Positions 1 through 40,000 of a DNA stretch of 40,000 bases are shown here, piece after piece. The position numbers and the translations under genes were made by a program. The notes under the pieces were generated by a model. It ran no database searches. It was given only the letters and a program-made list of their open reading frames with translations, and was not told the DNA's origin. Source of the DNA: Methanoregula sp. UBA471 (GTDB taxonomy: Archaea; Halobacteriota; Methanomicrobia; Methanomicrobiales; Methanospirillaceae); contig DADT01000031.1 of assembly GCA_002495065.1 (NCBI GenBank), positions 80,996-120,995 on the forward strand. The letters are read 5' to 3'. The first letter of the stretch is position 1, and each line of letters starts with the position of its first letter.

Positions 1-381
1 GCGATAGCACCGACATCACCCCAGCCTGCAGGTGACTATGAACTTATCCAACAGGGGATTACCGCTGCAGAAACAGAATGCACTGGCGATGTACCCCGCG
101 GTGCATCGACGGATATATGCATCATAAATTCTTCGGATAAGAAAAAGATGAGTGATGCAATCATCCTGAAACTGAAAGAAGAAGAAGACAATTGCCTGGA
201 AGACCTGCCACGGCGTATTGATGCCAGGCTGTGCACCGTGAAAGAAACAGATAAGACCATTGTCGGGAAAAGGGTCGCCCAGATCTATACAACCCACCGG
301 ATGTATGACATGACGGAAAGTATGGATGAGAGTGTCGAACGGGGAATCAGGGCCTCGCTATCTCTTCCCTACAAAATATAA
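1..381 (+). CDS. hypothetical protein, probably 5'-truncated by the window edge
   Basis: Frame 1 is open from base 1 to the stop at 379-381, and track ORF 148..381 is only its ATG-delimited part. No recognisable motif. The competing minus-strand ORFs 16..297 and 36..260 look like shadow frames. Confidence 0.3.
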   Translation, partial: AIAPTSPQPAGDYELIQQGITAAETECTGDVPRGASTDICIINSSDKKKMSDAIILKLKEEEDNCLEDLPRRIDARLCTVKETDKTIVGKRVAQIYTTHRMYDMTESMDESVERGIRASLSLPYKI

Positions 382-585
382 TCTTTAAGGACTGCTTTTG
401 ATAGTCGTTAAGTGAAGAACAGACCGGATATTTTCAGACCTGGTGACGGAGGGGAGATGGGGGATCCTGTCGAACGTCGTTTCAGGAATATTCCGGTATT
501 TATTTTTGGTTTTTATTTCCTTTAAGGGCAATTTCAGCCAAAATTTTTCAAAAAATTATCATAAAATGCTCTGATAAAAATAAGT

Positions 586-598
586 AATTATATATAGT
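586..598 (+). promoter_or_regulatory. TATA-box-like element upstream of ORF 623..901
   Basis: TTATATATA at 588-596 lies in an AT-rich intergenic stretch about 27-35 nt upstream of ATG 623. This spacing is compatible with an archaeal promoter driving a short-leader or leaderless mRNA. Confidence 0.3.
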
Positions 599-622
599 AT
601 TTACCTATTATATTGAAATACC

Positions 623-901
623 ATGTCAGAGGCAGATAGTGCTGATTTCCAAGTTGAAGATATTTCCGAACAGGCCCGTATACGGGAAGTAGACCAGTTA
701 TATGAGCATCTGGATGACAATGTGGCCTTCTTCTCGACGTTACGAGAAGCCGTCACTCTTCTGGGAGGTATGCGGGATCCAACCAGCTCAAAGTTATTTG
801 AAAAAATTGACCGTATATCCCGCGAAGATGCTTACAAATGGAAAAGAAGCGCCGCTCACCGGGCTCTGGCAGATGTTGATAACCACCATCCCAGAATGTA
901 A
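623..901 (+). CDS. hypothetical small acidic protein
   Basis: 92-aa ORF preceded by a TATA-like box. No recognisable domain. Confidence 0.4.
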   Translation: MSEADSADFQVEDISEQARIREVDQLYEHLDDNVAFFSTLREAVTLLGGMRDPTSSKLFEKIDRISREDAYKWKRSAAHRALADVDNHHPRM

Positions 902-948
902 AAACATATTCTGTCGGTAATGTGCCGTCAGCACCGGGGGAACCGGCA

Positions 949-1455
949 CTAGCCCGGGAATTTCCGGAGTTCATGCATAACATTGCCAATACACTTCTCA
1001 AAATCGCCATCTGAACAATCAATCGTTATATCGGCATACTTTTCATACAACGGGACCCTCTGGTTGTACATATCACGGAGGCTCTGGCCTGCAACCAGGA
1101 CAATGCCCCGTGTCCTGATATTATTGAGCCTCCTCACCATTTCCTCACAGGAGATCTTCAGGTACAGGACAACGCCGTCCTTTCTGAGATGTTCCATTGC
1201 CTTCTGACTGAACACCACACTGCCACCCGTGGCAATAACGGCATGGTGAGCGTGAAGCGACAGTATCGTTTTTTCCTCGGTTTCGAGGAACGAATCGGTC
1301 CCCTCATCATCTATAATTTCCTGCAGGAGCCTTCCCGTAGTTTCCTGTGCCACGATGTCGGTATCGACAAAATTCCGTCCCAGGGTTTTTGCAAGGATCA
1401 CTCCCATGGTGCTCTTCCCTGCGCCCGGCATACCGATAATGACGATGTTTTTCAT
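949..1455 (-). CDS. aroK: shikimate kinase, AroK/AroL P-loop type
   Basis: Walker A GMPGAGKST is followed by FVDTD, ATGGSVV and VVLYL, and the C-terminal RVPLYEKYADITID is collinear with bacterial AroK. The start is probably the MKNIVIIG Met at 1455; the track ORF extends to 1515. Confidence 0.75.
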   Translation of the reverse strand: MKNIVIIGMPGAGKSTMGVILAKTLGRNFVDTDIVAQETTGRLLQEIIDDEGTDSFLETEEKTILSLHAHHAVIATGGSVVFSQKAMEHLRKDGVVLYLKISCEEMVRRLNNIRTRGIVLVAGQSLRDMYNQRVPLYEKYADITIDCSDGDFEKCIGNVMHELRKFPG

Positions 1456-1598
1456 GGGGTTTTTGCATTCTCCGGGATCATATTCAATCATTGGTTGACC
1501 CATGAGTATTTCCACCAGTACCTGTCAAAGGCACCGCTCATGAGCATATTCACCCGTTGATCGTCTTTCTTTGTGGCATGTGAGAATCAGATTACCTT

Positions 1599-2042
1599 TT
1601 ATTTTTTTAGTCCCTGAGCAAATGCCCGTGCTGCTGCCAGGTCGTTCCCGTCAGGCCTTCCCTTGTTGATTCCCCCGAAGAGCTTCAGGGGGCCGACCGT
1701 ATCCCATCCCCTGCAGAAGAATTCATCCACAACCGAAAATCCCTTGGTGACCAGCTTGTCCTTCAGGGCAGCGTGATGTATCTTCCCGTCGCCACAGGTA
1801 GAGAAAATAAATGCCCGTTTTTGTGTCACTGGCTGCAGCGTCTCCACGAACCGGAGGAGCGTCTTGTGGTGTTTCCCGAAATAGATCCCGGACCCGAACC
1901 CGACCAGGTCATATGACGCGGGCAGGCCGGGTTGTGCCTCCATGATCGGGACAAGGTCTGCGTTCAGCTCTTCTGCTATCACCTTTGCCACTTTCTCGGT
2001 GTTCTGGTGATGGACCGAGGTAAAGATAATCAGTGTTTTCAT
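1599..2042 (-). CDS. flavodoxin-family protein (paralog 1)
   Basis: [33 protein letters not shown] and GGINKGRP motifs are shared with the paralog at 2819..3349. The start is taken at the Met at 2042; the track ORF extends to 2144. Confidence 0.7.
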   Translation of the reverse strand: MKTLIIFTSVHHQNTEKVAKVIAEELNADLVPIMEAQPGLPASYDLVGFGSGIYFGKHHKTLLRFVETLQPVTQKRAFIFSTCGDGKIHHAALKDKLVTKGFSVVDEFFCRGWDTVGPLKLFGGINKGRPDGNDLAAARAFAQGLKK

Positions 2043-2207
2043 GGGTTGCCCATCCTTGTATAAAACAGACAACCCGGCTTTATATGTTCTTTCTCCGGTA
2101 ATCATGGTCCTGACTGAGCACCGTGAACGAGATCTGAACGGCAATCCTGCTCATCTCCCCTTTATTTTCCGATCACTGCTGTCTGTTCTACGTGCAGGGA
2201 TAATCTC

Positions 2208-2720
2208 ATGTCATCACGGGTACTAGTGAAATACATGGACAGGATTACCCTTCGATCGGTTGTACTGGCAGCAGTATGTATCCTCATACCCCTGGTTTCA
2301 GGAGCCGTTATCGGCGTCCTCACGATGTCCGGAGTGACTGACTGGTATACAACGCTCAACAAACCCTGGTTCACACCGCCTGATTACGTGTTCGGTCCGG
2401 TCTGGACTGTTCTCTACATCCTGATGGGGATATCCCTCTACCTTGTCGTGATCCAGGGATGGGAAAACGAAACGGTGAAGACCGGAATTATCCTGTTTGC
2501 CGCCCAGCTGGGGGCAAACCTCCTGTGGTCGGTAATCTTCTTCGGCCTGCATTCACCCCTGGGCGCCCTCGCGTGTATATTCATTCTGCTTGCCCTCATC
2601 GTTGCGACCATCATCACCTTTTACCGGCTGTCAAAACCTGCTGCCGTTCTTCTCGTCCCCTATCTTGCCTGGGTCTGCATCGCCACTGCATTAAATGCCG
2701 GGGTTGTTCTCCTGAACTAA
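2208..2720 (+). CDS. tspO: TspO/MBR family tryptophan-rich sensory membrane protein
   Basis: WYTTLNKPWFTPP, FGPVWTVLYILMG and ANLLWSVIFFG motifs, with five predicted hydrophobic helices. Confidence 0.85.
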   Translation: MSSRVLVKYMDRITLRSVVLAAVCILIPLVSGAVIGVLTMSGVTDWYTTLNKPWFTPPDYVFGPVWTVLYILMGISLYLVVIQGWENETVKTGIILFAAQLGANLLWSVIFFGLHSPLGALACIFILLALIVATIITFYRLSKPAAVLLVPYLAWVCIATALNAGVVLLN

Positions 2721-2818
2721 CGACAACCTAAAATAAAATTTTAACCTTTGTCAGGTACCCTGATATTTTCCCGGGAAGGCAACTCGTTATCCAAAAAACC
2801 TCCTTTCGTGACAGCCAA

Positions 2819-3349
2819 TCAGCCCCGGGCTTTCTCCTTCACGCTCCGGGCAAACTCTTCTGCATTCCTGAGGTCTTCGGCATTGGGCCTGCCCTTGTTC
2901 AGACCCCCGAAGAACCGGAGAAAACTGTTCGTGTTCCACCCTGCACACCCGAATTCGCCGATGATTGTATACCCTTTCGCCTGGAGCTTTTTCCGGATTT
3001 GCGAATGGTTATTCTTGACAAAATTCCCGCCCGCAAAAACGGCCGGTGCCCCGTAGGTCGAGAAGAGGAAGGCGTTCTTTCCTGCAGCGTTCGGCAGCCG
3101 TTCGGCAAGGTCAAGGACTGAGGGGTCGAATGTTGCGCTGTAGATCCCCGAGCCAAAGCCGACCAGGTCGTACTCCGCGATCTCTTCGGGCCTGACCTGC
3201 TGCGGGGTTTTGACCTCCGCACCAAGCACCTTTGCACAGGCATTCGCGATCCGCTCTGTATTGTTATGATGGTAAGAGAACACGACCACGAGAGATTTCA
3301 CCTGTGGCGATTCTTTGAGATTATCTTCATTCTTTTTCATTTTTTTCAC
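2819..3349 (-). CDS. flavodoxin-family protein (paralog 2)
   Basis: [29 protein letters not shown] and GGLNKGRP motifs. Its start overlaps the stop of the upstream oxidoreductase gene by 4 nt, suggesting an operon. Confidence 0.7.
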
Positions 3350-4284
3350 CGTTCCTTTTCAACCTGTCCCAAGGTTATCACAACATTTCCTTTCTTGTGC
3401 CCCTGTTCAACATACCGGTGAGCATCGACGATCTGTTCAAGCGGATAGCACCGGTCGATGACCGGTTTTATCTTCCCTGCCTCGACAAGCTCTTTTAAGA
3501 GGACCAGGTCTTCAGTACTCTCTCCTGCATGCCCCTTCATGACCGATATGAAGATCCCGTTCGGAGCCAGGGCCTTCCTGCACCGGGATTCTGAGGTTTT
3601 TCCGACGGCATCAAAGATGATATCATACCGCTCGTTTCTTTCCGTGAAATCCTCTTTTGTGTAATCGATGACGCTCCGTGCTCCCAGGGATTTCACCAGG
3701 TCCATGTTTGTGGTACTGCAGACCCCGGTAACTTCTGCCCCAAAGTACCGGGCAAGCTGTACCGCCGAAGTCCCTACCGAGCCGGAAGCTCCATAGATCA
3801 GCACGTTCTGTCCCTTCCGGATCTTTCCTTTCCTGAGAAAATACAAGGCAGTACTGCCCCCAAAAGGAACGGCTGCTGCTTCCTCGTACGTTACATTGGC
3901 CGGCATTTTCGTGATCGCCGCGTTTTGAGGGAGGCATGTGTATTCAGCATACGCCCCAAACCGCATCACGGTATCGCCAAAAACCTGGTCACCTTTTTTG
4001 AATCGCTTCACATCCCTGCCGACAGATTCAACCTCTCCCGCCAGCATTAAACCCGGGATGGGCTTTCTCGGCCGGGTAATACCCAGGGCCAGTCGCATCG
4101 CCAGCCGTGTCAGGATCGAGAAGTGTGCAGGAATAGTGAAACCCCGGCACCTGCAGTCCCCTGAGGTTACTGCTGTCGCATGGATTTTTATCAGGACTTC
4201 ATTGTTCCGGGGAACTGGTTTTTCCACCTCTCTCAGCTGAAGAACCTCAGGCGGCCCGTATTCTGTGCATACAACTGCTTTCAT
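3346..4284 (-). CDS. NAD(P)-dependent MDR-family (zinc-type alcohol dehydrogenase/quinone oxidoreductase-like) oxidoreductase
   Basis: N-terminal GroES-like region ([17 protein letters not shown]) and a Rossmann motif [16 protein letters not shown], at a typical length of 312 aa. Confidence 0.85.
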
Positions 4285-4343
4285 CTGTATTCCTCTGATG
4301 AGACCCGGCCGTTTTGATACGTACGTTTTTAGAAATCCCTTTC

Positions 4344-4769
4344 TTATCGGTAATACAACCCGGCAAGTTTCATTTGTTTCGTGAAGGAGATCGTGAAGGT
4401 AAAGGTCTTAATCTCATATTTTGCCCTCGCAACAACCACGGCAAATTCTTCCCCGCTTGATGCATCCGTCGTTCCTGCCACGCTCATATCTTCAATTTTT
4501 TCAAACTGACCACCTTCGCCGATTGCTTCGTATACCTGTTTCAGCACATCATCGGTCAGTGCCTCCCTCATCCGTACGGTGCAGAGGTCCCTGATGCCTT
4601 CTGAATCCTGATCGTTAATCAGGGTGATAACATTTCCTGCGGCGTTTCTGACCTCCTCTTCATTAAAATCGCCTGATAATTGCTGGCCAACACACCCGGC
4701 CAGCAGTGCAAAGCACAGTACAGCCGCAAGAGCTGAAATGCTCAATATTTTACATCCTGGTTTCTTCAT
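4344..4769 (-). CDS. lipoprotein, DUF3887-like
   Basis: Signal peptide with lipobox (LLAGC). The mature part resembles the DUF3887 pattern as I remember it. Confidence 0.5.
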
Positions 4770-5367
4770 TGCTGGTCCTCCCTGAGATATAATATTTTTT
4801 TGAATGATATGAATACCCCATCATCACTACAACCACCACGGCTAATGCCCCCTCAATCAATAACACCGAATCAGGGAATGGCGATAGCACGGGGATCAGG
4901 GAATTTACCGATCCGTGGATTGTTATGGCCAATACCAGGTATAAAGCTCTCTGATTCCTCTGAAACCCGTTCCAGACAACAACGGTTAACGTCACATGCA
5001 GGATAATTGCCAGGACACGTTCGAGAGTTGCCAGACCGAGCTGTGAAACAGAGACCACCATGATCGCCGGAACCAGGAGCATCAGCGCTTCAGCGATACC
5101 GTGCCCCAGGCCAAAAATAACCGGTTGTGAGAATTCACACTCTGCTGGTTGTAGTAAGACCTGCTTGAACAAAAAACGAAAACCTTCCTCAAAAACGCCT
5201 GCCGAGAATGCTATGATAATACCAATCAATAAAGGATTCAGGGTATATGCCAGTATGAAATCCGTTGACTGCTGAAGATATTGCAGCATCGGCAGTCGCA
5301 GCAGCGGCTGTGAAATGATAAAACAGGCTGATCCCAGGAAAAACCAGAGAATTCTTTTCCCGTTCAA
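4750..5367 (-). CDS. polytopic membrane protein, YhfC/CPBP-like intramembrane protease family
   Basis: Multiple transmembrane segments, an FEEGFRF (EExxR-type) motif and later GHG/HG motifs. The start is TTG at 5365-5367, so the 5' end is uncertain. Confidence 0.5.
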   Translation of the reverse strand: MNGKRILWFFLGSACFIISQPLLRLPMLQYLQQSTDFILAYTLNPLLIGIIIAFSAGVFEEGFRFLFKQVLLQPAECEFSQPVIFGLGHGIAEALMLLVPAIMVVSVSQLGLATLERVLAIILHVTLTVVVWNGFQRNQRALYLVLAITIHGSVNSLIPVLSPFPDSVLLIEGALAVVVVVMMGYSYHSKKYYISGRTSNEETRM

Positions 5368-5614
5368 GGTATCACAGCCATCTCTTCTTACCCTGATGCA
5401 GATATATCATGATATTCCCTTTTTCATCGTCTTTTCTTAAACCATGGTAACGACGCATCATCTCTGCGAGTCTGGTTTTTCGACAGATACTGAACACTCT
5501 GGAAACTATCAGGACCTGAAAGAAAAAAGGTTTCACCGATATATAATTCATGACCTGTTCACGGATTAAGGGATATACGGCGGGATCACCGTTTCATGAC
5601 AAAAAGACGTATCA

Positions 5615-5950
5615 CTAAGAGATATTTTTCAGCAGCAGCAACTGCTGGGGAATCCGGATTTTACTAGTCTTATAGAGCATTGCAGCATCGGTCCGGAAAT
5701 AGGCATGGATGAGAATATCCCTCATTCCTGCCATGTCCCGCCATGCAATTTCCGGGTGGGCATCCCTGATCTCTGCGGGTATCTTTTTTGCTGCTTCTCC
5801 GATAACTATCAGTTTATCCCGGACAGCACTGATAGTCTTTTCATCAGAACAAAATTCCTCGAACGATAAACCTGCTGTAAACGATTCAATCTTCTCCATC
5901 GCATCGATAATATCGTCCAGGTAGATCCGGAAATTTCTCATACGTAACAC
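5615..5950 (-). CDS. hepT: HepT-type HEPN (DUF86) toxin
   Basis: R-x4-H-x-Y HEPN motif in MRDILIHAY. The gene overlaps the upstream nucleotidyltransferase gene by 13 nt. Confidence 0.85.
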
Positions 5951-6231
5951 ACATCGGCATGTACTGACTGCCTCAGTTCGTCACGGAGCGCACGTTCCGG
6001 TACAATATCAACGCGGTGGCCAAGCCGGTCTTCCAGGAAGTACTTTAGCTCGATAAGATCGAAAAGATCTGCATCTTCAGAGAAATCCACAAGAAGATCG
6101 ATATCGCTGTCCGGGCGCTGCTCCTGCCGTGCGTAGGATCCAAAGAGCCCGATTCTCCGGACTTTGAAGGTGCTCCTGAGTTCGGGGTTCAGGTAGGCAA
6201 GTGTCTTTAGAATCTCTTCCCGCGATCTCAA
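5938..6231 (-). CDS. mntA: MntA-type minimal nucleotidyltransferase antitoxin
   Basis: [10 protein letters not shown]...[10 protein letters not shown] (GS-x10-DxD) motif at 97 aa, paired with the DUF86 gene. Confidence 0.85.
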
Positions 6232-6363
6232 AGGTGCTCTCTCCTATGTTACCTTCTTTTTGTTTTTTGTGTGAGATGAGATAAGGGTATGCACCCAAGA
6301 ATATCTGGCTCTATTTTTTGGTGCAATTTTACTTACCAGGAAAATATGAGGTTTTGACGATGG

Positions 6364-6415
6364 GGGTTTAACGCTCAACGGGGCTCCGCCCCAGCCGCGT
6401 GGGCTTCCCCGGGAT
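6364..6415 (+). repeat. dispersed ~55-bp GC-rich repeat, copy A
   Basis: GGGGTTTAACGCTCAACGGGGCTCCGCCCCAGCCGCGTGGGCTTCCCCGGG. Similar copies occur at 15044, 17028 and 20965, all in the same orientation. Confidence 0.7.
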
Positions 6416-6568
6416 GCATACCGGGCCGTCAGAGCCTGTGTGTGTTTTCCTGAAATGTTGTTCAGATCACGGGTAACTCCGTAATCTCAAAATCTGTTAC
6501 AAAATCTGATACGAAGGAAAGATTTTATAAAATATCCCGGATAAGCCCAGACAGGACATAGGAATACC

Positions 6569-7282
6569 ATGCAGCAGATTACCGGCAGTAAAAAATTCCA
6601 GAACGGGATCCAGGTGTTCTGGACCGATAAGGGAACCGACCTCAATGATTTCTTCTATTACGAAGATCTTATCGACCAGAAGATCAATGCCTTTGATCTC
6701 CTGAATAACCCGAGGATTTACCAGATGAATGCGGCCAGCCACAAAATTGAATCGCTGGTTGCCGGGTGCAGTTTTGCGACAAAGACCTGCGAGGACGAGA
6801 TCGTCATCACCCGCTTCTTCGATGCCCCGCGGGAGCTTGCCTGGAGGGCGTGGACCGAGCCTGCACTCGTCAGGGAATGGCTGGGGCCAAAAAACTATAC
6901 CTCCCCTTCAGTCACCATTGACCTGCGGGTCGGTGGAAAGTACCTCTATTGTATGCGATCCCCCGGGGGTCGTGACATCTGGAGTACCGGTGTATACCAT
7001 GAAATTGTCCGGCCGGAGCGGATTGTCGCCACGGACAGTTTTGCCGATGAAAAGGGCAACGTGGTCCCGGCAACGTATTATGGCATGAGCAGCGACTTCC
7101 CCGCAGAGCTGCTTGTCACCGTTACCTTCGATGTCCAGGCAACCAGGACAAAGCTCACCCTGCGGCATACCGGAATTCCCCCAGGCGACCTCAGCGATGC
7201 AACGAGGGCCGGGTGGAATGAGTCCCTCGACAAGTATGCCGGCGTCCTCGCCGTGAACCTGTTCAAGGAAAAGAAAAAATAG
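6569..7282 (+). CDS. SRPBCC/AHSA1 (activator of Hsp90 ATPase homolog 1-like) domain protein
   Basis: IVITRFFDAPRELAWRAWTEPALVREWLGP and the C-terminal GWNESLDKYA pattern. The true start may be the Met at 6725. Confidence 0.75.
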   Translation: MQQITGSKKFQNGIQVFWTDKGTDLNDFFYYEDLIDQKINAFDLLNNPRIYQMNAASHKIESLVAGCSFATKTCEDEIVITRFFDAPRELAWRAWTEPALVREWLGPKNYTSPSVTIDLRVGGKYLYCMRSPGGRDIWSTGVYHEIVRPERIVATDSFADEKGNVVPATYYGMSSDFPAELLVTVTFDVQATRTKLTLRHTGIPPGDLSDATRAGWNESLDKYAGVLAVNLFKEKKK

Positions 7283-7591
7283 CTGCAGTCAATCCGGGCT
7301 TGCTATGGGCTCCGATCAGGGTAAAAGGAGCCCTGTACGTGCTCCATTTTTCGATATCCTCAAACCGGGCGTATTTTGCCAAACGGACGATTTTATAGTA
7401 CCCCCAAAGCTGGGTGAGATTTTCCTTTCCTGGAAAAACCGCTCCTTAAGGGCGGGTCATGTCCGGATGTGCTGTCGGATGACCAGCAAGTGGCTTTTAA
7501 CGATGTGCTGAATAAAATCTTAAAGGGGCCGGATTGGCAAACGGGAGGTGTATTTGGCGGGAATTATCGACGGAGAACATGATTACGACGG
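7154..7591 (+). repeat. 438-bp direct repeat, copy 1 (3' end of the SRPBCC gene plus downstream sequence)
   Basis: Aligns by eye along its whole length with 16589..17026, with scattered substitutions and small indels. Confidence 0.85.
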
Positions 7592-7941
7592 CGGGGCAAA
7601 TCCGGTCCGGTTTTTCTGAATGTGAGGACAATTGAGACGGGTACGCCGCCAAGGGTGTATTGGTTCTGTCTCATCGAAATGCCCCGAATATTTTCCGCAA
7701 AGGAGATTTGAGCGGATCCAATAGATTTGGATGAAATCTGGTCTAAACTTGTTGAAAAAAGCGGTAAGAAAAAAATCAATAATTGCCAACTTCGAACAAT
7801 GGATCTTTCATGGTTGCCCTTATTAACGGCTGCCGGGATTGCACGGTGAAATCAGGACGGTATTACCTGCTGAAAGGAAAGACCCCTCGGGGAAATGAAT
7901 AGGAGCGTTTCATAAACAATCGCACGCAAAATATTCGGGTC

Positions 7942-9462
7942 ATGCAAAAAGCGATCGGGATCATCGGCGGGTTACTTGTTTTTGTTCTTATTGCCCTCCT
8001 CCCGCTGGACCCTGTCACCATCCCCTACCCGGCACAACTCACCGCAGCGGTGACCGGGCTGATGGTGATATGGTGGGTCACGGAAGCCATCCCGATCTAT
8101 GCCACGGCACTGGTACCCCTCGTTGTACTCCCTCTTCTCGGGATCCTGTCTCCCACAGCAGCGGCGGTCTCGTACGGAAACGAGACGGTGTTCCTGTTCA
8201 TGGGCGGGTTCTTTATTGCCGCGGCCCTGGTGCGGTGGAACCTCCACCGCCGGATTGCACTCAGTGTGATCGTCCTTGCCGGATCCGAAACAAGGAAACT
8301 GGTGCTGGGGTTCATGGTTGCCACGGCGTTCCTTTCCATGTGGATCTCGAACACCGCCAGCGCAATGATGATGATCCCCATCGCACTTGCCCTTGTTTCG
8401 ACGCTTATGCCCGGCGAGAAGACGGATACAAAAGGGGAAGAGGAAGGCAGGCGCCAGTTTGCCACCTGTCTCCTGCTCGGGGTCTGCTATGCGGCAACCA
8501 TCGGGGGAATGGGGACGCTTATCGGCACACCGCCCAATGCAATCCTGGTCGCCCAGAGCTCGGGAATTTTCCCCATGGCACCCGGCATCGATTTCTTCTC
8601 GTGGATGACCTTTGCCGTGCCGTTCATGGCACTCTTCCTGCTCATCGCCTGGTTCTGGCTCACGTATGTCACCAACCGGCATATGCCGGAGGTGATATCG
8701 GGGACCAGGGATATGATCGGGGACGAGCTGAAGAAACTCGGCCCGCTTACGACAGCAGAGAAATGGACACTCCTGGTATTCCTTTTTGTTGCGATTGCCT
8801 GGATTATCAGGACGCCCAAGGTGATCGGACCTCTTGTCATTCCGGGAATTACCACGTATATTCCGGGTGTCACCGATGCCTCCATTGCCATCGGCGGTGC
8901 CCTGGTCCTGTTCATGCTCCCCGTGGATGCAAAGAAAGGGATCTACACCCTGAACTGGGAATCAGCAAAATCGATACCCTGGGGGATCCTCATCCTGTTC
9001 GGCGGAGGCATCTGTCTTTCCGAAGGGATCATCAGAAGTGGTCTTGCTGAGATCATCGCCGGTTCATTCATCCTCCTTGCCGTGCTCCCGCTGTTCGTGA
9101 TCATTCTCCTGATGACCCTCTTTATCACCTTCCTCAGTGAGGTGGTTTCCAACACGGCGATGGCCTCGATCATGATCCCGCTGATGGCAATCACCTCGGT
9201 ATCGATGGGGATCAACCCGCTGATGCTCATGGTGCCGGCAGCAATGGCCTCGTCCTTAGGTTTCATGCTCCCCGTAGGAACCCCGCCCAACGCCATCGCC
9301 TACGGGACCGGGTGCATCCCGACAAAAGAGATGGCAAGGGCAGGTTTTGCCCTCAATATCATCGGCTGCATCCTGATCACCCTCTTTATGACGTTCGTTA
9401 TCCCGGCAGCACTCGGGATTTCACCGGAGCTTCCGGCATGGGCGGTTATACCCGGGGTGTGA
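7942..9462 (+). CDS. DASS/SLC13-family anion:sodium symporter
   Basis: 506-aa polytopic protein carrying the two hairpin motifs IGTPPNAILVA and VGTPPNAIAYG. Confidence 0.9.
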   Translation: MQKAIGIIGGLLVFVLIALLPLDPVTIPYPAQLTAAVTGLMVIWWVTEAIPIYATALVPLVVLPLLGILSPTAAAVSYGNETVFLFMGGFFIAAALVRWNLHRRIALSVIVLAGSETRKLVLGFMVATAFLSMWISNTASAMMMIPIALALVSTLMPGEKTDTKGEEEGRRQFATCLLLGVCYAATIGGMGTLIGTPPNAILVAQSSGIFPMAPGIDFFSWMTFAVPFMALFLLIAWFWLTYVTNRHMPEVISGTRDMIGDELKKLGPLTTAEKWTLLVFLFVAIAWIIRTPKVIGPLVIPGITTYIPGVTDASIAIGGALVLFMLPVDAKKGIYTLNWESAKSIPWGILILFGGGICLSEGIIRSGLAEIIAGSFILLAVLPLFVIILLMTLFITFLSEVVSNTAMASIMIPLMAITSVSMGINPLMLMVPAAMASSLGFMLPVGTPPNAIAYGTGCIPTKEMARAGFALNIIGCILITLFMTFVIPAALGISPELPAWAVIPGV

Positions 9463-9572
9463 GCACCGGGGAGGGTTTTGCAGGTGGGGAAAGGAGAGAA
9501 AACGGCAGACCTCTGCTGGGTCTCCCGGACCACGGACAATGCCGCATAATCACAGGACCTGCAGGGCAATTC

Positions 9573-10070
9573 TCATATCTCCACAATCTCGGCCGATCGC
9601 TTCACCGTATCGACAAGTGCCACGGTGCTCCTGCCGGTCAGGTGCCCGTACACCTCGCCGGGGTTCACGATCAACAGGGTCCCGGCCTTCCTGACCTCCG
9701 GGCGGTGGGTATGCCCGTACACCAGCAGGTCGAGAGAACCGCAGGCCGCAAGCGTCTCCAGCAGTTCCCGGTCATTGCCGTGGAGGAGTGCTATCCTCAT
9801 CCCTCCCGCATCGATCCGGGCAAACGTGCCTTCGATCTTCATGGAGGGGAGCCCTGCAGATTTCCTTTCGAGAAGGTGCCGGTCCCCGTCATTGTTCCCG
9901 AACACTCCTGTCAGGGGTGCCCTCAGTTCTTTCAGGGTGTCGATCATGAAGGGGGATACGAAATCCCCCGCGTGCAGCACCAGTTCAACACCCTCGCGGT
10001 TGAACCGTGATACAGCTTTTTTTGTCTGCACACTATCATCGTGGGTATCCGACATAACGCCAACCAGCAT
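9573..10070 (-). CDS. MJ0936/YfcE-family metallophosphoesterase
   Basis: MSDTHDD, HAGDF, GNNDGD and YGHTH motifs. The start is taken at MLVGVMSD (10070); the track ORF extends to 10172. Confidence 0.85.
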   Translation of the reverse strand: MLVGVMSDTHDDSVQTKKAVSRFNREGVELVLHAGDFVSPFMIDTLKELRAPLTGVFGNNDGDRHLLERKSAGLPSMKIEGTFARIDAGGMRIALLHGNDRELLETLAACGSLDLLVYGHTHRPEVRKAGTLLIVNPGEVYGHLTGRSTVALVDTVKRSAEIVEI

Positions 10071-10164
10071 TCCGTCCACCACGATTCCTTCGTCCGGCAG
10101 CCTGATAATTATTTCCGGCACAACAAGTGTGCATTGAAAAAAATTCCCTGCATGGTTACAAGGG

Positions 10165-10365
10165 TTAATCAAAAGCGATAAGAACCGATTTCAGGGTTGC
10201 TGCCGGCACCCGCTTTGATATGTGCAGAATTTCAATACCGACAAGATTGTTTTTGTCATCATAATCGAGGATTATCCCGGGTTTCACTTCCCCGGTATCC
10301 TTGATCATCTTATCGGAAAGGCGCATATACAGGGCATCGGCTTCCGGGTCAATGGTCACTTTCAT
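10165..10365 (-). CDS. DUF2283 domain protein
   Basis: 66 aa with the pattern DPEADALYMRL...LVGIEIL typical of DUF2283. Confidence 0.7.
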   Translation of the reverse strand: MKVTIDPEADALYMRLSDKMIKDTGEVKPGIILDYDDKNNLVGIEILHISKRVPAATLKSVLIAFD

Positions 10366-10483
10366 AGTTGTACCCTCCTGTCAAAGAATACAGTATTGAC
10401 ACGGTCAGGATCCGTACTTGGATTGATAATCACCCGCAGCACGTTTCCCCGTTTCTGCGGGATCTTTTCAGGCAATGGAAGGG

Positions 10484-11764
10484 TCATGGATTGTTTTCCC
10501 CCGGTAGCCGGTATTCAAGCAGCCATCGCCAGACCGGAAGTACCTGGAGAGAAAAACCATTATGGACGATGGTCTCCTCCTGGTGATACGTGAGAATTAT
10601 GCCGTTTTTTATTCCGAGGGTGAGCATCGCGCCGGTTAGACCCTCCAGTTCCCGGTCCCGGTTCTTTTGTGACAGCTCATAACAGACCTGGAGCGCAGTC
10701 GTCACTTTCCCATGATCTTCGGTGACAAAATCACACTCCCCGGTATTTTTGAAAAAGTATAAAGGTGCATTGCGACGGAGTAGTTCGATGAATACACAAT
10801 TTTCCAGCAGGCGCCCGCGGTCATCAGAGAACTGGAATGCCACTGCACTCCGCATCCCGTTGTCGATGATATAGATTTTCTTATCATTGACATACTGCTT
10901 TTTTAACGAGTAGTCATACTTGAAGAGCTCAAAAACAAGGAAAGCCTCTTCTAAGAATCCCACGTAATCGCGGACGGATGCAACGCTTTTAAACCCGAGT
11001 GCTTTTTTCAGGGCATTATAACTCGCCATATTTCCCATATTCGTGAAGAGGTAATGAGCAAGCTGCCTGAATGCCTTGACCTCGCGGATGCCAAAGCGCC
11101 CGATGATATCACGGAACAGGATGTCATCATACGTCCTTTTCAGGTATTCAGGATCTGAGTATTTCAGGTACTCGGGGAACCCCCCACCGGTAAGGTAGCG
11201 GTCAAATTCCGCAAGTATCCTGGCTTTCTTCTTTTCGGTGATCCGGTCAACGCTGACCGAACGGAACCGCAGCACTTCCCGGAACGAGAACGGGTACAGG
11301 GTGATCTTCATGTAGCGTCCGGTGAGGTGTGTCCCCAGCTCTGCGGAGAGCAGCTTTGCGTTTGACCCGGTCAGGAACACTTTGTAGGCATCATCATGGA
11401 TCCTGCGTATGAACCGCTCCCACCCGGCGATATTCTGGATCTCATCGATGAAAATGACGTTTGTCCCAGGGCTTATCTTTTCGAATACCAGCATCAGGGT
11501 GGAAAAATCCGAAAGCGAAAATTCCAGCAGCCGGTCATCGTCGAAATTAATATACAGGAAATTGTTGTAGAGCAGGGAAAACTGCCGCAGCAGCGTGGAC
11601 TTGCCGCTCCTGCGTATGCCGGATATCACGACGATCTGGCCGGTTCTCTGGTACCGGGAAGCATCCACTTCCCGTGGGGTCCCGGGATCACGGGAGAGGA
11701 ACGATTCCTTCTGGATCAATACCAGTTCTTCCAGCTGCGAGGCGGTCATCATATACATTACCAA
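10484..11764 (-). CDS. AAA+ ATPase with DUF4143 (COG1373 family)
   Basis: Walker A GIRRSGKST, Walker B IFIDEIQN, and a C-terminal DUF4143-like region with a PD-(D/E)XK-like tail. The start may lie a few codons downstream. Confidence 0.85.
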   Translation of the reverse strand: MVMYMMTASQLEELVLIQKESFLSRDPGTPREVDASRYQRTGQIVVISGIRRSGKSTLLRQFSLLYNNFLYINFDDDRLLEFSLSDFSTLMLVFEKISPGTNVIFIDEIQNIAGWERFIRRIHDDAYKVFLTGSNAKLLSAELGTHLTGRYMKITLYPFSFREVLRFRSVSVDRITEKKKARILAEFDRYLTGGGFPEYLKYSDPEYLKRTYDDILFRDIIGRFGIREVKAFRQLAHYLFTNMGNMASYNALKKALGFKSVASVRDYVGFLEEAFLVFELFKYDYSLKKQYVNDKKIYIIDNGMRSAVAFQFSDDRGRLLENCVFIELLRRNAPLYFFKNTGECDFVTEDHGKVTTALQVCYELSQKNRDRELEGLTGAMLTLGIKNGIILTYHQEETIVHNGFSLQVLPVWRWLLEYRLPGENNP

Positions 11765-12400
11765 TATACATTTTATTGAATTATTTACATTACTAATGTA
11801 TAAAAGTATTTCTCCGGGGTTTAGTACGTGCTTAACCGCCAGTCTTCCTGGGACTTTTTACGATGACAAACCGGTTTGTGCCCTCCGGGTTTTCCCTGGC
11901 GGAGCTCTCTTGTTACGACGAGTGATACCCTGTTTTCGGCACCCTTAAGGGGTGTATCTCCCCATCCTTAATCCGGGGCCCTATAGAGCTCAGATTGGTG
12001 TTTTTCGGGTATCTTGAACATGACAGGTTGTACATTTCAGTGAATTACGGCGGATAATTTAAAAAATAACGGGAAATTTGCTGTTTTATGGCAAACTGAG
12101 TGCAATTTTTTGGGGAAAATGAACGCCAACGGACGCTTTCGGTAGTCAAAAAGGTTTTGTCAGGGGGGTAGCACGGTCGTGGGGAGAAGAAGGGTGTTTT
12201 TTTGGGGGTTGTGGTCAAGGGGAATTTTGGGGTGGAGCATGCAGCAATAGGGGGGACACCAGCGAGATCCAAAATCAGTCATTCTGTCAGGAAAGGGTAC
12301 TGATACAAAATCCAAAGAACACCCAAGCACCCCTGGCATTACCGGCTTTTCCGGTATACATGAACAAGTTGAATATCTCATTCGTTGATATCAGACGCAT

Positions 12401-13240
12401 ATGAGTTTTGATAAAGATCCCTTTCTTCAAGCTGTGCCGCAAAAAAAACTGGCAGTCCTCATCGATGCTGATAATGCCCAACCTGAAATTATCGAAGGTT
12501 TGCTGGCTGAGATTGCCCTCTATGGTATTGCAAGCGTAAAACGGATTTACGGGAACTGGACAACTCCAAACCTCCAGCCCTGGAAAGAAGTATTACTGAA
12601 TTACTCAATCCAGCCTATACAACAATTTGACTATACGAAAGGGAAAAATGCGACCGATTCTGCTTTAATCATCGACGCAATGGACCTGTTGTATACCAAC
12701 AAGTTCGATGGTTTTTGTATCATTTCAAGTGATAGTGATTTTACCCGGCTGGCACAACGGATCCGCGAATCCGGGCTTCTGGTATACGGGTTTGGAGAGA
12801 GAAAAACACCAAAACCCTTTGTCCAGGCATGTGACAAGTTCGTCTATACCGAGATCCTGCGAAAGACACGGCTGGCCGATGAACAACCTCCCGAAACCCA
12901 GAAGGAAACAAAACCGGGTAAACGTCTTGATCAGCTCAAAGGGGATACCGGATTATTCAGCCTGCTGCGATCTGCAGTTGACGCGTGTTCCAATAATGAT
13001 GGCTGGGCAAACCTGGCAGATGTGGGGGGTAACATTGTCAACCAGTCTCCGGATTTTGATCCCCGTAACTACGGGTATAAAAAACTCAAAAATCTTGTGG
13101 AAGCAACCGACCTTTTTGAGATTGATGAGAAAAAGATCGGGGATTCACCGGCAAAAGTTGTTTTCATCAGAGACAAAAAATTCAAAACAATCCAGTTTTC
13201 ACCGGTATATATCAAAAAAACCCTGTCAAAAGGGCGGTAG
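12401..13240 (+). CDS. NYN (LabA/DUF88) ribonuclease-like domain protein with C-terminal OST-HTH/LOTUS domain
   Basis: The NYN part is LAVLIDADN...IISSDSDFTRLAQRIRESG. The LOTUS part is DGWANLADVGGNIV...FDPRNYGYKKLKNLV. Confidence 0.85.
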   Translation: MSFDKDPFLQAVPQKKLAVLIDADNAQPEIIEGLLAEIALYGIASVKRIYGNWTTPNLQPWKEVLLNYSIQPIQQFDYTKGKNATDSALIIDAMDLLYTNKFDGFCIISSDSDFTRLAQRIRESGLLVYGFGERKTPKPFVQACDKFVYTEILRKTRLADEQPPETQKETKPGKRLDQLKGDTGLFSLLRSAVDACSNNDGWANLADVGGNIVNQSPDFDPRNYGYKKLKNLVEATDLFEIDEKKIGDSPAKVVFIRDKKFKTIQFSPVYIKKTLSKGR

Positions 13241-13654
13241 TGAAAAGACGTATCCGGTTATCCGAAGTATTTCATAAAAAAAAGCCGATGTGATCATTTG
13301 CCCGTGCAAAGGTGATACGGATCGTGCAGGGCATTCCTTCCTGTCGAAGTGAAAAACTGATAATTTCAGATCCTGAAACCCCCGTCAGGCAAAAATTTCA
13401 ATTCTATGATTAAGGGATAAGAGCAGATGACGGGCATCATCTGGTATATCTACCATGAATTCCTCAAAAAAGAGCGGGATCTGCTGGAAAAAGCAGGAAA
13501 AAAAGAACAGGATCGGCTTGAACGTAACAGGAATATCGGGAAGGACCAAGGCTTACCGTAAGACAGGAAATAATTTTTTAGAAATTTAGGACCCTAAAAG
13601 GAATGCAGCATCGCTGTTTCCCGAAGGTGGCCTGTCAGCGCTATATTTTAAAAA

Positions 13655-13921
13655 TCAACGTTCTGCCGCAGCTTTTGTTGATGCATTGCCTGGCGGAGAG
13701 TTCATCACATGAATGGATTGCCCATGAAGATGAGTGACAATCTCATCGGAAAGAGTCAGGAGAGCAATTCTGTGAGCATTTTTTTCTTTATGGATGTGAA
13801 GAGGTGATATTTCCAAAGACTTGTAGCGTTCTGAAGGGATTTCATTGTCCGAGATGGATTCACAGTATTTTTTAATGTGTATCATCAGCATATGGAGGTG
13901 GATTAACTCTTCCTTTTGCAT
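13655..13921 (-). CDS. UPF0058-family small protein
   Basis: The MQKEELIHLHMLMIHIKKY N-terminus resembles archaeal UPF0058 proteins as I remember them. Confidence 0.5.
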   Translation of the reverse strand: MQKEELIHLHMLMIHIKKYCESISDNEIPSERYKSLEISPLHIHKEKNAHRIALLTLSDEIVTHLHGQSIHVMNSPPGNASTKAAAER

Positions 13922-14091
13922 ACTATCACTCCCTGGAACCTTATTTTGTTATTTTTGTAACTCCCCTGGGAATTATGAGAAGAAATGCGATGTCGATTAG
14001 TCGATTTTATCCTGCCGAATTCATAAATGCTGGCAAGGCAGCGATGCAAAACACCGGTGAACCTGGAAAGACTGAATTGTTATAAAAAAAC

Positions 14092-15003
14092 CTAATATTC
14101 TCTATTTCCAAACTGGTATTCCGGCGCTCTCCGGTATACCTCAAAATAATTCCCGATCAAATCATTTTCCCATTCTTTCAGATTGTGGGGAAGGAGCGGC
14201 TTTTCCGAACTATACCAGGAAAACATGAGATCGTTCCCATCAAGAAATTTCATCGCATGAGTCCTCAGTCGTTTCGCACAATCAGCTGACTGGCCAATGT
14301 AGACGAGGTCCCCGGTATCGCGTTCGAAAAGAAGATACAATCCCGCAGATGATGGCACATCTCCTATTGATTCACCATCGAGTGATTTCTTCCCGCTCCA
14401 TGCAAGCCCCATCCATTCCCGGTCGCCCGGTGGTCCGGTGACGGGTAACGGTGGCATGCTTGAACCACCGGCCGGGTTATCCTTATGGCTTTCATCCAGT
14501 TTACCGCCCCGTTTATTCTCGTTCCGGTTCGTGGATTTCCGGTATCTCGGGTGAAACCGCCCGAAGTTGCAGAGTGTTGATTCACCGCATTCCTGCCGGT
14601 ACCGGTAGAGAAGATAACTCTCCATTCCCCGTCTTCCTCCCTGTGATGCATCCATTGGAGCGGCAGAGCACTCGTACTCAAATCCTTCTGCATCCCGCCA
14701 GGCCCAGAGAGCGGGGGCTTCAGTAATCGGATCGTTCCATGGCATCAGGTCGGTTCGTTTGAGGGTGTGGCGGAGTTCATTGAGTCGTTCGTGCACGGTT
14801 TTTCTGGTTTCACCGATGTACATGAGGAAATCTTTGCCAACGGGTTTTATCCTGTAGAGGCCGGGTTCTCTGGGAATTTGCCGGAATTCTTCTTTGGTGG
14901 CGGTGAATGGTACCCACGGGGACCAGGGGAGGGAGGACCAGGTGTATGAGAAGTAATCTCTCCCGGGGAGTTCTGCGGGGAGTTGGTCGGGATCGGGCGG
15001 CAT
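14092..15003 (-). CDS. hypothetical protein with two GIY-YIG-like nuclease motifs
   Basis: GLYRIKPVGKDFLMYIGET...ERLNELR and GLYLLFERDTGDLVYIGQS...KRLRTH. Both have GLY-x11-YIG spacing followed by a conserved Arg. Confidence 0.5.
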   Translation of the reverse strand: MPPDPDQLPAELPGRDYFSYTWSSLPWSPWVPFTATKEEFRQIPREPGLYRIKPVGKDFLMYIGETRKTVHERLNELRHTLKRTDLMPWNDPITEAPALWAWRDAEGFEYECSAAPMDASQGGRRGMESYLLYRYRQECGESTLCNFGRFHPRYRKSTNRNENKRGGKLDESHKDNPAGGSSMPPLPVTGPPGDREWMGLAWSGKKSLDGESIGDVPSSAGLYLLFERDTGDLVYIGQSADCAKRLRTHAMKFLDGNDLMFSWYSSEKPLLPHNLKEWENDLIGNYFEVYRRAPEYQFGNREY

Positions 15004-15043
15004 TGGTGATCAGGGATTGGGTGAGAGACAGGATAAGTGTTGG

Positions 15044-15100
15044 TGGGGATTAGACGCTCAACAGGGCTCCTCGCCCTTGCCGCGTCGGCCTGCCCCCGGG
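15044..15100 (+). repeat. dispersed ~55-bp GC-rich repeat, copy B
   Basis: GGGGATTAGACGCTCAACAGGGCTCCTCGCCCTTGCCGCGTCGGCCTGCCCCCGGG, starting 41 bp upstream of the GIY-YIG gene start. Confidence 0.65.
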
Positions 15101-15199
15101 TTGTATCGCTCTGTTCCCAACCTGAAACTCAGGCACGTTCAGGTGGAAGCGGTCTCCACAAGGGTTTTGTCCTTCAGAACATGAATCCTTAGCGATACC

Positions 15200-15526
15200 A
15201 TGAGAACCATGAGAAAAGGGATTTTAGTCACGAAAAAAGGAACAAAGGAAGGGTATTTCCCGATATTTATTGATGACCGGGATTTCGTTCATTCCGTCCT
15301 GGCAGAAGCTATGGAGCAATGGAAACAGCGTGAGACAAAAGATGCCGTGCACGACGGGATGGAGTTTTTCGGGATTGCCAATGCGATCGGAAAGGAGAGG
15401 ACGAAATATCATCAGTTCATAGGTGCTGAGTCGATTCCCGAGAGGGAACTTGAGGCGGGGTTTAACCAGGCGTCGTATATTTTTGCTGTGGATTTTAAGG
15501 AAGGGAAGATCAGGAAGGTGAAATAA
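15200..15526 (+). CDS. hypothetical protein
   Basis: 108-aa ORF with no recognisable motif. The antisense ORF 15224..15412 is less plausible. Confidence 0.4.
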   Translation: MRTMRKGILVTKKGTKEGYFPIFIDDRDFVHSVLAEAMEQWKQRETKDAVHDGMEFFGIANAIGKERTKYHQFIGAESIPERELEAGFNQASYIFAVDFKEGKIRKVK

Positions 15527-15681
15527 CGGGGGGAAAATAATGAACCACTTTTTTTAAACGAATGCCTGGATACGGCCGGATGTTTCAGACGGCAGTTTTT
15601 TTCTCCCCACGCTTTGCAACCATTTTTTTTCAGCGCTATCCTTATCTGTCACTCACCTCAAACTGATACGATGGTGAATCA

Positions 15682-16398
15682 ATGGATTATTCTCATATGT
15701 TAAACGATGCCTTTCACTATACAAAAGAGGGCATCTTGGGAAGTGCGGATCGCTGGATGAAACTGATCCTTGCGATCATCTGCCTGGGCATTCCCATGAA
15801 CGGGTATGTTATGCGGATCTACCGGGGGGCAGACCCGGCCCCGGAAGTCGACCAGTGGGGTACCCTGTTCGTTGACGGCCTGAAGCTGATCGCTGTGGGA
15901 ATTATCTATGCGATCCCTGTGATGATCATCTGGGCATTTGCCTACGGGAGCATGCTGCTTACCCTCATGCAGGGAAATCCCGCCGCTATGGAGAACTGGT
16001 CTCCCAACGTAGGACTCCTGGGGCTCTTTTACCTTCTCGAGATCATCATCGGTATTATTATGCCGGTAGCAGCCATCCGCTTTGCCCGCACGGCGAGTTT
16101 TTCTGAAGCCTTCAACGTTGGTGCAATCCTTGAAACAATTAAAAAGATCGGGTGGATCAATTACCTTATCGCATTGATCCTCATCACCATTGTTATTGCC
16201 ATCCCTGTATGCATCATCATCTTTGGCATGATCCTGATCGGGGGGATAAGCATGTATATGCTGGGTGGCAACGCTGCTACCCTCTTCGGGTTTATTGCAG
16301 CAGCGATCCTCATCATACTGGCCCTTGCTCCCCTCTTCGCGGTCTTCCAGGCACGCTACATGACAAGGGTTTACGATAGTGCTGCCCGGGAAGCATAA
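15682..16398 (+). CDS. DUF4013 domain membrane protein
   Basis: N-terminal F.YTKEG...W.KLIL...IP..GY..RI pattern plus several transmembrane helices. Confidence 0.7.
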   Translation: MDYSHMLNDAFHYTKEGILGSADRWMKLILAIICLGIPMNGYVMRIYRGADPAPEVDQWGTLFVDGLKLIAVGIIYAIPVMIIWAFAYGSMLLTLMQGNPAAMENWSPNVGLLGLFYLLEIIIGIIMPVAAIRFARTASFSEAFNVGAILETIKKIGWINYLIALILITIVIAIPVCIIIFGMILIGGISMYMLGGNAATLFGFIAAAILIILALAPLFAVFQARYMTRVYDSAAREA

Positions 16399-16588
16399 TC
16401 TTTTTTTTGGTTCCGGTGACATGAATTTTACCCGGGCTGTCCTTTCCGGAATATTCCTGATGAGAGAATGAGGAATAGCAAAAAAATAACAGATTTTGTG
16501 ATGTTTAAGTCTGTTGAAATCCTGTTTTCCGGTGATTCGCTTTCTCTTATCGGCTGTTTTCAGAAGGTACCCCCATCTTTCCCCCGGA

Positions 16589-16717
16589 CTCACCCTGCGG
16601 CACACCGGAATTCCCCCCGGCGACATAAGCGATGCAAGGAGGACCGGGTGGAATGAGTCCGTCGACAAGTATGCCGGCGTTCCGGCAGTGAACCTATTCA
16701 GGGAAGGGAAGAAATAG
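16589..16717 (+). pseudogene. orphan 3' fragment (last ~42 codons) of an SRPBCC/AHSA1 gene
   Basis: Encodes LTLRHTGIPPGDISDARRTGWNESVDKYAGVPAVNLFREGKK, against LTLRHTGIPPGDLSDATRAGWNESLDKYAGVLAVNLFKEKKK at the end of 6569..7282. No homologous N-terminal part lies upstream. Confidence 0.8.
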
Positions 16718-17026
16718 CGTAAAGCAATCCAGGCTTGCTACGGGCTCCGATCAGGGTAAAAGGAGCCCGGTACGTGCCCCGTTTTTCAATATCCATAAAC
16801 CGGGCGTATTTTGCCAAACGGGCGATTTTATAGTACCCCCAGAGCTGGGTGAGATTTCCCTTTACCGGGAAAATCGCTACTCATGGGCGAGTCATGTCCG
16901 GATTTGCTTCCGGACGACCAGCAGATGGCTTTTAACGATGTGCTGAATAAAAATAATATGAGGCTGGATTGGCAAACGGGAGGCATAACGGGCGAGAATT
17001 ATCGACAGAGAATGGGATTACGACGG
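16589..17026 (+). repeat. 438-bp direct repeat, copy 2
   Basis: Collinear with 7154..7591. It runs directly into GC-rich repeat copy C. Confidence 0.85.
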
Positions 17027-17027
17027 A

Positions 17028-17082
17028 GGGAATTTTACGCTCAACTTGGCTCCGCCCCCCTCGCCGCGTTAGCTTCACTGGA
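17028..17082 (+). repeat. dispersed ~55-bp GC-rich repeat, copy C (most diverged)
   Basis: GGGAATTTTACGCTCAACTTGGCTCCGCCCCCCTCGCCGCGTTAGCTTCACTGG. It sits exactly at the switch from GC-rich to AT-rich DNA. Confidence 0.6.
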
Positions 17083-17214
17083 TATTATCTGACAACACCT
17101 CGACATTTTTGACAGGCCATATTTTCAGACTACCTTAAAATTTCTAAAATTGATGGGATAAAATAAGGGGGTTTAACGTTTGAAATATTAAATAAATATT
17201 CAAGGAGGATATCT

Positions 17215-17805
17215 TTGTCCGATTCTCAAAATAAACTCAAAATGTATAAAAGGCTTGAATTTCTCGGAGATCGTGTTTTGAATCTTATTGTTTCTCATCA
17301 TCTTTTCGAAAACCCCGCTGAATATTCAGAGGGGGATCTCACGAATAGGATGAGGTTTACTTCGAACAACAATCTTGAAGAAATTTTCGAGAATTTCCCT
17401 GGTGATCTTAAAAAAGAAATTCTAGAATTTAAATCTAAATATAGACCCGATGAATTAACCTCGATCGCTGATGCAATAGAAGCATATATTGGATTCTACT
17501 ATTTAGAGCATAAATTTGAAGCGACAATCAACAGATTCGAGAAAATGTTTTCCGACGATATCGACAGATTTGATCCTGATACTGATTACATATCAAAACT
17601 TCAGATCCTGACACAGCAGAATCAGAAAATTCCCGAATATGAGCAGATAGGGAAAGATGAGATTGATCAAAACAATAACCATACGTTTAAGTTTCAGGTA
17701 CTAATCGATGGAATGCCAAAGGGTCGAGGTTCAGGACGAAATCATTCCCAAGCAAAACAAAGGGCAGCTTTAGATGCATTGACCACGCTTGATCCAAAAA
17801 TATAA
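17215..17805 (+). CDS. rnc: class 1 (bacterial-type) ribonuclease III with dsRBD
   Basis: Signature RLEFLGDRVL, EGDLTNRMRF, catalytic ADAIEAYIG, and a dsRBD tail GSGRNHSQAKQRAALDAL. All are collinear with E. coli Rnc. The start is TTG, with AGGAGG at 17203-17208. Confidence 0.85.
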   Translation: MSDSQNKLKMYKRLEFLGDRVLNLIVSHHLFENPAEYSEGDLTNRMRFTSNNNLEEIFENFPGDLKKEILEFKSKYRPDELTSIADAIEAYIGFYYLEHKFEATINRFEKMFSDDIDRFDPDTDYISKLQILTQQNQKIPEYEQIGKDEIDQNNNHTFKFQVLIDGMPKGRGSGRNHSQAKQRAALDALTTLDPKI

Positions 17806-17901
17806 TTTCGCCTCTCAATTTTCTATTATTCAAGCTTGGTGAAACGCCAAACCTGGCACCTTAATCACCTCCCACTCCAATCTCCCTGCAAGGCAAATTC
17901 C

Positions 17902-20900
17902 ATGAAATCCCTTCCTCATGGTCTCTATGAACAACTTATCAATACGAATCTCGAAGAAAAACTTCGAGGACAAAGTATCAGCAAGGATACCCTGAAAAAT
18001 TTTGATTCACCAGTTCTTCTCTCTCAATATCTCGGCCCGATCCTGAAAAGGTCTCTCGAATTCTTGGACGGTTCTGAGGGGTCACCATCAGAACAGGTAG
18101 CGTGCTGCAACGAGATTATCCGTCTTCTCGCAAAAATCACGAAGGAAGAGTGTCTTGATCAATGCGTAATTTCTGAAGGCGGAGAAATTCTCCTCTCCAT
18201 CGGTGACGAAAGACTCTCCTCATTCCGGCCCATTACGCCCCTCGCCCAAAGCAGTTTATTTACCGGTTCTTCTCTCGAACCCAGTTTGATTCAAGAGCTG
18301 AAGGCAGAGATTCTGTCCGCCGACCGGATCGACATCCTCGTATCATTCATCAAATGGAGCGGGATCCGGCTTCTTATGGATGAACTCAGGCAGTTTTGTG
18401 ACCAGGGCCGGCTACGTGTCATTACGACCGCTTACACCGGCGCGACAGACATTCGGGCTATCGATTTCCTTTCGTCGCTGCCGAATACCGAAGTCCGGAT
18501 ATCCTATGATACCGCATACACCCGGCTCCATGCAAAAGCCTACTATTTTGAGCGGGACTCCGGGTTTTCCACTGCGTATGTCGGATCATCGAACATCTCG
18601 AATCCCGCGATTACGTCGGGTCTTGAGTGGAATGTAAAACTAACAGAAAAAGACTCCAAACCGTTGATCCGGAAGATCCAGGCTTCGTTTGAGAGTTACT
18701 GGAATGACAGGGAATTTTTGGAATACACAGAGAAAGACAGGGCAACGTTCGAGGAGGCGGTCCGGAAGGAACGAAGAGGAACTGCTGATGAAAGTTCCCC
18801 ATACTTTTTTGACATAACCCCGTTTTCTTTCCAGAAGGAGATCCTCGAACGCTTGCTGGCGGAGCGGACGATACACAACCATTACAAGAATCTCGTTGTT
18901 GCGGCTACGGGGACTGGCAAGACCGTTATATCCTCGTTTGATTTCCGCCGGTTCCGCGAGACGAATCCCCGGTCCCGACTTCTCTTTGTCGCACATCGCG
19001 AAGAGATCCTGAAGCAGAGTCTCTATACCTTCCGGGGAATCCTTAAGGACCAAAACTTCGGTGATATTGCTGTAGCCGGTAAAATTCCTGCGCAGACCGA
19101 TCATGTCTTCATGTCAATCCAGACCTTCAACAGTTCCGGGTTTTCAAAAAGGACTCCTCCCGATTTTTACGATTTCATCATCATCGATGAATTCCATCAT
19201 GCGGCAGCGGCCTCGTACCAGCATCTCCTATCCTATTACCGGCCGAATGTCCTGCTCGGGCTGACGGCCACACCAGAGCGAATGGACAATCTCGACATCC
19301 TGGGATATTTCGATGGCCGGATTGCTGCGGAGATCCGGCTCGCGGAGGCGATTAACCGGAACCTTCTCGCACCCTTCCATTACTTCGGTATCACGGATAC
19401 GGTGAACCTTGATGACGTTGAGTGGTCCCGGGGAAAATACAACCAGGGAATCCTGTCCCTTCGCTATACTGGGAATGATACCCGGGCCGGCCTTATCGCA
19501 GAATCCCTCCGGAAGTATGTCACCGACATCGATGAGATCATGGGCCTCGGGTTCTGCGTGAGTATCGAGCATGCGAACTACATGGCCGGCATCTTCACCC
19601 GGATGGGTATTCCCTCGGTCTCTTTGAGCTCCGAGAGTCCCGATGAAGAGCGGCGAACGGTCCAGCGGCGTCTGCGGGAGAAGGTGATCCGCTTCATCTT
19701 TGTCGTCGATCTGTACAACGAAGGGGTGGACATCCCGGAGATCAACACGATCCTCTTCTTGCGTCCTACTGAGAGCATGACCGTCTTTCTCCAGCAGTTG
19801 GGCCGTGGGCTCCGGCTCTGTCCTGGGAAGGAATGTCTCACGGTGCTGGATTTTGTCGGGCGGCAGAACGCGAACTATCATTTTGATGCAAAATACCGAG
19901 CCTTGGTGGGCGATGCTCATGTACCAATTACCCAGCAGGTCCGAACAAACACCTTCTCTCTCCCCCGGGGTTGTTTCATCACGCTAGAGAAAGTTGCGCA
20001 GCAGACCGTGCTCTCTCACATTGAACAATCGCTTACGAAGCGGAAGGGCCTCGTGCAAAAGATTGCTCGGTTTGAAGTGGAGTCCGGGAAAACGCTGGAG
20101 ATCGGGAATTTTCTTTCGTACTACGATCTTTCGCCCGGGGAAATTTATGGACGGTCGAGTTTCAGGCATCTGTGTGCGAAAGCAGGGTTGTGTCATCCTC
20201 CTTCTCCTGATGAGGAGGACCTTCTCGTTACTGCTGCTCGAAGGTTACTCCCGCTCACTTCCGTCTCTCTTATCCGGTTCATCCGCCGGTTCCTCGCTCA
20301 TCCGGAGGTTTCTTTCACGGATCCTTCACGGGATTCTTTTCTTTCAATGCTCTGGTATTCGTTCCATACCGAGCCGCTTATCACGGATATTGTCTCTGGT
20401 ATGCAACCGTTCCTTTCTCATGAGTGGATGGTTCAGGAGATAGACGGGCTGCTTGGGTACTTGGAGGACAAGACGGAAGTCCTCGAAGGTTCGTTGAATG
20501 TCGGTTTTCCGACCGGACTTTCTCTTCATTGCACCTATTCCCGTGACCAAATCTTTGCGGGTCTCGGCCACTGGACGCTGTCCCGGATGAGCGTTGCCGG
20601 CAAACGTGAGGGAGTGTTGTTTCTCCGGGAGAGGAATCTGGATGTGTTCTTCATCACTCTCAATAAATCCGAGAAGCACTTCTCGCCCTCTACGATGTAC
20701 AACGATTACGCGATCAGCGAGCGGCTCTTTCACTGGCAGTCCCAGAGCACGACATCGGCATCGTCCCCGACCGGGCAGCGGTATGTTAGCGGCTCCAAGG
20801 TTTTGCTGTTTGTCCGGGAGTTTAATAAAATTGGGAATATTTCACAGCCGTTTGTATGTTTAGGGACTGCTCGGTATGTGAGTCATGAGGGTAGCAAGCC

Positions 20901-20973
20901 GATGAGTATTGTGTGGCGGTTGGATGTGGAGATTCCGGCCTGGTTTATGAAGAAGGCGGGGAAGGGGATTTGA
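17902..20973 (+). CDS. PLD-family nuclease / SF2 (DEAH-type) helicase / DUF3427 fusion protein
   Basis: PLD HKD motif HAKAYYF...GSSNIS. Helicase motifs AATGTGKT, DEFHH, TATPER and QQLGRGLR. The C-terminal FFITLNKSEKHFSPSTMYNDYAISERLFHWQSQ is typical of DUF3427. ATG 17902 (MKSLPHGLYEQLIN) is preferred over the track start at 17836. Confidence 0.85.
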   Translation: MKSLPHGLYEQLINTNLEEKLRGQSISKDTLKNFDSPVLLSQYLGPILKRSLEFLDGSEGSPSEQVACCNEIIRLLAKITKEECLDQCVISEGGEILLSIGDERLSSFRPITPLAQSSLFTGSSLEPSLIQELKAEILSADRIDILVSFIKWSGIRLLMDELRQFCDQGRLRVITTAYTGATDIRAIDFLSSLPNTEVRISYDTAYTRLHAKAYYFERDSGFSTAYVGSSNISNPAITSGLEWNVKLTEKDSKPLIRKIQASFESYWNDREFLEYTEKDRATFEEAVRKERRGTADESSPYFFDITPFSFQKEILERLLAERTIHNHYKNLVVAATGTGKTVISSFDFRRFRETNPRSRLLFVAHREEILKQSLYTFRGILKDQNFGDIAVAGKIPAQTDHVFMSIQTFNSSGFSKRTPPDFYDFIIIDEFHHAAAASYQHLLSYYRPNVLLGLTATPERMDNLDILGYFDGRIAAEIRLAEAINRNLLAPFHYFGITDTVNLDDVEWSRGKYNQGILSLRYTGNDTRAGLIAESLRKYVTDIDEIMGLGFCVSIEHANYMAGIFTRMGIPSVSLSSESPDEERRTVQRRLREKVIRFIFVVDLYNEGVDIPEINTILFLRPTESMTVFLQQLGRGLRLCPGKECLTVLDFVGRQNANYHFDAKYRALVGDAHVPITQQVRTNTFSLPRGCFITLEKVAQQTVLSHIEQSLTKRKGLVQKIARFEVESGKTLEIGNFLSYYDLSPGEIYGRSSFRHLCAKAGLCHPPSPDEEDLLVTAARRLLPLTSVSLIRFIRRFLAHPEVSFTDPSRDSFLSMLWYSFHTEPLITDIVSGMQPFLSHEWMVQEIDGLLGYLEDKTEVLEGSLNVGFPTGLSLHCTYSRDQIFAGLGHWTLSRMSVAGKREGVLFLRERNLDVFFITLNKSEKHFSPSTMYNDYAISERLFHWQSQSTTSASSPTGQRYVSGSKVLLFVREFNKIGNISQPFVCLGTARYVSHEGSKPMSIVWRLDVEIPAWFMKKAGKGI

Positions 20974-21030
20974 GGATTTGACGCTCATCGGGGCTCTGCC
21001 CCTTGCGCCGCGTGGGTTTTCCCCCGGGTG
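20965..21030 (+). repeat. dispersed ~55-bp GC-rich repeat, copy D
   Basis: GGGGATTTGAGGATTTGACGCTCATCGGGGCTCTGCCCCTTGCGCCGCGTGGGTTTTCCCCCGGG. It overlaps the stop codon of the helicase gene and ends where the AT-rich island begins. Confidence 0.7.
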
Positions 21031-21053
21031 TAAGCCTCTTCTACTAGGTGTAG

Positions 21054-21830
21054 TTAGAATTTATTTAATTTTTTAATTTTCTCTCTTTCGTATAATTGGC
21101 TACCATCAGATATTAATTCGAAAAGGATATTAATGGCATAGCGGTTTTCGAAGCTTGTTTTTATTTGTGAGACATGGTTTGCGCCTTCACCAGAAATTAA
21201 AAGGGATGGTGCAAAATGGTTCCCTTTTTTCTTTCTTTTATTTTTTCGAAGAAAGTCAGGTTTTAACACATGAACGATTCCAATAAAGCTTCCAATTAGT
21301 TCTGGAAAAGGACTATAATGTTTAGCTTCTGCGAAGGTAATCAAATTCTCATTTGCGATAAAGTAAAATTTTTGTTTTTGATTTTGATAGAAGGATAAAT
21401 TTTGATCTGAAGAGATCTCAGACTGGGTCTGGTCCTCAAAAAAGTGGGAAATTACGATATCAGGAGTAAAAAAAATATTATTATCTGACTTCGATTGAAC
21501 TCGAACATTTTGCCTTATTGAGCAAATAACGGTAAATTTTTTTCCATTTTCTTGATAATCTTTTCTGGCAAGAAAAAAAGAGAAATTATTTGGATTTCCG
21601 GCTGGACTTAACTGATATACAAAATTGCCATTTCCTGAATCTGGATTTATCATGGTTATCTCGAAATCTTGATTTTGGTAAAATCGAACAGCATTATTAT
21701 AACAATTTATTTCGAAATATGTTGCAATCCGACGTACCTGATTATTGAGAACCTGCCCGAAATCTAGTAAATACTGATTGATGTCAACCATGAAATCTGT
21801 TGCTTCCCTAAACGGTGATTTCTCGGTCAT
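21054..21830 (-). CDS. hypothetical protein, candidate PD-(D/E)XK endonuclease
   Basis: FFTPDIVISHF is followed by ITFAEAKHY, a PD...ExK arrangement with longer than usual spacing. The gene has an ATGA overlap with the upstream 135-aa gene. Confidence 0.4.
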   Translation of the reverse strand: MTEKSPFREATDFMVDINQYLLDFGQVLNNQVRRIATYFEINCYNNAVRFYQNQDFEITMINPDSGNGNFVYQLSPAGNPNNFSFFLARKDYQENGKKFTVICSIRQNVRVQSKSDNNIFFTPDIVISHFFEDQTQSEISSDQNLSFYQNQKQKFYFIANENLITFAEAKHYSPFPELIGSFIGIVHVLKPDFLRKNKRKKKGNHFAPSLLISGEGANHVSQIKTSFENRYAINILFELISDGSQLYEREKIKKLNKF

Positions 21831-22234
21831 ATTTTTCTCTCTATCCTTTCAATACTTTTCATGAAATCCTCGATAGCCATATATTCCAAAATTTCAGCCG
21901 GAATGTTATATTTTTCAAGAATTTTTTTAAATTCAATCACCGTTTTGAATAGTTGCTTATTTTTTTCATGATTGAACTGTTTTTTTCCGACTTTTAACCC
22001 ATTTGCGCCAGCATTCATTAAACTATAAGAAAATGAAAGTGTTCCATCAATCGGTTTGATTATTCTTCGATATAATACACCCAAAAAAATCAGGTATTCA
22101 AGTGTTTTTCTCCGAGGTTTTTGTCTTTCTCTTGTTCTTAAAAAAAAATCTAATTCTTTGATTTTAAAATAGTATTCCGGTTCAATCTCCATCCTCAATT
22201 GGGGCGGAATCGATTTCCACAACTCATCATCCAT
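21827..22234 (-). CDS. hypothetical protein
   Basis: 135-aa ORF, 4-nt coupled to 21054..21830. No recognisable motif. Confidence 0.5.
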   Translation of the reverse strand: MDDELWKSIPPQLRMEIEPEYYFKIKELDFFLRTRERQKPRRKTLEYLIFLGVLYRRIIKPIDGTLSFSYSLMNAGANGLKVGKKQFNHEKNKQLFKTVIEFKKILEKYNIPAEILEYMAIEDFMKSIERIERKI

Positions 22235-22488
22235 ATAGGATAAATTAAAATGATCAAATAAATAATTTCGGGATAAGATGAGGAAATTTTTCTTAAATAA
22301 AAAGACGCTCTATGGAAAACCTTTTTTTCTTCGAAGAAAAAACGGCGACCAAAAGATCTAAGGTACAGTGCCTCCTTACTTGGTTATGTTATTAACGATT
22401 AAGGAGGCAAGATAATGTCAGCAAACCGGTATATCAGGTTTGTTGAAATTGTCTTCCGGATTTCCGGATTAAAATCCCAGAGAATCCG

Positions 22489-23076
22489 TCATGATTTAGT
22501 CAATTTTGAAAATTCTGGGACTATTGTCTGTAAATCTACTATCCTCACAGAATTCTGAAAGTCACTGAAATATTCGTTTACTGTAATGTATTTATCCTGA
22601 TATTTTTCAAAAAAAGACGCTGACAGGGCACGATCTTTGGATAAGACACTTTTGAGATCTCGACTGCTATTAAAAAATCGACTCGGATGTTCGATTCCTA
22701 TCACATATAGATATTTTTCAAGATTTCCGCCATTTTCCACAAGATTAAAAAAATCTTTAAAAAGAGAATTTTGTCGTATTGACTCAGGACCACCTCTCCA
22801 TGTTATAAACTTGAATTCCGCAACTCTTTTTGTTGTCTTCAAATCAAATTTTTTCCCGGTATTCCCTGCTCCTAATGATACATATTCGATTTTTTCTTCT
22901 GGTGATAAAATATATGAAAGTGAGACAAGAATTCCCCAGGCATGGATGATGGTGTTAATCTGGCCTACAATATACTTTATCTGAAGCGCTGCTTCAAGGA
23001 CATTTGGATCGAACTGACCTCGTTTCAATTGTTCACTGATTTCAATGAGATTTTTTTTATTGAAGTGAACTTTCAA
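22489..23076 (-). CDS. hypothetical protein, candidate PD-(D/E)XK endonuclease
   Basis: KFDLKTTKRVAEFKFI gives a D-x10-E-x-K arrangement inside a predicted beta-rich core. Confidence 0.4.
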   Translation of the reverse strand: MKVHFNKKNLIEISEQLKRGQFDPNVLEAALQIKYIVGQINTIIHAWGILVSLSYILSPEEKIEYVSLGAGNTGKKFDLKTTKRVAEFKFITWRGGPESIRQNSLFKDFFNLVENGGNLEKYLYVIGIEHPSRFFNSSRDLKSVLSKDRALSASFFEKYQDKYITVNEYFSDFQNSVRIVDLQTIVPEFSKLTKS

Positions 23077-23151
23077 AAACTGAAATTGTTTGACGAAGAT
23101 TGTGATTTATAGACAAATTTTCGATAGTCTCCAATCCATTTGACAAGTTGT

Positions 23152-24075
23152 TCATGATTTATCCTCTATTGATAGTTTTTGCTTTTCTGGTATTAAATCG
23201 CCGAGATCGAATATCTGAATCAACACTAAACCTTCGATTAAGTTGGAATCCGAAAGAGTCTTCACTGGCATCAAACTATTTTCATCGATTTTACTATCCA
23301 AATATGATTTTGAATAAGTCCTAAAATTTATCCCTGTGCGCCAGCTCTTTGGTATTTGTCTTCGGACAAAAATCGCAGCACCAAAGACCGGGCAACGCCA
23401 TTTTGCTGATGCTCCTGCAAAGCCTTTCCTGACAAAATCGACAACTCCCTTCGGACCAATCTCGTTATTCGGAACGAAGTAATGAACATGACTCAAGATT
23501 ACATCCGCTCCTGGGTTCACAAGATTCCACTGTTGTGGTCCATAGGTATCGTAACATATTGCAGGATAGAATCGAACACCGTTTAAGGAAAAAATTCTGG
23601 GTTTTCCGAAATATCCGTGTAAATAATCCGGAGAGAGATGAACCCGCTCTCGCTCTGTTTTGGTTAATACGTGAAACTTTCGACATGTTGCAATAATGCC
23701 GGCCTTATCAACAGCTATTGCAAGCTGGTCGACATCATATCCTTCCTCATCCATTGATCCATCGATCCCAAGACAGACAACAATATGAGCTGGAATTTTT
23801 TTCAAATTTCTTTTGATTTTTCCCTCGATGAATGGGAATAAAAAATCTGCTGGTTCTCTTCCATTGTGAAACCAACCGCCAGGAAACAGGATCACACCAT
23901 CACCTTGAGATTCCGATGAGATCTTGGAAATTATACGAAGAAGAGCCGCCATCCGGTCTTTAATCTGTGTTGCATTTTTTTGCGGACTACTATCGGGAAA
24001 TTTATCGTTAACGGTCTGTAAGGTAACGGTTGCGATCCACAGTTTTTTCTGAAATTCTTGTCGTTCTTTAATCAT
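23152..24075 (-). CDS. carbon-nitrogen hydrolase (nitrilase superfamily)-like protein, divergent
   Basis: The block order matches the C-N hydrolase layout: ...GVILFPGGWF... (the usual FPE Glu is Gly here), CRKFHVL (Lys block) and FYPAICYDTYGPQ (Cys block). The start is taken at Met 24075 to avoid a 62-nt overlap with queC; the track ORF extends to 24162. Confidence 0.45.
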   Translation of the reverse strand: MIKERQEFQKKLWIATVTLQTVNDKFPDSSPQKNATQIKDRMAALLRIISKISSESQGDGVILFPGGWFHNGREPADFLFPFIEGKIKRNLKKIPAHIVVCLGIDGSMDEEGYDVDQLAIAVDKAGIIATCRKFHVLTKTERERVHLSPDYLHGYFGKPRIFSLNGVRFYPAICYDTYGPQQWNLVNPGADVILSHVHYFVPNNEIGPKGVVDFVRKGFAGASAKWRCPVFGAAIFVRRQIPKSWRTGINFRTYSKSYLDSKIDENSLMPVKTLSDSNLIEGLVLIQIFDLGDLIPEKQKLSIEDKS

Positions 24076-24100
24076 GAAATGAAGCGAGTTATCGGAAAGA

Positions 24101-24793
24101 TCACTGATACTGTATGGGATCAACAGCCCCTGCTTCGCTGAATGCTGCCAATCGCTCATCACATGAGCCGCATTTTCCGCACGAGAGTTTTCCGCCTTTA
24201 TAGCAGGTCCACGTCATGGAGTAATCCACTCCTAACAAAATTCCTCGTTTCACGATATCGGCTTTTGTCCAATACAGATAAGGGACCTGAAGGATAACAT
24301 CGTTCCAGTCGCAGAGATGAAATGCCGTGCTCATCGCGCTAACAAACGCCGACCGGCAATCCGGATAAATGGTATGATCCCCCGCATGAGCTGCATAAAA
24401 GATTTCATTTGCTCCGATCCCGATGGCGTAGGAGGCTGCAAGACTCAGAAAAACCATATTACGGTTCGGAACTACTGTTTGTTTCATCGAGTCTTCTGCA
24501 TAATTTCCTTCTGGGACTTCCCATTGATCTCTGGTAAGGCAGGAGGGAGCCAGGTCGTTAAGGACCGATATATCCACGATTTTGTGGGGGATATGTAATT
24601 TTTTACAAATTTTCTTTGCACAGGTAATTTCGTTCTTATGCTTCTGGTTGTAGTCAAACGTGATTGCATGGACTTCGTACTTCTGGCTAATCAGATCATA
24701 TAGGAGTGTTGTGCTATCCATTCCACCGGAGAGAATAAGCACCGCTTTTATCGGTTTTTTTTCATTCATTTTTGGACTCATTTGCGATATCAT
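24101..24793 (-). CDS. queC: 7-cyano-7-deazaguanine (preQ0) synthase QueC
   Basis: PP-loop LILSGGMDS and C-terminal zinc cluster C...CGKCGSCDER at a typical length. Alternative starts at 24781 or 24769 would reduce the overlap with the upstream wHTH gene. Confidence 0.9.
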   Translation of the reverse strand: MISQMSPKMNEKKPIKAVLILSGGMDSTTLLYDLISQKYEVHAITFDYNQKHKNEITCAKKICKKLHIPHKIVDISVLNDLAPSCLTRDQWEVPEGNYAEDSMKQTVVPNRNMVFLSLAASYAIGIGANEIFYAAHAGDHTIYPDCRSAFVSAMSTAFHLCDWNDVILQVPYLYWTKADIVKRGILLGVDYSMTWTCYKGGKLSCGKCGSCDERLAAFSEAGAVDPIQYQ

Positions 24794-25031
24794 TCATGAT
24801 ATCTTCAAAATTCACTATATTTATCCGATAGAATTTTTTTGTACCATTCAATGGATCTTGACGTTTTGAGATATATCCGGATTTTCCAAGTCTTGATAAA
24901 ATTTGTCCCGTGTATCTGTCAGTATGATTTAAGTGTTTTACCGCATTTTGAAATTCGAATTCCTCGTAATTAAATTTTGAAAATAATTTTGAAAGATCTC
25001 TTAACAGGAATTTTTGAATGAAAGCGGCCAT
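24762..25031 (-). CDS. small winged-helix DNA-binding protein (putative regulator)
   Basis: 89 aa. YTGQILSRLGKSGYISKRQDPLNGTKKFYRI resembles a recognition helix plus wing. It is the first gene of the leftward queC operon. Confidence 0.45.
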   Translation of the reverse strand: MAAFIQKFLLRDLSKLFSKFNYEEFEFQNAVKHLNHTDRYTGQILSRLGKSGYISKRQDPLNGTKKFYRINIVNFEDIMNDIANESKNE

Positions 25032-25121
25032 ATTCCTTCAGAGCAAGTTTTATTCGAAAAATACTTATAGTTATGAGTAGTCAAATCATCTATTAGTCTA
25101 ATTATTTGTTAGAGTTTTGTC
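25032..25121. promoter_or_regulatory. divergent promoter region between the wHTH-queC operon and the TGT-like operon
   Basis: 90-bp AT-rich spacer between divergently oriented start codons. Individual TATA/BRE elements were not resolved. Confidence 0.35.
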
Positions 25122-26153
25122 ATGCTGTCTACATTGAAAACAATCGAAACACCTCATGGAAATATAGAGACTCCTTGTTTTTTCCCGGTATTCCATATTA
25201 ATAAAAGAGGTTCAGGATCCTGCCCGAAATACTGGAATGAAATTCCTGAACAGAAATCTATGCTGCTGAATGCATATGCGATAAAAAAATCCGAAAAGTT
25301 TAAACGAATTCTTTCGGGTGGCCTTGAAAATTATCTTCATTTCAAGGGAATTTTTTTTGTTGATAGCGGGGGACTACAAAGTCGGCTCTATAATATTCAG
25401 ATGGACCCTATTGAGATGCTCAGAATCCAGGAGAAAATAGGGGCAGATATTGCGGCCACATTAGATTTGCCTGTTCTTGTTAACGACAATATTTCTGCTT
25501 TCAATCACGCTGAACAGATTAAAACTACTGTCCGAAATGCAGTAACTGCATTGGAAAACCGTGAGCGCGAGGACATGCGCTTGTACGCTGTCATTCATGG
25601 TAATGATATCAAAGTCATGATCAATACAATCGACTATCTGAAAAAAAAAGGAGATTTTGATGGATATGCAATTGGGGGATTGATCTTCAAGCGATCAGAT
25701 TTTCGGACTTTGATAGATCTGATTATCGCTCTTCGAAAAAGAGCAGGTGAAAAACCACTCCATGTTTTTGGACTGGGGGGACCACTCATGATCCCCTTAT
25801 TGACCTATCTCGGTGTCGATTCTTTTGATTCGTCTTCTTATCTTTCCGCAGGTTCAAACCGTGTATATTTTGCCCCGGAATATGGTTCCTTCGAATTCCA
25901 GGAAATAAAACCTCTGCAGGTGCTTCCATGTGTTTGTCCGGTATGCAGTAAGAACACATTTGAAGAAATCCGTTCCCAAAGAAGGTTGATTGGTATGCAT
26001 AATTTGTGGATGATTGCGTATGAGTTACGGAAATTGAAGATGCACATTCAGGAAAATGATCTGGAACCTTATCTCGATTATAGATTCATGAATAACCCTC
26101 TCATTAAAGTTGCTTTCAAATATGCAAAAGGAAGAGTCAGGGGATTTGTATGA
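25122..26153 (+). CDS. TGT-family guanine transglycosylase, catalytic domain only (DpdA-like candidate DNA-guanine transglycosylase)
   Basis: HGNIETPCFFPV, the catalytic-Asp block FFVDSGGLQ, AIGGL, FGLGGP, VDSFDSSSY, and the zinc site CVCPVCS...HNLW. At 343 aa there is no C-terminal PUA or C1/C2 tRNA-binding extension. Confidence 0.75.
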   Translation: MLSTLKTIETPHGNIETPCFFPVFHINKRGSGSCPKYWNEIPEQKSMLLNAYAIKKSEKFKRILSGGLENYLHFKGIFFVDSGGLQSRLYNIQMDPIEMLRIQEKIGADIAATLDLPVLVNDNISAFNHAEQIKTTVRNAVTALENREREDMRLYAVIHGNDIKVMINTIDYLKKKGDFDGYAIGGLIFKRSDFRTLIDLIIALRKRAGEKPLHVFGLGGPLMIPLLTYLGVDSFDSSSYLSAGSNRVYFAPEYGSFEFQEIKPLQVLPCVCPVCSKNTFEEIRSQRRLIGMHNLWMIAYELRKLKMHIQENDLEPYLDYRFMNNPLIKVAFKYAKGRVRGFV

Positions 26154-26992
26154 GACTGACGATGCGCCCGGTCTCGCTCAGTCGTGTGGTTGAAACTGCA
26201 TTCTTTGCAGAGAAAACAAAAAAATTCACCAACCAGGAACTCGCCGGATTTTTGAAATCATCAGAAAGAAGGGCACGGGAAGTATCTGAAGAGACTGTCA
26301 ATATTGGATTGTTAAAAAAAGAAGAGACAACTTACCTGCCTACAGAACGATGCGCCGTTTTTCTTGAAAATATTCGAAAAAATAATTGGAAGGGCATTCA
26401 TGAACAGATGCTGGAGTATTCCTTTTACCAATCGTTTTATACAAATCTTCCGTCGATTGAACCGGCAACACCTGAAGAGATTCTCAAATCCCTATCATCC
26501 TCAACTATTCCCTTCAATGAGGCTTCCCGCCAGGTTCTGTGTGACTGGGGTGAACGAATCGGATCTCTCCAACGAAATATCTTTACGAACCAATATTTTA
26601 CGATAGCTGATTCCGAAATTATTCTTGCACCTGCATTTCTTGAAACCTATCAATTACTAAATGTCAAAACCGGATTGTCCCTCCGCCAGAGATACGTTGA
26701 GATACCTAGAATCCGGGAATACGTTTGTCAGAATTTGCGAATCTCACGGGAGATTTTTGATTTACGCTTTCTTGAGTTATGTATGAAAAATATTGGTAAA
26801 ATTGAGCTTGCCGGAGCTCCGGTGACTACGCATGCAAAGAAGTCTGCCAAAAAAGTAAAAAGTGTGCACTTCCTCGAACTACCTGACACAATAACGATGA
26901 AATTGTCATCAAATCAGTTTCTCAATGGCCTGACAGTTGGAAAAAAATCTTATTATTTTGTTGCATATCATGGCGGCGAACTTAATGACTGA
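26150..26992 (+). CDS. hypothetical protein (possible N-terminal wHTH)
   Basis: 280-aa ORF with an ATGA overlap to the TGT-like gene and an 8-nt overlap with the downstream ATPase gene. Confidence 0.55.
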   Translation: MRLTMRPVSLSRVVETAFFAEKTKKFTNQELAGFLKSSERRAREVSEETVNIGLLKKEETTYLPTERCAVFLENIRKNNWKGIHEQMLEYSFYQSFYTNLPSIEPATPEEILKSLSSSTIPFNEASRQVLCDWGERIGSLQRNIFTNQYFTIADSEIILAPAFLETYQLLNVKTGLSLRQRYVEIPRIREYVCQNLRISREIFDLRFLELCMKNIGKIELAGAPVTTHAKKSAKKVKSVHFLELPDTITMKLSSNQFLNGLTVGKKSYYFVAYHGGELND

Positions 26993-28166
26993 ATTTACCC
27001 TGACTCTGAAAGGAAAAGACTATGCTAAGTACGGCCTTCTGGGAAACCCTTTCCCATTCTCCGGCGTTCCGGATGAACATCCGAATGTCTATATCGGACA
27101 GGATGATGTTCTTGAGAAGATAAACTCTGTGTTATCGTCGACAGTTCTGTCATCACAATCGAATCATCTCATTGTAACCGGATCCTATGGTAATGGAAAA
27201 AGTCATACTCTGAAATTTATCAAATCACATATCAGAGACCAGTTTTCAGAAAAATCCGACACCAGGATTTGTGTAGGATATGTATCCCAACCCGGAGAGA
27301 CGTTTCTTGAGATTTATACCAAATTTATGTACGATTTGGGATATTCCTTTGTTAAGAATCTGTCTCAGACATATCTCGGTCATATTGCATTTCAACTATC
27401 AAAGGATGGACTGATTGAAGAAAAAATCCGAAAAGGGCAGGGTTGGAAAGCGATCGAAAAAGGGGATGTTCTTATTTCGGATATCGTTCCAAAAGCCATC
27501 CAGCGGTTGAATGACGGCATAAAATTCGTTGATTACACGAGGGCATTCATTGCATTATCGTATGAAGAAAATTCTATCTATTCCTGGGAGTGGCTCTGTG
27601 GGGAAGGTGTTGAATATAATAAACGACAGGAACTTTCTCTCGGAAAAAATATCAATGACATCAACTCAGTCCGAGCATTCGGTGCAATGAAATATGTGCT
27701 TAAAGAACTGGGTTTTTCTTCTCTCGTTTTGCTTATCGACGAATTTGAGTTTATTGAAACACTTCCACAATTAAAGAAACAAAAATTGCTCAATTCCCTG
27801 CGTCACATCATCGATCTCAATGGGGATAGGCTGTCAATTATTATTGCGTGTGCTCCAGAGGTCTGGCAAACAATTGTTGCTGAATACCATGCCTTTTCAG
27901 AGCGCATCGCAAAAGAGGCCAATCTGAAACCCATGGATCAGGAAAAGATCCGGTTGCTGTTGGTGTCATATCTGAACAATAAACGTACTAATCAGAGTGA
28001 TTCCCTGTTACCATTTACCGATGATTCAATTGAAAAAATATTTTTCCATTCACAGGGAAATACACGACGTATAATTTCCTTATGTAGTCAGGCCCTTGAT
28101 GCGTCCCTGGATTTCAATAAACCTCAAATCGATCAGGAGATTCTGGATTCGGTCATCGCCGGATAA
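26985..28166 (+). CDS. P-loop ATPase, ORC/Cdc6- or BrxC-like AAA
   Basis: N-terminal GLLGNPFPF, Walker A GSYGNGKSHT and Walker B VLLIDEFEF. The start is taken at ATG 26985; ATG 26970 and the track start 26937 are alternatives. Confidence 0.7.
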   Translation: MTEFTLTLKGKDYAKYGLLGNPFPFSGVPDEHPNVYIGQDDVLEKINSVLSSTVLSSQSNHLIVTGSYGNGKSHTLKFIKSHIRDQFSEKSDTRICVGYVSQPGETFLEIYTKFMYDLGYSFVKNLSQTYLGHIAFQLSKDGLIEEKIRKGQGWKAIEKGDVLISDIVPKAIQRLNDGIKFVDYTRAFIALSYEENSIYSWEWLCGEGVEYNKRQELSLGKNINDINSVRAFGAMKYVLKELGFSSLVLLIDEFEFIETLPQLKKQKLLNSLRHIIDLNGDRLSIIIACAPEVWQTIVAEYHAFSERIAKEANLKPMDQEKIRLLLVSYLNNKRTNQSDSLLPFTDDSIEKIFFHSQGNTRRIISLCSQALDASLDFNKPQIDQEILDSVIAG

Positions 28167-28243
28167 ATACGATTAGAATGGTTTGATAAAATCTAAAACT
28201 TTATTTCAATAATTTATTATTCTGAATCAGCGGAGAACTCCCC

Positions 28244-28645
28244 ATGCGAGCGAAATTATATAAAATTGTCACATTCGATGCCAGTCACCGGTTACTGTAT
28301 TATGTCGGAAAATGCAATCAGCTGCACGGGCATCACTGGAAAGTGGAAGTCTGGGTTGAGGGAAATGTTGATGAAAAGACTCAGATTGTCGTTGATTACA
28401 ACACAATAAAACAAGTCATTGAGCGGTTCGATCATATGGTAATTCTGAATAAGAAAGATCCTCTTGTAAGTTGTCTTGAAAAATATCAATCTGTGATTCA
28501 GGTAAATGGAGACCCTACGAGTGAATTGCTCGCATATCATATCAAAAATATTCTCGAAAATGATAGTGATTTCAAACGGACTGATGCGAAGGTAACGCGG
28601 ATAAAAGTATGGGAGTCACCGACCAGCTGTGCGGAGATTTCTTAA
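28244..28645 (+). CDS. queD: 6-carboxy-5,6,7,8-tetrahydropterin synthase QueD
   Basis: FDASHRL and CNQLHGHHWKVEV (catalytic Cys plus His-x-His zinc ligands), at 133 aa. Confidence 0.85.
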   Translation: MRAKLYKIVTFDASHRLLYYVGKCNQLHGHHWKVEVWVEGNVDEKTQIVVDYNTIKQVIERFDHMVILNKKDPLVSCLEKYQSVIQVNGDPTSELLAYHIKNILENDSDFKRTDAKVTRIKVWESPTSCAEIS

Positions 28646-28661
28646 ATTTATTTTTTATTAA
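28646..28661. terminator. T/A-run between convergent genes (possible bidirectional archaeal oligo-T terminator)
   Basis: ATTTATTTTTTATTAA fills the 16-bp gap between the queD stop (28645) and the stop of the minus-strand gene (28662). Confidence 0.3.
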
Positions 28662-29492
28662 TTAAGAGAGAAGATATTTTTTTAATGTAATTTTTTCAAA
28701 TTTTAAAGGAATATCAATTGAGATGTAATTGGTTTCAAATTTTCCTCGAGAAAGGATCAGATACTTTCCCTCAATTAATTTTTTAATCAATGCTTTTATC
28801 CTTTCTATCGATAAAGTCCCATATGAAAATCCTGCATCAATTTCAGAATACAAATTATTCTCTTTAATTGAGTCACTGATAGAAATTATTGACTCAATAA
28901 ACTGTCCGAATTCATCCATACTCAGTAATTGAAGAGCTTGGTCCTCAAATATCGGATCAAACATTATTTTATTTCTTGATGTCGTTGTGAAATTTAACCA
29001 ATTAATCCAAGATTTCAATCTCCCAGATGCAGTTTTATTTAGTCCTTCCTTCTTCGAAAAATCTTGAATGATCTCATTCAACTCGAATGTATTCGATCGG
29101 ATTTCTTCAATTACCTTGCGAAATATCATGCTGTGTTTGTAGAGATTTTTAAAAAAATAAAATGAGACAAATGAATCGTATTCGCCATTTGCGCAATGAT
29201 GGGCAATTTGTTTTCCTTGTTTTGTAAGCATATTTTTATCAAGAAACTCAAGTTTTTTTAATAATTGAATCTGTGATGAAAAGTGATCATTTTTTACTGG
29301 TGAGAAAGAATCTCCTTCGTGTTTCCGTTTCCTTTCATTATACTCAAACAAAATTCCTTCATCAAAGTTTGGAAATTTTTTTTCAAATCGTTCACATTCA
29401 GAAATAATTTCCAATATTTCACAACATGTACTCATAATTGTTGTCGAAATTTGGTGTTTTGTAATTTCATTACGAGCAGTATCTTTAGACAT
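28662..29492 (-). CDS. hypothetical protein, partner of the 983-aa ATPase
   Basis: 276-aa ORF whose ATG directly abuts the stop codon of the upstream 983-aa gene (TGAATG). Confidence 0.55.
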   Translation of the reverse strand: MSKDTARNEITKHQISTTIMSTCCEILEIISECERFEKKFPNFDEGILFEYNERKRKHEGDSFSPVKNDHFSSQIQLLKKLEFLDKNMLTKQGKQIAHHCANGEYDSFVSFYFFKNLYKHSMIFRKVIEEIRSNTFELNEIIQDFSKKEGLNKTASGRLKSWINWLNFTTTSRNKIMFDPIFEDQALQLLSMDEFGQFIESIISISDSIKENNLYSEIDAGFSYGTLSIERIKALIKKLIEGKYLILSRGKFETNYISIDIPLKFEKITLKKYLLS

Positions 29493-32444
29493 TCAAACAA
29501 CCTTATATGTGGCGACTAAAACCTTATTCTCCATTAAAAATTTTACAAAATCACTTGCTTTTTTATCGTCAATATTGAATTCTTTTTGAAGTAGTTCGAG
29601 AGTGTATTCTTTATTCGGTTTAAAAAGTGATTTGAATTTGGGTCCTAGTTGTCCAAATTCTGTATCGATATTAATTGAAAACACAGATGAAAAATTTCCC
29701 TTTCTATAATTTTTATTTGCCTCATCAATTTTTGCCTCCATCGTTTTGATAATTTTCCGCATTGATTCCAGTTGGTCATCTTTAAGGTATAATTCACACT
29801 TTTGAACGAGGATTTTTCCGTCACTATTTTTATTGGTTATTTCTCTTATGTGATTCTCGGCTTTGATATCCAAATCCGTGTAGAGACTTCGTAAATTCTT
29901 GAATTTTTGATCAACCTTTTCAATATCTGTGCTTTCTTGGATAATTTTCCAATCATCTGAAAGTGTCTTATTGCTTAAATCCAACATCTCATTTTTAATT
30001 GCCCGTTCAAGTTCATCGATATTGAAAGATTTGATTTCACCTTCAAGGATTTTTGCTCTTGTTGAGAATTGGTTATATATTGAAATTGCTTCATCAAAAC
30101 TCGGGCGAATTTTTTCTGCATATTCCAACATATTTACCTGTTCAAAAATTTTTTCAGTATCTGTTGACAGGGAGTTTAATTCTGATTCTAATCGAGAATT
30201 TTTAAATTGAATTTTCTCTAAAACTTTGATGGCGTTTTTTATTGTCGAAGTCCTCTCATGATAAATATGGGATATCTCTTTGAGTTGATTGATATATTCT
30301 GTCGATGTGAAAAGAACACTTTTCATTCGGTGTTCATGATAGTATAACTCAACAAAATTGACGATCGAATTTTCTGTAGGTTTAAAAGTGTTAATACTAT
30401 TTTTTATTAACTCTAACGAACGGATAAATTGAGTAGTTTTTTGCTCAAATTTTTCTGATAATAGTTCACCGATTTGATCACGACATTCTTTCAATGATTC
30501 TGTAATCCCTTTTCTCTCTTTTTCAATCTCTTTGATCAAGGAGGACTTTCTTTCATCAAATTGAATTAATTTATACCCATCCGTCATTCCAATTTTTTTC
30601 AGTAATTTTACTGCTGAATCGATTGGCTTAACTTCAGAATTAAAATAAAAAACCTCTTGAGACAATTTTTCAGGAATAAAATAATCCGCAGAGAGAATCT
30701 GGTTATACCAACTCGGTGCGGTTATTGTTGCTCCGTCGAAAAATTCACTAAGAGATAAAAATTCAACATTCGCTTTTTTCATATCGTTTTTTGATACATA
30801 ATAAATATCCATTATAAAATTTTCAAATTCGTCGTCAGATCGTAATTTTGATCCGAATAATGATGAGACATAATGTTGTTTTCGATGTTTCTCAAAAAAA
30901 TGTATGATTTTATCATTCATTTCCATTACTTGATTGAATATTTGATCCTTGGCTGTAGTAATTTCTCCAGAAGATATCAACATTGGATTATAAAGTGCAA
31001 ATCTTAGAGCCATTTCTGGGGTATCTGGAAGTAATATGAAAGCATCATCATCAGATTGTTTTTGATTTTTCTTTTCAGAATTGGAGATAAAGAGCGTGAA
31101 AATATCCGAACTAATTTTTGGATCTCCAACCATTTTTATAGAGATGGGAATCCTTGCTTTCTCATTAGGAATGGTGAAAAATATTTTTTTCAATCTTGAA
31201 TCAGCAACATATCTGTCCGAACAATCATGTAACATCTCACCAATATTTTTGAGGGCAAAATGAAGTTGTGATTCTTTATCTTCCAAAAATCCTTCTGCGA
31301 TAAGACCTTCAGCCTTATCCCGACCCATTTTTGATTTAAATTCTACATCATCTAATATAGCAGAAAATTTTTTTGTTTTTCCCTCAGGTGGCTTCAGTAG
31401 AGTAACTTTGGTTGATCCCGCCAACCATTCAGCAATTCTCTTTTTATCGATGGATCCACCACCGATTTGATTAACAGAATAAAGGATATCGTGGCAATTT
31501 TTAATGAGAATCCTCCAAGAAAACAATCCTTTTTCATCAACAGATTTTTTTGTAAGAAACATAATTCCGTCTTGTGTGAAAGGATAATTCTCATCAACAT
31601 CATTTGAGATTCTTGCATTTTTCAAGCGGAATTGAACGAATTCTATTGCTTCTTTCTCGGTGAATGGTCTCAGAGGAATTACTCTTTCCAATCGTGTTTT
31701 TAAGGCATTATTTATTCCACCGATGTGTTGGAAACTCGCCGCAGTCATATACAAAAATAATGCAACAGGGAATTTTTGATTAGTTTTCCCTTCTTGAATG
31801 TAACCAATCAAATCACGAAGATATTTTAAATCCCTCTCGATTTGAGGACGAGTCATGGCAGTCATACCCCACCTGTCCTCCACTTCATCAAGATGGATTA
31901 CTACGCAATCACACCCCCCAATTTTTATTAGAGCGTTGATATAACCAAACCAAAGACTCATCAATCGGGTAGCTTCACGAATATCATTTTCGCCCGATTT
32001 CTCGAATTTAATTCCCTTGAATGTTAGATCCAATGCTTCATTTATACAGGATTCGACTTCTGATTGATCTAGATCTCCTGTAGTTATCGCCAATTTATCG
32101 ATGATTAATTTTAAAATAAAGAATGGATCGTCAAATGAACCATACTGCATCTTCAATATGATATGTTTGGTTTTTGGATGGTGGATTGAACTTTCCATTA
32201 ATTTGTATGCAAGAGCTGTTTTTCCTGATGATGGTTCACCTTCAATGACTGCAGCAATCAGTTTGCCCCCTCTTCGAGCCATATTGATTACGTCATTGCA
32301 GTCGTGTAACTCCTTCGTCCGAAATTGTGCGTTAATTGTTGAAATTGCAGGCTCATAATCCCCTTGACTTTCAAAAGGGATGAATTTTAAGTTAATATTT
32401 TCAAAATTATCAATAATATCTGCGGTTTTCCGTCTTTGTGCCAT
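29493..32444 (-). CDS. large P-loop ATPase with long coiled-coil-rich C-terminal region
   Basis: Walker A GEPSSGKTAL and Walker B VVIHLDEVED in the first ~330 aa (ORC/BrxC-like AAA). The remaining ~650 aa are Lys/Glu/Ile-rich and look helical. Confidence 0.7.
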   Translation of the reverse strand: MAQRRKTADIIDNFENINLKFIPFESQGDYEPAISTINAQFRTKELHDCNDVINMARRGGKLIAAVIEGEPSSGKTALAYKLMESSIHHPKTKHIILKMQYGSFDDPFFILKLIIDKLAITTGDLDQSEVESCINEALDLTFKGIKFEKSGENDIREATRLMSLWFGYINALIKIGGCDCVVIHLDEVEDRWGMTAMTRPQIERDLKYLRDLIGYIQEGKTNQKFPVALFLYMTAASFQHIGGINNALKTRLERVIPLRPFTEKEAIEFVQFRLKNARISNDVDENYPFTQDGIMFLTKKSVDEKGLFSWRILIKNCHDILYSVNQIGGGSIDKKRIAEWLAGSTKVTLLKPPEGKTKKFSAILDDVEFKSKMGRDKAEGLIAEGFLEDKESQLHFALKNIGEMLHDCSDRYVADSRLKKIFFTIPNEKARIPISIKMVGDPKISSDIFTLFISNSEKKNQKQSDDDAFILLPDTPEMALRFALYNPMLISSGEITTAKDQIFNQVMEMNDKIIHFFEKHRKQHYVSSLFGSKLRSDDEFENFIMDIYYVSKNDMKKANVEFLSLSEFFDGATITAPSWYNQILSADYFIPEKLSQEVFYFNSEVKPIDSAVKLLKKIGMTDGYKLIQFDERKSSLIKEIEKERKGITESLKECRDQIGELLSEKFEQKTTQFIRSLELIKNSINTFKPTENSIVNFVELYYHEHRMKSVLFTSTEYINQLKEISHIYHERTSTIKNAIKVLEKIQFKNSRLESELNSLSTDTEKIFEQVNMLEYAEKIRPSFDEAISIYNQFSTRAKILEGEIKSFNIDELERAIKNEMLDLSNKTLSDDWKIIQESTDIEKVDQKFKNLRSLYTDLDIKAENHIREITNKNSDGKILVQKCELYLKDDQLESMRKIIKTMEAKIDEANKNYRKGNFSSVFSINIDTEFGQLGPKFKSLFKPNKEYTLELLQKEFNIDDKKASDFVKFLMENKVLVATYKVV

Positions 32445-32513
32445 ATCCTCGCCTTAGGTCTACCATTGATAACCATTATTTATTAATCTAATGAGTTGAG
32501 TTTATCATCTTTC
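32445..32513. promoter_or_regulatory. short divergent promoter region between the 983-aa ATPase operon and the NurA-HerA operon
   Basis: AT-rich spacer of about 50-70 bp (contains TTATTTATTAAT) between divergent starts. Confidence 0.3.
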
Positions 32514-33899
32514 ATGGTAGATTCTATGTCTGTGAGCTCGTATCTACCGACAAATGCGTATGATACCACACGATTGGGAGTAATTATTCGAGACTCTGAA
32601 GTTTTATTCTCTGAAAGTCGAGTAGAATGTGAGAGAACGATACGAGGAATAGATAATACGTTATCTGCGAATGCATCTTTAATCGATCCCGATTCAAATC
32701 CTTTAGAAAAAAGTAGAACTATAAAATTTGTTGCAATTGATGGAACTCGAGATATTCTTGAAGGCCAGTCACATGCACGATTATTTGCAGGTGCCTACGC
32801 AGTTTGCGGTTCATTCGAAGAAAAGGTGGATATAACTGAAATTGAAAGAGGATGTGCATTCAGCATCGTTTCTTTACCCTATAAAATTCTGACTTCTGGA
32901 AACGATTATGAAACTGAAAATGCTGGGACAATTGCAAATCTTCTCATGCTGCTCTCGGAGATTTTTGTAGCCCTGGATTATTCTGAAAAAAACGTTGATA
33001 TGATCCTCCTTGATCGTCCATTATGCGGAACCCTTGCCCATACTCGAACTAAGATGGCTGATAACAGTATCCTAAAAGAAATGGGTGCACGGAATATCAC
33101 CTCTAAAATAAAAATCGATGATCTAATGCCGATTTTTGACACATTGTGTAAAAGACTTTTTATTGACTCTCATCCCGAACCCCTTAAAATTCAAGACCGC
33201 TATCTTTCGAGCGACGATCTTATGTATCTTTGTCGTATAGGGATGGAGAAATTATTTCAGACCTGCCGAGAAAGAAATATCGACCTGATCGGAATTACAA
33301 AAACCACAAATGATTGCTCCTTTTTGCGAATGTTAATCACTATCCACTCAATTGAAAATTTATCAACGAAGAAAATTCGAAAAATTTTCTCGCAGATTGA
33401 TGATTGCCGAATGCTCGACATTTGGATAGAGCCCTATAAAAAAATAGTTTGTACACGAGAATATGATACAGCCTTAATGACCATAATGGTTGATGAATCA
33501 AAAACTGTCAAAGATATCGGTGGGGGAGGTGTAGCCCCCCGAAAAACCATTGTTCGTTCGTACATGAGTTTTGGACTAAAGAATAAAGGAGGATATGTCT
33601 TTGCTGTTGAACGACTTGTTTTAGTTGATGAAAAACCGCCCGTTCTTGTCCTCCCCGATCACTCTGAAATATTCCTTTTTACGATAGAGGGAAATACAAA
33701 ACAAAATACCATTTTTCACATTCTCAAAGGCATGTGTACAGGAGCATTTCCTGAAGCACTTTACTATCCATTGCCTCTAGCGTTATCTCATCGTTTTGCA
33801 AAATCAAATTTCGATTATGTTCGACCTCGATTGAAAGCATCGAGTTATGTGTTTGGAAGAGAGTATGGTTATAACGATGTAAAAAGGGGATTTACATGA
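32514..33899 (+). CDS. NurA-domain nuclease-like protein
   Basis: KFVAIDGTRD (NurA catalytic Asp block), MILLDRPLCG and DLIGITKTTN are collinear with NurA motifs. ATG 32514 is preferred over TTG 32496. The stop overlaps the herA-like start (ATGA). Confidence 0.6.
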   Translation: MVDSMSVSSYLPTNAYDTTRLGVIIRDSEVLFSESRVECERTIRGIDNTLSANASLIDPDSNPLEKSRTIKFVAIDGTRDILEGQSHARLFAGAYAVCGSFEEKVDITEIERGCAFSIVSLPYKILTSGNDYETENAGTIANLLMLLSEIFVALDYSEKNVDMILLDRPLCGTLAHTRTKMADNSILKEMGARNITSKIKIDDLMPIFDTLCKRLFIDSHPEPLKIQDRYLSSDDLMYLCRIGMEKLFQTCRERNIDLIGITKTTNDCSFLRMLITIHSIENLSTKKIRKIFSQIDDCRMLDIWIEPYKKIVCTREYDTALMTIMVDESKTVKDIGGGGVAPRKTIVRSYMSFGLKNKGGYVFAVERLVLVDEKPPVLVLPDHSEIFLFTIEGNTKQNTIFHILKGMCTGAFPEALYYPLPLALSHRFAKSNFDYVRPRLKASSYVFGREYGYNDVKRGFT

Positions 33900-35716
33900 A
33901 TGAAGAGATTATTGAGCGATTTAACATAGAAGGTCGTGTAATCAAAATTTCTGGAAGTGGAGCTGCGACCGTTATCGAAATTTTTTTCCCGTATACTAAA
34001 GAAGCAATTACAAACATATCTGAAGGAGCTTTTTTAGCGTTGGAAAATGTCAGGTCAAAGGCTGATAAGAAAATATTCTCGCTAGTAAATATTGTGAGTT
34101 ACGACATCTTTCATTCGGGTTTAACTGACTTGGATCCAACGAAAGTCCCATTTCCCGCTACTGTTGTGGAAGTTGCCTCTCGTGCTTTCAAAGAACTTGT
34201 AGAAGGAAATCCTGAAAAAATTAGTCTGGCTGGAATCAAAGTCAGATGCATTCTATCGGGATATGAAATTGTTGATGACCAAAAAAGAACGGTTAATCCA
34301 AGCACAGAAAAGCCCCTTATTGGATCCGAGGTATTTCATCCAACTGCATTCATTTTAAATAAAATTTTTAACCGTGGTCTTAACATTGAAAGTGGGGCTA
34401 TTGAAATTGGAGATTATCACCATGGTTTGGATAAGATTAGAATCTTATTAGAACCGAACGATTTGATTCACCATCATATTGGTGTATTTGCATCTACAGG
34501 AGCTGGGAAAAGTTTCCTCATTTCAAATCTTTTAAAGGAAACATTATCCAAAGGAAAGAGGGCCATTATTTTTGATACTGTTCCTGAGTTTCCCGCGTTG
34601 TTATTCGATGTAATTTATGATTATGTTATGAATCGTAACAATGATTATAAAATTGCATTAATTTTCAGAGATAAGCAAGATATTCTCGCCGTAAGTAGTG
34701 GTGAAGAGTTACTAAAACGGATAAACATTCCAGAACCGTTGCGTGAAAAATATCATGACAAAATGTTGAAAGTTTTTGAACAATTACGATGGCAGCGAGA
34801 ACCTATCCCAAAAATAATGCTCCCCTTACTAACATCCTCTGAAATTATCAATATGGTCAATTATTCCATGTCGATAAAACGTCTCCCCCAGGCAGAAACC
34901 GTTGCTCAGACTATTGAATATTTTATTGAAGACCGATATCCCGACGCAATTTTTGCTGGAAATGTAAAGGATCTTAAAAATTTTGTCTCAGATTACAAAA
35001 ATATCAATGACATCTTGAATTTCATCCAAGGCGAACGGGATACAATAGGAGATGATAAGAATATTACCTACAAATTTTACGAATCGACATATCAATTACT
35101 TCTTCATAAATCCGACCAACGAAATCTCATCTTAACAGATTATATCAAAGAAATCAACAATCAACATCTCGACAAAAACCAGGTTATCGAGCCACGGGAT
35201 CTCGTTCGACCCCTGCTTGATGGAGATATGAAATTACATATTGTGATTAGTGACATCAGTGATGATACAAAACATTTGATGTCCAATGCAATTTCTAACG
35301 CTTTTAATTTACAAAAAGGTAAAGCCAATAATAGTCTGATGTTCGTCGTCGATGAAGCTCATAATTTTGCGTCTATCGATCCCTCACCCAGCTCGAAGGC
35401 CATAGAGAAATTGGCACGAGAAGGACGAAAATATAAACTCGGTCTGTGTCTTGCTTCTCAACGTTGTACATATATGAATACAAGTGTTATGGCCCAACTG
35501 AAAACATATTTTATCAGCAACCTCCGAATGAAAACCGATAGAGACCGGATAAGACAGATTTTTGATATTAATTCAGAGATTCTTGATAGTTCAGTCAATC
35601 TTGGTGGGAAAGATTGGTATCTTGTGTCGGAAAAGGCTACTGGATTGAAGAATACACCGATTAAAATTCGGGTGTTTGACGTGAATGAAAGAATAGAGTC
35701 GATAATTAATTCATGA
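33896..35716 (+). CDS. HerA/DUF87-family ATPase
   Basis: N-terminal barrel-like EGRVIKISG, Walker A HIGVFASTGAGKSF, Walker B LMFVVDEAHNF, and GRKYKLGLCLASQR. Confidence 0.8.
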   Translation: MNEEIIERFNIEGRVIKISGSGAATVIEIFFPYTKEAITNISEGAFLALENVRSKADKKIFSLVNIVSYDIFHSGLTDLDPTKVPFPATVVEVASRAFKELVEGNPEKISLAGIKVRCILSGYEIVDDQKRTVNPSTEKPLIGSEVFHPTAFILNKIFNRGLNIESGAIEIGDYHHGLDKIRILLEPNDLIHHHIGVFASTGAGKSFLISNLLKETLSKGKRAIIFDTVPEFPALLFDVIYDYVMNRNNDYKIALIFRDKQDILAVSSGEELLKRINIPEPLREKYHDKMLKVFEQLRWQREPIPKIMLPLLTSSEIINMVNYSMSIKRLPQAETVAQTIEYFIEDRYPDAIFAGNVKDLKNFVSDYKNINDILNFIQGERDTIGDDKNITYKFYESTYQLLLHKSDQRNLILTDYIKEINNQHLDKNQVIEPRDLVRPLLDGDMKLHIVISDISDDTKHLMSNAISNAFNLQKGKANNSLMFVVDEAHNFASIDPSPSSKAIEKLAREGRKYKLGLCLASQRCTYMNTSVMAQLKTYFISNLRMKTDRDRIRQIFDINSEILDSSVNLGGKDWYLVSEKATGLKNTPIKIRVFDVNERIESIINS

Positions 35717-35726
35717 TTTACTACAG

Positions 35727-38138
35727 GTGCGAGAAATGATTCAATTTGATCAATTTAATGCACTAGTTCTTCAGGTTTTAGGAAAAAATATAACGCCTAC
35801 CGAGGATGAAGAACACCCTGGACAATATGAAGCCGTTAGCTCACCAATTAATCATTCATTATTCATTGTTGCTGGACCAGGAAGTGGAAAAACAACAGTT
35901 CTTACTTTAAAAGTTTTAAAACTAATTTTCCTTGATCGAATAGACCCATCAACGATATTAGTAACAACATTTACAAAAAAGGCTGCAGCGGAGTTGAGAT
36001 CAAATATTCTTCGCTGGGGGATTCGTTTAAAAAATGCATTTCTTGATTCCCCTCTAGACAATGACGATAAGAATTGGATATCATCATTAGATTTTAATTT
36101 AATCATTACAGGAACCTTGGATAGTATATCTGAATTGATGTTACGAGAATATCGTGATCCTGCAAATCCATCTCCAACGGTAATTGAAAATTTTATTGCC
36201 AGTTCAATTATGCTCAAGACCGGTCTATTTGAACAGGGTCTAGTTAATAATGCAGATTTAAAAAATTACGTTCATTCATTGTCTGATAAACCTCAACGAC
36301 CTAATGCGGCAGAAATAACTAAAACACTACTTGAAATCAAAGATCGATTATATCATGATCGTGTTAGATTTGATGATTATTGTCATGATCCTTCTCATCC
36401 AGGTATTGAACCTACATGTAGAGCTATTCGAGCTTATTGTCAAGAATTAGATCGTTTAGAACTCTATGACTATTCAAAAATTGAAAACCAATTTTATGAA
36501 CATTTGTGCGAAGAAAGATTTGATGATTTACAAGAAAAATTACGTTTTGTTTTAGTCGATGAATATCAAGATACCAATTTATTGCAAGAAAAAATTTACT
36601 TCAAACTTGCAGAAATTGCAATATCCAATGATGGAAGTATTACAGTTGTTGGTGATGATGACCAATCTATTTACCATTTTAGAGGCGCCACGGTTGATTT
36701 ATTTACCAACTTTCCAGCAAGAATAGAAGAGCGCCTATCTATTACTCCAGAGACAATATATCTTTCAAAAAATTATCGTTCTACCTCATCAATTGTAAAC
36801 TACATCCGAGATTTTGTCACAATTGATCCCGATTATCAAGATATGCGGGTTGAAGAAAAACCTGAAATTGAATATGCAAGAACAAGTCCTCACATTGATT
36901 TTCCAATTTTAGGTTTTTTTAGAGATGATCTTCAAACCCTTGCAAGAGATCTTGCATTATTTATCGATGATGTCACACACGATAATGGATTTAATTTCAC
37001 AATTAATGGGATACAATATCGGATCGCTTTGAATGCAAATCACGGATCACGTAACGATATTTGTTTTCTCTGTCATTCGCCACAAGAACGAAATTCCGCT
37101 AATACTGAGAACCGGTTACCTGGAGAGATTAGAAACCAATTGCTAGGACTTGAAAACCCTATTCATGTCTTCAACCCAAGAGGTCAGCCCCTTGAAAATA
37201 TCCCCGTCGTTCAACAACTTTGTGGCTTGATAATGCTATGTATAGATCCGACGAATCTTGCCAATTCACGCGGCGTATTTCCACGTCTTCCTCAATATGT
37301 AAGAACAATGATTCAAACATGGATACAGGAAGCCCAATTGCTTATTGCGGCAAATACTACGAGAGTCGGAGGAATTACCTTAGAAGACTATGTCCATGCA
37401 TGGCAAACAAAAATTCCAATTGGTGAATCTGGGAGTACATGGCGAAGAGATTCATCAATATTAGAATTGACGTATCATCTTGTTGCTTGGATACCAGAGA
37501 TGCAAGATGATGTGGAAGGTTTAGTATACCTTGAAGTAATTTTAAGAACAATAAGTCAATCTTCTGTTTTCTCTAGATATAAAAGCAGAATAATTTATGA
37601 TCCAACTCGACCGACAACGGAAACTGCGTCCATAAAAGATGCTGTTTGGTCAATTTTCGTTCCTATTGCCTCGGGTGTAATTGAAATAAATGAGGATCTT
37701 CTTGAAACTATTCCTAACAATAGAATACCAATAATGTCTATCCATCAAGCAAAAGGACTTCAGTTTCCATTAGTAATAGTTGATGTTGGAGCGGATTTTA
37801 AAATAGACCACCATTCTCAGAGATTTAGGAGATACCCTCAATCCGAAGATAAAACTTGCAGAATTGAAGATTCTTTAAGAGCTCACAGTGAATTAGACAT
37901 TCCCTCAAGAATCGGAGAAGACCGCTGTTTTGATGATTTATTTAGACTATATTTTGTTGCATACAGTAGACCACAAGACATTCTAATACTCACTGGACTT
38001 AATAGCGTCCGAAATGGTTATTTAAGAATAAGTAATCGACAGAATCCTATCGGAGAAATCCCCCATATTGCAACTGGTTGGACCCGTGATGGACAATGGA
38101 TTTGGGCTAGGGGTCTCAATAATTTATATCATATTTAG
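35727..38138 (+). CDS. UvrD/Rep/PcrA-type SF1 helicase
   Basis: Motif I AGPGSGKTTVL, motif II VLVDEYQDTN, motif III VVGDDDQSIYHFRGA, motif IV LSKNYRS, and the late motif IHQAKGLQFPLVIV. The start is GTG 35727 or ATG 35736. Confidence 0.85.
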   Translation: MREMIQFDQFNALVLQVLGKNITPTEDEEHPGQYEAVSSPINHSLFIVAGPGSGKTTVLTLKVLKLIFLDRIDPSTILVTTFTKKAAAELRSNILRWGIRLKNAFLDSPLDNDDKNWISSLDFNLIITGTLDSISELMLREYRDPANPSPTVIENFIASSIMLKTGLFEQGLVNNADLKNYVHSLSDKPQRPNAAEITKTLLEIKDRLYHDRVRFDDYCHDPSHPGIEPTCRAIRAYCQELDRLELYDYSKIENQFYEHLCEERFDDLQEKLRFVLVDEYQDTNLLQEKIYFKLAEIAISNDGSITVVGDDDQSIYHFRGATVDLFTNFPARIEERLSITPETIYLSKNYRSTSSIVNYIRDFVTIDPDYQDMRVEEKPEIEYARTSPHIDFPILGFFRDDLQTLARDLALFIDDVTHDNGFNFTINGIQYRIALNANHGSRNDICFLCHSPQERNSANTENRLPGEIRNQLLGLENPIHVFNPRGQPLENIPVVQQLCGLIMLCIDPTNLANSRGVFPRLPQYVRTMIQTWIQEAQLLIAANTTRVGGITLEDYVHAWQTKIPIGESGSTWRRDSSILELTYHLVAWIPEMQDDVEGLVYLEVILRTISQSSVFSRYKSRIIYDPTRPTTETASIKDAVWSIFVPIASGVIEINEDLLETIPNNRIPIMSIHQAKGLQFPLVIVDVGADFKIDHHSQRFRRYPQSEDKTCRIEDSLRAHSELDIPSRIGEDRCFDDLFRLYFVAYSRPQDILILTGLNSVRNGYLRISNRQNPIGEIPHIATGWTRDGQWIWARGLNNLYHI

Positions 38139-38153
38139 CCGGAGAGATTGATT

Positions 38154-39365
38154 ATGACGTTAACAAATCGAGAAACACCATATATCATTCCTGAATACAG
38201 CCTAACTGGGGATTTATTGAGTTATCAAGTCTGTCCTCTTCAGTATAGATATAATAATCGTGGGGCTCTTCCACCTTCGAAACCAGTTCAACTTTGGTTT
38301 GGAGAGTTTATTCATGGGATAATGGAAGAGTCATACAATCAATGGCGGGAAAATACCAATTTTCATGATTTTCCATGGGACTGGCTAATGGATATTCGAC
38401 CTTTAGAACTCACAATTAATCGCAGATTAAATGCCCGTGGCCTTAGTACACCTCGAAACCTATTGTGTCCTTATAATGACCAAGAGAATAGAGTAATGGG
38501 TTGTAGAGATAATCATCATCCCCATAAATTAATCGGAAGTCAGCGAGCGGATGTTGCGATAAATATGTGGGGAAAACACCTATTTCCGCTAGTTGATACA
38601 GCTGAAGTTAAGCTAAAAGGTTGTAGGGAGTTACATAGTCCTGAAACTGAACGCCGCTCTGATTATTATGGTATCACGGGTATTGCGGATGTAATAAGTT
38701 CAATTTCATTACGAGAAGCAGATGCCGATAATAAAATAATGCAATATTTGTCATCTGATCCAACGGTCAGAAATATGATGAGTGTGTATGAAGATGACGA
38801 ATTTGAAATAATTATTGATTATAAGGGGATGAGACGACCTTCAATTTTTGATAGCCCTAACCACCCAAATCAAACTTGGATTTCCCATGAATGGCAAATT
38901 CTCACATATGCTTGGCTTCGATCACATCAACCAGAATCAAAAAAACCAATCGCTGGGATTCTTTTTTATTTCGATGAATTAGTTCCAGCTTTAAAAGAGA
39001 TTCAATTTTTAAAGAAGGAGATTAGGGAAACCCGGACCGATATTATCCCATCAGATCCGAGTGATATTGATCTTTTAGGACGAACGAATCCACGATATAT
39101 CCGTGAACATTTAAGCAATGATTTAAGAGAGAGAAGATCTATCCGTGTTATCCCCATAACTGATGAGAGGATTGAAACGGCCCTTATGGAATTTGATACT
39201 ATTGTCGCAGAAATTGAGAAATCTGTTGTCAATGAGATACATACCGGACAAATTAAACAATGTTGGACCGCAAATGATTCTAATCCAGAAAATACTTGCA
39301 CTGTGTGTGATTCACGATATTTTTGCCCAAGGCAAAACAATCATTTTAGGATGACCGTTCCCTGA
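38154..39365 (+). CDS. Cas4/RecB-like PD-(D/E)XK nuclease with 4-Cys (Fe-S type) cluster
   Basis: N-terminal Cys in YQVCPLQYRY, GIADVIS, IIIDYKG (D-x-K), QILTYAW (QxxxY), and C-terminal C-x2-C-x5-C (CTVCDSRYFC). ATG 38154 has GGAGAG 8 nt upstream; the track start is TTG 38148. Confidence 0.7.
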   Translation: MTLTNRETPYIIPEYSLTGDLLSYQVCPLQYRYNNRGALPPSKPVQLWFGEFIHGIMEESYNQWRENTNFHDFPWDWLMDIRPLELTINRRLNARGLSTPRNLLCPYNDQENRVMGCRDNHHPHKLIGSQRADVAINMWGKHLFPLVDTAEVKLKGCRELHSPETERRSDYYGITGIADVISSISLREADADNKIMQYLSSDPTVRNMMSVYEDDEFEIIIDYKGMRRPSIFDSPNHPNQTWISHEWQILTYAWLRSHQPESKKPIAGILFYFDELVPALKEIQFLKKEIRETRTDIIPSDPSDIDLLGRTNPRYIREHLSNDLRERRSIRVIPITDERIETALMEFDTIVAEIEKSVVNEIHTGQIKQCWTANDSNPENTCTVCDSRYFCPRQNNHFRMTVP

Positions 39366-39433
39366 ACTATTAATTATTATTAACATTGTAACACAACCTT
39401 CTTTTGATTTAGTAGAGAATAATTCAATGAATC

Positions 39434-40000
39434 ATGCGCTTCTTTATTCCCGAATGGGACGACCGGGTCGACCCCGGTTATGATTTTCTTACCGATACTC
39501 ATTCGGCGTCACACCAAGCCAATCCTCTGAAAAATGATCACTATATGTGGGATATTTTTGGAATCGATAAAGTTCCCTTCGACGGCGTTCTTGTATCAAT
39601 TGCAACAATTCAACAGAATAGTAAAAAATATCATGCGATTTTAGACAATGGAATTCACCAATTCCTTCGCTTACCGCAAGATTTTGAGATTATTGCAGAC
39701 TGCGGCGCTTTTTCATATATTAAAGAAAAAATTCCCCCATATAAGACAAAGGATGTATTGAAACTCTACGGAGATTTGGGATTTAATTACGGAGTTAGTG
39801 TCGATCACCTCACAGTTCCGATGTTCAAAGAGCAGAATCAAGCAAGGATAAGAATCACGTACGAAAATGGAGTTGAGGCCTTCAATGAATGGAAATTGCA
39901 TTATAAAGAAAATTTTCAATTAATCGTTGCAGTACAGGGAGCAGAAATCTCTGACTATATGACAATGTTCAACAATTATTATCGGAGAGGTATCCGTCAT
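39434..40000 (+). CDS. second TGT-superfamily / DpdA-like transglycosylase, 3'-truncated by the window end
   Basis: Hand translation from ATG 39434 gives 189 codons with no stop through base 40000: MRFFIPEWDDRVDPGYDFLTD...IIADCGAFSYIKEK...VSVDHL. The ADCGAF block corresponds to the TGT catalytic DSGGFQ block. It is absent from the ORF track because it has no stop inside the window. Confidence 0.5.
   Translation, partial: MRFFIPEWDDRVDPGYDFLTDTHSASHQANPLKNDHYMWDIFGIDKVPFDGVLVSIATIQQNSKKYHAILDNGIHQFLRLPQDFEIIADCGAFSYIKEKIPPYKTKDVLKLYGDLGFNYGVSVDHLTVPMFKEQNQARIRITYENGVEAFNEWKLHYKENFQLIVAVQGAEISDYMTMFNNYYRRGIRH

Follow-up and report, generated by a model that had tools for sequence, protein, structure and literature searches.

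Does the AT-rich DNA of a Methanoregula-like methanogen encode an archaeal counterpart of the bacterial Dpd system, and which of its genes would belong to it? Bacterial Dpd systems swap guanines of their own DNA for 7-deazaguanine bases and attack unmarked DNA, and are defined by DpdB and DpdD-K. The original prediction read everything from ~21.04 kb to the right end of the window (the whole stretch of DNA that was analysed, 40,000 nt) as possibly one such modification-restriction system. Indeed, mean GC in 1-kb windows drops from ~0.50 at positions 1-21,000 to ~0.36 at 21,001-40,000 and is at most 0.41 in every 1-kb window right of 21 kb, the break lying between the stop of a 1045-aa gene (20,973) and the first island ORF (21,054). 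Rightward extension with metagenome contigs that share 11,847 nt of identical, overlapping sequence with the window placed the end of the low GC (0.33-0.39) at ~41,150, ~1.15 kb past the window, where the gene truncated by the window edge has its stop codon; GC is then 0.40-0.46 and, beyond window-equivalent 44.2 kb, at least 0.5. As predicted, the genes form divergent operons, in four blocks of alternating strand:

21,054-25,031, minus strand: first operon block
21054-21830, minus: 258-aa ORF, no Pfam, NCBIfam or PADLOC match
21827-22234, minus: 135-aa ORF, no family match
22489-23076, minus: 195-aa ORF, no family match
23152-24162, minus: ~335-aa protein, weakly nitrilase-superfamily-like, downstream of queC
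24101-24793, minus: QueC, 7-cyano-7-deazaguanine (preQ0) synthase, matching TIGR00364 and Pfam QueC
24762-25031, minus: 89-aa protein, presumed regulator, divergent from the TGT operon
25,122-28,645, plus strand: second operon block
25122-26153, plus: short TGT-family transglycosylase (343 aa) with the arcTGT catalytic core
26150-26992, plus: ORF280, tandem winged-helix protein with a C-terminal beta domain (AlphaFold2 model)
26985-28166, plus: 393-aa AAA+ ATPase of BrxC/BrxD-ORC type, start from public gene calls
28244-28645, plus: QueD, 6-carboxytetrahydropterin synthase, matching Pfam PTPS
28,662-32,444, minus strand: third operon block
28662-29492, minus: 276-aa partner of the 983-aa protein, no family match
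29493-32444, minus: 983-aa protein, N-terminal P-loop ATPase and long helical region, no family match
32,496 to the window end, plus strand: fourth operon block
32496-33899, plus: tentative NurA-like nuclease, its stop overlapping the HerA start
33896-35716, plus: HerA/FtsK-type hexameric ATPase-translocase (DUF87, HerA)
35736-38138, plus: UvrD/PcrA-type SF1 helicase, 800 aa (Pfam UvrD-helicase)
38154-39365, plus: Cas4/AddB-like PD-(D/E)XK nuclease, 403 aa (Pfam PDDEXK_1)
39434-40000, plus: DpdA (DNA-guanine transglycosylase) with C-terminal DUF6884, first 189 of 571 codons

None of the island proteins matched a methyltransferase, integrase or transposase family, in line with the prediction, and tRNA and Rfam searches of the window returned zero matches. 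The gene identities also bore out the predicted combination of deazaguanine biosynthesis, DNA-type transglycosylases, ATPases, helicases and nucleases. QueC scored 229 bits with TIGR00364 (cutoff 150.3) and 236 bits with Pfam QueC against 28 bits with QatC, and is therefore canonical rather than of the QatC/Cap9 type. QueD, likewise read as canonical, scored 99.9 bits with Pfam PTPS and 79.6 bits with TIGR03367 (cutoff 89.25).

The gene at the right edge, predicted to be a second TGT/DpdA-like gene, proved to be a true DpdA. Its in-window N-terminus matched half of the DpdA model with 138 bits, and the full-length 571-aa product, whose gene ends at window-equivalent 41,149, reached 320 bits with NF041059 (NCBIfam cutoff 200) and E 6.5e-57 against S. 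Montevideo DpdA (7UI4). The equivalents of Asp95, Asp130, Asp256 and the CxCxxC...H site are kept, and that of His181 is Gln (residue roles from PMC10164549). Its C-terminus matched DUF6884 with 63 bits and YaaA weakly. In the predicted structure (pLDDT 87.9), this domain has the YaaA/DUF328 fold, with E. coli YaaA (5CAJ, E 8.3e-5, probability 1.0) as the top match and TM-scores of only 0.32-0.48 among the fold matches. This would place it in the family of DpdC, a DUF328 protein (PMC5699537, PMC12839542).

The other transglycosylase gene opens a trio. Its 343-aa product matched Pfam TGT with 136.8 bits, NCBIfam TgtA, its best match, with 198 bits (cutoff 350) and DpdA with 34 bits. Its alignment with P. 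horikoshii arcTGT (1IQ8, 582 residues; E 9e-38) spans residues 25-347 of that enzyme. The 343-aa protein keeps the arcTGT catalytic core but lacks the C1, C2 and PUA domains by which arcTGT holds tRNA (PMC5699537). Twenty members of the family all have DSGG, GVDxFD and the CxCxxC...H zinc site. ORF280 is translationally coupled to the TGT gene and had no match in Pfam, NCBIfam or PADLOC, nor by sequence in the PDB. Its AlphaFold2 model (pLDDT 87.9, pTM 0.83) is closest in fold to the C-terminus of SelB with its four winged helices (1LVA, E 6.6e-4), MarR-type domains coming next, and on this model ORF280 is a multi-winged-helix protein resembling nucleic-acid binders. The 393-aa ATPase matched Pfam BrxC_BrxD (52.3 bits), NCBIfam BrxD (37.5 bits, cutoff 350) and PADLOC BrxD (E 1e-10), and contains Walker A (GNGKSHT) and Walker B (LLIDEFE) motifs.

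Relatives of the island core occur in more than 60 archaeal species. We examined co-occurrence in the 64 archaeal loci of Halobacteria, Methanomicrobia, Methanosarcina, Bathyarchaeia and Aenigmatarchaeota in which the short TGT-like family was found. The trio is near-invariant (ORF280 in 62/64, the BrxD-like ATPase in 63/64), 54/64 have a DpdA-type gene no more than 10 kb away, and QueC or QueD is present in 41/64 (QueC in 35, QueD in 38). These data indicate that the association is not a one-off. Six of the ten loci that miss DpdA are short contigs or carry an inserted block that pushes DpdA beyond 10 kb. Many of the archaeal loci also carry FolE, which was confirmed, and a 257-aa family that we read as QueE. 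In four Methanoregula loci (L010, L011, L014 and L015), TGT, ORF280, ATPase, UvrD, nuclease and DpdA genes follow one another on one strand, with gaps of at most 99 nt in L010, and these genes are found in different arrangements in Bathyarchaeia (L017, L104), Nitrososphaeria (L106) and Halobacteriales (L020). Moreover, IMG/VR contigs carry QueC (62-66% identical to the island QueC), a stand-alone DUF6884 and a related TGT-like gene in a replication module, which is consistent with DNA as the target.

Our best explanation, held as a whole with moderate confidence, is that the AT-rich stretch from 21,040 to ~41,150 is a horizontally acquired defence island of a Methanoregula-like methanogen, whose core, from the 89-aa gene and queC (~24.1 kb) to DpdA, is probably an archaeal variant of the Dpd modification-restriction system. 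From gene identities, conserved catalytic residues, folds, synteny and co-occurrence, we infer DNA as the substrate, the modified product, restriction and the following steps. The island QueD and QueC, with the GTP cyclohydrolase and QueE of the host, would provide more preQ0, which the DpdA domain would exchange for guanine in double-stranded DNA; the fused DUF6884 domain would then convert the DNA-borne nitrile, with the amide (dADG) as the most likely product. The trio of short arcTGT-like enzyme, tandem winged-helix protein and BrxD/ORC-like AAA+ ATPase would replace the missing DpdB as an ATP-driven, DNA-binding loading or targeting machine and may add a second transglycosylation. UvrD and the Cas4-like nuclease, preceded here in the operon by NurA-HerA, would be the restriction effector against unmodified DNA, and the 276/983-aa pair, which would have arrived with NurA-HerA, may serve in sensing or regulation. 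Neither the three leftmost genes nor those past DpdA would belong to the system; they would be defence hot-spot neighbours. The window thus shares DpdA and the DpdC-like domain with bacterial Dpd, but has two transglycosylases and a different set of ATPases, helicases and nucleases; family-model searches found no homologues of DpdB or DpdD-K in it, which counts against a Dpd-like reading, as do the Gln at the His181 position and the low TM-scores of the DUF6884 fold match. The predicted contrast on the restriction side is true of this window, but does not extend to sister archaeal islands, where a DpdJ-like helicase (204 bits) is encoded or a PLD gene adjoins a DEAD/MZB helicase.

One challenge to this explanation concerns whether the nucleases belong with the modification genes. 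The island could be a mosaic hot spot in which a deazaguanine module (QueC, QueD, the trio and DpdA), NurA-HerA with the 276/983-aa pair, UvrD with the Cas4-like nuclease, and small cassettes lie side by side with modification and nucleases functionally uncoupled, a reading that we consider rather unlikely. It draws on the uneven identity between the window and L089: the 276/983/NurA/HerA block is 92-95% identical, the TGT module and DpdA are 69-83% identical, and the UvrD-nuclease pair is 26% identical. Contigs with DpdA only 60-92% identical also share HerA clusters of at least 90% identity, and GC differs between modules, being 0.39-0.41 in the TGT module and 0.30 at 29-31 kb, a segment that holds the 276-aa gene and the larger part of the 983-aa gene. 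The 276/983/NurA/HerA block is missing from the compact Methanoregula operons, and one population variant has split 983-aa and HerA genes. By these sequence comparisons, the block is separable with a history of its own, and the original suggestion of one system spanning the whole island is not supported; given its absence from the compact operons, integration of the block is plausible at most. Also consistent with a hot spot are the type IV restriction enzyme, HTH-M78/PIN pair and NERD helicase that flank the island, and the lack of conservation of the left cassettes and of the right-flank genes past DpdA, for which the related loci gave no conserved association with the system.

Within the block, the 276-aa gene adjoins the 983-aa gene without exception in the window, L089, L102, L009 and L013, and NurA accompanies HerA in the latter four loci. 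The 983-aa protein contains Walker A (GEPSSGKT) and Walker B (VVIHLDEVED) motifs, and matched the 1118-aa AAA_22 family of sister islands with an hhalign probability of 54-56% over the ATPase core only. Its family is rare, with only 8 representatives among 1.84 billion proteins, and is known only from islands of this kind, which speaks against a mere hot spot. HerA matched Pfam DUF87 (50.8 bits) and PADLOC HerA (116.6 bits). For the predicted NurA, the gene is present and contains an AIDGT motif, and its Pfam match of 17.7 bits, which weakens the assignment by falling below the cutoff of 21, yet spans positions 4-253 of the 254-position model; a profile search of PDB sequences gave no match.

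The UvrD-nuclease pair also argues against the mosaic. UvrD (Pfam UvrD-helicase, 155.9 bits, plus UvrD_C) is 53% identical to the M. formosanus island copy. Its identity is 37-38% with the copies that neighbour TGT-like genes in four bacterial loci (L073, L075, L076 and L080) and only 26-27% with the UvrD encoded by the compact Methanoregula operons. The nuclease (Pfam PDDEXK_1, 37.8 bits) contains IIDYK and an apparent cysteine cluster, C-x2-C-x6-C. It is paired with UvrD also in L008 and bacterial L073-L076 and L080 (32-49% identity), and both window-type genes lie beside TGT-like genes in bacterial L073, L075, L076 and L080, which span several lineages; in L075 and L076, HerA follows the pair, next to the TGT-like genes. 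UvrD, nuclease and DpdA with the TGT trio also form single tight operons in several lineages, and in the window NurA, HerA, UvrD, nuclease and DpdA share one orientation, with -4, 19, 15 and 68 nt between them (UvrD and nuclease starts from public gene calls). In L089, a different, 26%-identical pair fills the same HerA-to-DpdA slot, as would fit a component that can be exchanged, and not a chance neighbour. Favouring the mosaic, UvrD and the nuclease are found within 10 kb in 11/64 and 6/64 archaeal loci, respectively, and the pair is absent from most haloarchaeal ones, so the core may be a modification module with varying partners.

For the 343-aa enzyme, DNA is a presumed substrate, to which tRNA or protein would be alternatives. 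The trio might modify a protein with 7-deazaguanine, in the manner of Cap10 in type IV CBASS, or act on tRNA or another RNA, and so tune neighbouring effectors. Protein-acting members of the TGT family, such as Cap10 (bioRxiv 10.1101/2025.04.06.647259), and of the QueC family (same preprint; PMC13376578) do occur in defence systems, the 343-aa enzyme is nearest to tRNA enzymes, and the coupling of the trio in 62-63 of 64 loci is tight enough that one partner could be the substrate. We nevertheless regard this as improbable, since the enzyme lacks the tRNA-holding domains, QueC is canonical, family-model searches of the island matched no CD-NTase or Qat partner, ORF280 is modelled as a nucleic-acid-binder-like protein, a DNA transglycosylase is a neighbour in 54/64 loci, and viral replication modules contain related TGT-like genes.

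NurA-HerA and UvrD are repair-type machines. Least probable of all is that the island only modifies DNA (for self-protection against deazaguanine-insensitive nucleases, as an epigenetic mark or as a viral legacy) while the helicase and nuclease repair abasic or nicked exchange intermediates, a reading suggested by these repair-type components, by viral contigs using related genes on their own DNA and by many haloarchaeal loci with a DpdA-type gene, the trio and preQ0 genes but no recognisable nuclease within 10 kb, and opposed by the variable sets near DpdA (UvrD/Cas4-like, DpdJ-like, PLD with DEAD/MZB, HerA), which resemble restriction modules, and by the contribution of bacterial dpdD-K to restriction (PMC10164549).

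At the left end, the genes labelled as two nuclease-like cassettes are present, but no family model matched them, and the label goes back only to D...E-x-K-like strings seen by eye. The 258-aa ORF, overlapped at its start by 4 nt by the 135-aa ORF in a two-gene cassette, has its sole homologue among ~100 related loci in L015 (29% identity, E 8e-27), directly downstream of DpdA and adjoined by a weak 135-aa homologue (E 3e-6), that is, on the other side of the system than in the window. The 195-aa ORF has no homologue in any related locus fetched, and the related loci gave no conserved association of the three genes with the system; the 258-aa ORF is probably a separate cassette outside the core. 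The ~335-aa gene, predicted to encode a hydrolase, is present, but its CN_hydrolase match (18.1 bits) is below the cutoff of 23.2; the RK(F/Y) and ICYD motifs are invariant, FPGGW replaces the expected FPE, and the PDB holds no sequence relative. Found only in the window, L089, L090, L013 and L009, it is, on this distribution, an accessory gene limited to the closest relatives. The 89-aa gene, predicted to encode a wHTH protein, is likewise present but matched no family model; homologues occupy the same position in L007 and L009-L015, and ten haloarchaeal loci have an unrelated 96-aa gene in its place.

GC content averaged ~0.50 up to 21 kb and ~0.36 from 21 to 40 kb (mean of 1-kb windows), and none of the 1-kb windows right of 21 kb exceeded 0.41. 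The composition break that the original prediction had placed at ~21.04 kb is therefore real. The ORF map right of 21,040 also bore out the alternating operons described there, with four blocks of alternating strand:

21,054-25,031, minus strand, ORF block 1
25,122-28,645, plus strand, ORF block 2
28,662-32,444, minus strand, ORF block 3
32,496 to the window end, plus strand, ORF block 4

Public metagenome contigs from methanogenic hydrocarbon-degrading cultures matched the window over an 11,847-nt overlap with 0 mismatches and prolonged it rightwards. The low-GC stretch ends at about window-equivalent 41,150, exactly after the DpdA gene that is cut by the window edge. The closest relatives of the island were found in Methanoregula or Methanoregulaceae, and a neighbouring host gene fell into a protein cluster in which the single member bearing an organism name is from Methanoregula sp. 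Searches of the window returned no tRNA and no Rfam family, and no flanking direct repeats of at least 11 nt were detected at the island ends. The claim that methyltransferase, integrase and transposase genes are absent agreed with the family scans, in which no island protein matched any of these families.

The gene at the right edge, previously noted as a second TGT/DpdA-like gene, proved to be a true DpdA (NF041059, 320 bits, cutoff 200). At full length it encodes 571 aa comprising DpdA and a C-terminal DUF6884 domain. Alignment with the DpdA structure of Salmonella Montevideo (7UI4; E 6.5e-57) showed that the equivalents of Asp95, Asp130 and Asp256 and the CxCxxC...H zinc ligands are kept and that the equivalent of His181 is Gln; the roles of these DpdA residues have been reported (PMC10164549). 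The C-terminal domain matched DUF6884 with 63 bits and YaaA/DUF328 weakly, with 23 bits, below the cutoff, and its comparison with PDB sequences, both as a single sequence and as a profile, gave nothing usable. Its AlphaFold2 model (pLDDT 87.9) had E. coli YaaA (5CAJ) as the top PDB fold match (E 8.3e-5, TM 0.32-0.48), followed by AF0587 (2Q07), which we take to be related to the C-terminal part of ArcS. No separate DpdC gene is present in the island. Because DpdC is a DUF328 protein, which converts dPreQ0 to dADG (PMC5699537, PMC12839542), and the DUF6884 model best matches YaaA, itself of DUF328, the edge protein is best read as a putative DpdA-DpdC-like fusion, suggesting a function for an uncharacterised Pfam domain. 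Archaeal fusion proteins of this kind already carry the label 'DpdA' at NCBI, and a search for the DpdA family gave 3,355 hits.

The island proteins were scanned against Pfam, NCBIfam and PADLOC. QueC, of the canonical type (229 bits, cutoff 150), and QueD/PTPS (99.9 bits) provide preQ0 genes within the island, and neither QueE nor FolE was found in it. Of the proposed NurA-HerA-UvrD-nuclease series, HerA (PF01935, DUF87, 50.8 bits, cutoff 23.2; PADLOC HerA, 116.6 bits), the UvrD helicase and the PD-(D/E)XK nuclease were confirmed, the last with a Cas4-like cysteine pattern in its sequence. The NurA-like gene, which overlaps the HerA gene by 4 nt, reached only 17.7 bits with PF09376, under the cutoff of 21 though the alignment covers the entire model, and its profile had no match among PDB sequences, so that NurA is a weak assignment. 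The predicted 'hydrolase' (23,152-24,162, minus strand) was likewise upheld only in part. Its CN-hydrolase match (18.1 bits) lies beneath the family cutoff; of the triad, it retains the motifs for Lys (RKF) and Cys (ICYD), and an invariant FPGGW stands in place of the catalytic Glu motif (FPE). Its profile gave nothing usable against PDB sequences. This nitrilase-like protein is confined to the closest relatives and, if active, could act on the preQ0 nitrile. The 258-, 135-, 195-, 89-, 276- and 983-aa ORFs had no family match in any of the three collections. As this includes the 258-, 135- and 195-aa ORFs, their earlier description as nuclease-like cassettes stays a reading of short motifs only.

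Three plus-strand genes in block 2 form a trio:

25,122-26,153, plus strand, 343-aa TGT-like enzyme
26,150-26,992, plus strand, ORF280
26,985-28,166, plus strand, 393-aa BrxD/ORC-type ATPase

In an alignment with P. horikoshii arcTGT (E 9e-38), the 343-aa enzyme covers the catalytic core and retains every motif. It aligns to residues 25-347 of the 582-residue structure 1IQ8 and ends where the C1, C2 and PUA tRNA-binding domains start. Down to 37% identity, the family comprises 96 members, all with lengths of 271-359 aa, and DSGG, GVDxFD and C270/C272/C275/H293 are invariant in the family alignment (A1), indicating an intact catalytic core. The TgtA equivalog was rejected as an identity for this enzyme, as TIGR00432 gave 198 bits against a cutoff of 350 and C1, C2 and PUA are missing. 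ORF280 had no sequence relatives of known function and nothing usable among PDB sequences. Its model (pLDDT 87.9, pTM 0.83) consists of a winged-helix array followed by a beta domain; the best fold match was the four-winged-helix C-terminus of SelB, and a BFVD fold search returned generic winged-helix matches only. The 393-aa ATPase was matched at the domain level only (Pfam BrxC_BrxD, 52 bits; NCBIfam BrxD, 37.5 bits, cutoff 350), and this BrxD/ORC-type protein is the only candidate ATPase beside the transglycosylases.

With a profile of the 343-aa family, 64 loci were found in archaeal species-representative genomes, spanning Halobacteria (about 50 species, some on plasmids), Methanoregula, Methanosarcina, Bathyarchaeia and Aenigmatarchaeota. 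In these loci, homologues of the island genes were counted up to 10 kb away from the TGT-like gene.

Island-gene homologues at most 10 kb from the TGT-like gene, 64 archaeal loci
ORF280: 62/64
ATPase: 63/64
QueD: 38/64
QueC: 35/64
UvrD: 11/64
Nuclease: 6/64
NurA, 983-aa, 276-aa and hydrolase: 2/64 each
258-aa: 1/64
135-aa, 195-aa and all right-flank genes: 0/64

A DpdA-type gene lies within the same distance in 54 of the 64 loci, and six of the ten others are short contigs or carry an inserted block that moves DpdA past 10 kb. In haloarchaea the DpdA-type gene encodes a 966-aa protein directly upstream of the TGT-like gene, with a DpdA-like N-terminus and DUF6884. A pure hot-spot mosaic, a rival to the reading as one system, could accommodate the genes at the foot of the list, but the modules were expected never to recur together if their juxtaposition were due to chance, and ORF280, the ATPase and the DpdA-type gene do co-occur across these genomes.

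The arrangement varies around this core. Four Methanoregula loci (L010, L011, L014 and L015) have a compact operon, TGT-ORF280-ATPase-UvrD-nuclease-DpdA, free of the block formed by the 276-aa, 983-aa, NurA-like and HerA genes, and Bathyarchaeia, Nitrososphaeria and Halobacteriales have the same parts in different orders, often with FolE, QueD, QueE and QueC. Haloarchaeal loci contain FolE and a 257-aa family taken to be QueE; in a Bathyarchaeota locus (L104), radical-SAM QueE-type and GCHY-1 genes are present. When DpdA-DUF6884 genes were taken as the starting point, two patterns emerged. In Methanofollis formosanus, DpdA and the trio share a chromosome but are ~17 kb apart, with a block of five helicase, ATPase and nuclease genes between them, and downstream of DpdA there is a UvrD-nuclease pair. 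DpdA of Methanoculleus horonobensis and of Methanofollis liminatans is flanked by the same five-gene block and by a UvrD-nuclease pair, and no trio was seen up to the end of the flank covered, which lies within the block. The gene set recurs across over 60 species of archaea, in some on plasmids. Cultured carriers are Methanofollis formosanus, Methanofollis liminatans DSM 4140, Methanoculleus horonobensis, Methanosarcina sp. Mfa9, Halorubrum ezzemoulense DSM 17463, Haloarcula vallismortis ATCC 29715, Haloferax gibbonsii ATCC 33959 and Halococcus salifodinae DSM 8989.

Two replicons hold two trio copies each, namely the Salinibaculum rarum chromosome (L021 and L042) and a Halospeciosus flavus plasmid (L038 and L067), and three more copies are plasmid-borne (L022, L046 and L064). 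These duplicate and plasmid-borne trios point to mobility and possibly to several specificities per cell. In L104, a terminase large-subunit gene (Terminase_6N, 121-1,539) is located ~2.5 kb from FolE2-QueD-QueC-QueE and ~5.9 kb from the trio, and this Dpd-like cluster may lie in or beside a provirus.

The helicase and nuclease genes are variable. The UvrD and nuclease of the window share only 23-27% identity with their counterparts in the compact Methanoregula operons; they are 53% and 49% identical, respectively, to the M. formosanus pair, and both are 32-38% identical to pairs adjoining distant TGT-like genes in four bacterial loci from Verrucomicrobia (L073), a proteobacterium (L075), Vicinamibacterales (L076) and Polyangiaceae (L080). 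In L075 and L076, a HerA gene comes after the pair, and the bacterial locus L074 has the nuclease without UvrD. The related locus L089 has the gene order of the window, with a 26%-identical UvrD-nuclease pair in the same slot, and in L102 the order is NurA-HerA-DpdA-UvrD-nuclease. Three alternative sets were found beside archaeal DpdA:

DpdJ-like DEAD helicase (204 bits), AAA_22 ATPase and PD-(D/E)XK-AAA_12 protein
PLD protein and 1,847-aa DEAD/MZB helicase
HerA-like ATPase and AAA_16 ATPase

The DpdJ-like helicase occurs in the sister islands L012 and L008. Thus, the statement that the restriction side is entirely different from DpdD-K applies to the window, for which no match to the PADLOC DpdD-K models was reported (for UvrD, among the best 25 of 51 matches, all to GajB or RTasHel), and fails for these sister islands. 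As judged from gene content, the pattern is one of a single modification core with seemingly exchangeable effector modules. Bacterial dpd clusters are likewise variable for dpdE, F, J and K (PMC5699537).

The four genes of the 276/983/NurA/HerA block (28,662-35,716) are 92-95% identical to those of L089, against 69-83% for the flanking TGT module and DpdA, and HerA clusters of at least 90% identity are common to contigs whose DpdA is only 60-92% identical. Because its identities exceed those of the flanking genes and DpdA, the block appears to be mobile or conserved as a unit. A metagenome scan anchored on NurA, which yielded this mosaic comparison, found two near-identical loci only and so no broad context for NurA. 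Among 1.84 billion proteins, the 983-aa family has only 8 representatives, and all its contexts examined are these islands; a viral scan with the 983-aa protein gave no matches. NurA-HerA shares one operon with UvrD, nuclease and DpdA in the window, L089 and L102, which makes its integration into the system plausible but unproven. In other lineages, pairs of a small protein and an AAA+ ATPase recur beside DpdA, the small partner having 258-268 aa in Methanofollis, Methanoculleus and Methanosarcina and 253 aa in Nitrososphaeria. Homology of these small partners to the 276-aa or 258-aa protein of the window was not supported (hhalign probabilities all at most 0.7%), and the 983-aa protein resembles the 1118-aa ATPase over the AAA core only (hhalign 54-56%). 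In an otherwise near-identical population variant (L003 and L100; JGI 3300001567 Draft_10000720), the counterparts of the 983-aa gene (29,493-32,444) and of HerA (33,896-35,716) are each broken in two, giving 160 + 729 aa and 441 + 162 aa, respectively; decay of both genes or assembly errors could be the cause.

Like the bacterial Dpd system (S. enterica serovar Montevideo dpdA-K), the island is ~20 kb long and horizontally acquired, has preQ0 genes inside the cluster and variable helicase/nuclease genes beside the modification genes, and encodes the DpdA catalytic aspartates and zinc site and a domain with a predicted DpdC-family fold. In contrast to that system, it has neither DpdB, a ParB/DndB-like ATPase, nor DpdD-K in the window; no island protein matched the DpdB, DndB or ParB models of Pfam, NCBIfam and PADLOC. 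Its DpdC-like domain, carried on the DpdA protein itself, is a DUF6884 rather than DUF328 proper, its effectors are UvrD, the Cas4-like nuclease, NurA and HerA, its host is an archaeon, and it adds the invariant trio of an arcTGT-derived transglycosylase, a tandem winged-helix protein and a BrxD/ORC-like ATPase.

BREX-related capture (BRC) combines a TGT homologue, a HerA/FtsK translocase, ORC/BrxC-like ATPases and multi-domain DNA-binding proteins, and an NTPase has been proposed by its authors in place of DpdB (PMC12839542). The island has a similar combination but adds a true DpdA, the DpdC-like domain and QueC/QueD, and BRC was rejected in the absence of PglZ, DUF6079, DUF4007, STAND NTPase and GNAT matches. 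BREX itself was rejected given the sub-cutoff BrxD score and no PglZ, PglX or BrxA/B match. Gabija was also rejected: UvrD matches GajB models, no GajA/OLD nuclease was found, and the neighbour is the PD-(D/E)XK nuclease. The GajB matches appear to reflect the generic UvrD core. The HerA with an adjacent NurA-like gene and the UvrD-family helicase with a Cas4/AddB-like nuclease recall NurA-HerA and AddAB/RecBCD-type resection machines, but here they are in one operon with a DNA transglycosylase in an acquired island, not at a Mre11-Rad50 locus.

An archaeal Dpd-type system is the best-supported reading; the analysis shows the gene identities, motifs, folds and linkage, and substrate, product and restriction are inferred. 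Island and host enzymes together would make preQ0, DpdA would insert it into DNA, and the fused DpdC-like domain would convert its nitrile. Bacterial DpdA requires the ATPase activity of DpdB (PMC10164549); the trio would substitute for the absent DpdB and may add a second base exchange. UvrD and the Cas4-like nuclease, here with NurA-HerA, would attack unmarked DNA.

Modification without restriction is one rival to this last step. Homologues of the island's UvrD and nuclease lie within 10 kb of a minority of the TGT-like genes, as this rival would allow, but other helicase-nuclease sets stand beside the same core in sister islands. A second rival directs the trio at protein or RNA, as Cap10 (bioRxiv 10.1101/2025.04.06.647259). 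Type IV CBASS Cap9/Cap10 and QatABCD are indeed defence systems using QueC-like and TGT-like enzymes, but there the substrates are proteins and QueC is represented by divergent homologues, while the island QueC is canonical. Membership of type IV CBASS or Qat was rejected (no CD-NTase, QatA, QatB or QatD match; QatC 28 bits against 229 for QueC; PADLOC CBASS TGT 21 bits). On the RNA side, the arcTGT catalytic core and the use of preQ0 are common to the archaeal tRNA archaeosine pathway (arcTGT/TgtA, ArcS), but the 343-aa enzyme lacks the tRNA-binding domains of arcTGT, and its gene shares an operon with DNA-type partners inside a defence island.

Viral modules combine DpdA1-DpdA4 with QueC, QueD, QueE and FolE for post-replicative DNA modification (PMC6884629, PMC10516641). 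The island resembles them in having a transglycosylase and preQ0 genes and differs in being cellular, in its attached helicase-nuclease modules and in its DpdA, which is of the bacterial type (bDpdA model) and not DpdA1-4. Two IMG/VR loci, L091 (7,000-13,500) and L092 (7,200-10,800), have QueD, a QueC 62-66% identical to that of the island and a TGT-like gene 33-36% identical. A gene scan of L091 also revealed a 142-aa stand-alone DUF6884 protein and, after the TGT-like gene, ParB-like, PAPS-reductase-like, family-B DNA polymerase and clamp loader genes. These loci may be a viral counterpart of the cellular module. As viral QueC, DUF6884 and TGT-like genes lie among replication genes, they support DNA as the probable target of this enzyme clade.

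The archaeal Dpd-type reading can be extended to a wider proposal, which we put forward tentatively and with more doubt than confidence. Many archaea, including cultured haloarchaea and methanogens, would put 7-deazaguanines into their own chromosomes by a two-transglycosylase machine, in which the arcTGT-derived enzyme, the winged-helix protein and the ORC-BrxD ATPase replace DpdB. DUF6884 would make the final base, possibly not dADG (e.g. DNA archaeosine), and exchangeable modules of the resection type (UvrD/Cas4-like, NurA-HerA and the 983-aa ATPase) would recognise the mark and destroy unmarked DNA. If true, such a machine would represent the first 7-deazaguanine DNA epigenome of archaeal cells and couple base exchange to restriction in a new way. 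The literature searched documents 7-deazaguanine in DNA of bacteria with dpd islands, phages and archaeal viruses, not of archaeal cells, and the searchable literature, which is incomplete, contains no description of this architecture, including the trio, the fusion, their archaeal distribution or 7-deazaguanines in archaeal cellular DNA. Recurrence of the genes in cultured species makes archaeal hypermodification of own DNA directly testable. It also poses a missing-component problem, DpdB being absent and another ATPase, a winged-helix partner and a second transglycosylase always present, and the interchangeable helicase-nuclease sets beside one modification core are a natural experiment on matching restriction modules to a DNA mark.

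Several genes around the island deserve mention. Directly left of it, at host-like GC, a plus-strand gene (17,836-20,973) encodes PLD, SF2 helicase and DUF3427 domains and matched a PADLOC type IV methyl-directed restriction enzyme with 706 bits. Methanoregula L011 has an 83%-identical copy flanking its Dpd-like operon on the corresponding side, and in L015 a remnant of the C-terminus is left. This suggests that the insertion site is shared or that a modification-dependent nuclease pairs repeatedly with the deazaguanine island. Next to it, a plus-strand gene (17,215-17,805) has the public annotation of a bacterial-type RNase III that includes a domain for dsRNA binding (Ribonuclease_3 + dsrm); bacterial-type RNase III is unusual in archaea. 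Past DpdA, the metagenome contig L001 (13,125-18,061, window-equivalent 41.3-46.2 kb) carries defence or toxin-antitoxin-type genes, none conserved in related loci. They comprise HTH_3 + Peptidase_M78 (spr1629-family antitoxin, 105 bits), PIN-like DUF3368 and EEP-family nuclease genes at GC 0.40-0.46 and a NERD + UvrD_C helicase gene at host-like GC. Within the island, the 135-aa + 258-aa cassette (21,054-22,234) recurs once, in another Methanoregula genome (L015, 18,355-19,546), on the opposite side of the system and directly downstream of DpdA, and looks like a small mobile cassette targeting the same neighbourhood. Finally, the window has a local GC peak of 0.58-0.59 at 8,001-10,000, where numerous ORFs of the two strands overlap around one of 506 aa (7,942-9,462).

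Follow-up and report, generated by a model that had tools for sequence, protein, structure and literature searches.

The window analyzed here is a stretch of 40,000 nucleotides of DNA from Methanoregula sp. UBA471. The original prediction placed in it a queC gene, a gene of the tRNA-guanine transglycosylase (TGT) family encoding a 343-aa protein, and a queD gene, and all three were recovered at the stated coordinates, every described motif included. queC and queD do flank the TGT gene, but two genes between TGT and queD, encoding a 280-aa protein and an ATPase, had gone unmentioned. The gene set described is real as a left part, but a true dpdA gene starting at position 39434 had been missed. 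The features are listed in order below, with their window coordinates.

17836..20973, + strand: PLD-helicase-DUF3427 restriction enzyme of the modification-dependent type IV class, on the left edge of the low-GC island
23152..24162, - strand: nitrilase-superfamily-like 336-aa ORF, overlapping the queC stop (weak match, Pfam CN_hydrolase, E 1.8e-3)
24101..24793, - strand: queC, preQ0 (7-cyano-7-deazaguanine) synthase, 230 aa (Pfam and NCBIfam)
24762..25031, - strand: conserved small ORF, 89 aa, first gene of the leftward operon
25032..25121, no strand: divergent AT-rich intergenic region, 90 bp, separating the leftward operon of the 89-aa ORF and queC from the rightward operon of the TGT cassette
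25122..26153, + strand: 343-aa arcTGT-like transglycosylase, catalytic domain only, founding gene of the cassette
26150..26992, + strand: predicted tandem winged-helix protein, 280 aa, new family; start overlapping with the stop of TGT (ATGA)
26985..28166, + strand: BrxD/ORC-Cdc6-like AAA+ ATPase, 393 aa, 8-nt overlap with the end of the 280-aa gene
28244..28645, + strand: queD, 6-carboxytetrahydropterin synthase (PTPS family), 133 aa (Pfam PTPS)
28662..32444, - strand: 276-aa and 983-aa (P-loop) proteins, function not assigned
32496..35716, + strand: NurA-like (467 aa) and HerA-like (606 aa) pair
35727..39365, + strand: UvrD-family helicase (803 aa) and PD-(D/E)XK nuclease (405 aa), immediately 5′ of dpdA
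39434..40000, + strand: dpdA-DUF6884, N-terminal 189 codons; the gene runs past the window end

From about 21 kb rightward the GC content is 0.33-0.41, against about 0.50 to the left. The type IV restriction enzyme (PADLOC mREase_IV, 706 bits; Pfam ResIII, PLDc_2, and DUF3427) has copies, 82-90% identical, located 5′ of the cassette in loci L011 and L015. Both the low GC and the sporadic occurrence of the TGT homologues, often on plasmids, bear out the accessory nature proposed for this DNA. The 336-aa ORF (PDB nitrilase 3ivz, E 0.077) has homologues in L009 and L013 only and is peripheral, outside the conserved core. No family was matched by the 89-aa ORF in Pfam or NCBIfam, and it does not resemble the HxlR-like ORF found at the matching Haloarcula position; its position is kept in six Methanomicrobia loci (42-71% identity), and from its sequence pattern it may be a winged-helix regulator. 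Similarly, the 276-aa and 983-aa proteins had no match in Pfam, PADLOC, or NCBIfam, their homologues being confined to L009 and L013; the 983-aa P-loop protein is weakly similar to the BrxD-like ATPase. Compared with L010, L011, and L015, this block and that of NurA/HerA (Pfam NurA, E 2.7e-3, and DUF87, E 3e-13; PADLOC HerA, 117 bits) are an insertion. The UvrD/PD-(D/E)XK pair (Pfam UvrD-helicase, E 2e-45; PDDEXK_1, E 2.7e-9) adjoins DpdA or the cassette in L010, L011, L014, L015, L017, L097, L098, and L099 and is a candidate restriction pair, a role suggested by its neighborhood only.

QueC is canonical (Pfam QueC, E 4e-70; NCBIfam TIGR00364, 229 bits for a cutoff of 150.3), with the SGGMDS PP-loop and a Cys cluster at the C-terminus of its translation, and it scores lower on the CBASS and Qat models. 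The gene is syntenic with TGT in L009, L011, L013, and L015 (72-74% identity). QueD keeps the CxxxHGHH motif and matches Pfam PTPS (E 1.2e-28), its TIGR03367 score of 79.6 bits being slightly below the cutoff of 89.25. As predicted, queE and folE are missing from the window: neither these genes nor yhhQ were found there or on the same contig as far as roughly window coordinate 45700. Of 58 loci, 34 have QueC and 37 have QueD no more than 10 kb from the cassette; YhhQ-type transporters are present in 7 loci. The complement of que genes among related loci ranges from 0 to 4, as would be expected of optional copies that boost the pathway, the boosting being the role originally proposed.

The 343-aa protein (Pfam TGT, E 1.2e-39) aligns with residues 25-347 of the 582-aa P. 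horikoshii arcTGT 1IQ8 (133 bits). D95, D130, and D249 of 1IQ8 are kept as D81, D115, and D236, and the Zn ligands C279/C281/C284/H307 as C270/C272/C275/H293, whereas F99 and Q169 of 1IQ8 are L85 and H159. A 21-sequence family alignment shows no variation at the catalytic Asp pair, the substrate Asp, or the Zn ligands. The alignment with 1IQ8 showed no counterpart of its tRNA-binding C1/C2/PUA domains, so the described combination of intact catalytic and Zn sites with a missing C-terminal part was confirmed. Foldseek placed the AF2 model (pLDDT 90) closest to 1J2B/1IQ8 (TM 0.85). By both alignment and predicted fold, arcTGT is thus the nearest relative. Nevertheless, the TIGR00432 score of 198 bits is below the TgtA cutoff of 350, and in a tree built without viral DpdA1-3 sequences, the 343-aa protein fell outside the clade of canonical full-length arcTGTs (99% bootstrap) as well as the DpdA clade (100% bootstrap). 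Membership of the DpdA family is ruled out by this tree, by the model scores (NCBIfam DpdA, 34.3 bits for a cutoff of 200; PADLOC, 35 bits), and by its failure to match the solved DpdA structure 7UI4 (E <= 0.001); identity with the island's own DpdA is 22%. DpdA4/DUF6610 was ruled out by Pfam (PMC10516641), and its best viral relatives reach 36% identity at most, over part of its length. The protein defines a distinct, short, and undescribed archaeosine-type clade. Sequence alone cannot separate DNA, RNA, and protein substrates for such an enzyme, and an arcTGT without its PUA domain reportedly still modified tRNA; both points weigh against the island reading given below.

The two genes that follow TGT form an obligate three-gene cassette with it: TGT, the 280-aa protein, and the ATPase occur together in 57/58 loci, with overlaps of 4 nt and 8 nt in the window. 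The 280-aa protein had no match in Pfam, NCBIfam, PADLOC, or among PDB sequences. Its AF2 model (pLDDT 87.7, pTM 0.83) predicts three tandem winged-helix domains and a small C-terminal beta domain; Foldseek retrieved the SelB tandem winged helix 1lva (E 9e-4), then RPC62 and MarR, and the fold is not PUA-like. The ATPase, whose start was set from called genes and candidate start codons, belongs to the BrxC/BrxD family at the domain level (Pfam BrxC_BrxD, 52 bits; PADLOC BrxD, E 1e-10), its NCBIfam BrxD score of 37.5 bits being below the equivalog cutoff of 350. Carriers of the cassette are Methanoregulaceae, Methanosarcina, Bathyarchaeia, and some 45 species of haloarchaea. The three genes also keep together in Nitrososphaeria and among relatives with just 32-35% identity, there ordered ATPase-TGT-X. 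The TGT is spread sporadically over about 56 species, is plasmid-borne in at least nine haloarchaea, and is present twice in Salinibaculum rarum.

Over 16,105 bp, the window end and contig L090 are 100% identical, and the complete dpdA gene (L090:15539-17254) encodes 571 aa. This protein is a genuine DpdA whose C-terminus carries a fused DpdC-like DUF6884 (YaaA-like) domain, with 292 bits on the PADLOC DpdA model (positions 1-409/417) and a match to the DNA-guanine transglycosylase 7UI4 in PDB (E 6.5e-57); its L010 orthologue scores 308.6 bits with NCBIfam DpdA (cutoff 200). Such a gene is found no more than 10 kb from the cassette in 50/58 loci, and it is present on 9/9 haloarchaeal plasmids bearing the TGT. 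The 10-kb flank limit may account for some of the loci scored without DpdA, the distance from dpdA to TGT in the window being 14.3 kb. In haloarchaea the operon order is dpdA-TGT-X-ATPase, with que genes adjacent. Bacterial DpdA requires the ATPase DpdB (PMC10164549); no DpdB was detected in PADLOC and family searches of the window and L090. In Methanosarcina Mfa9, the cassette is present and DpdA absent within 10 kb, and 3′ of the cassette lies a module encoding 260 aa, an 1118-aa AAA protein, a DpdJ-like helicase, and 684 aa. In Methanoculleus and Methanofollis liminatans, which have DpdA there but not the cassette, DpdA is accompanied by the same module, a sign that cassette and DpdA may be interchangeable. 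A combination of a short TGT, an NTPase, and a second TGT-superfamily gene is also found in L073 and on a cyanobacterial dpdA plasmid.

Dpd-type islands exchange guanine in DNA for a 7-deazaguanine and restrict unmarked DNA. Like the bacterial system (dpdA-K, Salmonella Montevideo; PMC10164549, PMC5699537), the locus has a DpdA above the equivalog cutoff that matches a solved DpdA, a DpdC-related YaaA-like DUF6884 module, preQ0 genes in the cluster, and associated helicases and nucleases on a mobile genomic island; DpdJ-like and weakly DpdH-like proteins occur in related archaeal loci. Unlike in bacteria, DpdB and DpdD are missing, the DUF6884 domain fused to DpdA replaces DpdC, the helicase/nuclease set of the window is UvrD, PD-(D/E)XK, HerA, and NurA, and an arcTGT-like transglycosylase, a winged-helix protein, and a BrxD-like ATPase are added, in archaeal hosts. 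BREX-related capture (BRC), found in haloarchaea and Methanosarcina, likewise combines a TGT homologue, a BREX-type ATPase, a multi-domain DNA-binding protein, and HerA, and a 7-deazaguanine self mark without DpdB has been proposed for it (PMC12839542). However, the archaeal island has a true DpdA of its own, the 343-aa protein shares only 24-32% identity with candidate BRC-type TGTs (loci L068-L087), and PglZ, DUF6079, DUF4007, STAND NTPase, and GNAT were not detected in the window by Pfam.

The original prediction took the 343-aa protein itself for the island's DpdA-type DNA transglycosylase, fed by queC and queD. A catalytic-domain-only protein encoded beside preQ0 genes on accessory DNA, with DpdA absent within 10 kb in some related loci, would fit, and viral DpdA1-DpdA4 are just such enzymes beside partial or complete preQ0 gene sets (PMC6884629, PMC10516641). 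As family membership this is refuted by the scores, tree, Pfam result, and lack of close viral relatives given above, with the 571-aa protein, not this one, matching 7UI4; we regard it as the least probable reading, while taken as function ("works like DpdA") it merges with the island reading. The opposite view, that a housekeeping or split arcTGT makes preQ0-tRNA for archaeosine next to ordinary queC and queD copies, is very improbable. The arcTGT likeness in sequence, fold, and active site favors it; however, the protein does not group with canonical arcTGTs, and no separately encoded PUA part lies beside the gene. Moreover, an operon with an ATPase and a winged-helix gene, a sporadic, island- or plasmid-borne and once doubled occurrence, DpdA nearly always near, and a low-GC setting next to restriction genes all argue against it.

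Two further readings keep the cassette within defense. The cassette could stand on the restriction side, its TGT-like enzyme being guided by the winged-helix protein and the ATPase and probing or attacking invader nucleic acid instead of marking self DNA. It might, for example, form a covalent intermediate or leave an abasic lesion where a G is unmodified or foreign-modified. In BREX-like systems, a role as scaffolds for sensing has been proposed for BrxC/BrxD-type ATPases (PMC12839542); the neighboring helicase/HerA modules repeatedly contain BrxD-like paralogues, and most loci already have DpdA-DUF6884 as a separate modification enzyme. Against this, the whole base-exchange site is kept, including the preQ0/guanine-binding Asp, the haloarchaeal cassette is co-operonic with dpdA and adjoins que genes, and the Methanosarcina cassette stands in DpdA's place; we consider this alternative unlikely, though worth weighing. 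Highly improbable is protein deazaguanylation, in which the QueC and TGT homologues would put 7-deazaguanine on a partner such as the ATPase or the winged-helix protein. In type IV CBASS, the TGT-family Cap10 and the QueC-like Cap9 modify a protein, the CD-NTase (bioRxiv 10.1101/2025.04.06.647259), and our cassette also has fixed, dedicated partners. However, Cap10 has lost its Zn site and nucleic-acid surfaces, while the 343-aa protein keeps its Zn ligands; QueC is canonical here, many cassette loci have no QueC, and there is no CD-NTase.

The need for two transglycosylases in one system counts against the island reading, as does the nearest relative of the 343-aa enzyme being a tRNA enzyme. 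The searchable literature contains no biochemical or mass-spectrometric evidence of 7-deazaguanine in cellular archaeal DNA.

On balance, we think it somewhat more likely than not that this locus is a Dpd-type island of an archaeon, serving 7-deazaguanine DNA modification and restriction with two transglycosylases, and that the cassette would work in it as an ATP-driven base-exchange module. The DNA-modification setting proposed originally agrees with this, and the queC-TGT-queD set is best read as the left part of an island of about 17 kb or larger in a Methanoregula-like archaeon. QueD and QueC, with host folE and queE, would make more preQ0; the winged-helix protein would place the cassette on nucleic acid, and the ATPase would give the energy that DpdB gives to bacterial DpdA. 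The 343-aa enzyme, on this view derived from arcTGT, translationally coupled to its two cassette partners and probably acting on DNA, would then swap G for preQ0, and under a putative split of labor DpdA-DUF6884 would also insert preQ0 or turn the inserted preQ0 into the amide. Finally, the UvrD/PD-(D/E)XK and HerA/NurA pairs may attack unmarked DNA, giving the island its restriction function.

The three genes named in the original prediction were all found among the translated ORFs of the window and are supported by family models, with queC and queD lying on either side of a TGT-family gene as claimed:

24101-24793, minus strand, QueC (Pfam E 4e-70; TIGR00364, 229 bits versus a cutoff of 150.3)
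25122-26153, plus strand, 343-aa TGT-family protein (Pfam TGT E 1.2e-39)
28244-28645, plus strand, QueD (Pfam PTPS E 1.2e-28, 99.9 bits, above its threshold)

QueC passes the equivalog model TIGR00364, and its PP-loop and Cys cluster are visible in the translation. The TIGR03367 score of QueD (79.6 bits) is slightly under the cutoff of 89.25, and the CNQLHGHH sequence of the protein corresponds to the CxxxHGHH (Cx3HGH) motif. Two genes had been omitted from the interval between the TGT gene and queD, one encoding a 280-aa protein (26150-26992) and the other a 393-aa AAA+ ATPase (26985-28166). The TGT gene and these two are chained by overlaps of 4 nt and 8 nt; we call this set of three the cassette.

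The 343-aa protein aligns with residues 25-347 of the 582-residue archaeosine tRNA-guanine transglycosylase (arcTGT) of Pyrococcus horikoshii (PDB 1IQ8; 133 bits). D81, D115 and D236 are the equivalents of D95, D130 and D249 of 1IQ8 (the catalytic Asp pair and the substrate Asp), and the zinc ligands C270, C272, C275 and H293 are the equivalents of C279, C281, C284 and H307; all of these residues are invariant in an alignment of 21 family members. None of the tRNA-binding domains C1, C2 and C3 (PUA) is found in the protein, which ends at the equivalent of residue ~347 of the 582 in 1IQ8. This alignment confirms that it is a catalytic domain without a C-terminal PUA or C1/C2 extension. The structural model (pLDDT 90), a TIM barrel, has 1J2B/1IQ8 as its best Foldseek matches (TM 0.85, rmsd 2.7-2.8 Å). 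The TgtA model TIGR00432 is matched over positions 14-342 of 441 with 198.2 bits, below the cutoff of 350. By profile and by modelled fold, the nearest family is arcTGT. In a HMMER search of 1.84 billion representative sequences, short relatives of ~345 aa scored 158-368 bits and full-length arcTGTs (490-720 aa) at most 153 bits.

The placement of the protein was examined by neighbour-joining of 64 catalytic domains (Poisson distances, 100 bootstraps), with viral DpdA1-3 left out. The 343-aa protein falls in a separate clade of short, cassette-linked sequences (85% bootstrap), outside the clades of full-length arcTGT including 1IQ8 (99%), bacterial TGT (100%) and DpdA (100%). The original prediction of a DpdA-type enzyme was thus not upheld, the tree placing the protein neither with DpdA nor with canonical arcTGT. 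It could still be a housekeeping arcTGT, or the catalytic half of a split one, as its closest profile and fold would allow, but the missed TIGR00432 cutoff, the position outside the arcTGT clade and an adjacent 280-aa protein whose model matches winged-helix proteins only, with no PUA-like partner, make this very unlikely. Literal membership of DpdA is extremely improbable. The NCBIfam DpdA model NF041059 gives 34.3 bits versus a cutoff of 200, over residues 131-243 only, and the PADLOC DpdA model 35.3 bits; identity to the DpdA encoded by the island itself (see below) is only 22%, and the solved DpdA structure 7UI4 is missing among the 51 PDB matches at E <= 0.001. DpdA4 corresponds to Pfam DUF6610 (PMC10516641), an identity that was ruled out since Pfam matches TGT only. 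Searches for a viral source returned identities of no more than 30% by tblastn against 50,697 phage records and six weak matches in IMG/VR, the best being 36% identical over a partial length; with no near relative among these viruses, a viral origin was rejected.

No match to the 280-aa protein was found in Pfam, NCBIfam, PADLOC or PDB sequences. Its AlphaFold model (pLDDT 87.7, pTM 0.83) is made up of three winged-helix domains in tandem plus a small beta domain, and the only structural neighbours detected by Foldseek are tandem winged-helix proteins (SelB 1lva, E 9e-4, followed by RPC62 and MarR). The ATPase belongs to the BrxC/BrxD family (Pfam BrxC_BrxD, 52.3 bits versus a cutoff of 22.2; PADLOC BrxD, E 1e-10), with only the domain family passing: the BrxD equivalog NF033438 scores 37.5 bits versus a cutoff of 350.

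A further gene of the TGT superfamily, missed by the original prediction, starts at position 39434 and is cut by the window end at 40000. A longer metagenome contig (L090) shares 16,105 bp with the window at 100% identity; there, this gene is complete and encodes 571 aa. The product matches the PADLOC DpdA model with 292 bits over positions 1-409 of 417, and 7UI4 at E 6.5e-57 over residues 1-394. Orthologues in related loci pass NF041059, with 308.6 (Methanoregula locus L010), 275.9 and 264.4 bits versus the cutoff of 200, and its homologues are named DpdA by PGAP. On these sequence grounds, it is the true DpdA of the island. Its C-terminal domain is Pfam DUF6884 (60.5 bits in L010), a distant relative of YaaA/DUF328, the family of DpdC (PMC11701544). 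The DUF6884 region of the 571-aa protein scores weakly with PADLOC DpdC (25 bits) and reaches 59 bits with PDC-M57A; PF03883 is recorded for several homologues. The only form in which we know a DpdC-like module here is this domain fused to the C-terminus of DpdA. With 3355 matches, the DpdA-DUF6884 family is larger than the cassette family. No DpdB (ParB-like ATPase) was detected by PADLOC and NCBIfam among the scanned proteins of the window, the contig and the related loci, small ORFs being covered in part.

Scanning one genome per GTDB species yielded 58 loci with a relative of the 343-aa protein at 37% identity or more, from Methanoregulaceae, Methanosarcina, Bathyarchaeia and ~45 haloarchaeal species. 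Several of these are plasmid-borne, and two copies occur in Salinibaculum rarum. In 57/58 loci, the TGT is followed by the 280-aa protein and the ATPase; the order ATPase-TGT-winged-helix protein is found in a Nitrososphaeria locus and in two relatives of only 32-35% identity. In 50 of the 58 loci, DpdA-DUF6884 is encoded within 10 kb of the TGT, directly upstream and in the same orientation in haloarchaea (dpdA-TGT-winged-helix-ATPase) and directly downstream of the cassette in Bathyarchaeia. On complete PLSDB plasmids, such as pBNX82-4 of Haloferax alexandrinus, the two occur together in 9/9 cases. Haloarcula sinaiiensis ATCC 33800 and Methanofollis formosanus are further carriers. The helicase and nuclease genes alongside vary: UvrD with PD-(D/E)XK in the window, Methanoregula, Bathyarchaeia and Nitrososphaeria; a DpdJ-like helicase (201 bits), a PLD protein and a weakly DpdH-like one in Methanosarcina and haloarchaea. 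In Methanoculleus horonobensis and Methanofollis liminatans, DpdA-DUF6884 has no cassette within 10 kb and adjoins a module of a 262-aa protein, an 1118-aa AAA protein, a DpdJ-like helicase and a 681-aa protein. The same 1118-aa AAA/DpdJ-like module follows the cassette in Methanosarcina Mfa9, with no DpdA within 10 kb. This distribution is a hint that the cassette and DpdA can fill the same functional slot.

Some 20 further TGT-like genes (L068-L087), 24-32% identical to the 343-aa protein, were observed in haloarchaea, cyanobacteria, Poribacteria and Hadarchaeota, some beside queC/queD and one (L081) directly beside DpdA; these taxa overlap with those of the BREX-related capture (BRC) system. 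The one locus annotated among these, in Halorubrum sp. GN11_10-6 (L073, 3119-18912), encodes a Vut_1/YhhQ transporter, QueE, QueC, an SNF2 helicase and a 413-aa TGT-like protein, together with a GHKL/MORC-type ATPase, an ArcS-like TGT+DUF5591 protein, a transposase and an integrase. It is another design made of a short TGT, an ATPase and a second TGT paralogue, with archaeosine in DNA as a possible outcome. The Picosynechococcus sp. PCC 73109 plasmid NZ_CP014001.1 (L103, 1074-24115) carries an annotated dpdA (691 aa) and, between two DEAD/DEAH helicases, a second short TGT of 307 aa that is ~33% identical to the 343-aa protein; its pairs of UvrD-like helicase with PD-(D/E)XK and of NurA with an ATP-binding protein are the accessory set of the window.

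The view of the que genes as optional additions to the island held when extended to all 58 loci. Within 10 kb of the cassette TGT, QueC is encoded in 34/58 loci and QueD in 37/58. De novo clustering of the same loci gave four preQ0 genes in 12, three in 16, one or two in 12 and none in 18, with a YhhQ-type transporter in seven, and it is this variation, from zero to four per locus, that marks the genes as optional. Neither the window nor the same contig up to ~coordinate 45700 yielded a queE, folE or yhhQ. A 336-aa ORF (23152-24162, minus strand) overlapping the queC stop gave weak signals of the nitrilase superfamily from two independent sources (Pfam CN_hydrolase, E 1.8e-3; PDB nitrilase 3ivz, E 0.077) and is kept only in the two closest loci, L009 and L013. 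A nitrilase-like product made from one transcript with the synthase of preQ0, itself a nitrile, might modify the base prior to insertion. An 89-aa ORF does not resemble the HxlR-like ORF that takes the same position in Haloarcula. A scan for sigma-70 promoters and terminators revealed no enrichment, the sigma-70 model being inapplicable to an archaeal host.

The GC content drops at ~21 kb from ~0.50 to 0.33-0.41. The left flank contains ordinary genes (shikimate kinase, flavodoxins, a transporter), and its NYN-domain protein falls in one 90% cluster with Methanoregula proteins. The island is bordered directly on its left by genes for RNase III and for a type IV restriction enzyme of PLD-helicase-DUF3427 architecture (PADLOC, 706 bits). 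RNase III is unusual in archaea; this one, with a dsRNA-binding domain (17215-17805, plus strand), is directly upstream of the restriction enzyme (17836-20973, plus strand), copies of which (82-90% identical) are also found upstream of the cassette in the Methanoregula loci L011 and L015. In L010, L011 and L015, UvrD, PD-(D/E)XK and DpdA come directly after the cassette. Relative to these loci, the block 28662-35716 (a 276-aa protein, a 983-aa P-loop protein, NurA-like and HerA-like proteins) is an insertion between the cassette with queD and UvrD, and perhaps a distinct HerA-type defence module within the island. Past dpdA, L090 (17383-21821) encodes an HTH-ImmA/IrrE-type peptidase, a DUF3368 (PIN-like) protein, an Exo_endo_phos nuclease and an NERD-UvrD helicase, so that the defence island reaches well beyond the right end of the window.

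Deazaguanines of the 7-deaza type are documented in DNA of bacteria (the Dpd system) and of viruses. Our literature search found no paper reporting 7-deazaguanine in cellular archaeal DNA, and in the literature searched on archaeal Dpd, on DUF6884 and on DpdA with BrxD this cassette is not described. Among known systems, the nearest are the bacterial Dpd island and the recently proposed BRC. In the former, DpdA works with the DpdB ATPase (PMC10164549), whereas the archaeal loci have no detectable DpdB. BRC is built around PglZ, DUF6079, DUF4007 and HerA and, in haloarchaea and Methanosarcina, likewise combines a TGT and BREX-type components (PMC12839542); we took its membership to require PglZ, DUF6079, DUF4007, a STAND NTPase and HerA, GNAT and TGT being optional. 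The island has only the HerA-like and TGT parts, Pfam detecting no PglZ, DUF6079, DUF4007 or GNAT among its ORFs, and on the lack of these components an assignment to BRC was rejected.

The best-supported reading, which we hold to be somewhat better than an even prospect, is that of an archaeal Dpd-type island with two transglycosylases and a predicted modification-restriction function. On this view, base exchange by the cassette would be driven by ATP and targeted by the winged-helix protein, and the AAA+ ATPase would fill the role that DpdB has for bacterial DpdA. In the predicted division of labour, the arcTGT-like enzyme would insert preQ0, and the task of DpdA-DUF6884 would be preQ0 insertion, conversion to the amide, or both. 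The data establish the family assignments, the conservation of the active site and the linkage of the genes; the substrate, the dependence on ATP, the roles of the two transglycosylases and restriction itself are inferred. The more specific proposal that the arcTGT-derived enzyme, with its tandem winged-helix and BrxD/ORC-like partners, is a second ATP-driven transglycosylase with a substrate other than tRNA, marking archaeal chromosomes and plasmids with 7-deazaguanine beside DpdA-DUF6884, is tentative and falls short of an even chance. The cassette might instead be a sensor or effector on the restriction side, which we regard as unlikely. Deazaguanylation of a protein in the manner of Cap9/Cap10 is highly improbable: Cap10 of type IV CBASS has a TGT fold without the zinc site and a CD-NTase partner, whereas the 343-aa protein keeps the zinc ligands and does not classify with Cap10, its PADLOC TGT (CBASS) score being 21 bits, and no CD-NTase is present in the island.

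The island shows that bona fide DpdA genes, which automatic annotation already names as such, exist in archaea and have an architecture of their own: a DpdA-DpdC-like fusion, no DpdB, and an obligate second transglycosylase of archaeosine-enzyme ancestry, to which an ATPase and a DNA-binding-like protein are coupled. If the reading with two transglycosylases is true, there are possibly two different marks or two target motifs, and the island would represent the first DNA deazaguanine modification of cellular archaea and a DpdB-independent base exchange in duplex DNA. Because several cultivable and genetically tractable haloarchaea bear the system on plasmids, these predictions are directly testable. 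They bear on how duplex DNA becomes the substrate of a TGT enzyme and on the purpose of the ATPase, as well as on the repeated recruitment of tRNA-modification enzymes into nucleic-acid immunity.

What the first reader, a model, noticed from the sequence alone, without database searches (positions are those of the whole stretch)
32514..39365. Coupled NurA-HerA-UvrD-Cas4-like nuclease operon: candidate undescribed defence or restriction machine
Seen in sequence: four same-strand genes have junctions of ATGA overlap, ~10 nt and ~9-15 nt. They encode a NurA-like nuclease (AIDGT and LLDRPL blocks), a HerA/DUF87 ATPase (intact Walker A and B), a full-motif UvrD-type SF1 helicase, and a PD-(D/E)XK nuclease with a Cas4/AddB-style C...C-x2-C-x5-C cluster. 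Established knowledge: NurA-HerA is the archaeal end-resection pair, classically linked to mre11-rad50. HerA is also the ATPase scaffold of the SIR2-HerA and DUF4297-HerA anti-phage systems. UvrD-like helicases appear in Gabija (GajB), and helicase plus Cas4-like nuclease resembles AddAB. I do not know of a described system that combines all four. Inference: no mre11/rad50 is in the window, and the operon sits in an AT-rich island between DNA hypermodification genes. This fits an ATP-driven double nuclease/translocase complex that degrades foreign or unmodified DNA better than it fits housekeeping repair.
Basis: partly seen in the sequence, partly recalled or inferred. Interest (0 to 1): 0.85.

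Follow-up and report, generated by a model that had tools for sequence, protein, structure and literature searches.

The report
Archaeal deazaguanine DNA-marking island nucleases
The four genes are real, but they are two separate helicase/nuclease pairs that sit inside a larger, conserved methanogen gene island built around an enzyme (DpdA) that writes 7-deazaguanine marks into DNA, so they are most likely the DNA-degrading arm of an undescribed archaeal modification-and-restriction defence system.

Summary
**Observation: confirmed.** The window encodes four same-strand genes with the stated junctions:
- a NurA-fold nuclease;
- a HerA ATPase;
- a UvrD-type SF1 helicase;
- a RecB/Cas4-type nuclease with a C…C-x2-C-x5-C cysteine cluster.

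**Interpretation: partly supported.** The unit is not a fixed four-gene cassette.
- About 100 related loci show two separable pairs, NurA-HerA and UvrD-nuclease. Their relative position and strand vary.
- The next gene is a DpdA fused to a DpdC/YaaA-like DUF6884 domain. DpdA is the DNA-guanine transglycosylase that inserts 7-deazaguanine.
- Every locus of this NurA family that has enough flank carries dpdA.
- The UvrD-nuclease pair is much more widespread (about 1,900 relatives). It occurs alone, or in compact DUF6884–UvrD–nuclease–DpdA operons. In locus L068 it sits in a six-gene DUF6884–NurA–HerA–UvrD–nuclease–DpdA operon.
- No mre11/rad50 was seen in any locus whose genes were examined.
- No PADLOC defence model matches the NurA-like protein.

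**Best reading (about 0.55):** these genes are the restriction arm of an archaeal Dpd-like 7-deazaguanine restriction-modification island.

**Prior art is partial.**
- A helicase plus Cas4-like nuclease next to tgt was noted in passing in 2017.
- HerA+TGT "BRC" systems were described in 2026.
- NurA-HerA linked to DpdA appears to be undescribed.

**Verdict:** new variant of a known kind. The function is inferred, not shown.

The parts
32514..33899 (+). Divergent NurA-family nuclease, 461 aa from the ATG at 32514. The ORF opens at a TTG at 32496.
   Evidence: - The Pfam NurA match is full-length but below cut-off (17.7 bits against 21).
- Profile relatives P0011 and P0014 pass the cut-off.
- The AF2 model has pLDDT 87.3, and its top 11 Foldseek PDB hits are all NurA.
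- D82, E155, D173, D273 and H432 are invariant in the family.
- The gene overlaps herA by ATGA.
- Public records call it a hypothetical protein.
33896..35716 (+). HerA/FtsK-superfamily hexameric translocase (DUF87), 606 aa.
   Evidence: - Pfam DUF87 scores 50.8 bits.
- The best PADLOC HerA match is the 'Type III coevolved' model, 116.6 bits.
- It falls far below the cut-offs of all NCBIfam HerA equivalogs.
- Solved repair and antiphage HerA proteins match only at E = 1e-12 to 1e-6.
- Walker A and Walker B are present.
- It always directly follows the NurA-like gene.
35727..38138 (+). UvrD/Rep/PcrA-type SF1A helicase, 803 aa.
   Evidence: - Pfam UvrD-helicase scores 155.9 bits and UvrD_C scores 36.4 bits.
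- The nearest solved structures are E. coli UvrD, PcrA, Rep and AddA.
- It sits directly upstream of the nuclease: in 56 of the 63 loci with more than 2.5 kb of upstream sequence, a UvrD gene ends within 200 nt of the nuclease start.
38148..39365 (+). RecB/Cas4/AddB-type PD-(D/E)XK nuclease with a predicted 4-Cys iron-sulfur cluster. It is 405 aa from the TTG, or 403 aa from the ATG at 38154.
   Evidence: - Pfam PDDEXK_1 scores 37.8 bits.
- C29, C384, C387, C393, D181, D224-x-K226 and Q250-x3-Y254 are invariant across both size variants.
- The family has 1,939 relatives, mostly from methanogens.
39434..40000 (+). N-terminus of a DpdA (DNA-guanine 7-deazaguanine transglycosylase) fused to a C-terminal DUF6884 (YaaA/DpdC-like) domain. 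The gene is cut by the window end.
   Evidence: - The 188-aa fragment scores 137.9 bits against NCBIfam DpdA.
- The full 571-aa protein on the same contig (L018) scores 320 bits against a cut-off of 200.
- The L005 orthologue scores 61.5 bits against DUF6884 and gives weak DpdC matches.
- The zinc-site motif CxCxxC…H and the CxxxK motif are present.
29493..32444 (-). Conserved 983-aa P-loop ATPase with a long helical C-terminal region, transcribed divergently from the NurA-like gene.
   Evidence: - It is present in every locus of this NurA family that has upstream sequence.
- The Walker A (GEPSSGKT) and Walker B (HLDE) residues G74, K75, T76, D186 and E187 are invariant.
- An orthologue gives a weak ATPase_2 match.
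- It has no Pfam, PADLOC or PDB sequence match.
- It diverges faster than NurA and HerA: 43-47% identity against 63-71%.
28662..29492 (-). Conserved 276-aa protein of unknown function, abutting the 983-aa ATPase gene.
   Evidence: - It is always paired with the 983-aa gene.
- It has no family or PDB match.
25122..28166 (+). Three-gene block: a short archaeal-type TGT paralogue (343 aa, no PUA domain; 25122-26153), a 280-aa unknown protein (26150-26992) and a BrxC/D-like AAA+ ATPase (26937-28166).
   Evidence: - The TGT paralogue scores 136.8 bits against Pfam TGT and 198 bits against NCBIfam TgtA, below that model's cut-off of 350. Its CxCxxC…H motif is kept.
- The ATPase scores 52.3 bits against BrxC_BrxD and 39.3 bits against PADLOC BrxD.
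- The block is conserved in the islands and moves as a unit.
- It also lies next to UvrD-nuclease pairs that have no NurA-HerA, in L043 and L079.
28244..28645 (+). QueD (6-carboxytetrahydropterin synthase), a preQ0 pathway enzyme.
   Evidence: - Pfam PTPS scores 99.9 bits.
- It is present in L004, L010 and L012-L015, and is replaced by a Vut_1 transporter in L005.
23152..24793 (-). QueC (preQ0 synthase, 24101-24793) and an overlapping weak nitrilase-superfamily ORF (23152-24162).
   Evidence: - QueC scores 236 bits and CN_hydrolase scores 18.1 bits, which is below cut-off.
- Both are conserved in L004 and L008.

Best explanation
The four genes are the motor and nuclease (effector) arm of an archaeal, Dpd-like 7-deazaguanine restriction-modification island.

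**Modification side**
- *Shown by homology:* QueC and QueD, together with host enzymes, supply preQ0. The DpdA-DUF6884 fusion just downstream has the sequence features of an enzyme that exchanges guanine for preQ0 in DNA.
- *Inferred:* the DpdC/YaaA-like DUF6884 domain may convert or read the mark. The second TGT paralogue, with the BrxC/D-like ATPase, may assist insertion or sense the mark, as DpdB does in bacteria.

**Restriction side (inferred)**
- DNA that lacks the mark is attacked by two ATP-driven helicase/nuclease machines.
- The UvrD helicase and the Fe-S RecB/Cas4-type nuclease act like a split AddAB/AdnAB enzyme. They unwind and cut from an end or a nick.
- The NurA dimer mounted on the HerA hexamer then threads and degrades the duplex processively, as the archaeal resection complex does.
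- The fast-evolving 983-aa ATPase and its 276-aa partner are candidate sensor or regulator components.

**Evolution (shown)**
- The UvrD-nuclease pair is the older and commoner partner of DpdA.
- NurA-HerA is an added second effector.
For: **Identity of the parts**
- Established.

**Link to DpdA**
- The gene after the nuclease is DpdA-DUF6884 (320 bits against a cut-off of 200).
- Every locus of this NurA family with enough flank has dpdA within 10 kb: the window, L001/2, L004, L005, L008, L009, L010 and L012-15.
- An independent lineage has a tight six-gene operon, DUF6884-NurA-HerA-UvrD-nuclease-DpdA (L068). A second locus (L039) has the four genes followed by DpdA and QueC.
- 31 of 80 metagenome loci of the nuclease family carry DpdA or DUF6884 nearby, typically as DUF6884-UvrD-nuclease-DpdA. 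Methanothrix soehngenii has this four-gene operon.

**Signs of a defence system**
- Modules are exchanged independently. UvrD and the nuclease are 22-28% identical where NurA and HerA are 63-71% identical, and DpdA is 37% identical in L001.
- The island is AT-rich.
- Neighbours include a Type IV restriction enzyme, type I RM genes and Fic in L020, and a NERD helicase and an ImmA-like protein in L018.
- No mre11/rad50 was seen in any locus whose genes were examined.

**Selection**
- All four genes are under strong purifying selection.

**Precedent**
- The bacterial dpd cluster modifies DNA with preQ0/ADG through DpdA/B/C and restricts unmodified DNA through DpdD-K (PMC10164549, PMC5699537).
- A helicase plus Cas4-like nuclease next to tgt has been proposed to be a restriction module (PMC5567051).
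Against: - There is no experimental evidence for modification or restriction in any of these archaea.
- About 60% of UvrD-nuclease pairs (49 of 80) have no DpdA within reach and no universal neighbour. The pair therefore has an autonomous role, which could be repair.
- The minimal DUF6884-UvrD-nuclease-DpdA operon in Methanothrix lies among housekeeping genes.
- No component that discriminates modified from unmodified DNA has been identified.
- NurA-HerA needs a DNA end, and nothing here is shown to make the first cut.
- UvrD is the only ATPase in the minimal operon, so it might serve DpdA (as DpdB does) rather than restriction.
- L010 has the island without a UvrD-nuclease pair, but its NurA and DpdA genes are frameshifted.
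Confidence: 0.55

Rival explanations
1. The helicase/nuclease genes support modification rather than restriction. In this reading UvrD, the only ATPase in the minimal operon, supplies the ATP-dependent DNA opening that DpdA needs, in place of the missing ParB-like DpdB. The nucleases and NurA-HerA process or repair intermediates such as abasic sites, nicks and ends.
For: - Bacterial DpdA needs the ATPase DpdB for transglycosylation (PMC10164549). No DpdB homologue was found in any island protein scanned.
- The minimal operon DUF6884-UvrD-nuclease-DpdA has tight, often overlapping junctions.
- Phage 9g also carries a helicase and a Cas4-like nuclease next to its dG+ genes (PMC5567051).
Against: - A transglycosylase exchanges bases without breaking the backbone, so two processive degradative nucleases are hard to justify.
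- The window island already has a BrxC/D-like ATPase in an operon with a TGT paralogue, which could play the DpdB role.
- The UvrD-nuclease pair is swapped for distant versions within otherwise conserved islands. This is typical of effectors under conflict.
- The phage pair is not detectably homologous to the window's pair.
Confidence: 0.17
2. This is a modification-dependent (Type IV-like) defence. The TGT-family proteins or DUF6884 recognise or excise 7-deazaguanine in the DNA of hypermodified archaeal viruses, and the two helicase/nuclease machines then destroy that DNA.
For: - 7-Deazaguanine-modified phage DNA is a known defence target (bioRxiv 10.1101/2025.10.29.685425).
- There are two TGT-family paralogues in the island, and a Type IV restriction enzyme lies next door.
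- DUF6884/YaaA-like proteins are predicted base-flipping DNA binders (PMC11701544).
Against: - The islands carry preQ0 supply genes (QueC, QueD, or a Vut_1 precursor transporter). These make sense for writing the mark, not for attacking it.
- DpdA scores well above NCBI's curated equivalog cut-off and keeps the zinc-site motif.
Confidence: 0.1
3. This is housekeeping or stress DNA repair. NurA-HerA and a UvrD-RecB-like nuclease perform double-strand-break end resection, and the link to DpdA is a secondary association.
For: - NurA-HerA is the classical archaeal resection machine (fold match to the Sulfolobus, Pyrococcus, Thermococcus and Deinococcus complexes).
- UvrD plus a RecB-type nuclease resembles AddAB.
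- Many UvrD-nuclease pairs stand alone, and the Methanothrix operon sits among housekeeping genes.
Against: - No mre11/rad50 was seen in any locus whose genes were examined.
- The NurA-like family occurs in 3 of 185,579 species genomes, so it cannot be a core function.
- HerA scores 60-70 bits against NCBIfam repair-HerA cut-offs of 800-970.
- The island is AT-rich and sits in a defence-island context.
- The islands are mosaics of exchanged modules.
Confidence: 0.08
4. This is cargo of a virus or integrative element that hypermodifies its own genome. HerA would act as a packaging or translocation ATPase, and the nucleases would degrade host DNA.
For: - A distant NurA-like/HerA pair lies in an integrase-bearing element (L016).
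- One IMG/VR contig carries two DUF6884-UvrD-nuclease modules.
- L004 is flanked by a DDE transposase.
Against: - The NurA family is absent from 2.9 million viral contigs, and neither protein matches any of 50,697 phage records.
- The nuclease family is found on a single viral-collection contig.
- The window has no integrase among the ORFs scanned, no tRNA gene and no terminal repeats around the island.
- No capsid or terminase genes appear in any locus.
- The islands sit in MAG chromosomes of 2.5-2.6 Mb.
Confidence: 0.05

Closest known systems
Bacterial Dpd system (dpdA-K; Salmonella Montevideo)
   Same: - It is built around a DpdA DNA-guanine transglycosylase.
- It is linked to preQ0 synthesis genes.
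- It has a DUF328/YaaA-related (DpdC-like) domain.
- It includes helicases and a nuclease, forms a mobile island, and follows restriction-modification logic (PMC10164549, PMC5699537).
   Different: - No DpdB and no DpdD-K homologues were found.
- DpdC is replaced by a distantly related DUF6884 domain fused to DpdA.
- The effectors are UvrD plus a Cas4-like nuclease, and NurA-HerA, instead of SNF2/DEAD helicases plus a PLD nuclease.
- There is an extra TGT paralogue and a BrxC/D-like ATPase.
- The host is archaeal.
Archaeal/bacterial NurA-HerA end-resection complex (2YGK, 3TAI, 4D2I, 7F6D, 9X1L-P)
   Same: - NurA fold.
- A HerA/DUF87 ATPase with Walker A and B motifs.
- nurA is translationally coupled to herA.
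   Different: - The sequences are very divergent: Pfam NurA is below cut-off, and HerA scores 60-70 bits against equivalog cut-offs of 800-970.
- It is never found with mre11/rad50.
- It is rare and carried on an island.
- It is always found with dpdA.
HerA-scaffolded defence systems (SIR2-HerA, DUF4297-HerA; type III CRISPR-associated NurA-HerA)
   Same: - A HerA ATPase is paired with an effector nuclease in a defence context.
- The best PADLOC HerA match is the type III CRISPR 'coevolved' HerA model (116.6 bits; PMC6546367).
   Different: - The effector is NurA, not SIR2 or DUF4297.
- No cas genes were found among the island proteins scanned.
- It is coupled to a DNA modification enzyme.
BRC (BREX-related capture) system: PglZ + DUF6079 + STAND + DUF4007 + HerA/FtsK ± GNAT/TGT (PMC12839542)
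   Same: It combines a HerA/FtsK translocase, a TGT-family enzyme and BrxC/D-type ATPases. It is found in archaea and bacteria and is proposed to mark self DNA with 7-deazaguanine.
   Different: - No PglZ, DUF6079, DUF4007 or GNAT was detected.
- The paper and its supplements mention neither NurA nor a UvrD/Cas4-like pair.
AddAB / AdnAB / RecBCD helicase-nucleases, and the helicase + Cas4-like nuclease pairs next to tgt noted by Tsai et al. 2017 (PMC5567051)
   Same: - An SF1A UvrD-like motor works with a RecB-family nuclease that carries an AddB/Cas4-type 4-Cys cluster.
- Adjacency to TGT/DpdA genes has been noted, with a suggestion that the pair restricts unmodified DNA.
   Different: - The helicase and the nuclease are separate polypeptides.
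- The NCBIfam AddA score is 112 bits against a cut-off of 708.
- The 2017 note was 'data not shown', was not characterised and did not include NurA-HerA.
- The phage 9g pair is not detectably homologous to the window's pair.
Gabija (GajA-GajB)
   Same: The UvrD helicase gives generic matches to GajB models (up to 118 bits).
   Different: There is no GajA (OLD-family ATPase/TOPRIM nuclease) in the island. The matches reflect the shared UvrD core only.

Membership tests
NurA (PF09376) | RNase H-like NurA fold | tested here: met
   The AF2 model has pLDDT 87.3 and pTM 0.86. Its top 11 Foldseek PDB hits are all NurA; the best is 2ygk_A, E = 1.4e-11, with TM 0.73 normalised on the target.
NurA (PF09376) | Score above Pfam's gathering threshold | tested here: not met
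   The score is 17.7 bits against a cut-off of 21, although the match covers positions 4-253 of the 254-position profile. Profile-linked relatives P0011 (21.5 bits) and P0014 (22.6 bits) pass.
NurA (PF09376) | Conserved acidic/His catalytic positions | tested here: inconclusive
   D82, E155, D173, D273 and H432 are invariant in the close family, and E155 is at least 90% conserved in the 50-sequence alignment. Their equivalence to the NurA active site rests on memory of the published structures; no residue-level superposition was made.
NurA-HerA pair | nurA adjacent to a herA/DUF87 gene | tested here: met
   The window genes overlap by ATGA. The same adjacency is seen in all close loci and in the distant relatives L016, L017, L068 and L039.
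Archaeal mre11-rad50-herA-nurA repair operon | Linkage to mre11 and rad50 | tested here: not met
   No Mre11/Rad50-type gene was detected in the ORFs of the window that were scanned, or among the called genes of the loci fetched by look-up.
HerA (DUF87, PF01935) | Pfam cut-off and Walker A/B motifs | tested here: met
   The score is 50.8 bits against a cut-off of 23.2. The motifs GAGKS and VVDEAH are present.
HerA repair or antiphage equivalogs (NCBIfam NF040819, NF042943/4) | Score above the curated equivalog cut-off | tested here: not met
   Scores are 50-62 bits against cut-offs of 800-970.
SIR2-HerA / DUF4297-HerA defence | Adjacent SIR2 or DUF4297 effector | tested here: not met
   The adjacent effector is NurA-like. 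None of the island proteins scanned matches SIR2 or DUF4297.
UvrD/Rep SF1A helicase (PF00580/PF13361) | N- and C-terminal UvrD domains with helicase motifs | tested here: met
   Scores are 155.9 and 36.4 bits. Motifs I-VI are seen in the translation.
Gabija | GajA OLD-family nuclease next to GajB | tested here: not met
   None of the island proteins scanned against PADLOC matches GajA.
Cas4 (TIGR00372) | Curated cut-off and CRISPR-cas linkage | tested here: not met
   The score is 17 bits against a cut-off of 65. No repeat array was found in 19.5-40 kb, and no Cas proteins were found among the island ORFs.
RecB/AddB/Cas4-type PD-(D/E)XK nuclease with Fe-S cluster | D…(D/E)xK, QxxxY and C…CxxCxxxxxC motifs | tested here: met
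   All are invariant in both family variants. PDDEXK_1 scores 37.8 bits against a cut-off of 22. Cluster binding itself cannot be tested here.
AddAB/AdnAB | Helicase and nuclease fused in each subunit; equivalog score | tested here: not met
   The polypeptides are separate. AddA scores 112 bits against a cut-off of 708.
Dpd system | DpdA transglycosylase | tested here: met
   The full-length protein on the window's own contig scores 320 bits against a cut-off of 200. The window fragment scores 137.9 bits.
Dpd system | DpdB (ParB-like ATPase) | tested here: not met
   None of the island proteins scanned matches DpdB or ParB.
Dpd system | DpdC (DUF328) | tested here: inconclusive
   In the orthologue scanned (L005), the C-terminal DUF6884 domain scores 61.5 bits. 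It matches DpdC and YaaA only weakly (25 and 17.7 bits).
Dpd system | DpdD-K restriction genes | tested here: not met
   No PADLOC DpdD-K match appears in the results for any of the 14 island proteins scanned. The UvrD result lists only the best 25 of 52 matches.
Dpd system | 7-Deazaguanine present in genomic DNA; restriction of unmodified DNA | not testable with these tools
   This needs LC-MS/MS of DNA and transformation or virus assays.
BRC (BREX-related capture) system | PglZ, DUF6079, DUF4007 and a STAND NTPase together with HerA | tested here: not met
   HerA, TGT and a BrxC/D-like ATPase are present. No PglZ, DUF6079 or DUF4007 match was found.

The most novel reading that the evidence does not exclude
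Methanogens mark their own chromosomal DNA with 7-deazaguanine, which would be the first genomic Dpd-type modification in Archaea. They enforce the mark with a layered degradation machine in which the classical repair complex NurA-HerA has been co-opted as an immune effector alongside a split AddAB-like UvrD/Cas4-type nuclease. In the boldest version, the 7-deazaguanine marks act on the translocating machines like Chi-type 'stop' signals rather than as blocks to site-specific cleavage, and UvrD doubles as the ATPase that DpdA needs in place of DpdB. The motor would then be shared between modification and restriction, as in Type I restriction-modification enzymes.
Probability: 0.2. Interest if true: 0.85.

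Novelty: new variant of a known kind. Interest (0 to 1): 0.62.

Why it matters
**What it would add**
- It would extend 7-deazaguanine DNA restriction-modification from bacteria and phages to archaeal chromosomes, specifically methanogens.
- It would give a concrete role to a widespread but unstudied archaeal UvrD + Cas4-like nuclease pair.
- It would show that the textbook double-strand-break resection machine NurA-HerA can be recruited as an immune effector tied to a DNA mark.

**Why it is testable**
- The nested series offers natural minimal systems for reconstitution: a pair alone, then a 4-gene operon, then a 6-gene operon, then a roughly 10-gene island.
- The series allows tests of how a modification-reading step is coupled to processive DNA destruction.

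**A practical consequence**
- Such islands could be a barrier to the genetic manipulation of methanogens.

Tried and rejected
**Searches that gave nothing**
- AF2 on the 9-sequence alignment gave an unusable model (pLDDT 47.5). A 50-sequence alignment fixed this.
- A profile search of the NurA family against PDB sequences found nothing; only the fold comparison worked.
- Profile searches of the 983-aa, 276-aa and 280-aa proteins against PDB sequences, and Pfam, PADLOC and NCBIfam scans of them, gave no usable lead. Their roles remain unknown.
- Two relevant papers are not held in the library: Thiaville et al. 2016 PNAS, and the paper tried as PMC3763556, which I recall as Iyer et al. 2013 NAR. 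A prior description there cannot be excluded.
- Literature searches for NurA/HerA/UvrD together with DpdA or 7-deazaguanine found no description of this combination.

**Explanations considered and rejected**
- *Fixed four-gene cassette.* Rejected because of the gene-order variation.
- *Virus or mobile-element origin.* Rejected: the NurA family has no viral-contig hit, the window has no tRNA gene and no terminal repeats, and there are no phage tblastn hits. One IMG/VR contig does carry the UvrD-nuclease module.
- *Gabija, Cas4 proper, AddAB, SIR2-HerA or BRC membership.* Rejected; see the membership tests.
- *A universal conserved neighbour that explains UvrD-nuclease pairs lacking DpdA.* None was found. 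The frequent neighbours (a CARF-like HTH protein, ARPP-1 and a metallophosphatase) are probably synteny within one lineage.

Full report
**1. The observation**

The window has four + strand ORFs at 32496-33899, 33896-35716, 35727-38138 and 38148-39365.
- Pfam gives DUF87/HerA at 50.8 bits, UvrD-helicase at 155.9 bits plus UvrD_C, and PDDEXK_1 at 37.8 bits. NurA scores only 17.7 bits, below its cut-off of 21.
- The Walker and helicase motifs, AIDGT/LLDRPL and the cysteine pattern are all visible in the translations.

I tested the NurA call directly.
- A profile of the family linked it to proteins of about 600 aa, some of which pass Pfam's NurA threshold.
- A model built on a 50-sequence alignment reached pLDDT 87.3.
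- Its 11 best Foldseek matches among solved structures are all NurA: Sulfolobus 2YGK (E = 1.4e-11), Thermococcus and Deinococcus HerA-NurA complexes, and Pyrococcus 3TAI.

The nuclease keeps D181, D224-x-K226, Q250-x3-Y254 and C29…C384-x2-C387-x5-C393 in both of its sequence variants. That is the RecB/AddB/Cas4 signature.

All four genes are under strong purifying selection: dN/dS is 0.04-0.12 against the L005 orthologues. The island from about 21 kb onward has 30-41% GC, against about 50% for most of the upstream part.

**2. What surrounds the four genes**

Downstream
- The next gene (39434 onward, cut by the window end) is DpdA, the DNA-guanine transglycosylase of 7-deazaguanine systems (137.9 bits on 188 aa).
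- On the window's own contig, recovered as L018, it is a 571-aa DpdA that scores 320 bits against NCBI's cut-off of 200.
- The close orthologue in L005 shows that the C-terminal part is a DUF6884 domain, related to YaaA and DpdC.

Upstream
- A 983-aa P-loop ATPase and a 276-aa protein, both of unknown family, are transcribed divergently from the NurA-like gene.
- Further upstream lie QueD, a three-gene block (a short archaeal-type TGT paralogue, a 280-aa unknown protein and a BrxC/D-like ATPase), QueC and a weak nitrilase-like ORF.
- At the edge of the island sits a PLD-helicase Type IV restriction enzyme (706 bits).

**3. Comparative evidence**

The NurA-like family is very rare.
- It has 8 clusters in 5.8 billion proteins.
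- It has one full-length representative at 50% identity among 1.84 billion.
- It occurs in 3 of 185,579 species genomes: two Methanoregulaceae MAGs and one Methanobacteriota MAG.
- It is absent from viral contigs and phage genomes.

Mapping the island proteins onto all close loci shows a conserved set:
- the TGT paralogue, the 280-aa protein and the BrxC/D-like ATPase;
- the 276-aa and 983-aa proteins, divergent from NurA-HerA;
- UvrD and the nuclease;
- the DpdA-DUF6884 fusion;
- QueC, QueD or a Vut_1 transporter, which vary between loci.

The order is not fixed.
- In L004 and L012-15, dpdA lies between HerA and UvrD.
- In L001/2, the UvrD-nuclease pair is about 5 kb from HerA, beyond dpdA and an inverted TGT block.
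- In L009 and L011, the UvrD-nuclease pair is on the opposite strand.
- In L004, L008 and L009, UvrD and the nuclease are only 27-28% and 22-23% identical to the window's, while NurA and HerA remain 63-71% identical.

**4. The wider family of the nuclease**

The nuclease family has 1,939 relatives, in size classes of about 313 and about 402 aa. The named ones come from Methanoregula, Methanothrix, Methanofollis, Methanocalculus and Hadarchaeales.
- In Methanothrix soehngenii it sits in a compact DUF6884-UvrD-nuclease-DpdA operon.
- In Methanofollis formosanus it sits next to a DpdA-DUF6884 fusion and near type I RM genes.

I annotated 80 metagenome loci with HMMs for each island component.
- UvrD is detected in 77 of 80 loci. 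In 56 of the 63 loci with more than 2.5 kb of upstream sequence, a UvrD gene ends within 200 nt of the nuclease start.
- DpdA or DUF6884 is present in 31 of 80 loci.
- NurA-HerA is present in 2 of 80 loci.
- One of those two, L068, is a tight six-gene operon: DUF6884-NurA(621 aa)-HerA-UvrD-nuclease-DpdA. Its DpdA scores 425.8 bits. Its NurA belongs to the distant 600-aa class, so this is an independent lineage with the same partnership.
- The other 49 of 80 pairs have no DpdA within reach. Among the 24 of them on contigs of at least 12 kb, there is no universal neighbour.

The picture is a nested series: the pair alone; the pair plus DpdA and DUF6884; that plus NurA-HerA; and finally the roughly 10-gene Methanoregulaceae island seen in the window.

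**5. Mechanism**

Shown by homology
- The island has a preQ0 supply (QueC, QueD).
- It has a DpdA that passes the curated equivalog cut-off and keeps its zinc-site motif.
- It has a NurA-fold nuclease coupled to a HerA ATPase.
- It has an SF1A helicase coupled to a RecB-type Fe-S nuclease.

Established elsewhere
- Bacterial DpdA/B/C insert preQ0 into DNA and convert it to ADG, and DpdD-K restrict unmodified DNA (PMC10164549, PMC5699537).
- From my own knowledge of the published NurA-HerA biochemistry: NurA2-HerA6 threads and degrades duplex DNA from ends.

Inferred
- DNA lacking the mark is opened by the UvrD/nuclease pair and destroyed processively, with NurA-HerA as a second effector.
- The discriminating component is unknown. 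Candidates are DUF6884 (a predicted base-flipping DNA binder, PMC11701544), the second TGT paralogue, and the fast-evolving 983-aa/276-aa pair.
- I put this reading at about 0.55.

Rivals
- The helicase/nuclease genes support modification, with UvrD standing in for the missing DpdB (0.17).
- The system is a Type IV-like attack on 7-deazaguanine-modified viruses (0.10).
- The genes perform housekeeping repair (0.08).
- The genes are cargo of a virus or mobile element (0.05).

**6. Comparison with what is known**

- No PADLOC model matches the NurA-like protein. HerA and UvrD give only generic HerA and GajB matches.
- The island fails the defining features of the bacterial Dpd system other than DpdA: it has no DpdB and no DpdD-K.
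- It also fails the defining features of Gabija, Cas4 proper, AddAB, SIR2/DUF4297-HerA and the BRC system (no PglZ, DUF6079 or DUF4007).
- Partial prior art exists.
  - Tsai et al. 2017 noted, without showing data, that a helicase and a Cas4-like nuclease often neighbour tgt, including in Methanococcus aeolicus, and suggested a restriction role (PMC5567051).
  - A 2026 study described HerA/FtsK + TGT "BRC" systems without NurA or UvrD (PMC12839542).
  - NurA-HerA pairs co-evolving with type III CRISPR are also known (PMC6546367).
- I found no description of NurA-HerA linked to DpdA, nor of the archaeal DUF6884-UvrD-nuclease-DpdA operon as a system.
- Two key papers (Thiaville et al. 2016 and Iyer et al. 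2013) are not in the held library.

**7. Verdict**

The domain calls are right, and so is "defence rather than core repair". The unit is drawn wrongly, and the decisive link to DpdA was treated as incidental context.
- This is a new variant of a known kind: a Dpd-type restriction-modification system with a new, layered effector set in Archaea.
- Interest is 0.62. The system is unusual and testable, but its function is inferred from context only, and parts of the association have been noted before.

Noticed in passing
window 17836-20973 (+) and 17215-17805 (+): A 1045-aa PLD + ResIII helicase + DUF3427 protein matches PADLOC's Type IV methyl-directed restriction enzyme model at 706 bits. It sits right at the 5' edge of the AT-rich island. 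Just upstream of it is an RNase III + dsRBD gene, which is unusual in an apparently archaeal context.
   Followed up: partly
window 23152-24162 (-), overlapping QueC at 24101-24793: A 336-aa ORF has a weak nitrilase-superfamily (CN_hydrolase) match of 18 bits, below cut-off. It is conserved next to QueC in L004 and L008. It might act on the nitrile group of preQ0, which would change which 7-deazaguanine is written.
   Followed up: no
L041 4422-12934; L104 and L105 (IMG/VR UViG_3300006094_000039): Both sequence variants of the UvrD + nuclease pair (about 750+315 aa and about 800+402 aa) occur in tandem in front of one DpdA-DUF6884 gene in L041. They also occur about 18 kb apart on one contig of the viral collection, each after a DUF6884 gene. 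This recalls the two-subunit AddAB/AdnAB design.
   Followed up: partly
L010 (OY970061.1) 9965-14992; L008 3049-4099 and 6979-9968: In these MAG chromosomes, NurA and DpdA (L010) and the TGT paralogue and the 983-aa ATPase (L008) are split by frameshifts. L010 has no UvrD-nuclease pair within 8-10 kb. The cause is either sequencing error or a decaying island.
   Followed up: no
L018/L019 13125-18061 (continuation of the window's own contig): Beyond DpdA lie an HTH_3 + Peptidase_M78 (ImmA/IrrE-like) protein, a DUF3368 (PIN-like) protein, an Exo_endo_phos nuclease/phosphatase and a NERD + UvrD_C helicase. The defence-island character therefore continues past the window end.
   Followed up: no
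L005 5276-6028 (-): A Vut_1 family gene (queuosine-precursor transporter family) occupies the place that QueD holds in the window. This suggests that preQ0 can be either salvaged or synthesised for the island.
   Followed up: no
L016 126-12184: A distant NurA-like (610 aa) + HerA pair lies in a contig with a tyrosine integrase and many small ORFs. No DpdA or UvrD is visible before the contig ends. The wider NurA-like/HerA clade may also travel on integrative elements.
   Followed up: partly
window 10484-15003: Upstream of the island lie an AAA_14 + DUF4143 ATPase (10484-11764, -), a NYN + OST-HTH/LOTUS protein (12401-13240, +) and a protein with a GIY-YIG motif (14092-15003, -). These may be further conflict-related genes.
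   Followed up: no
window 27645-27662 and 34997-35014: An exact 18-nt direct repeat, AAAAATATCAATGACATC, lies inside the BrxC/D-like ATPase gene and inside herA. An 83% copy is at 32403-32420. This is probably chance in AT-rich DNA.
   Followed up: no
window 29493-32444 (-) and 28662-29492 (-): The 983-aa ATPase and its 276-aa partner are always divergent from NurA-HerA in this island type. They evolve faster than NurA and HerA (43-47% identity against 63-71%). They match no family in Pfam, PADLOC or NCBIfam and no PDB sequence.
   Followed up: partly
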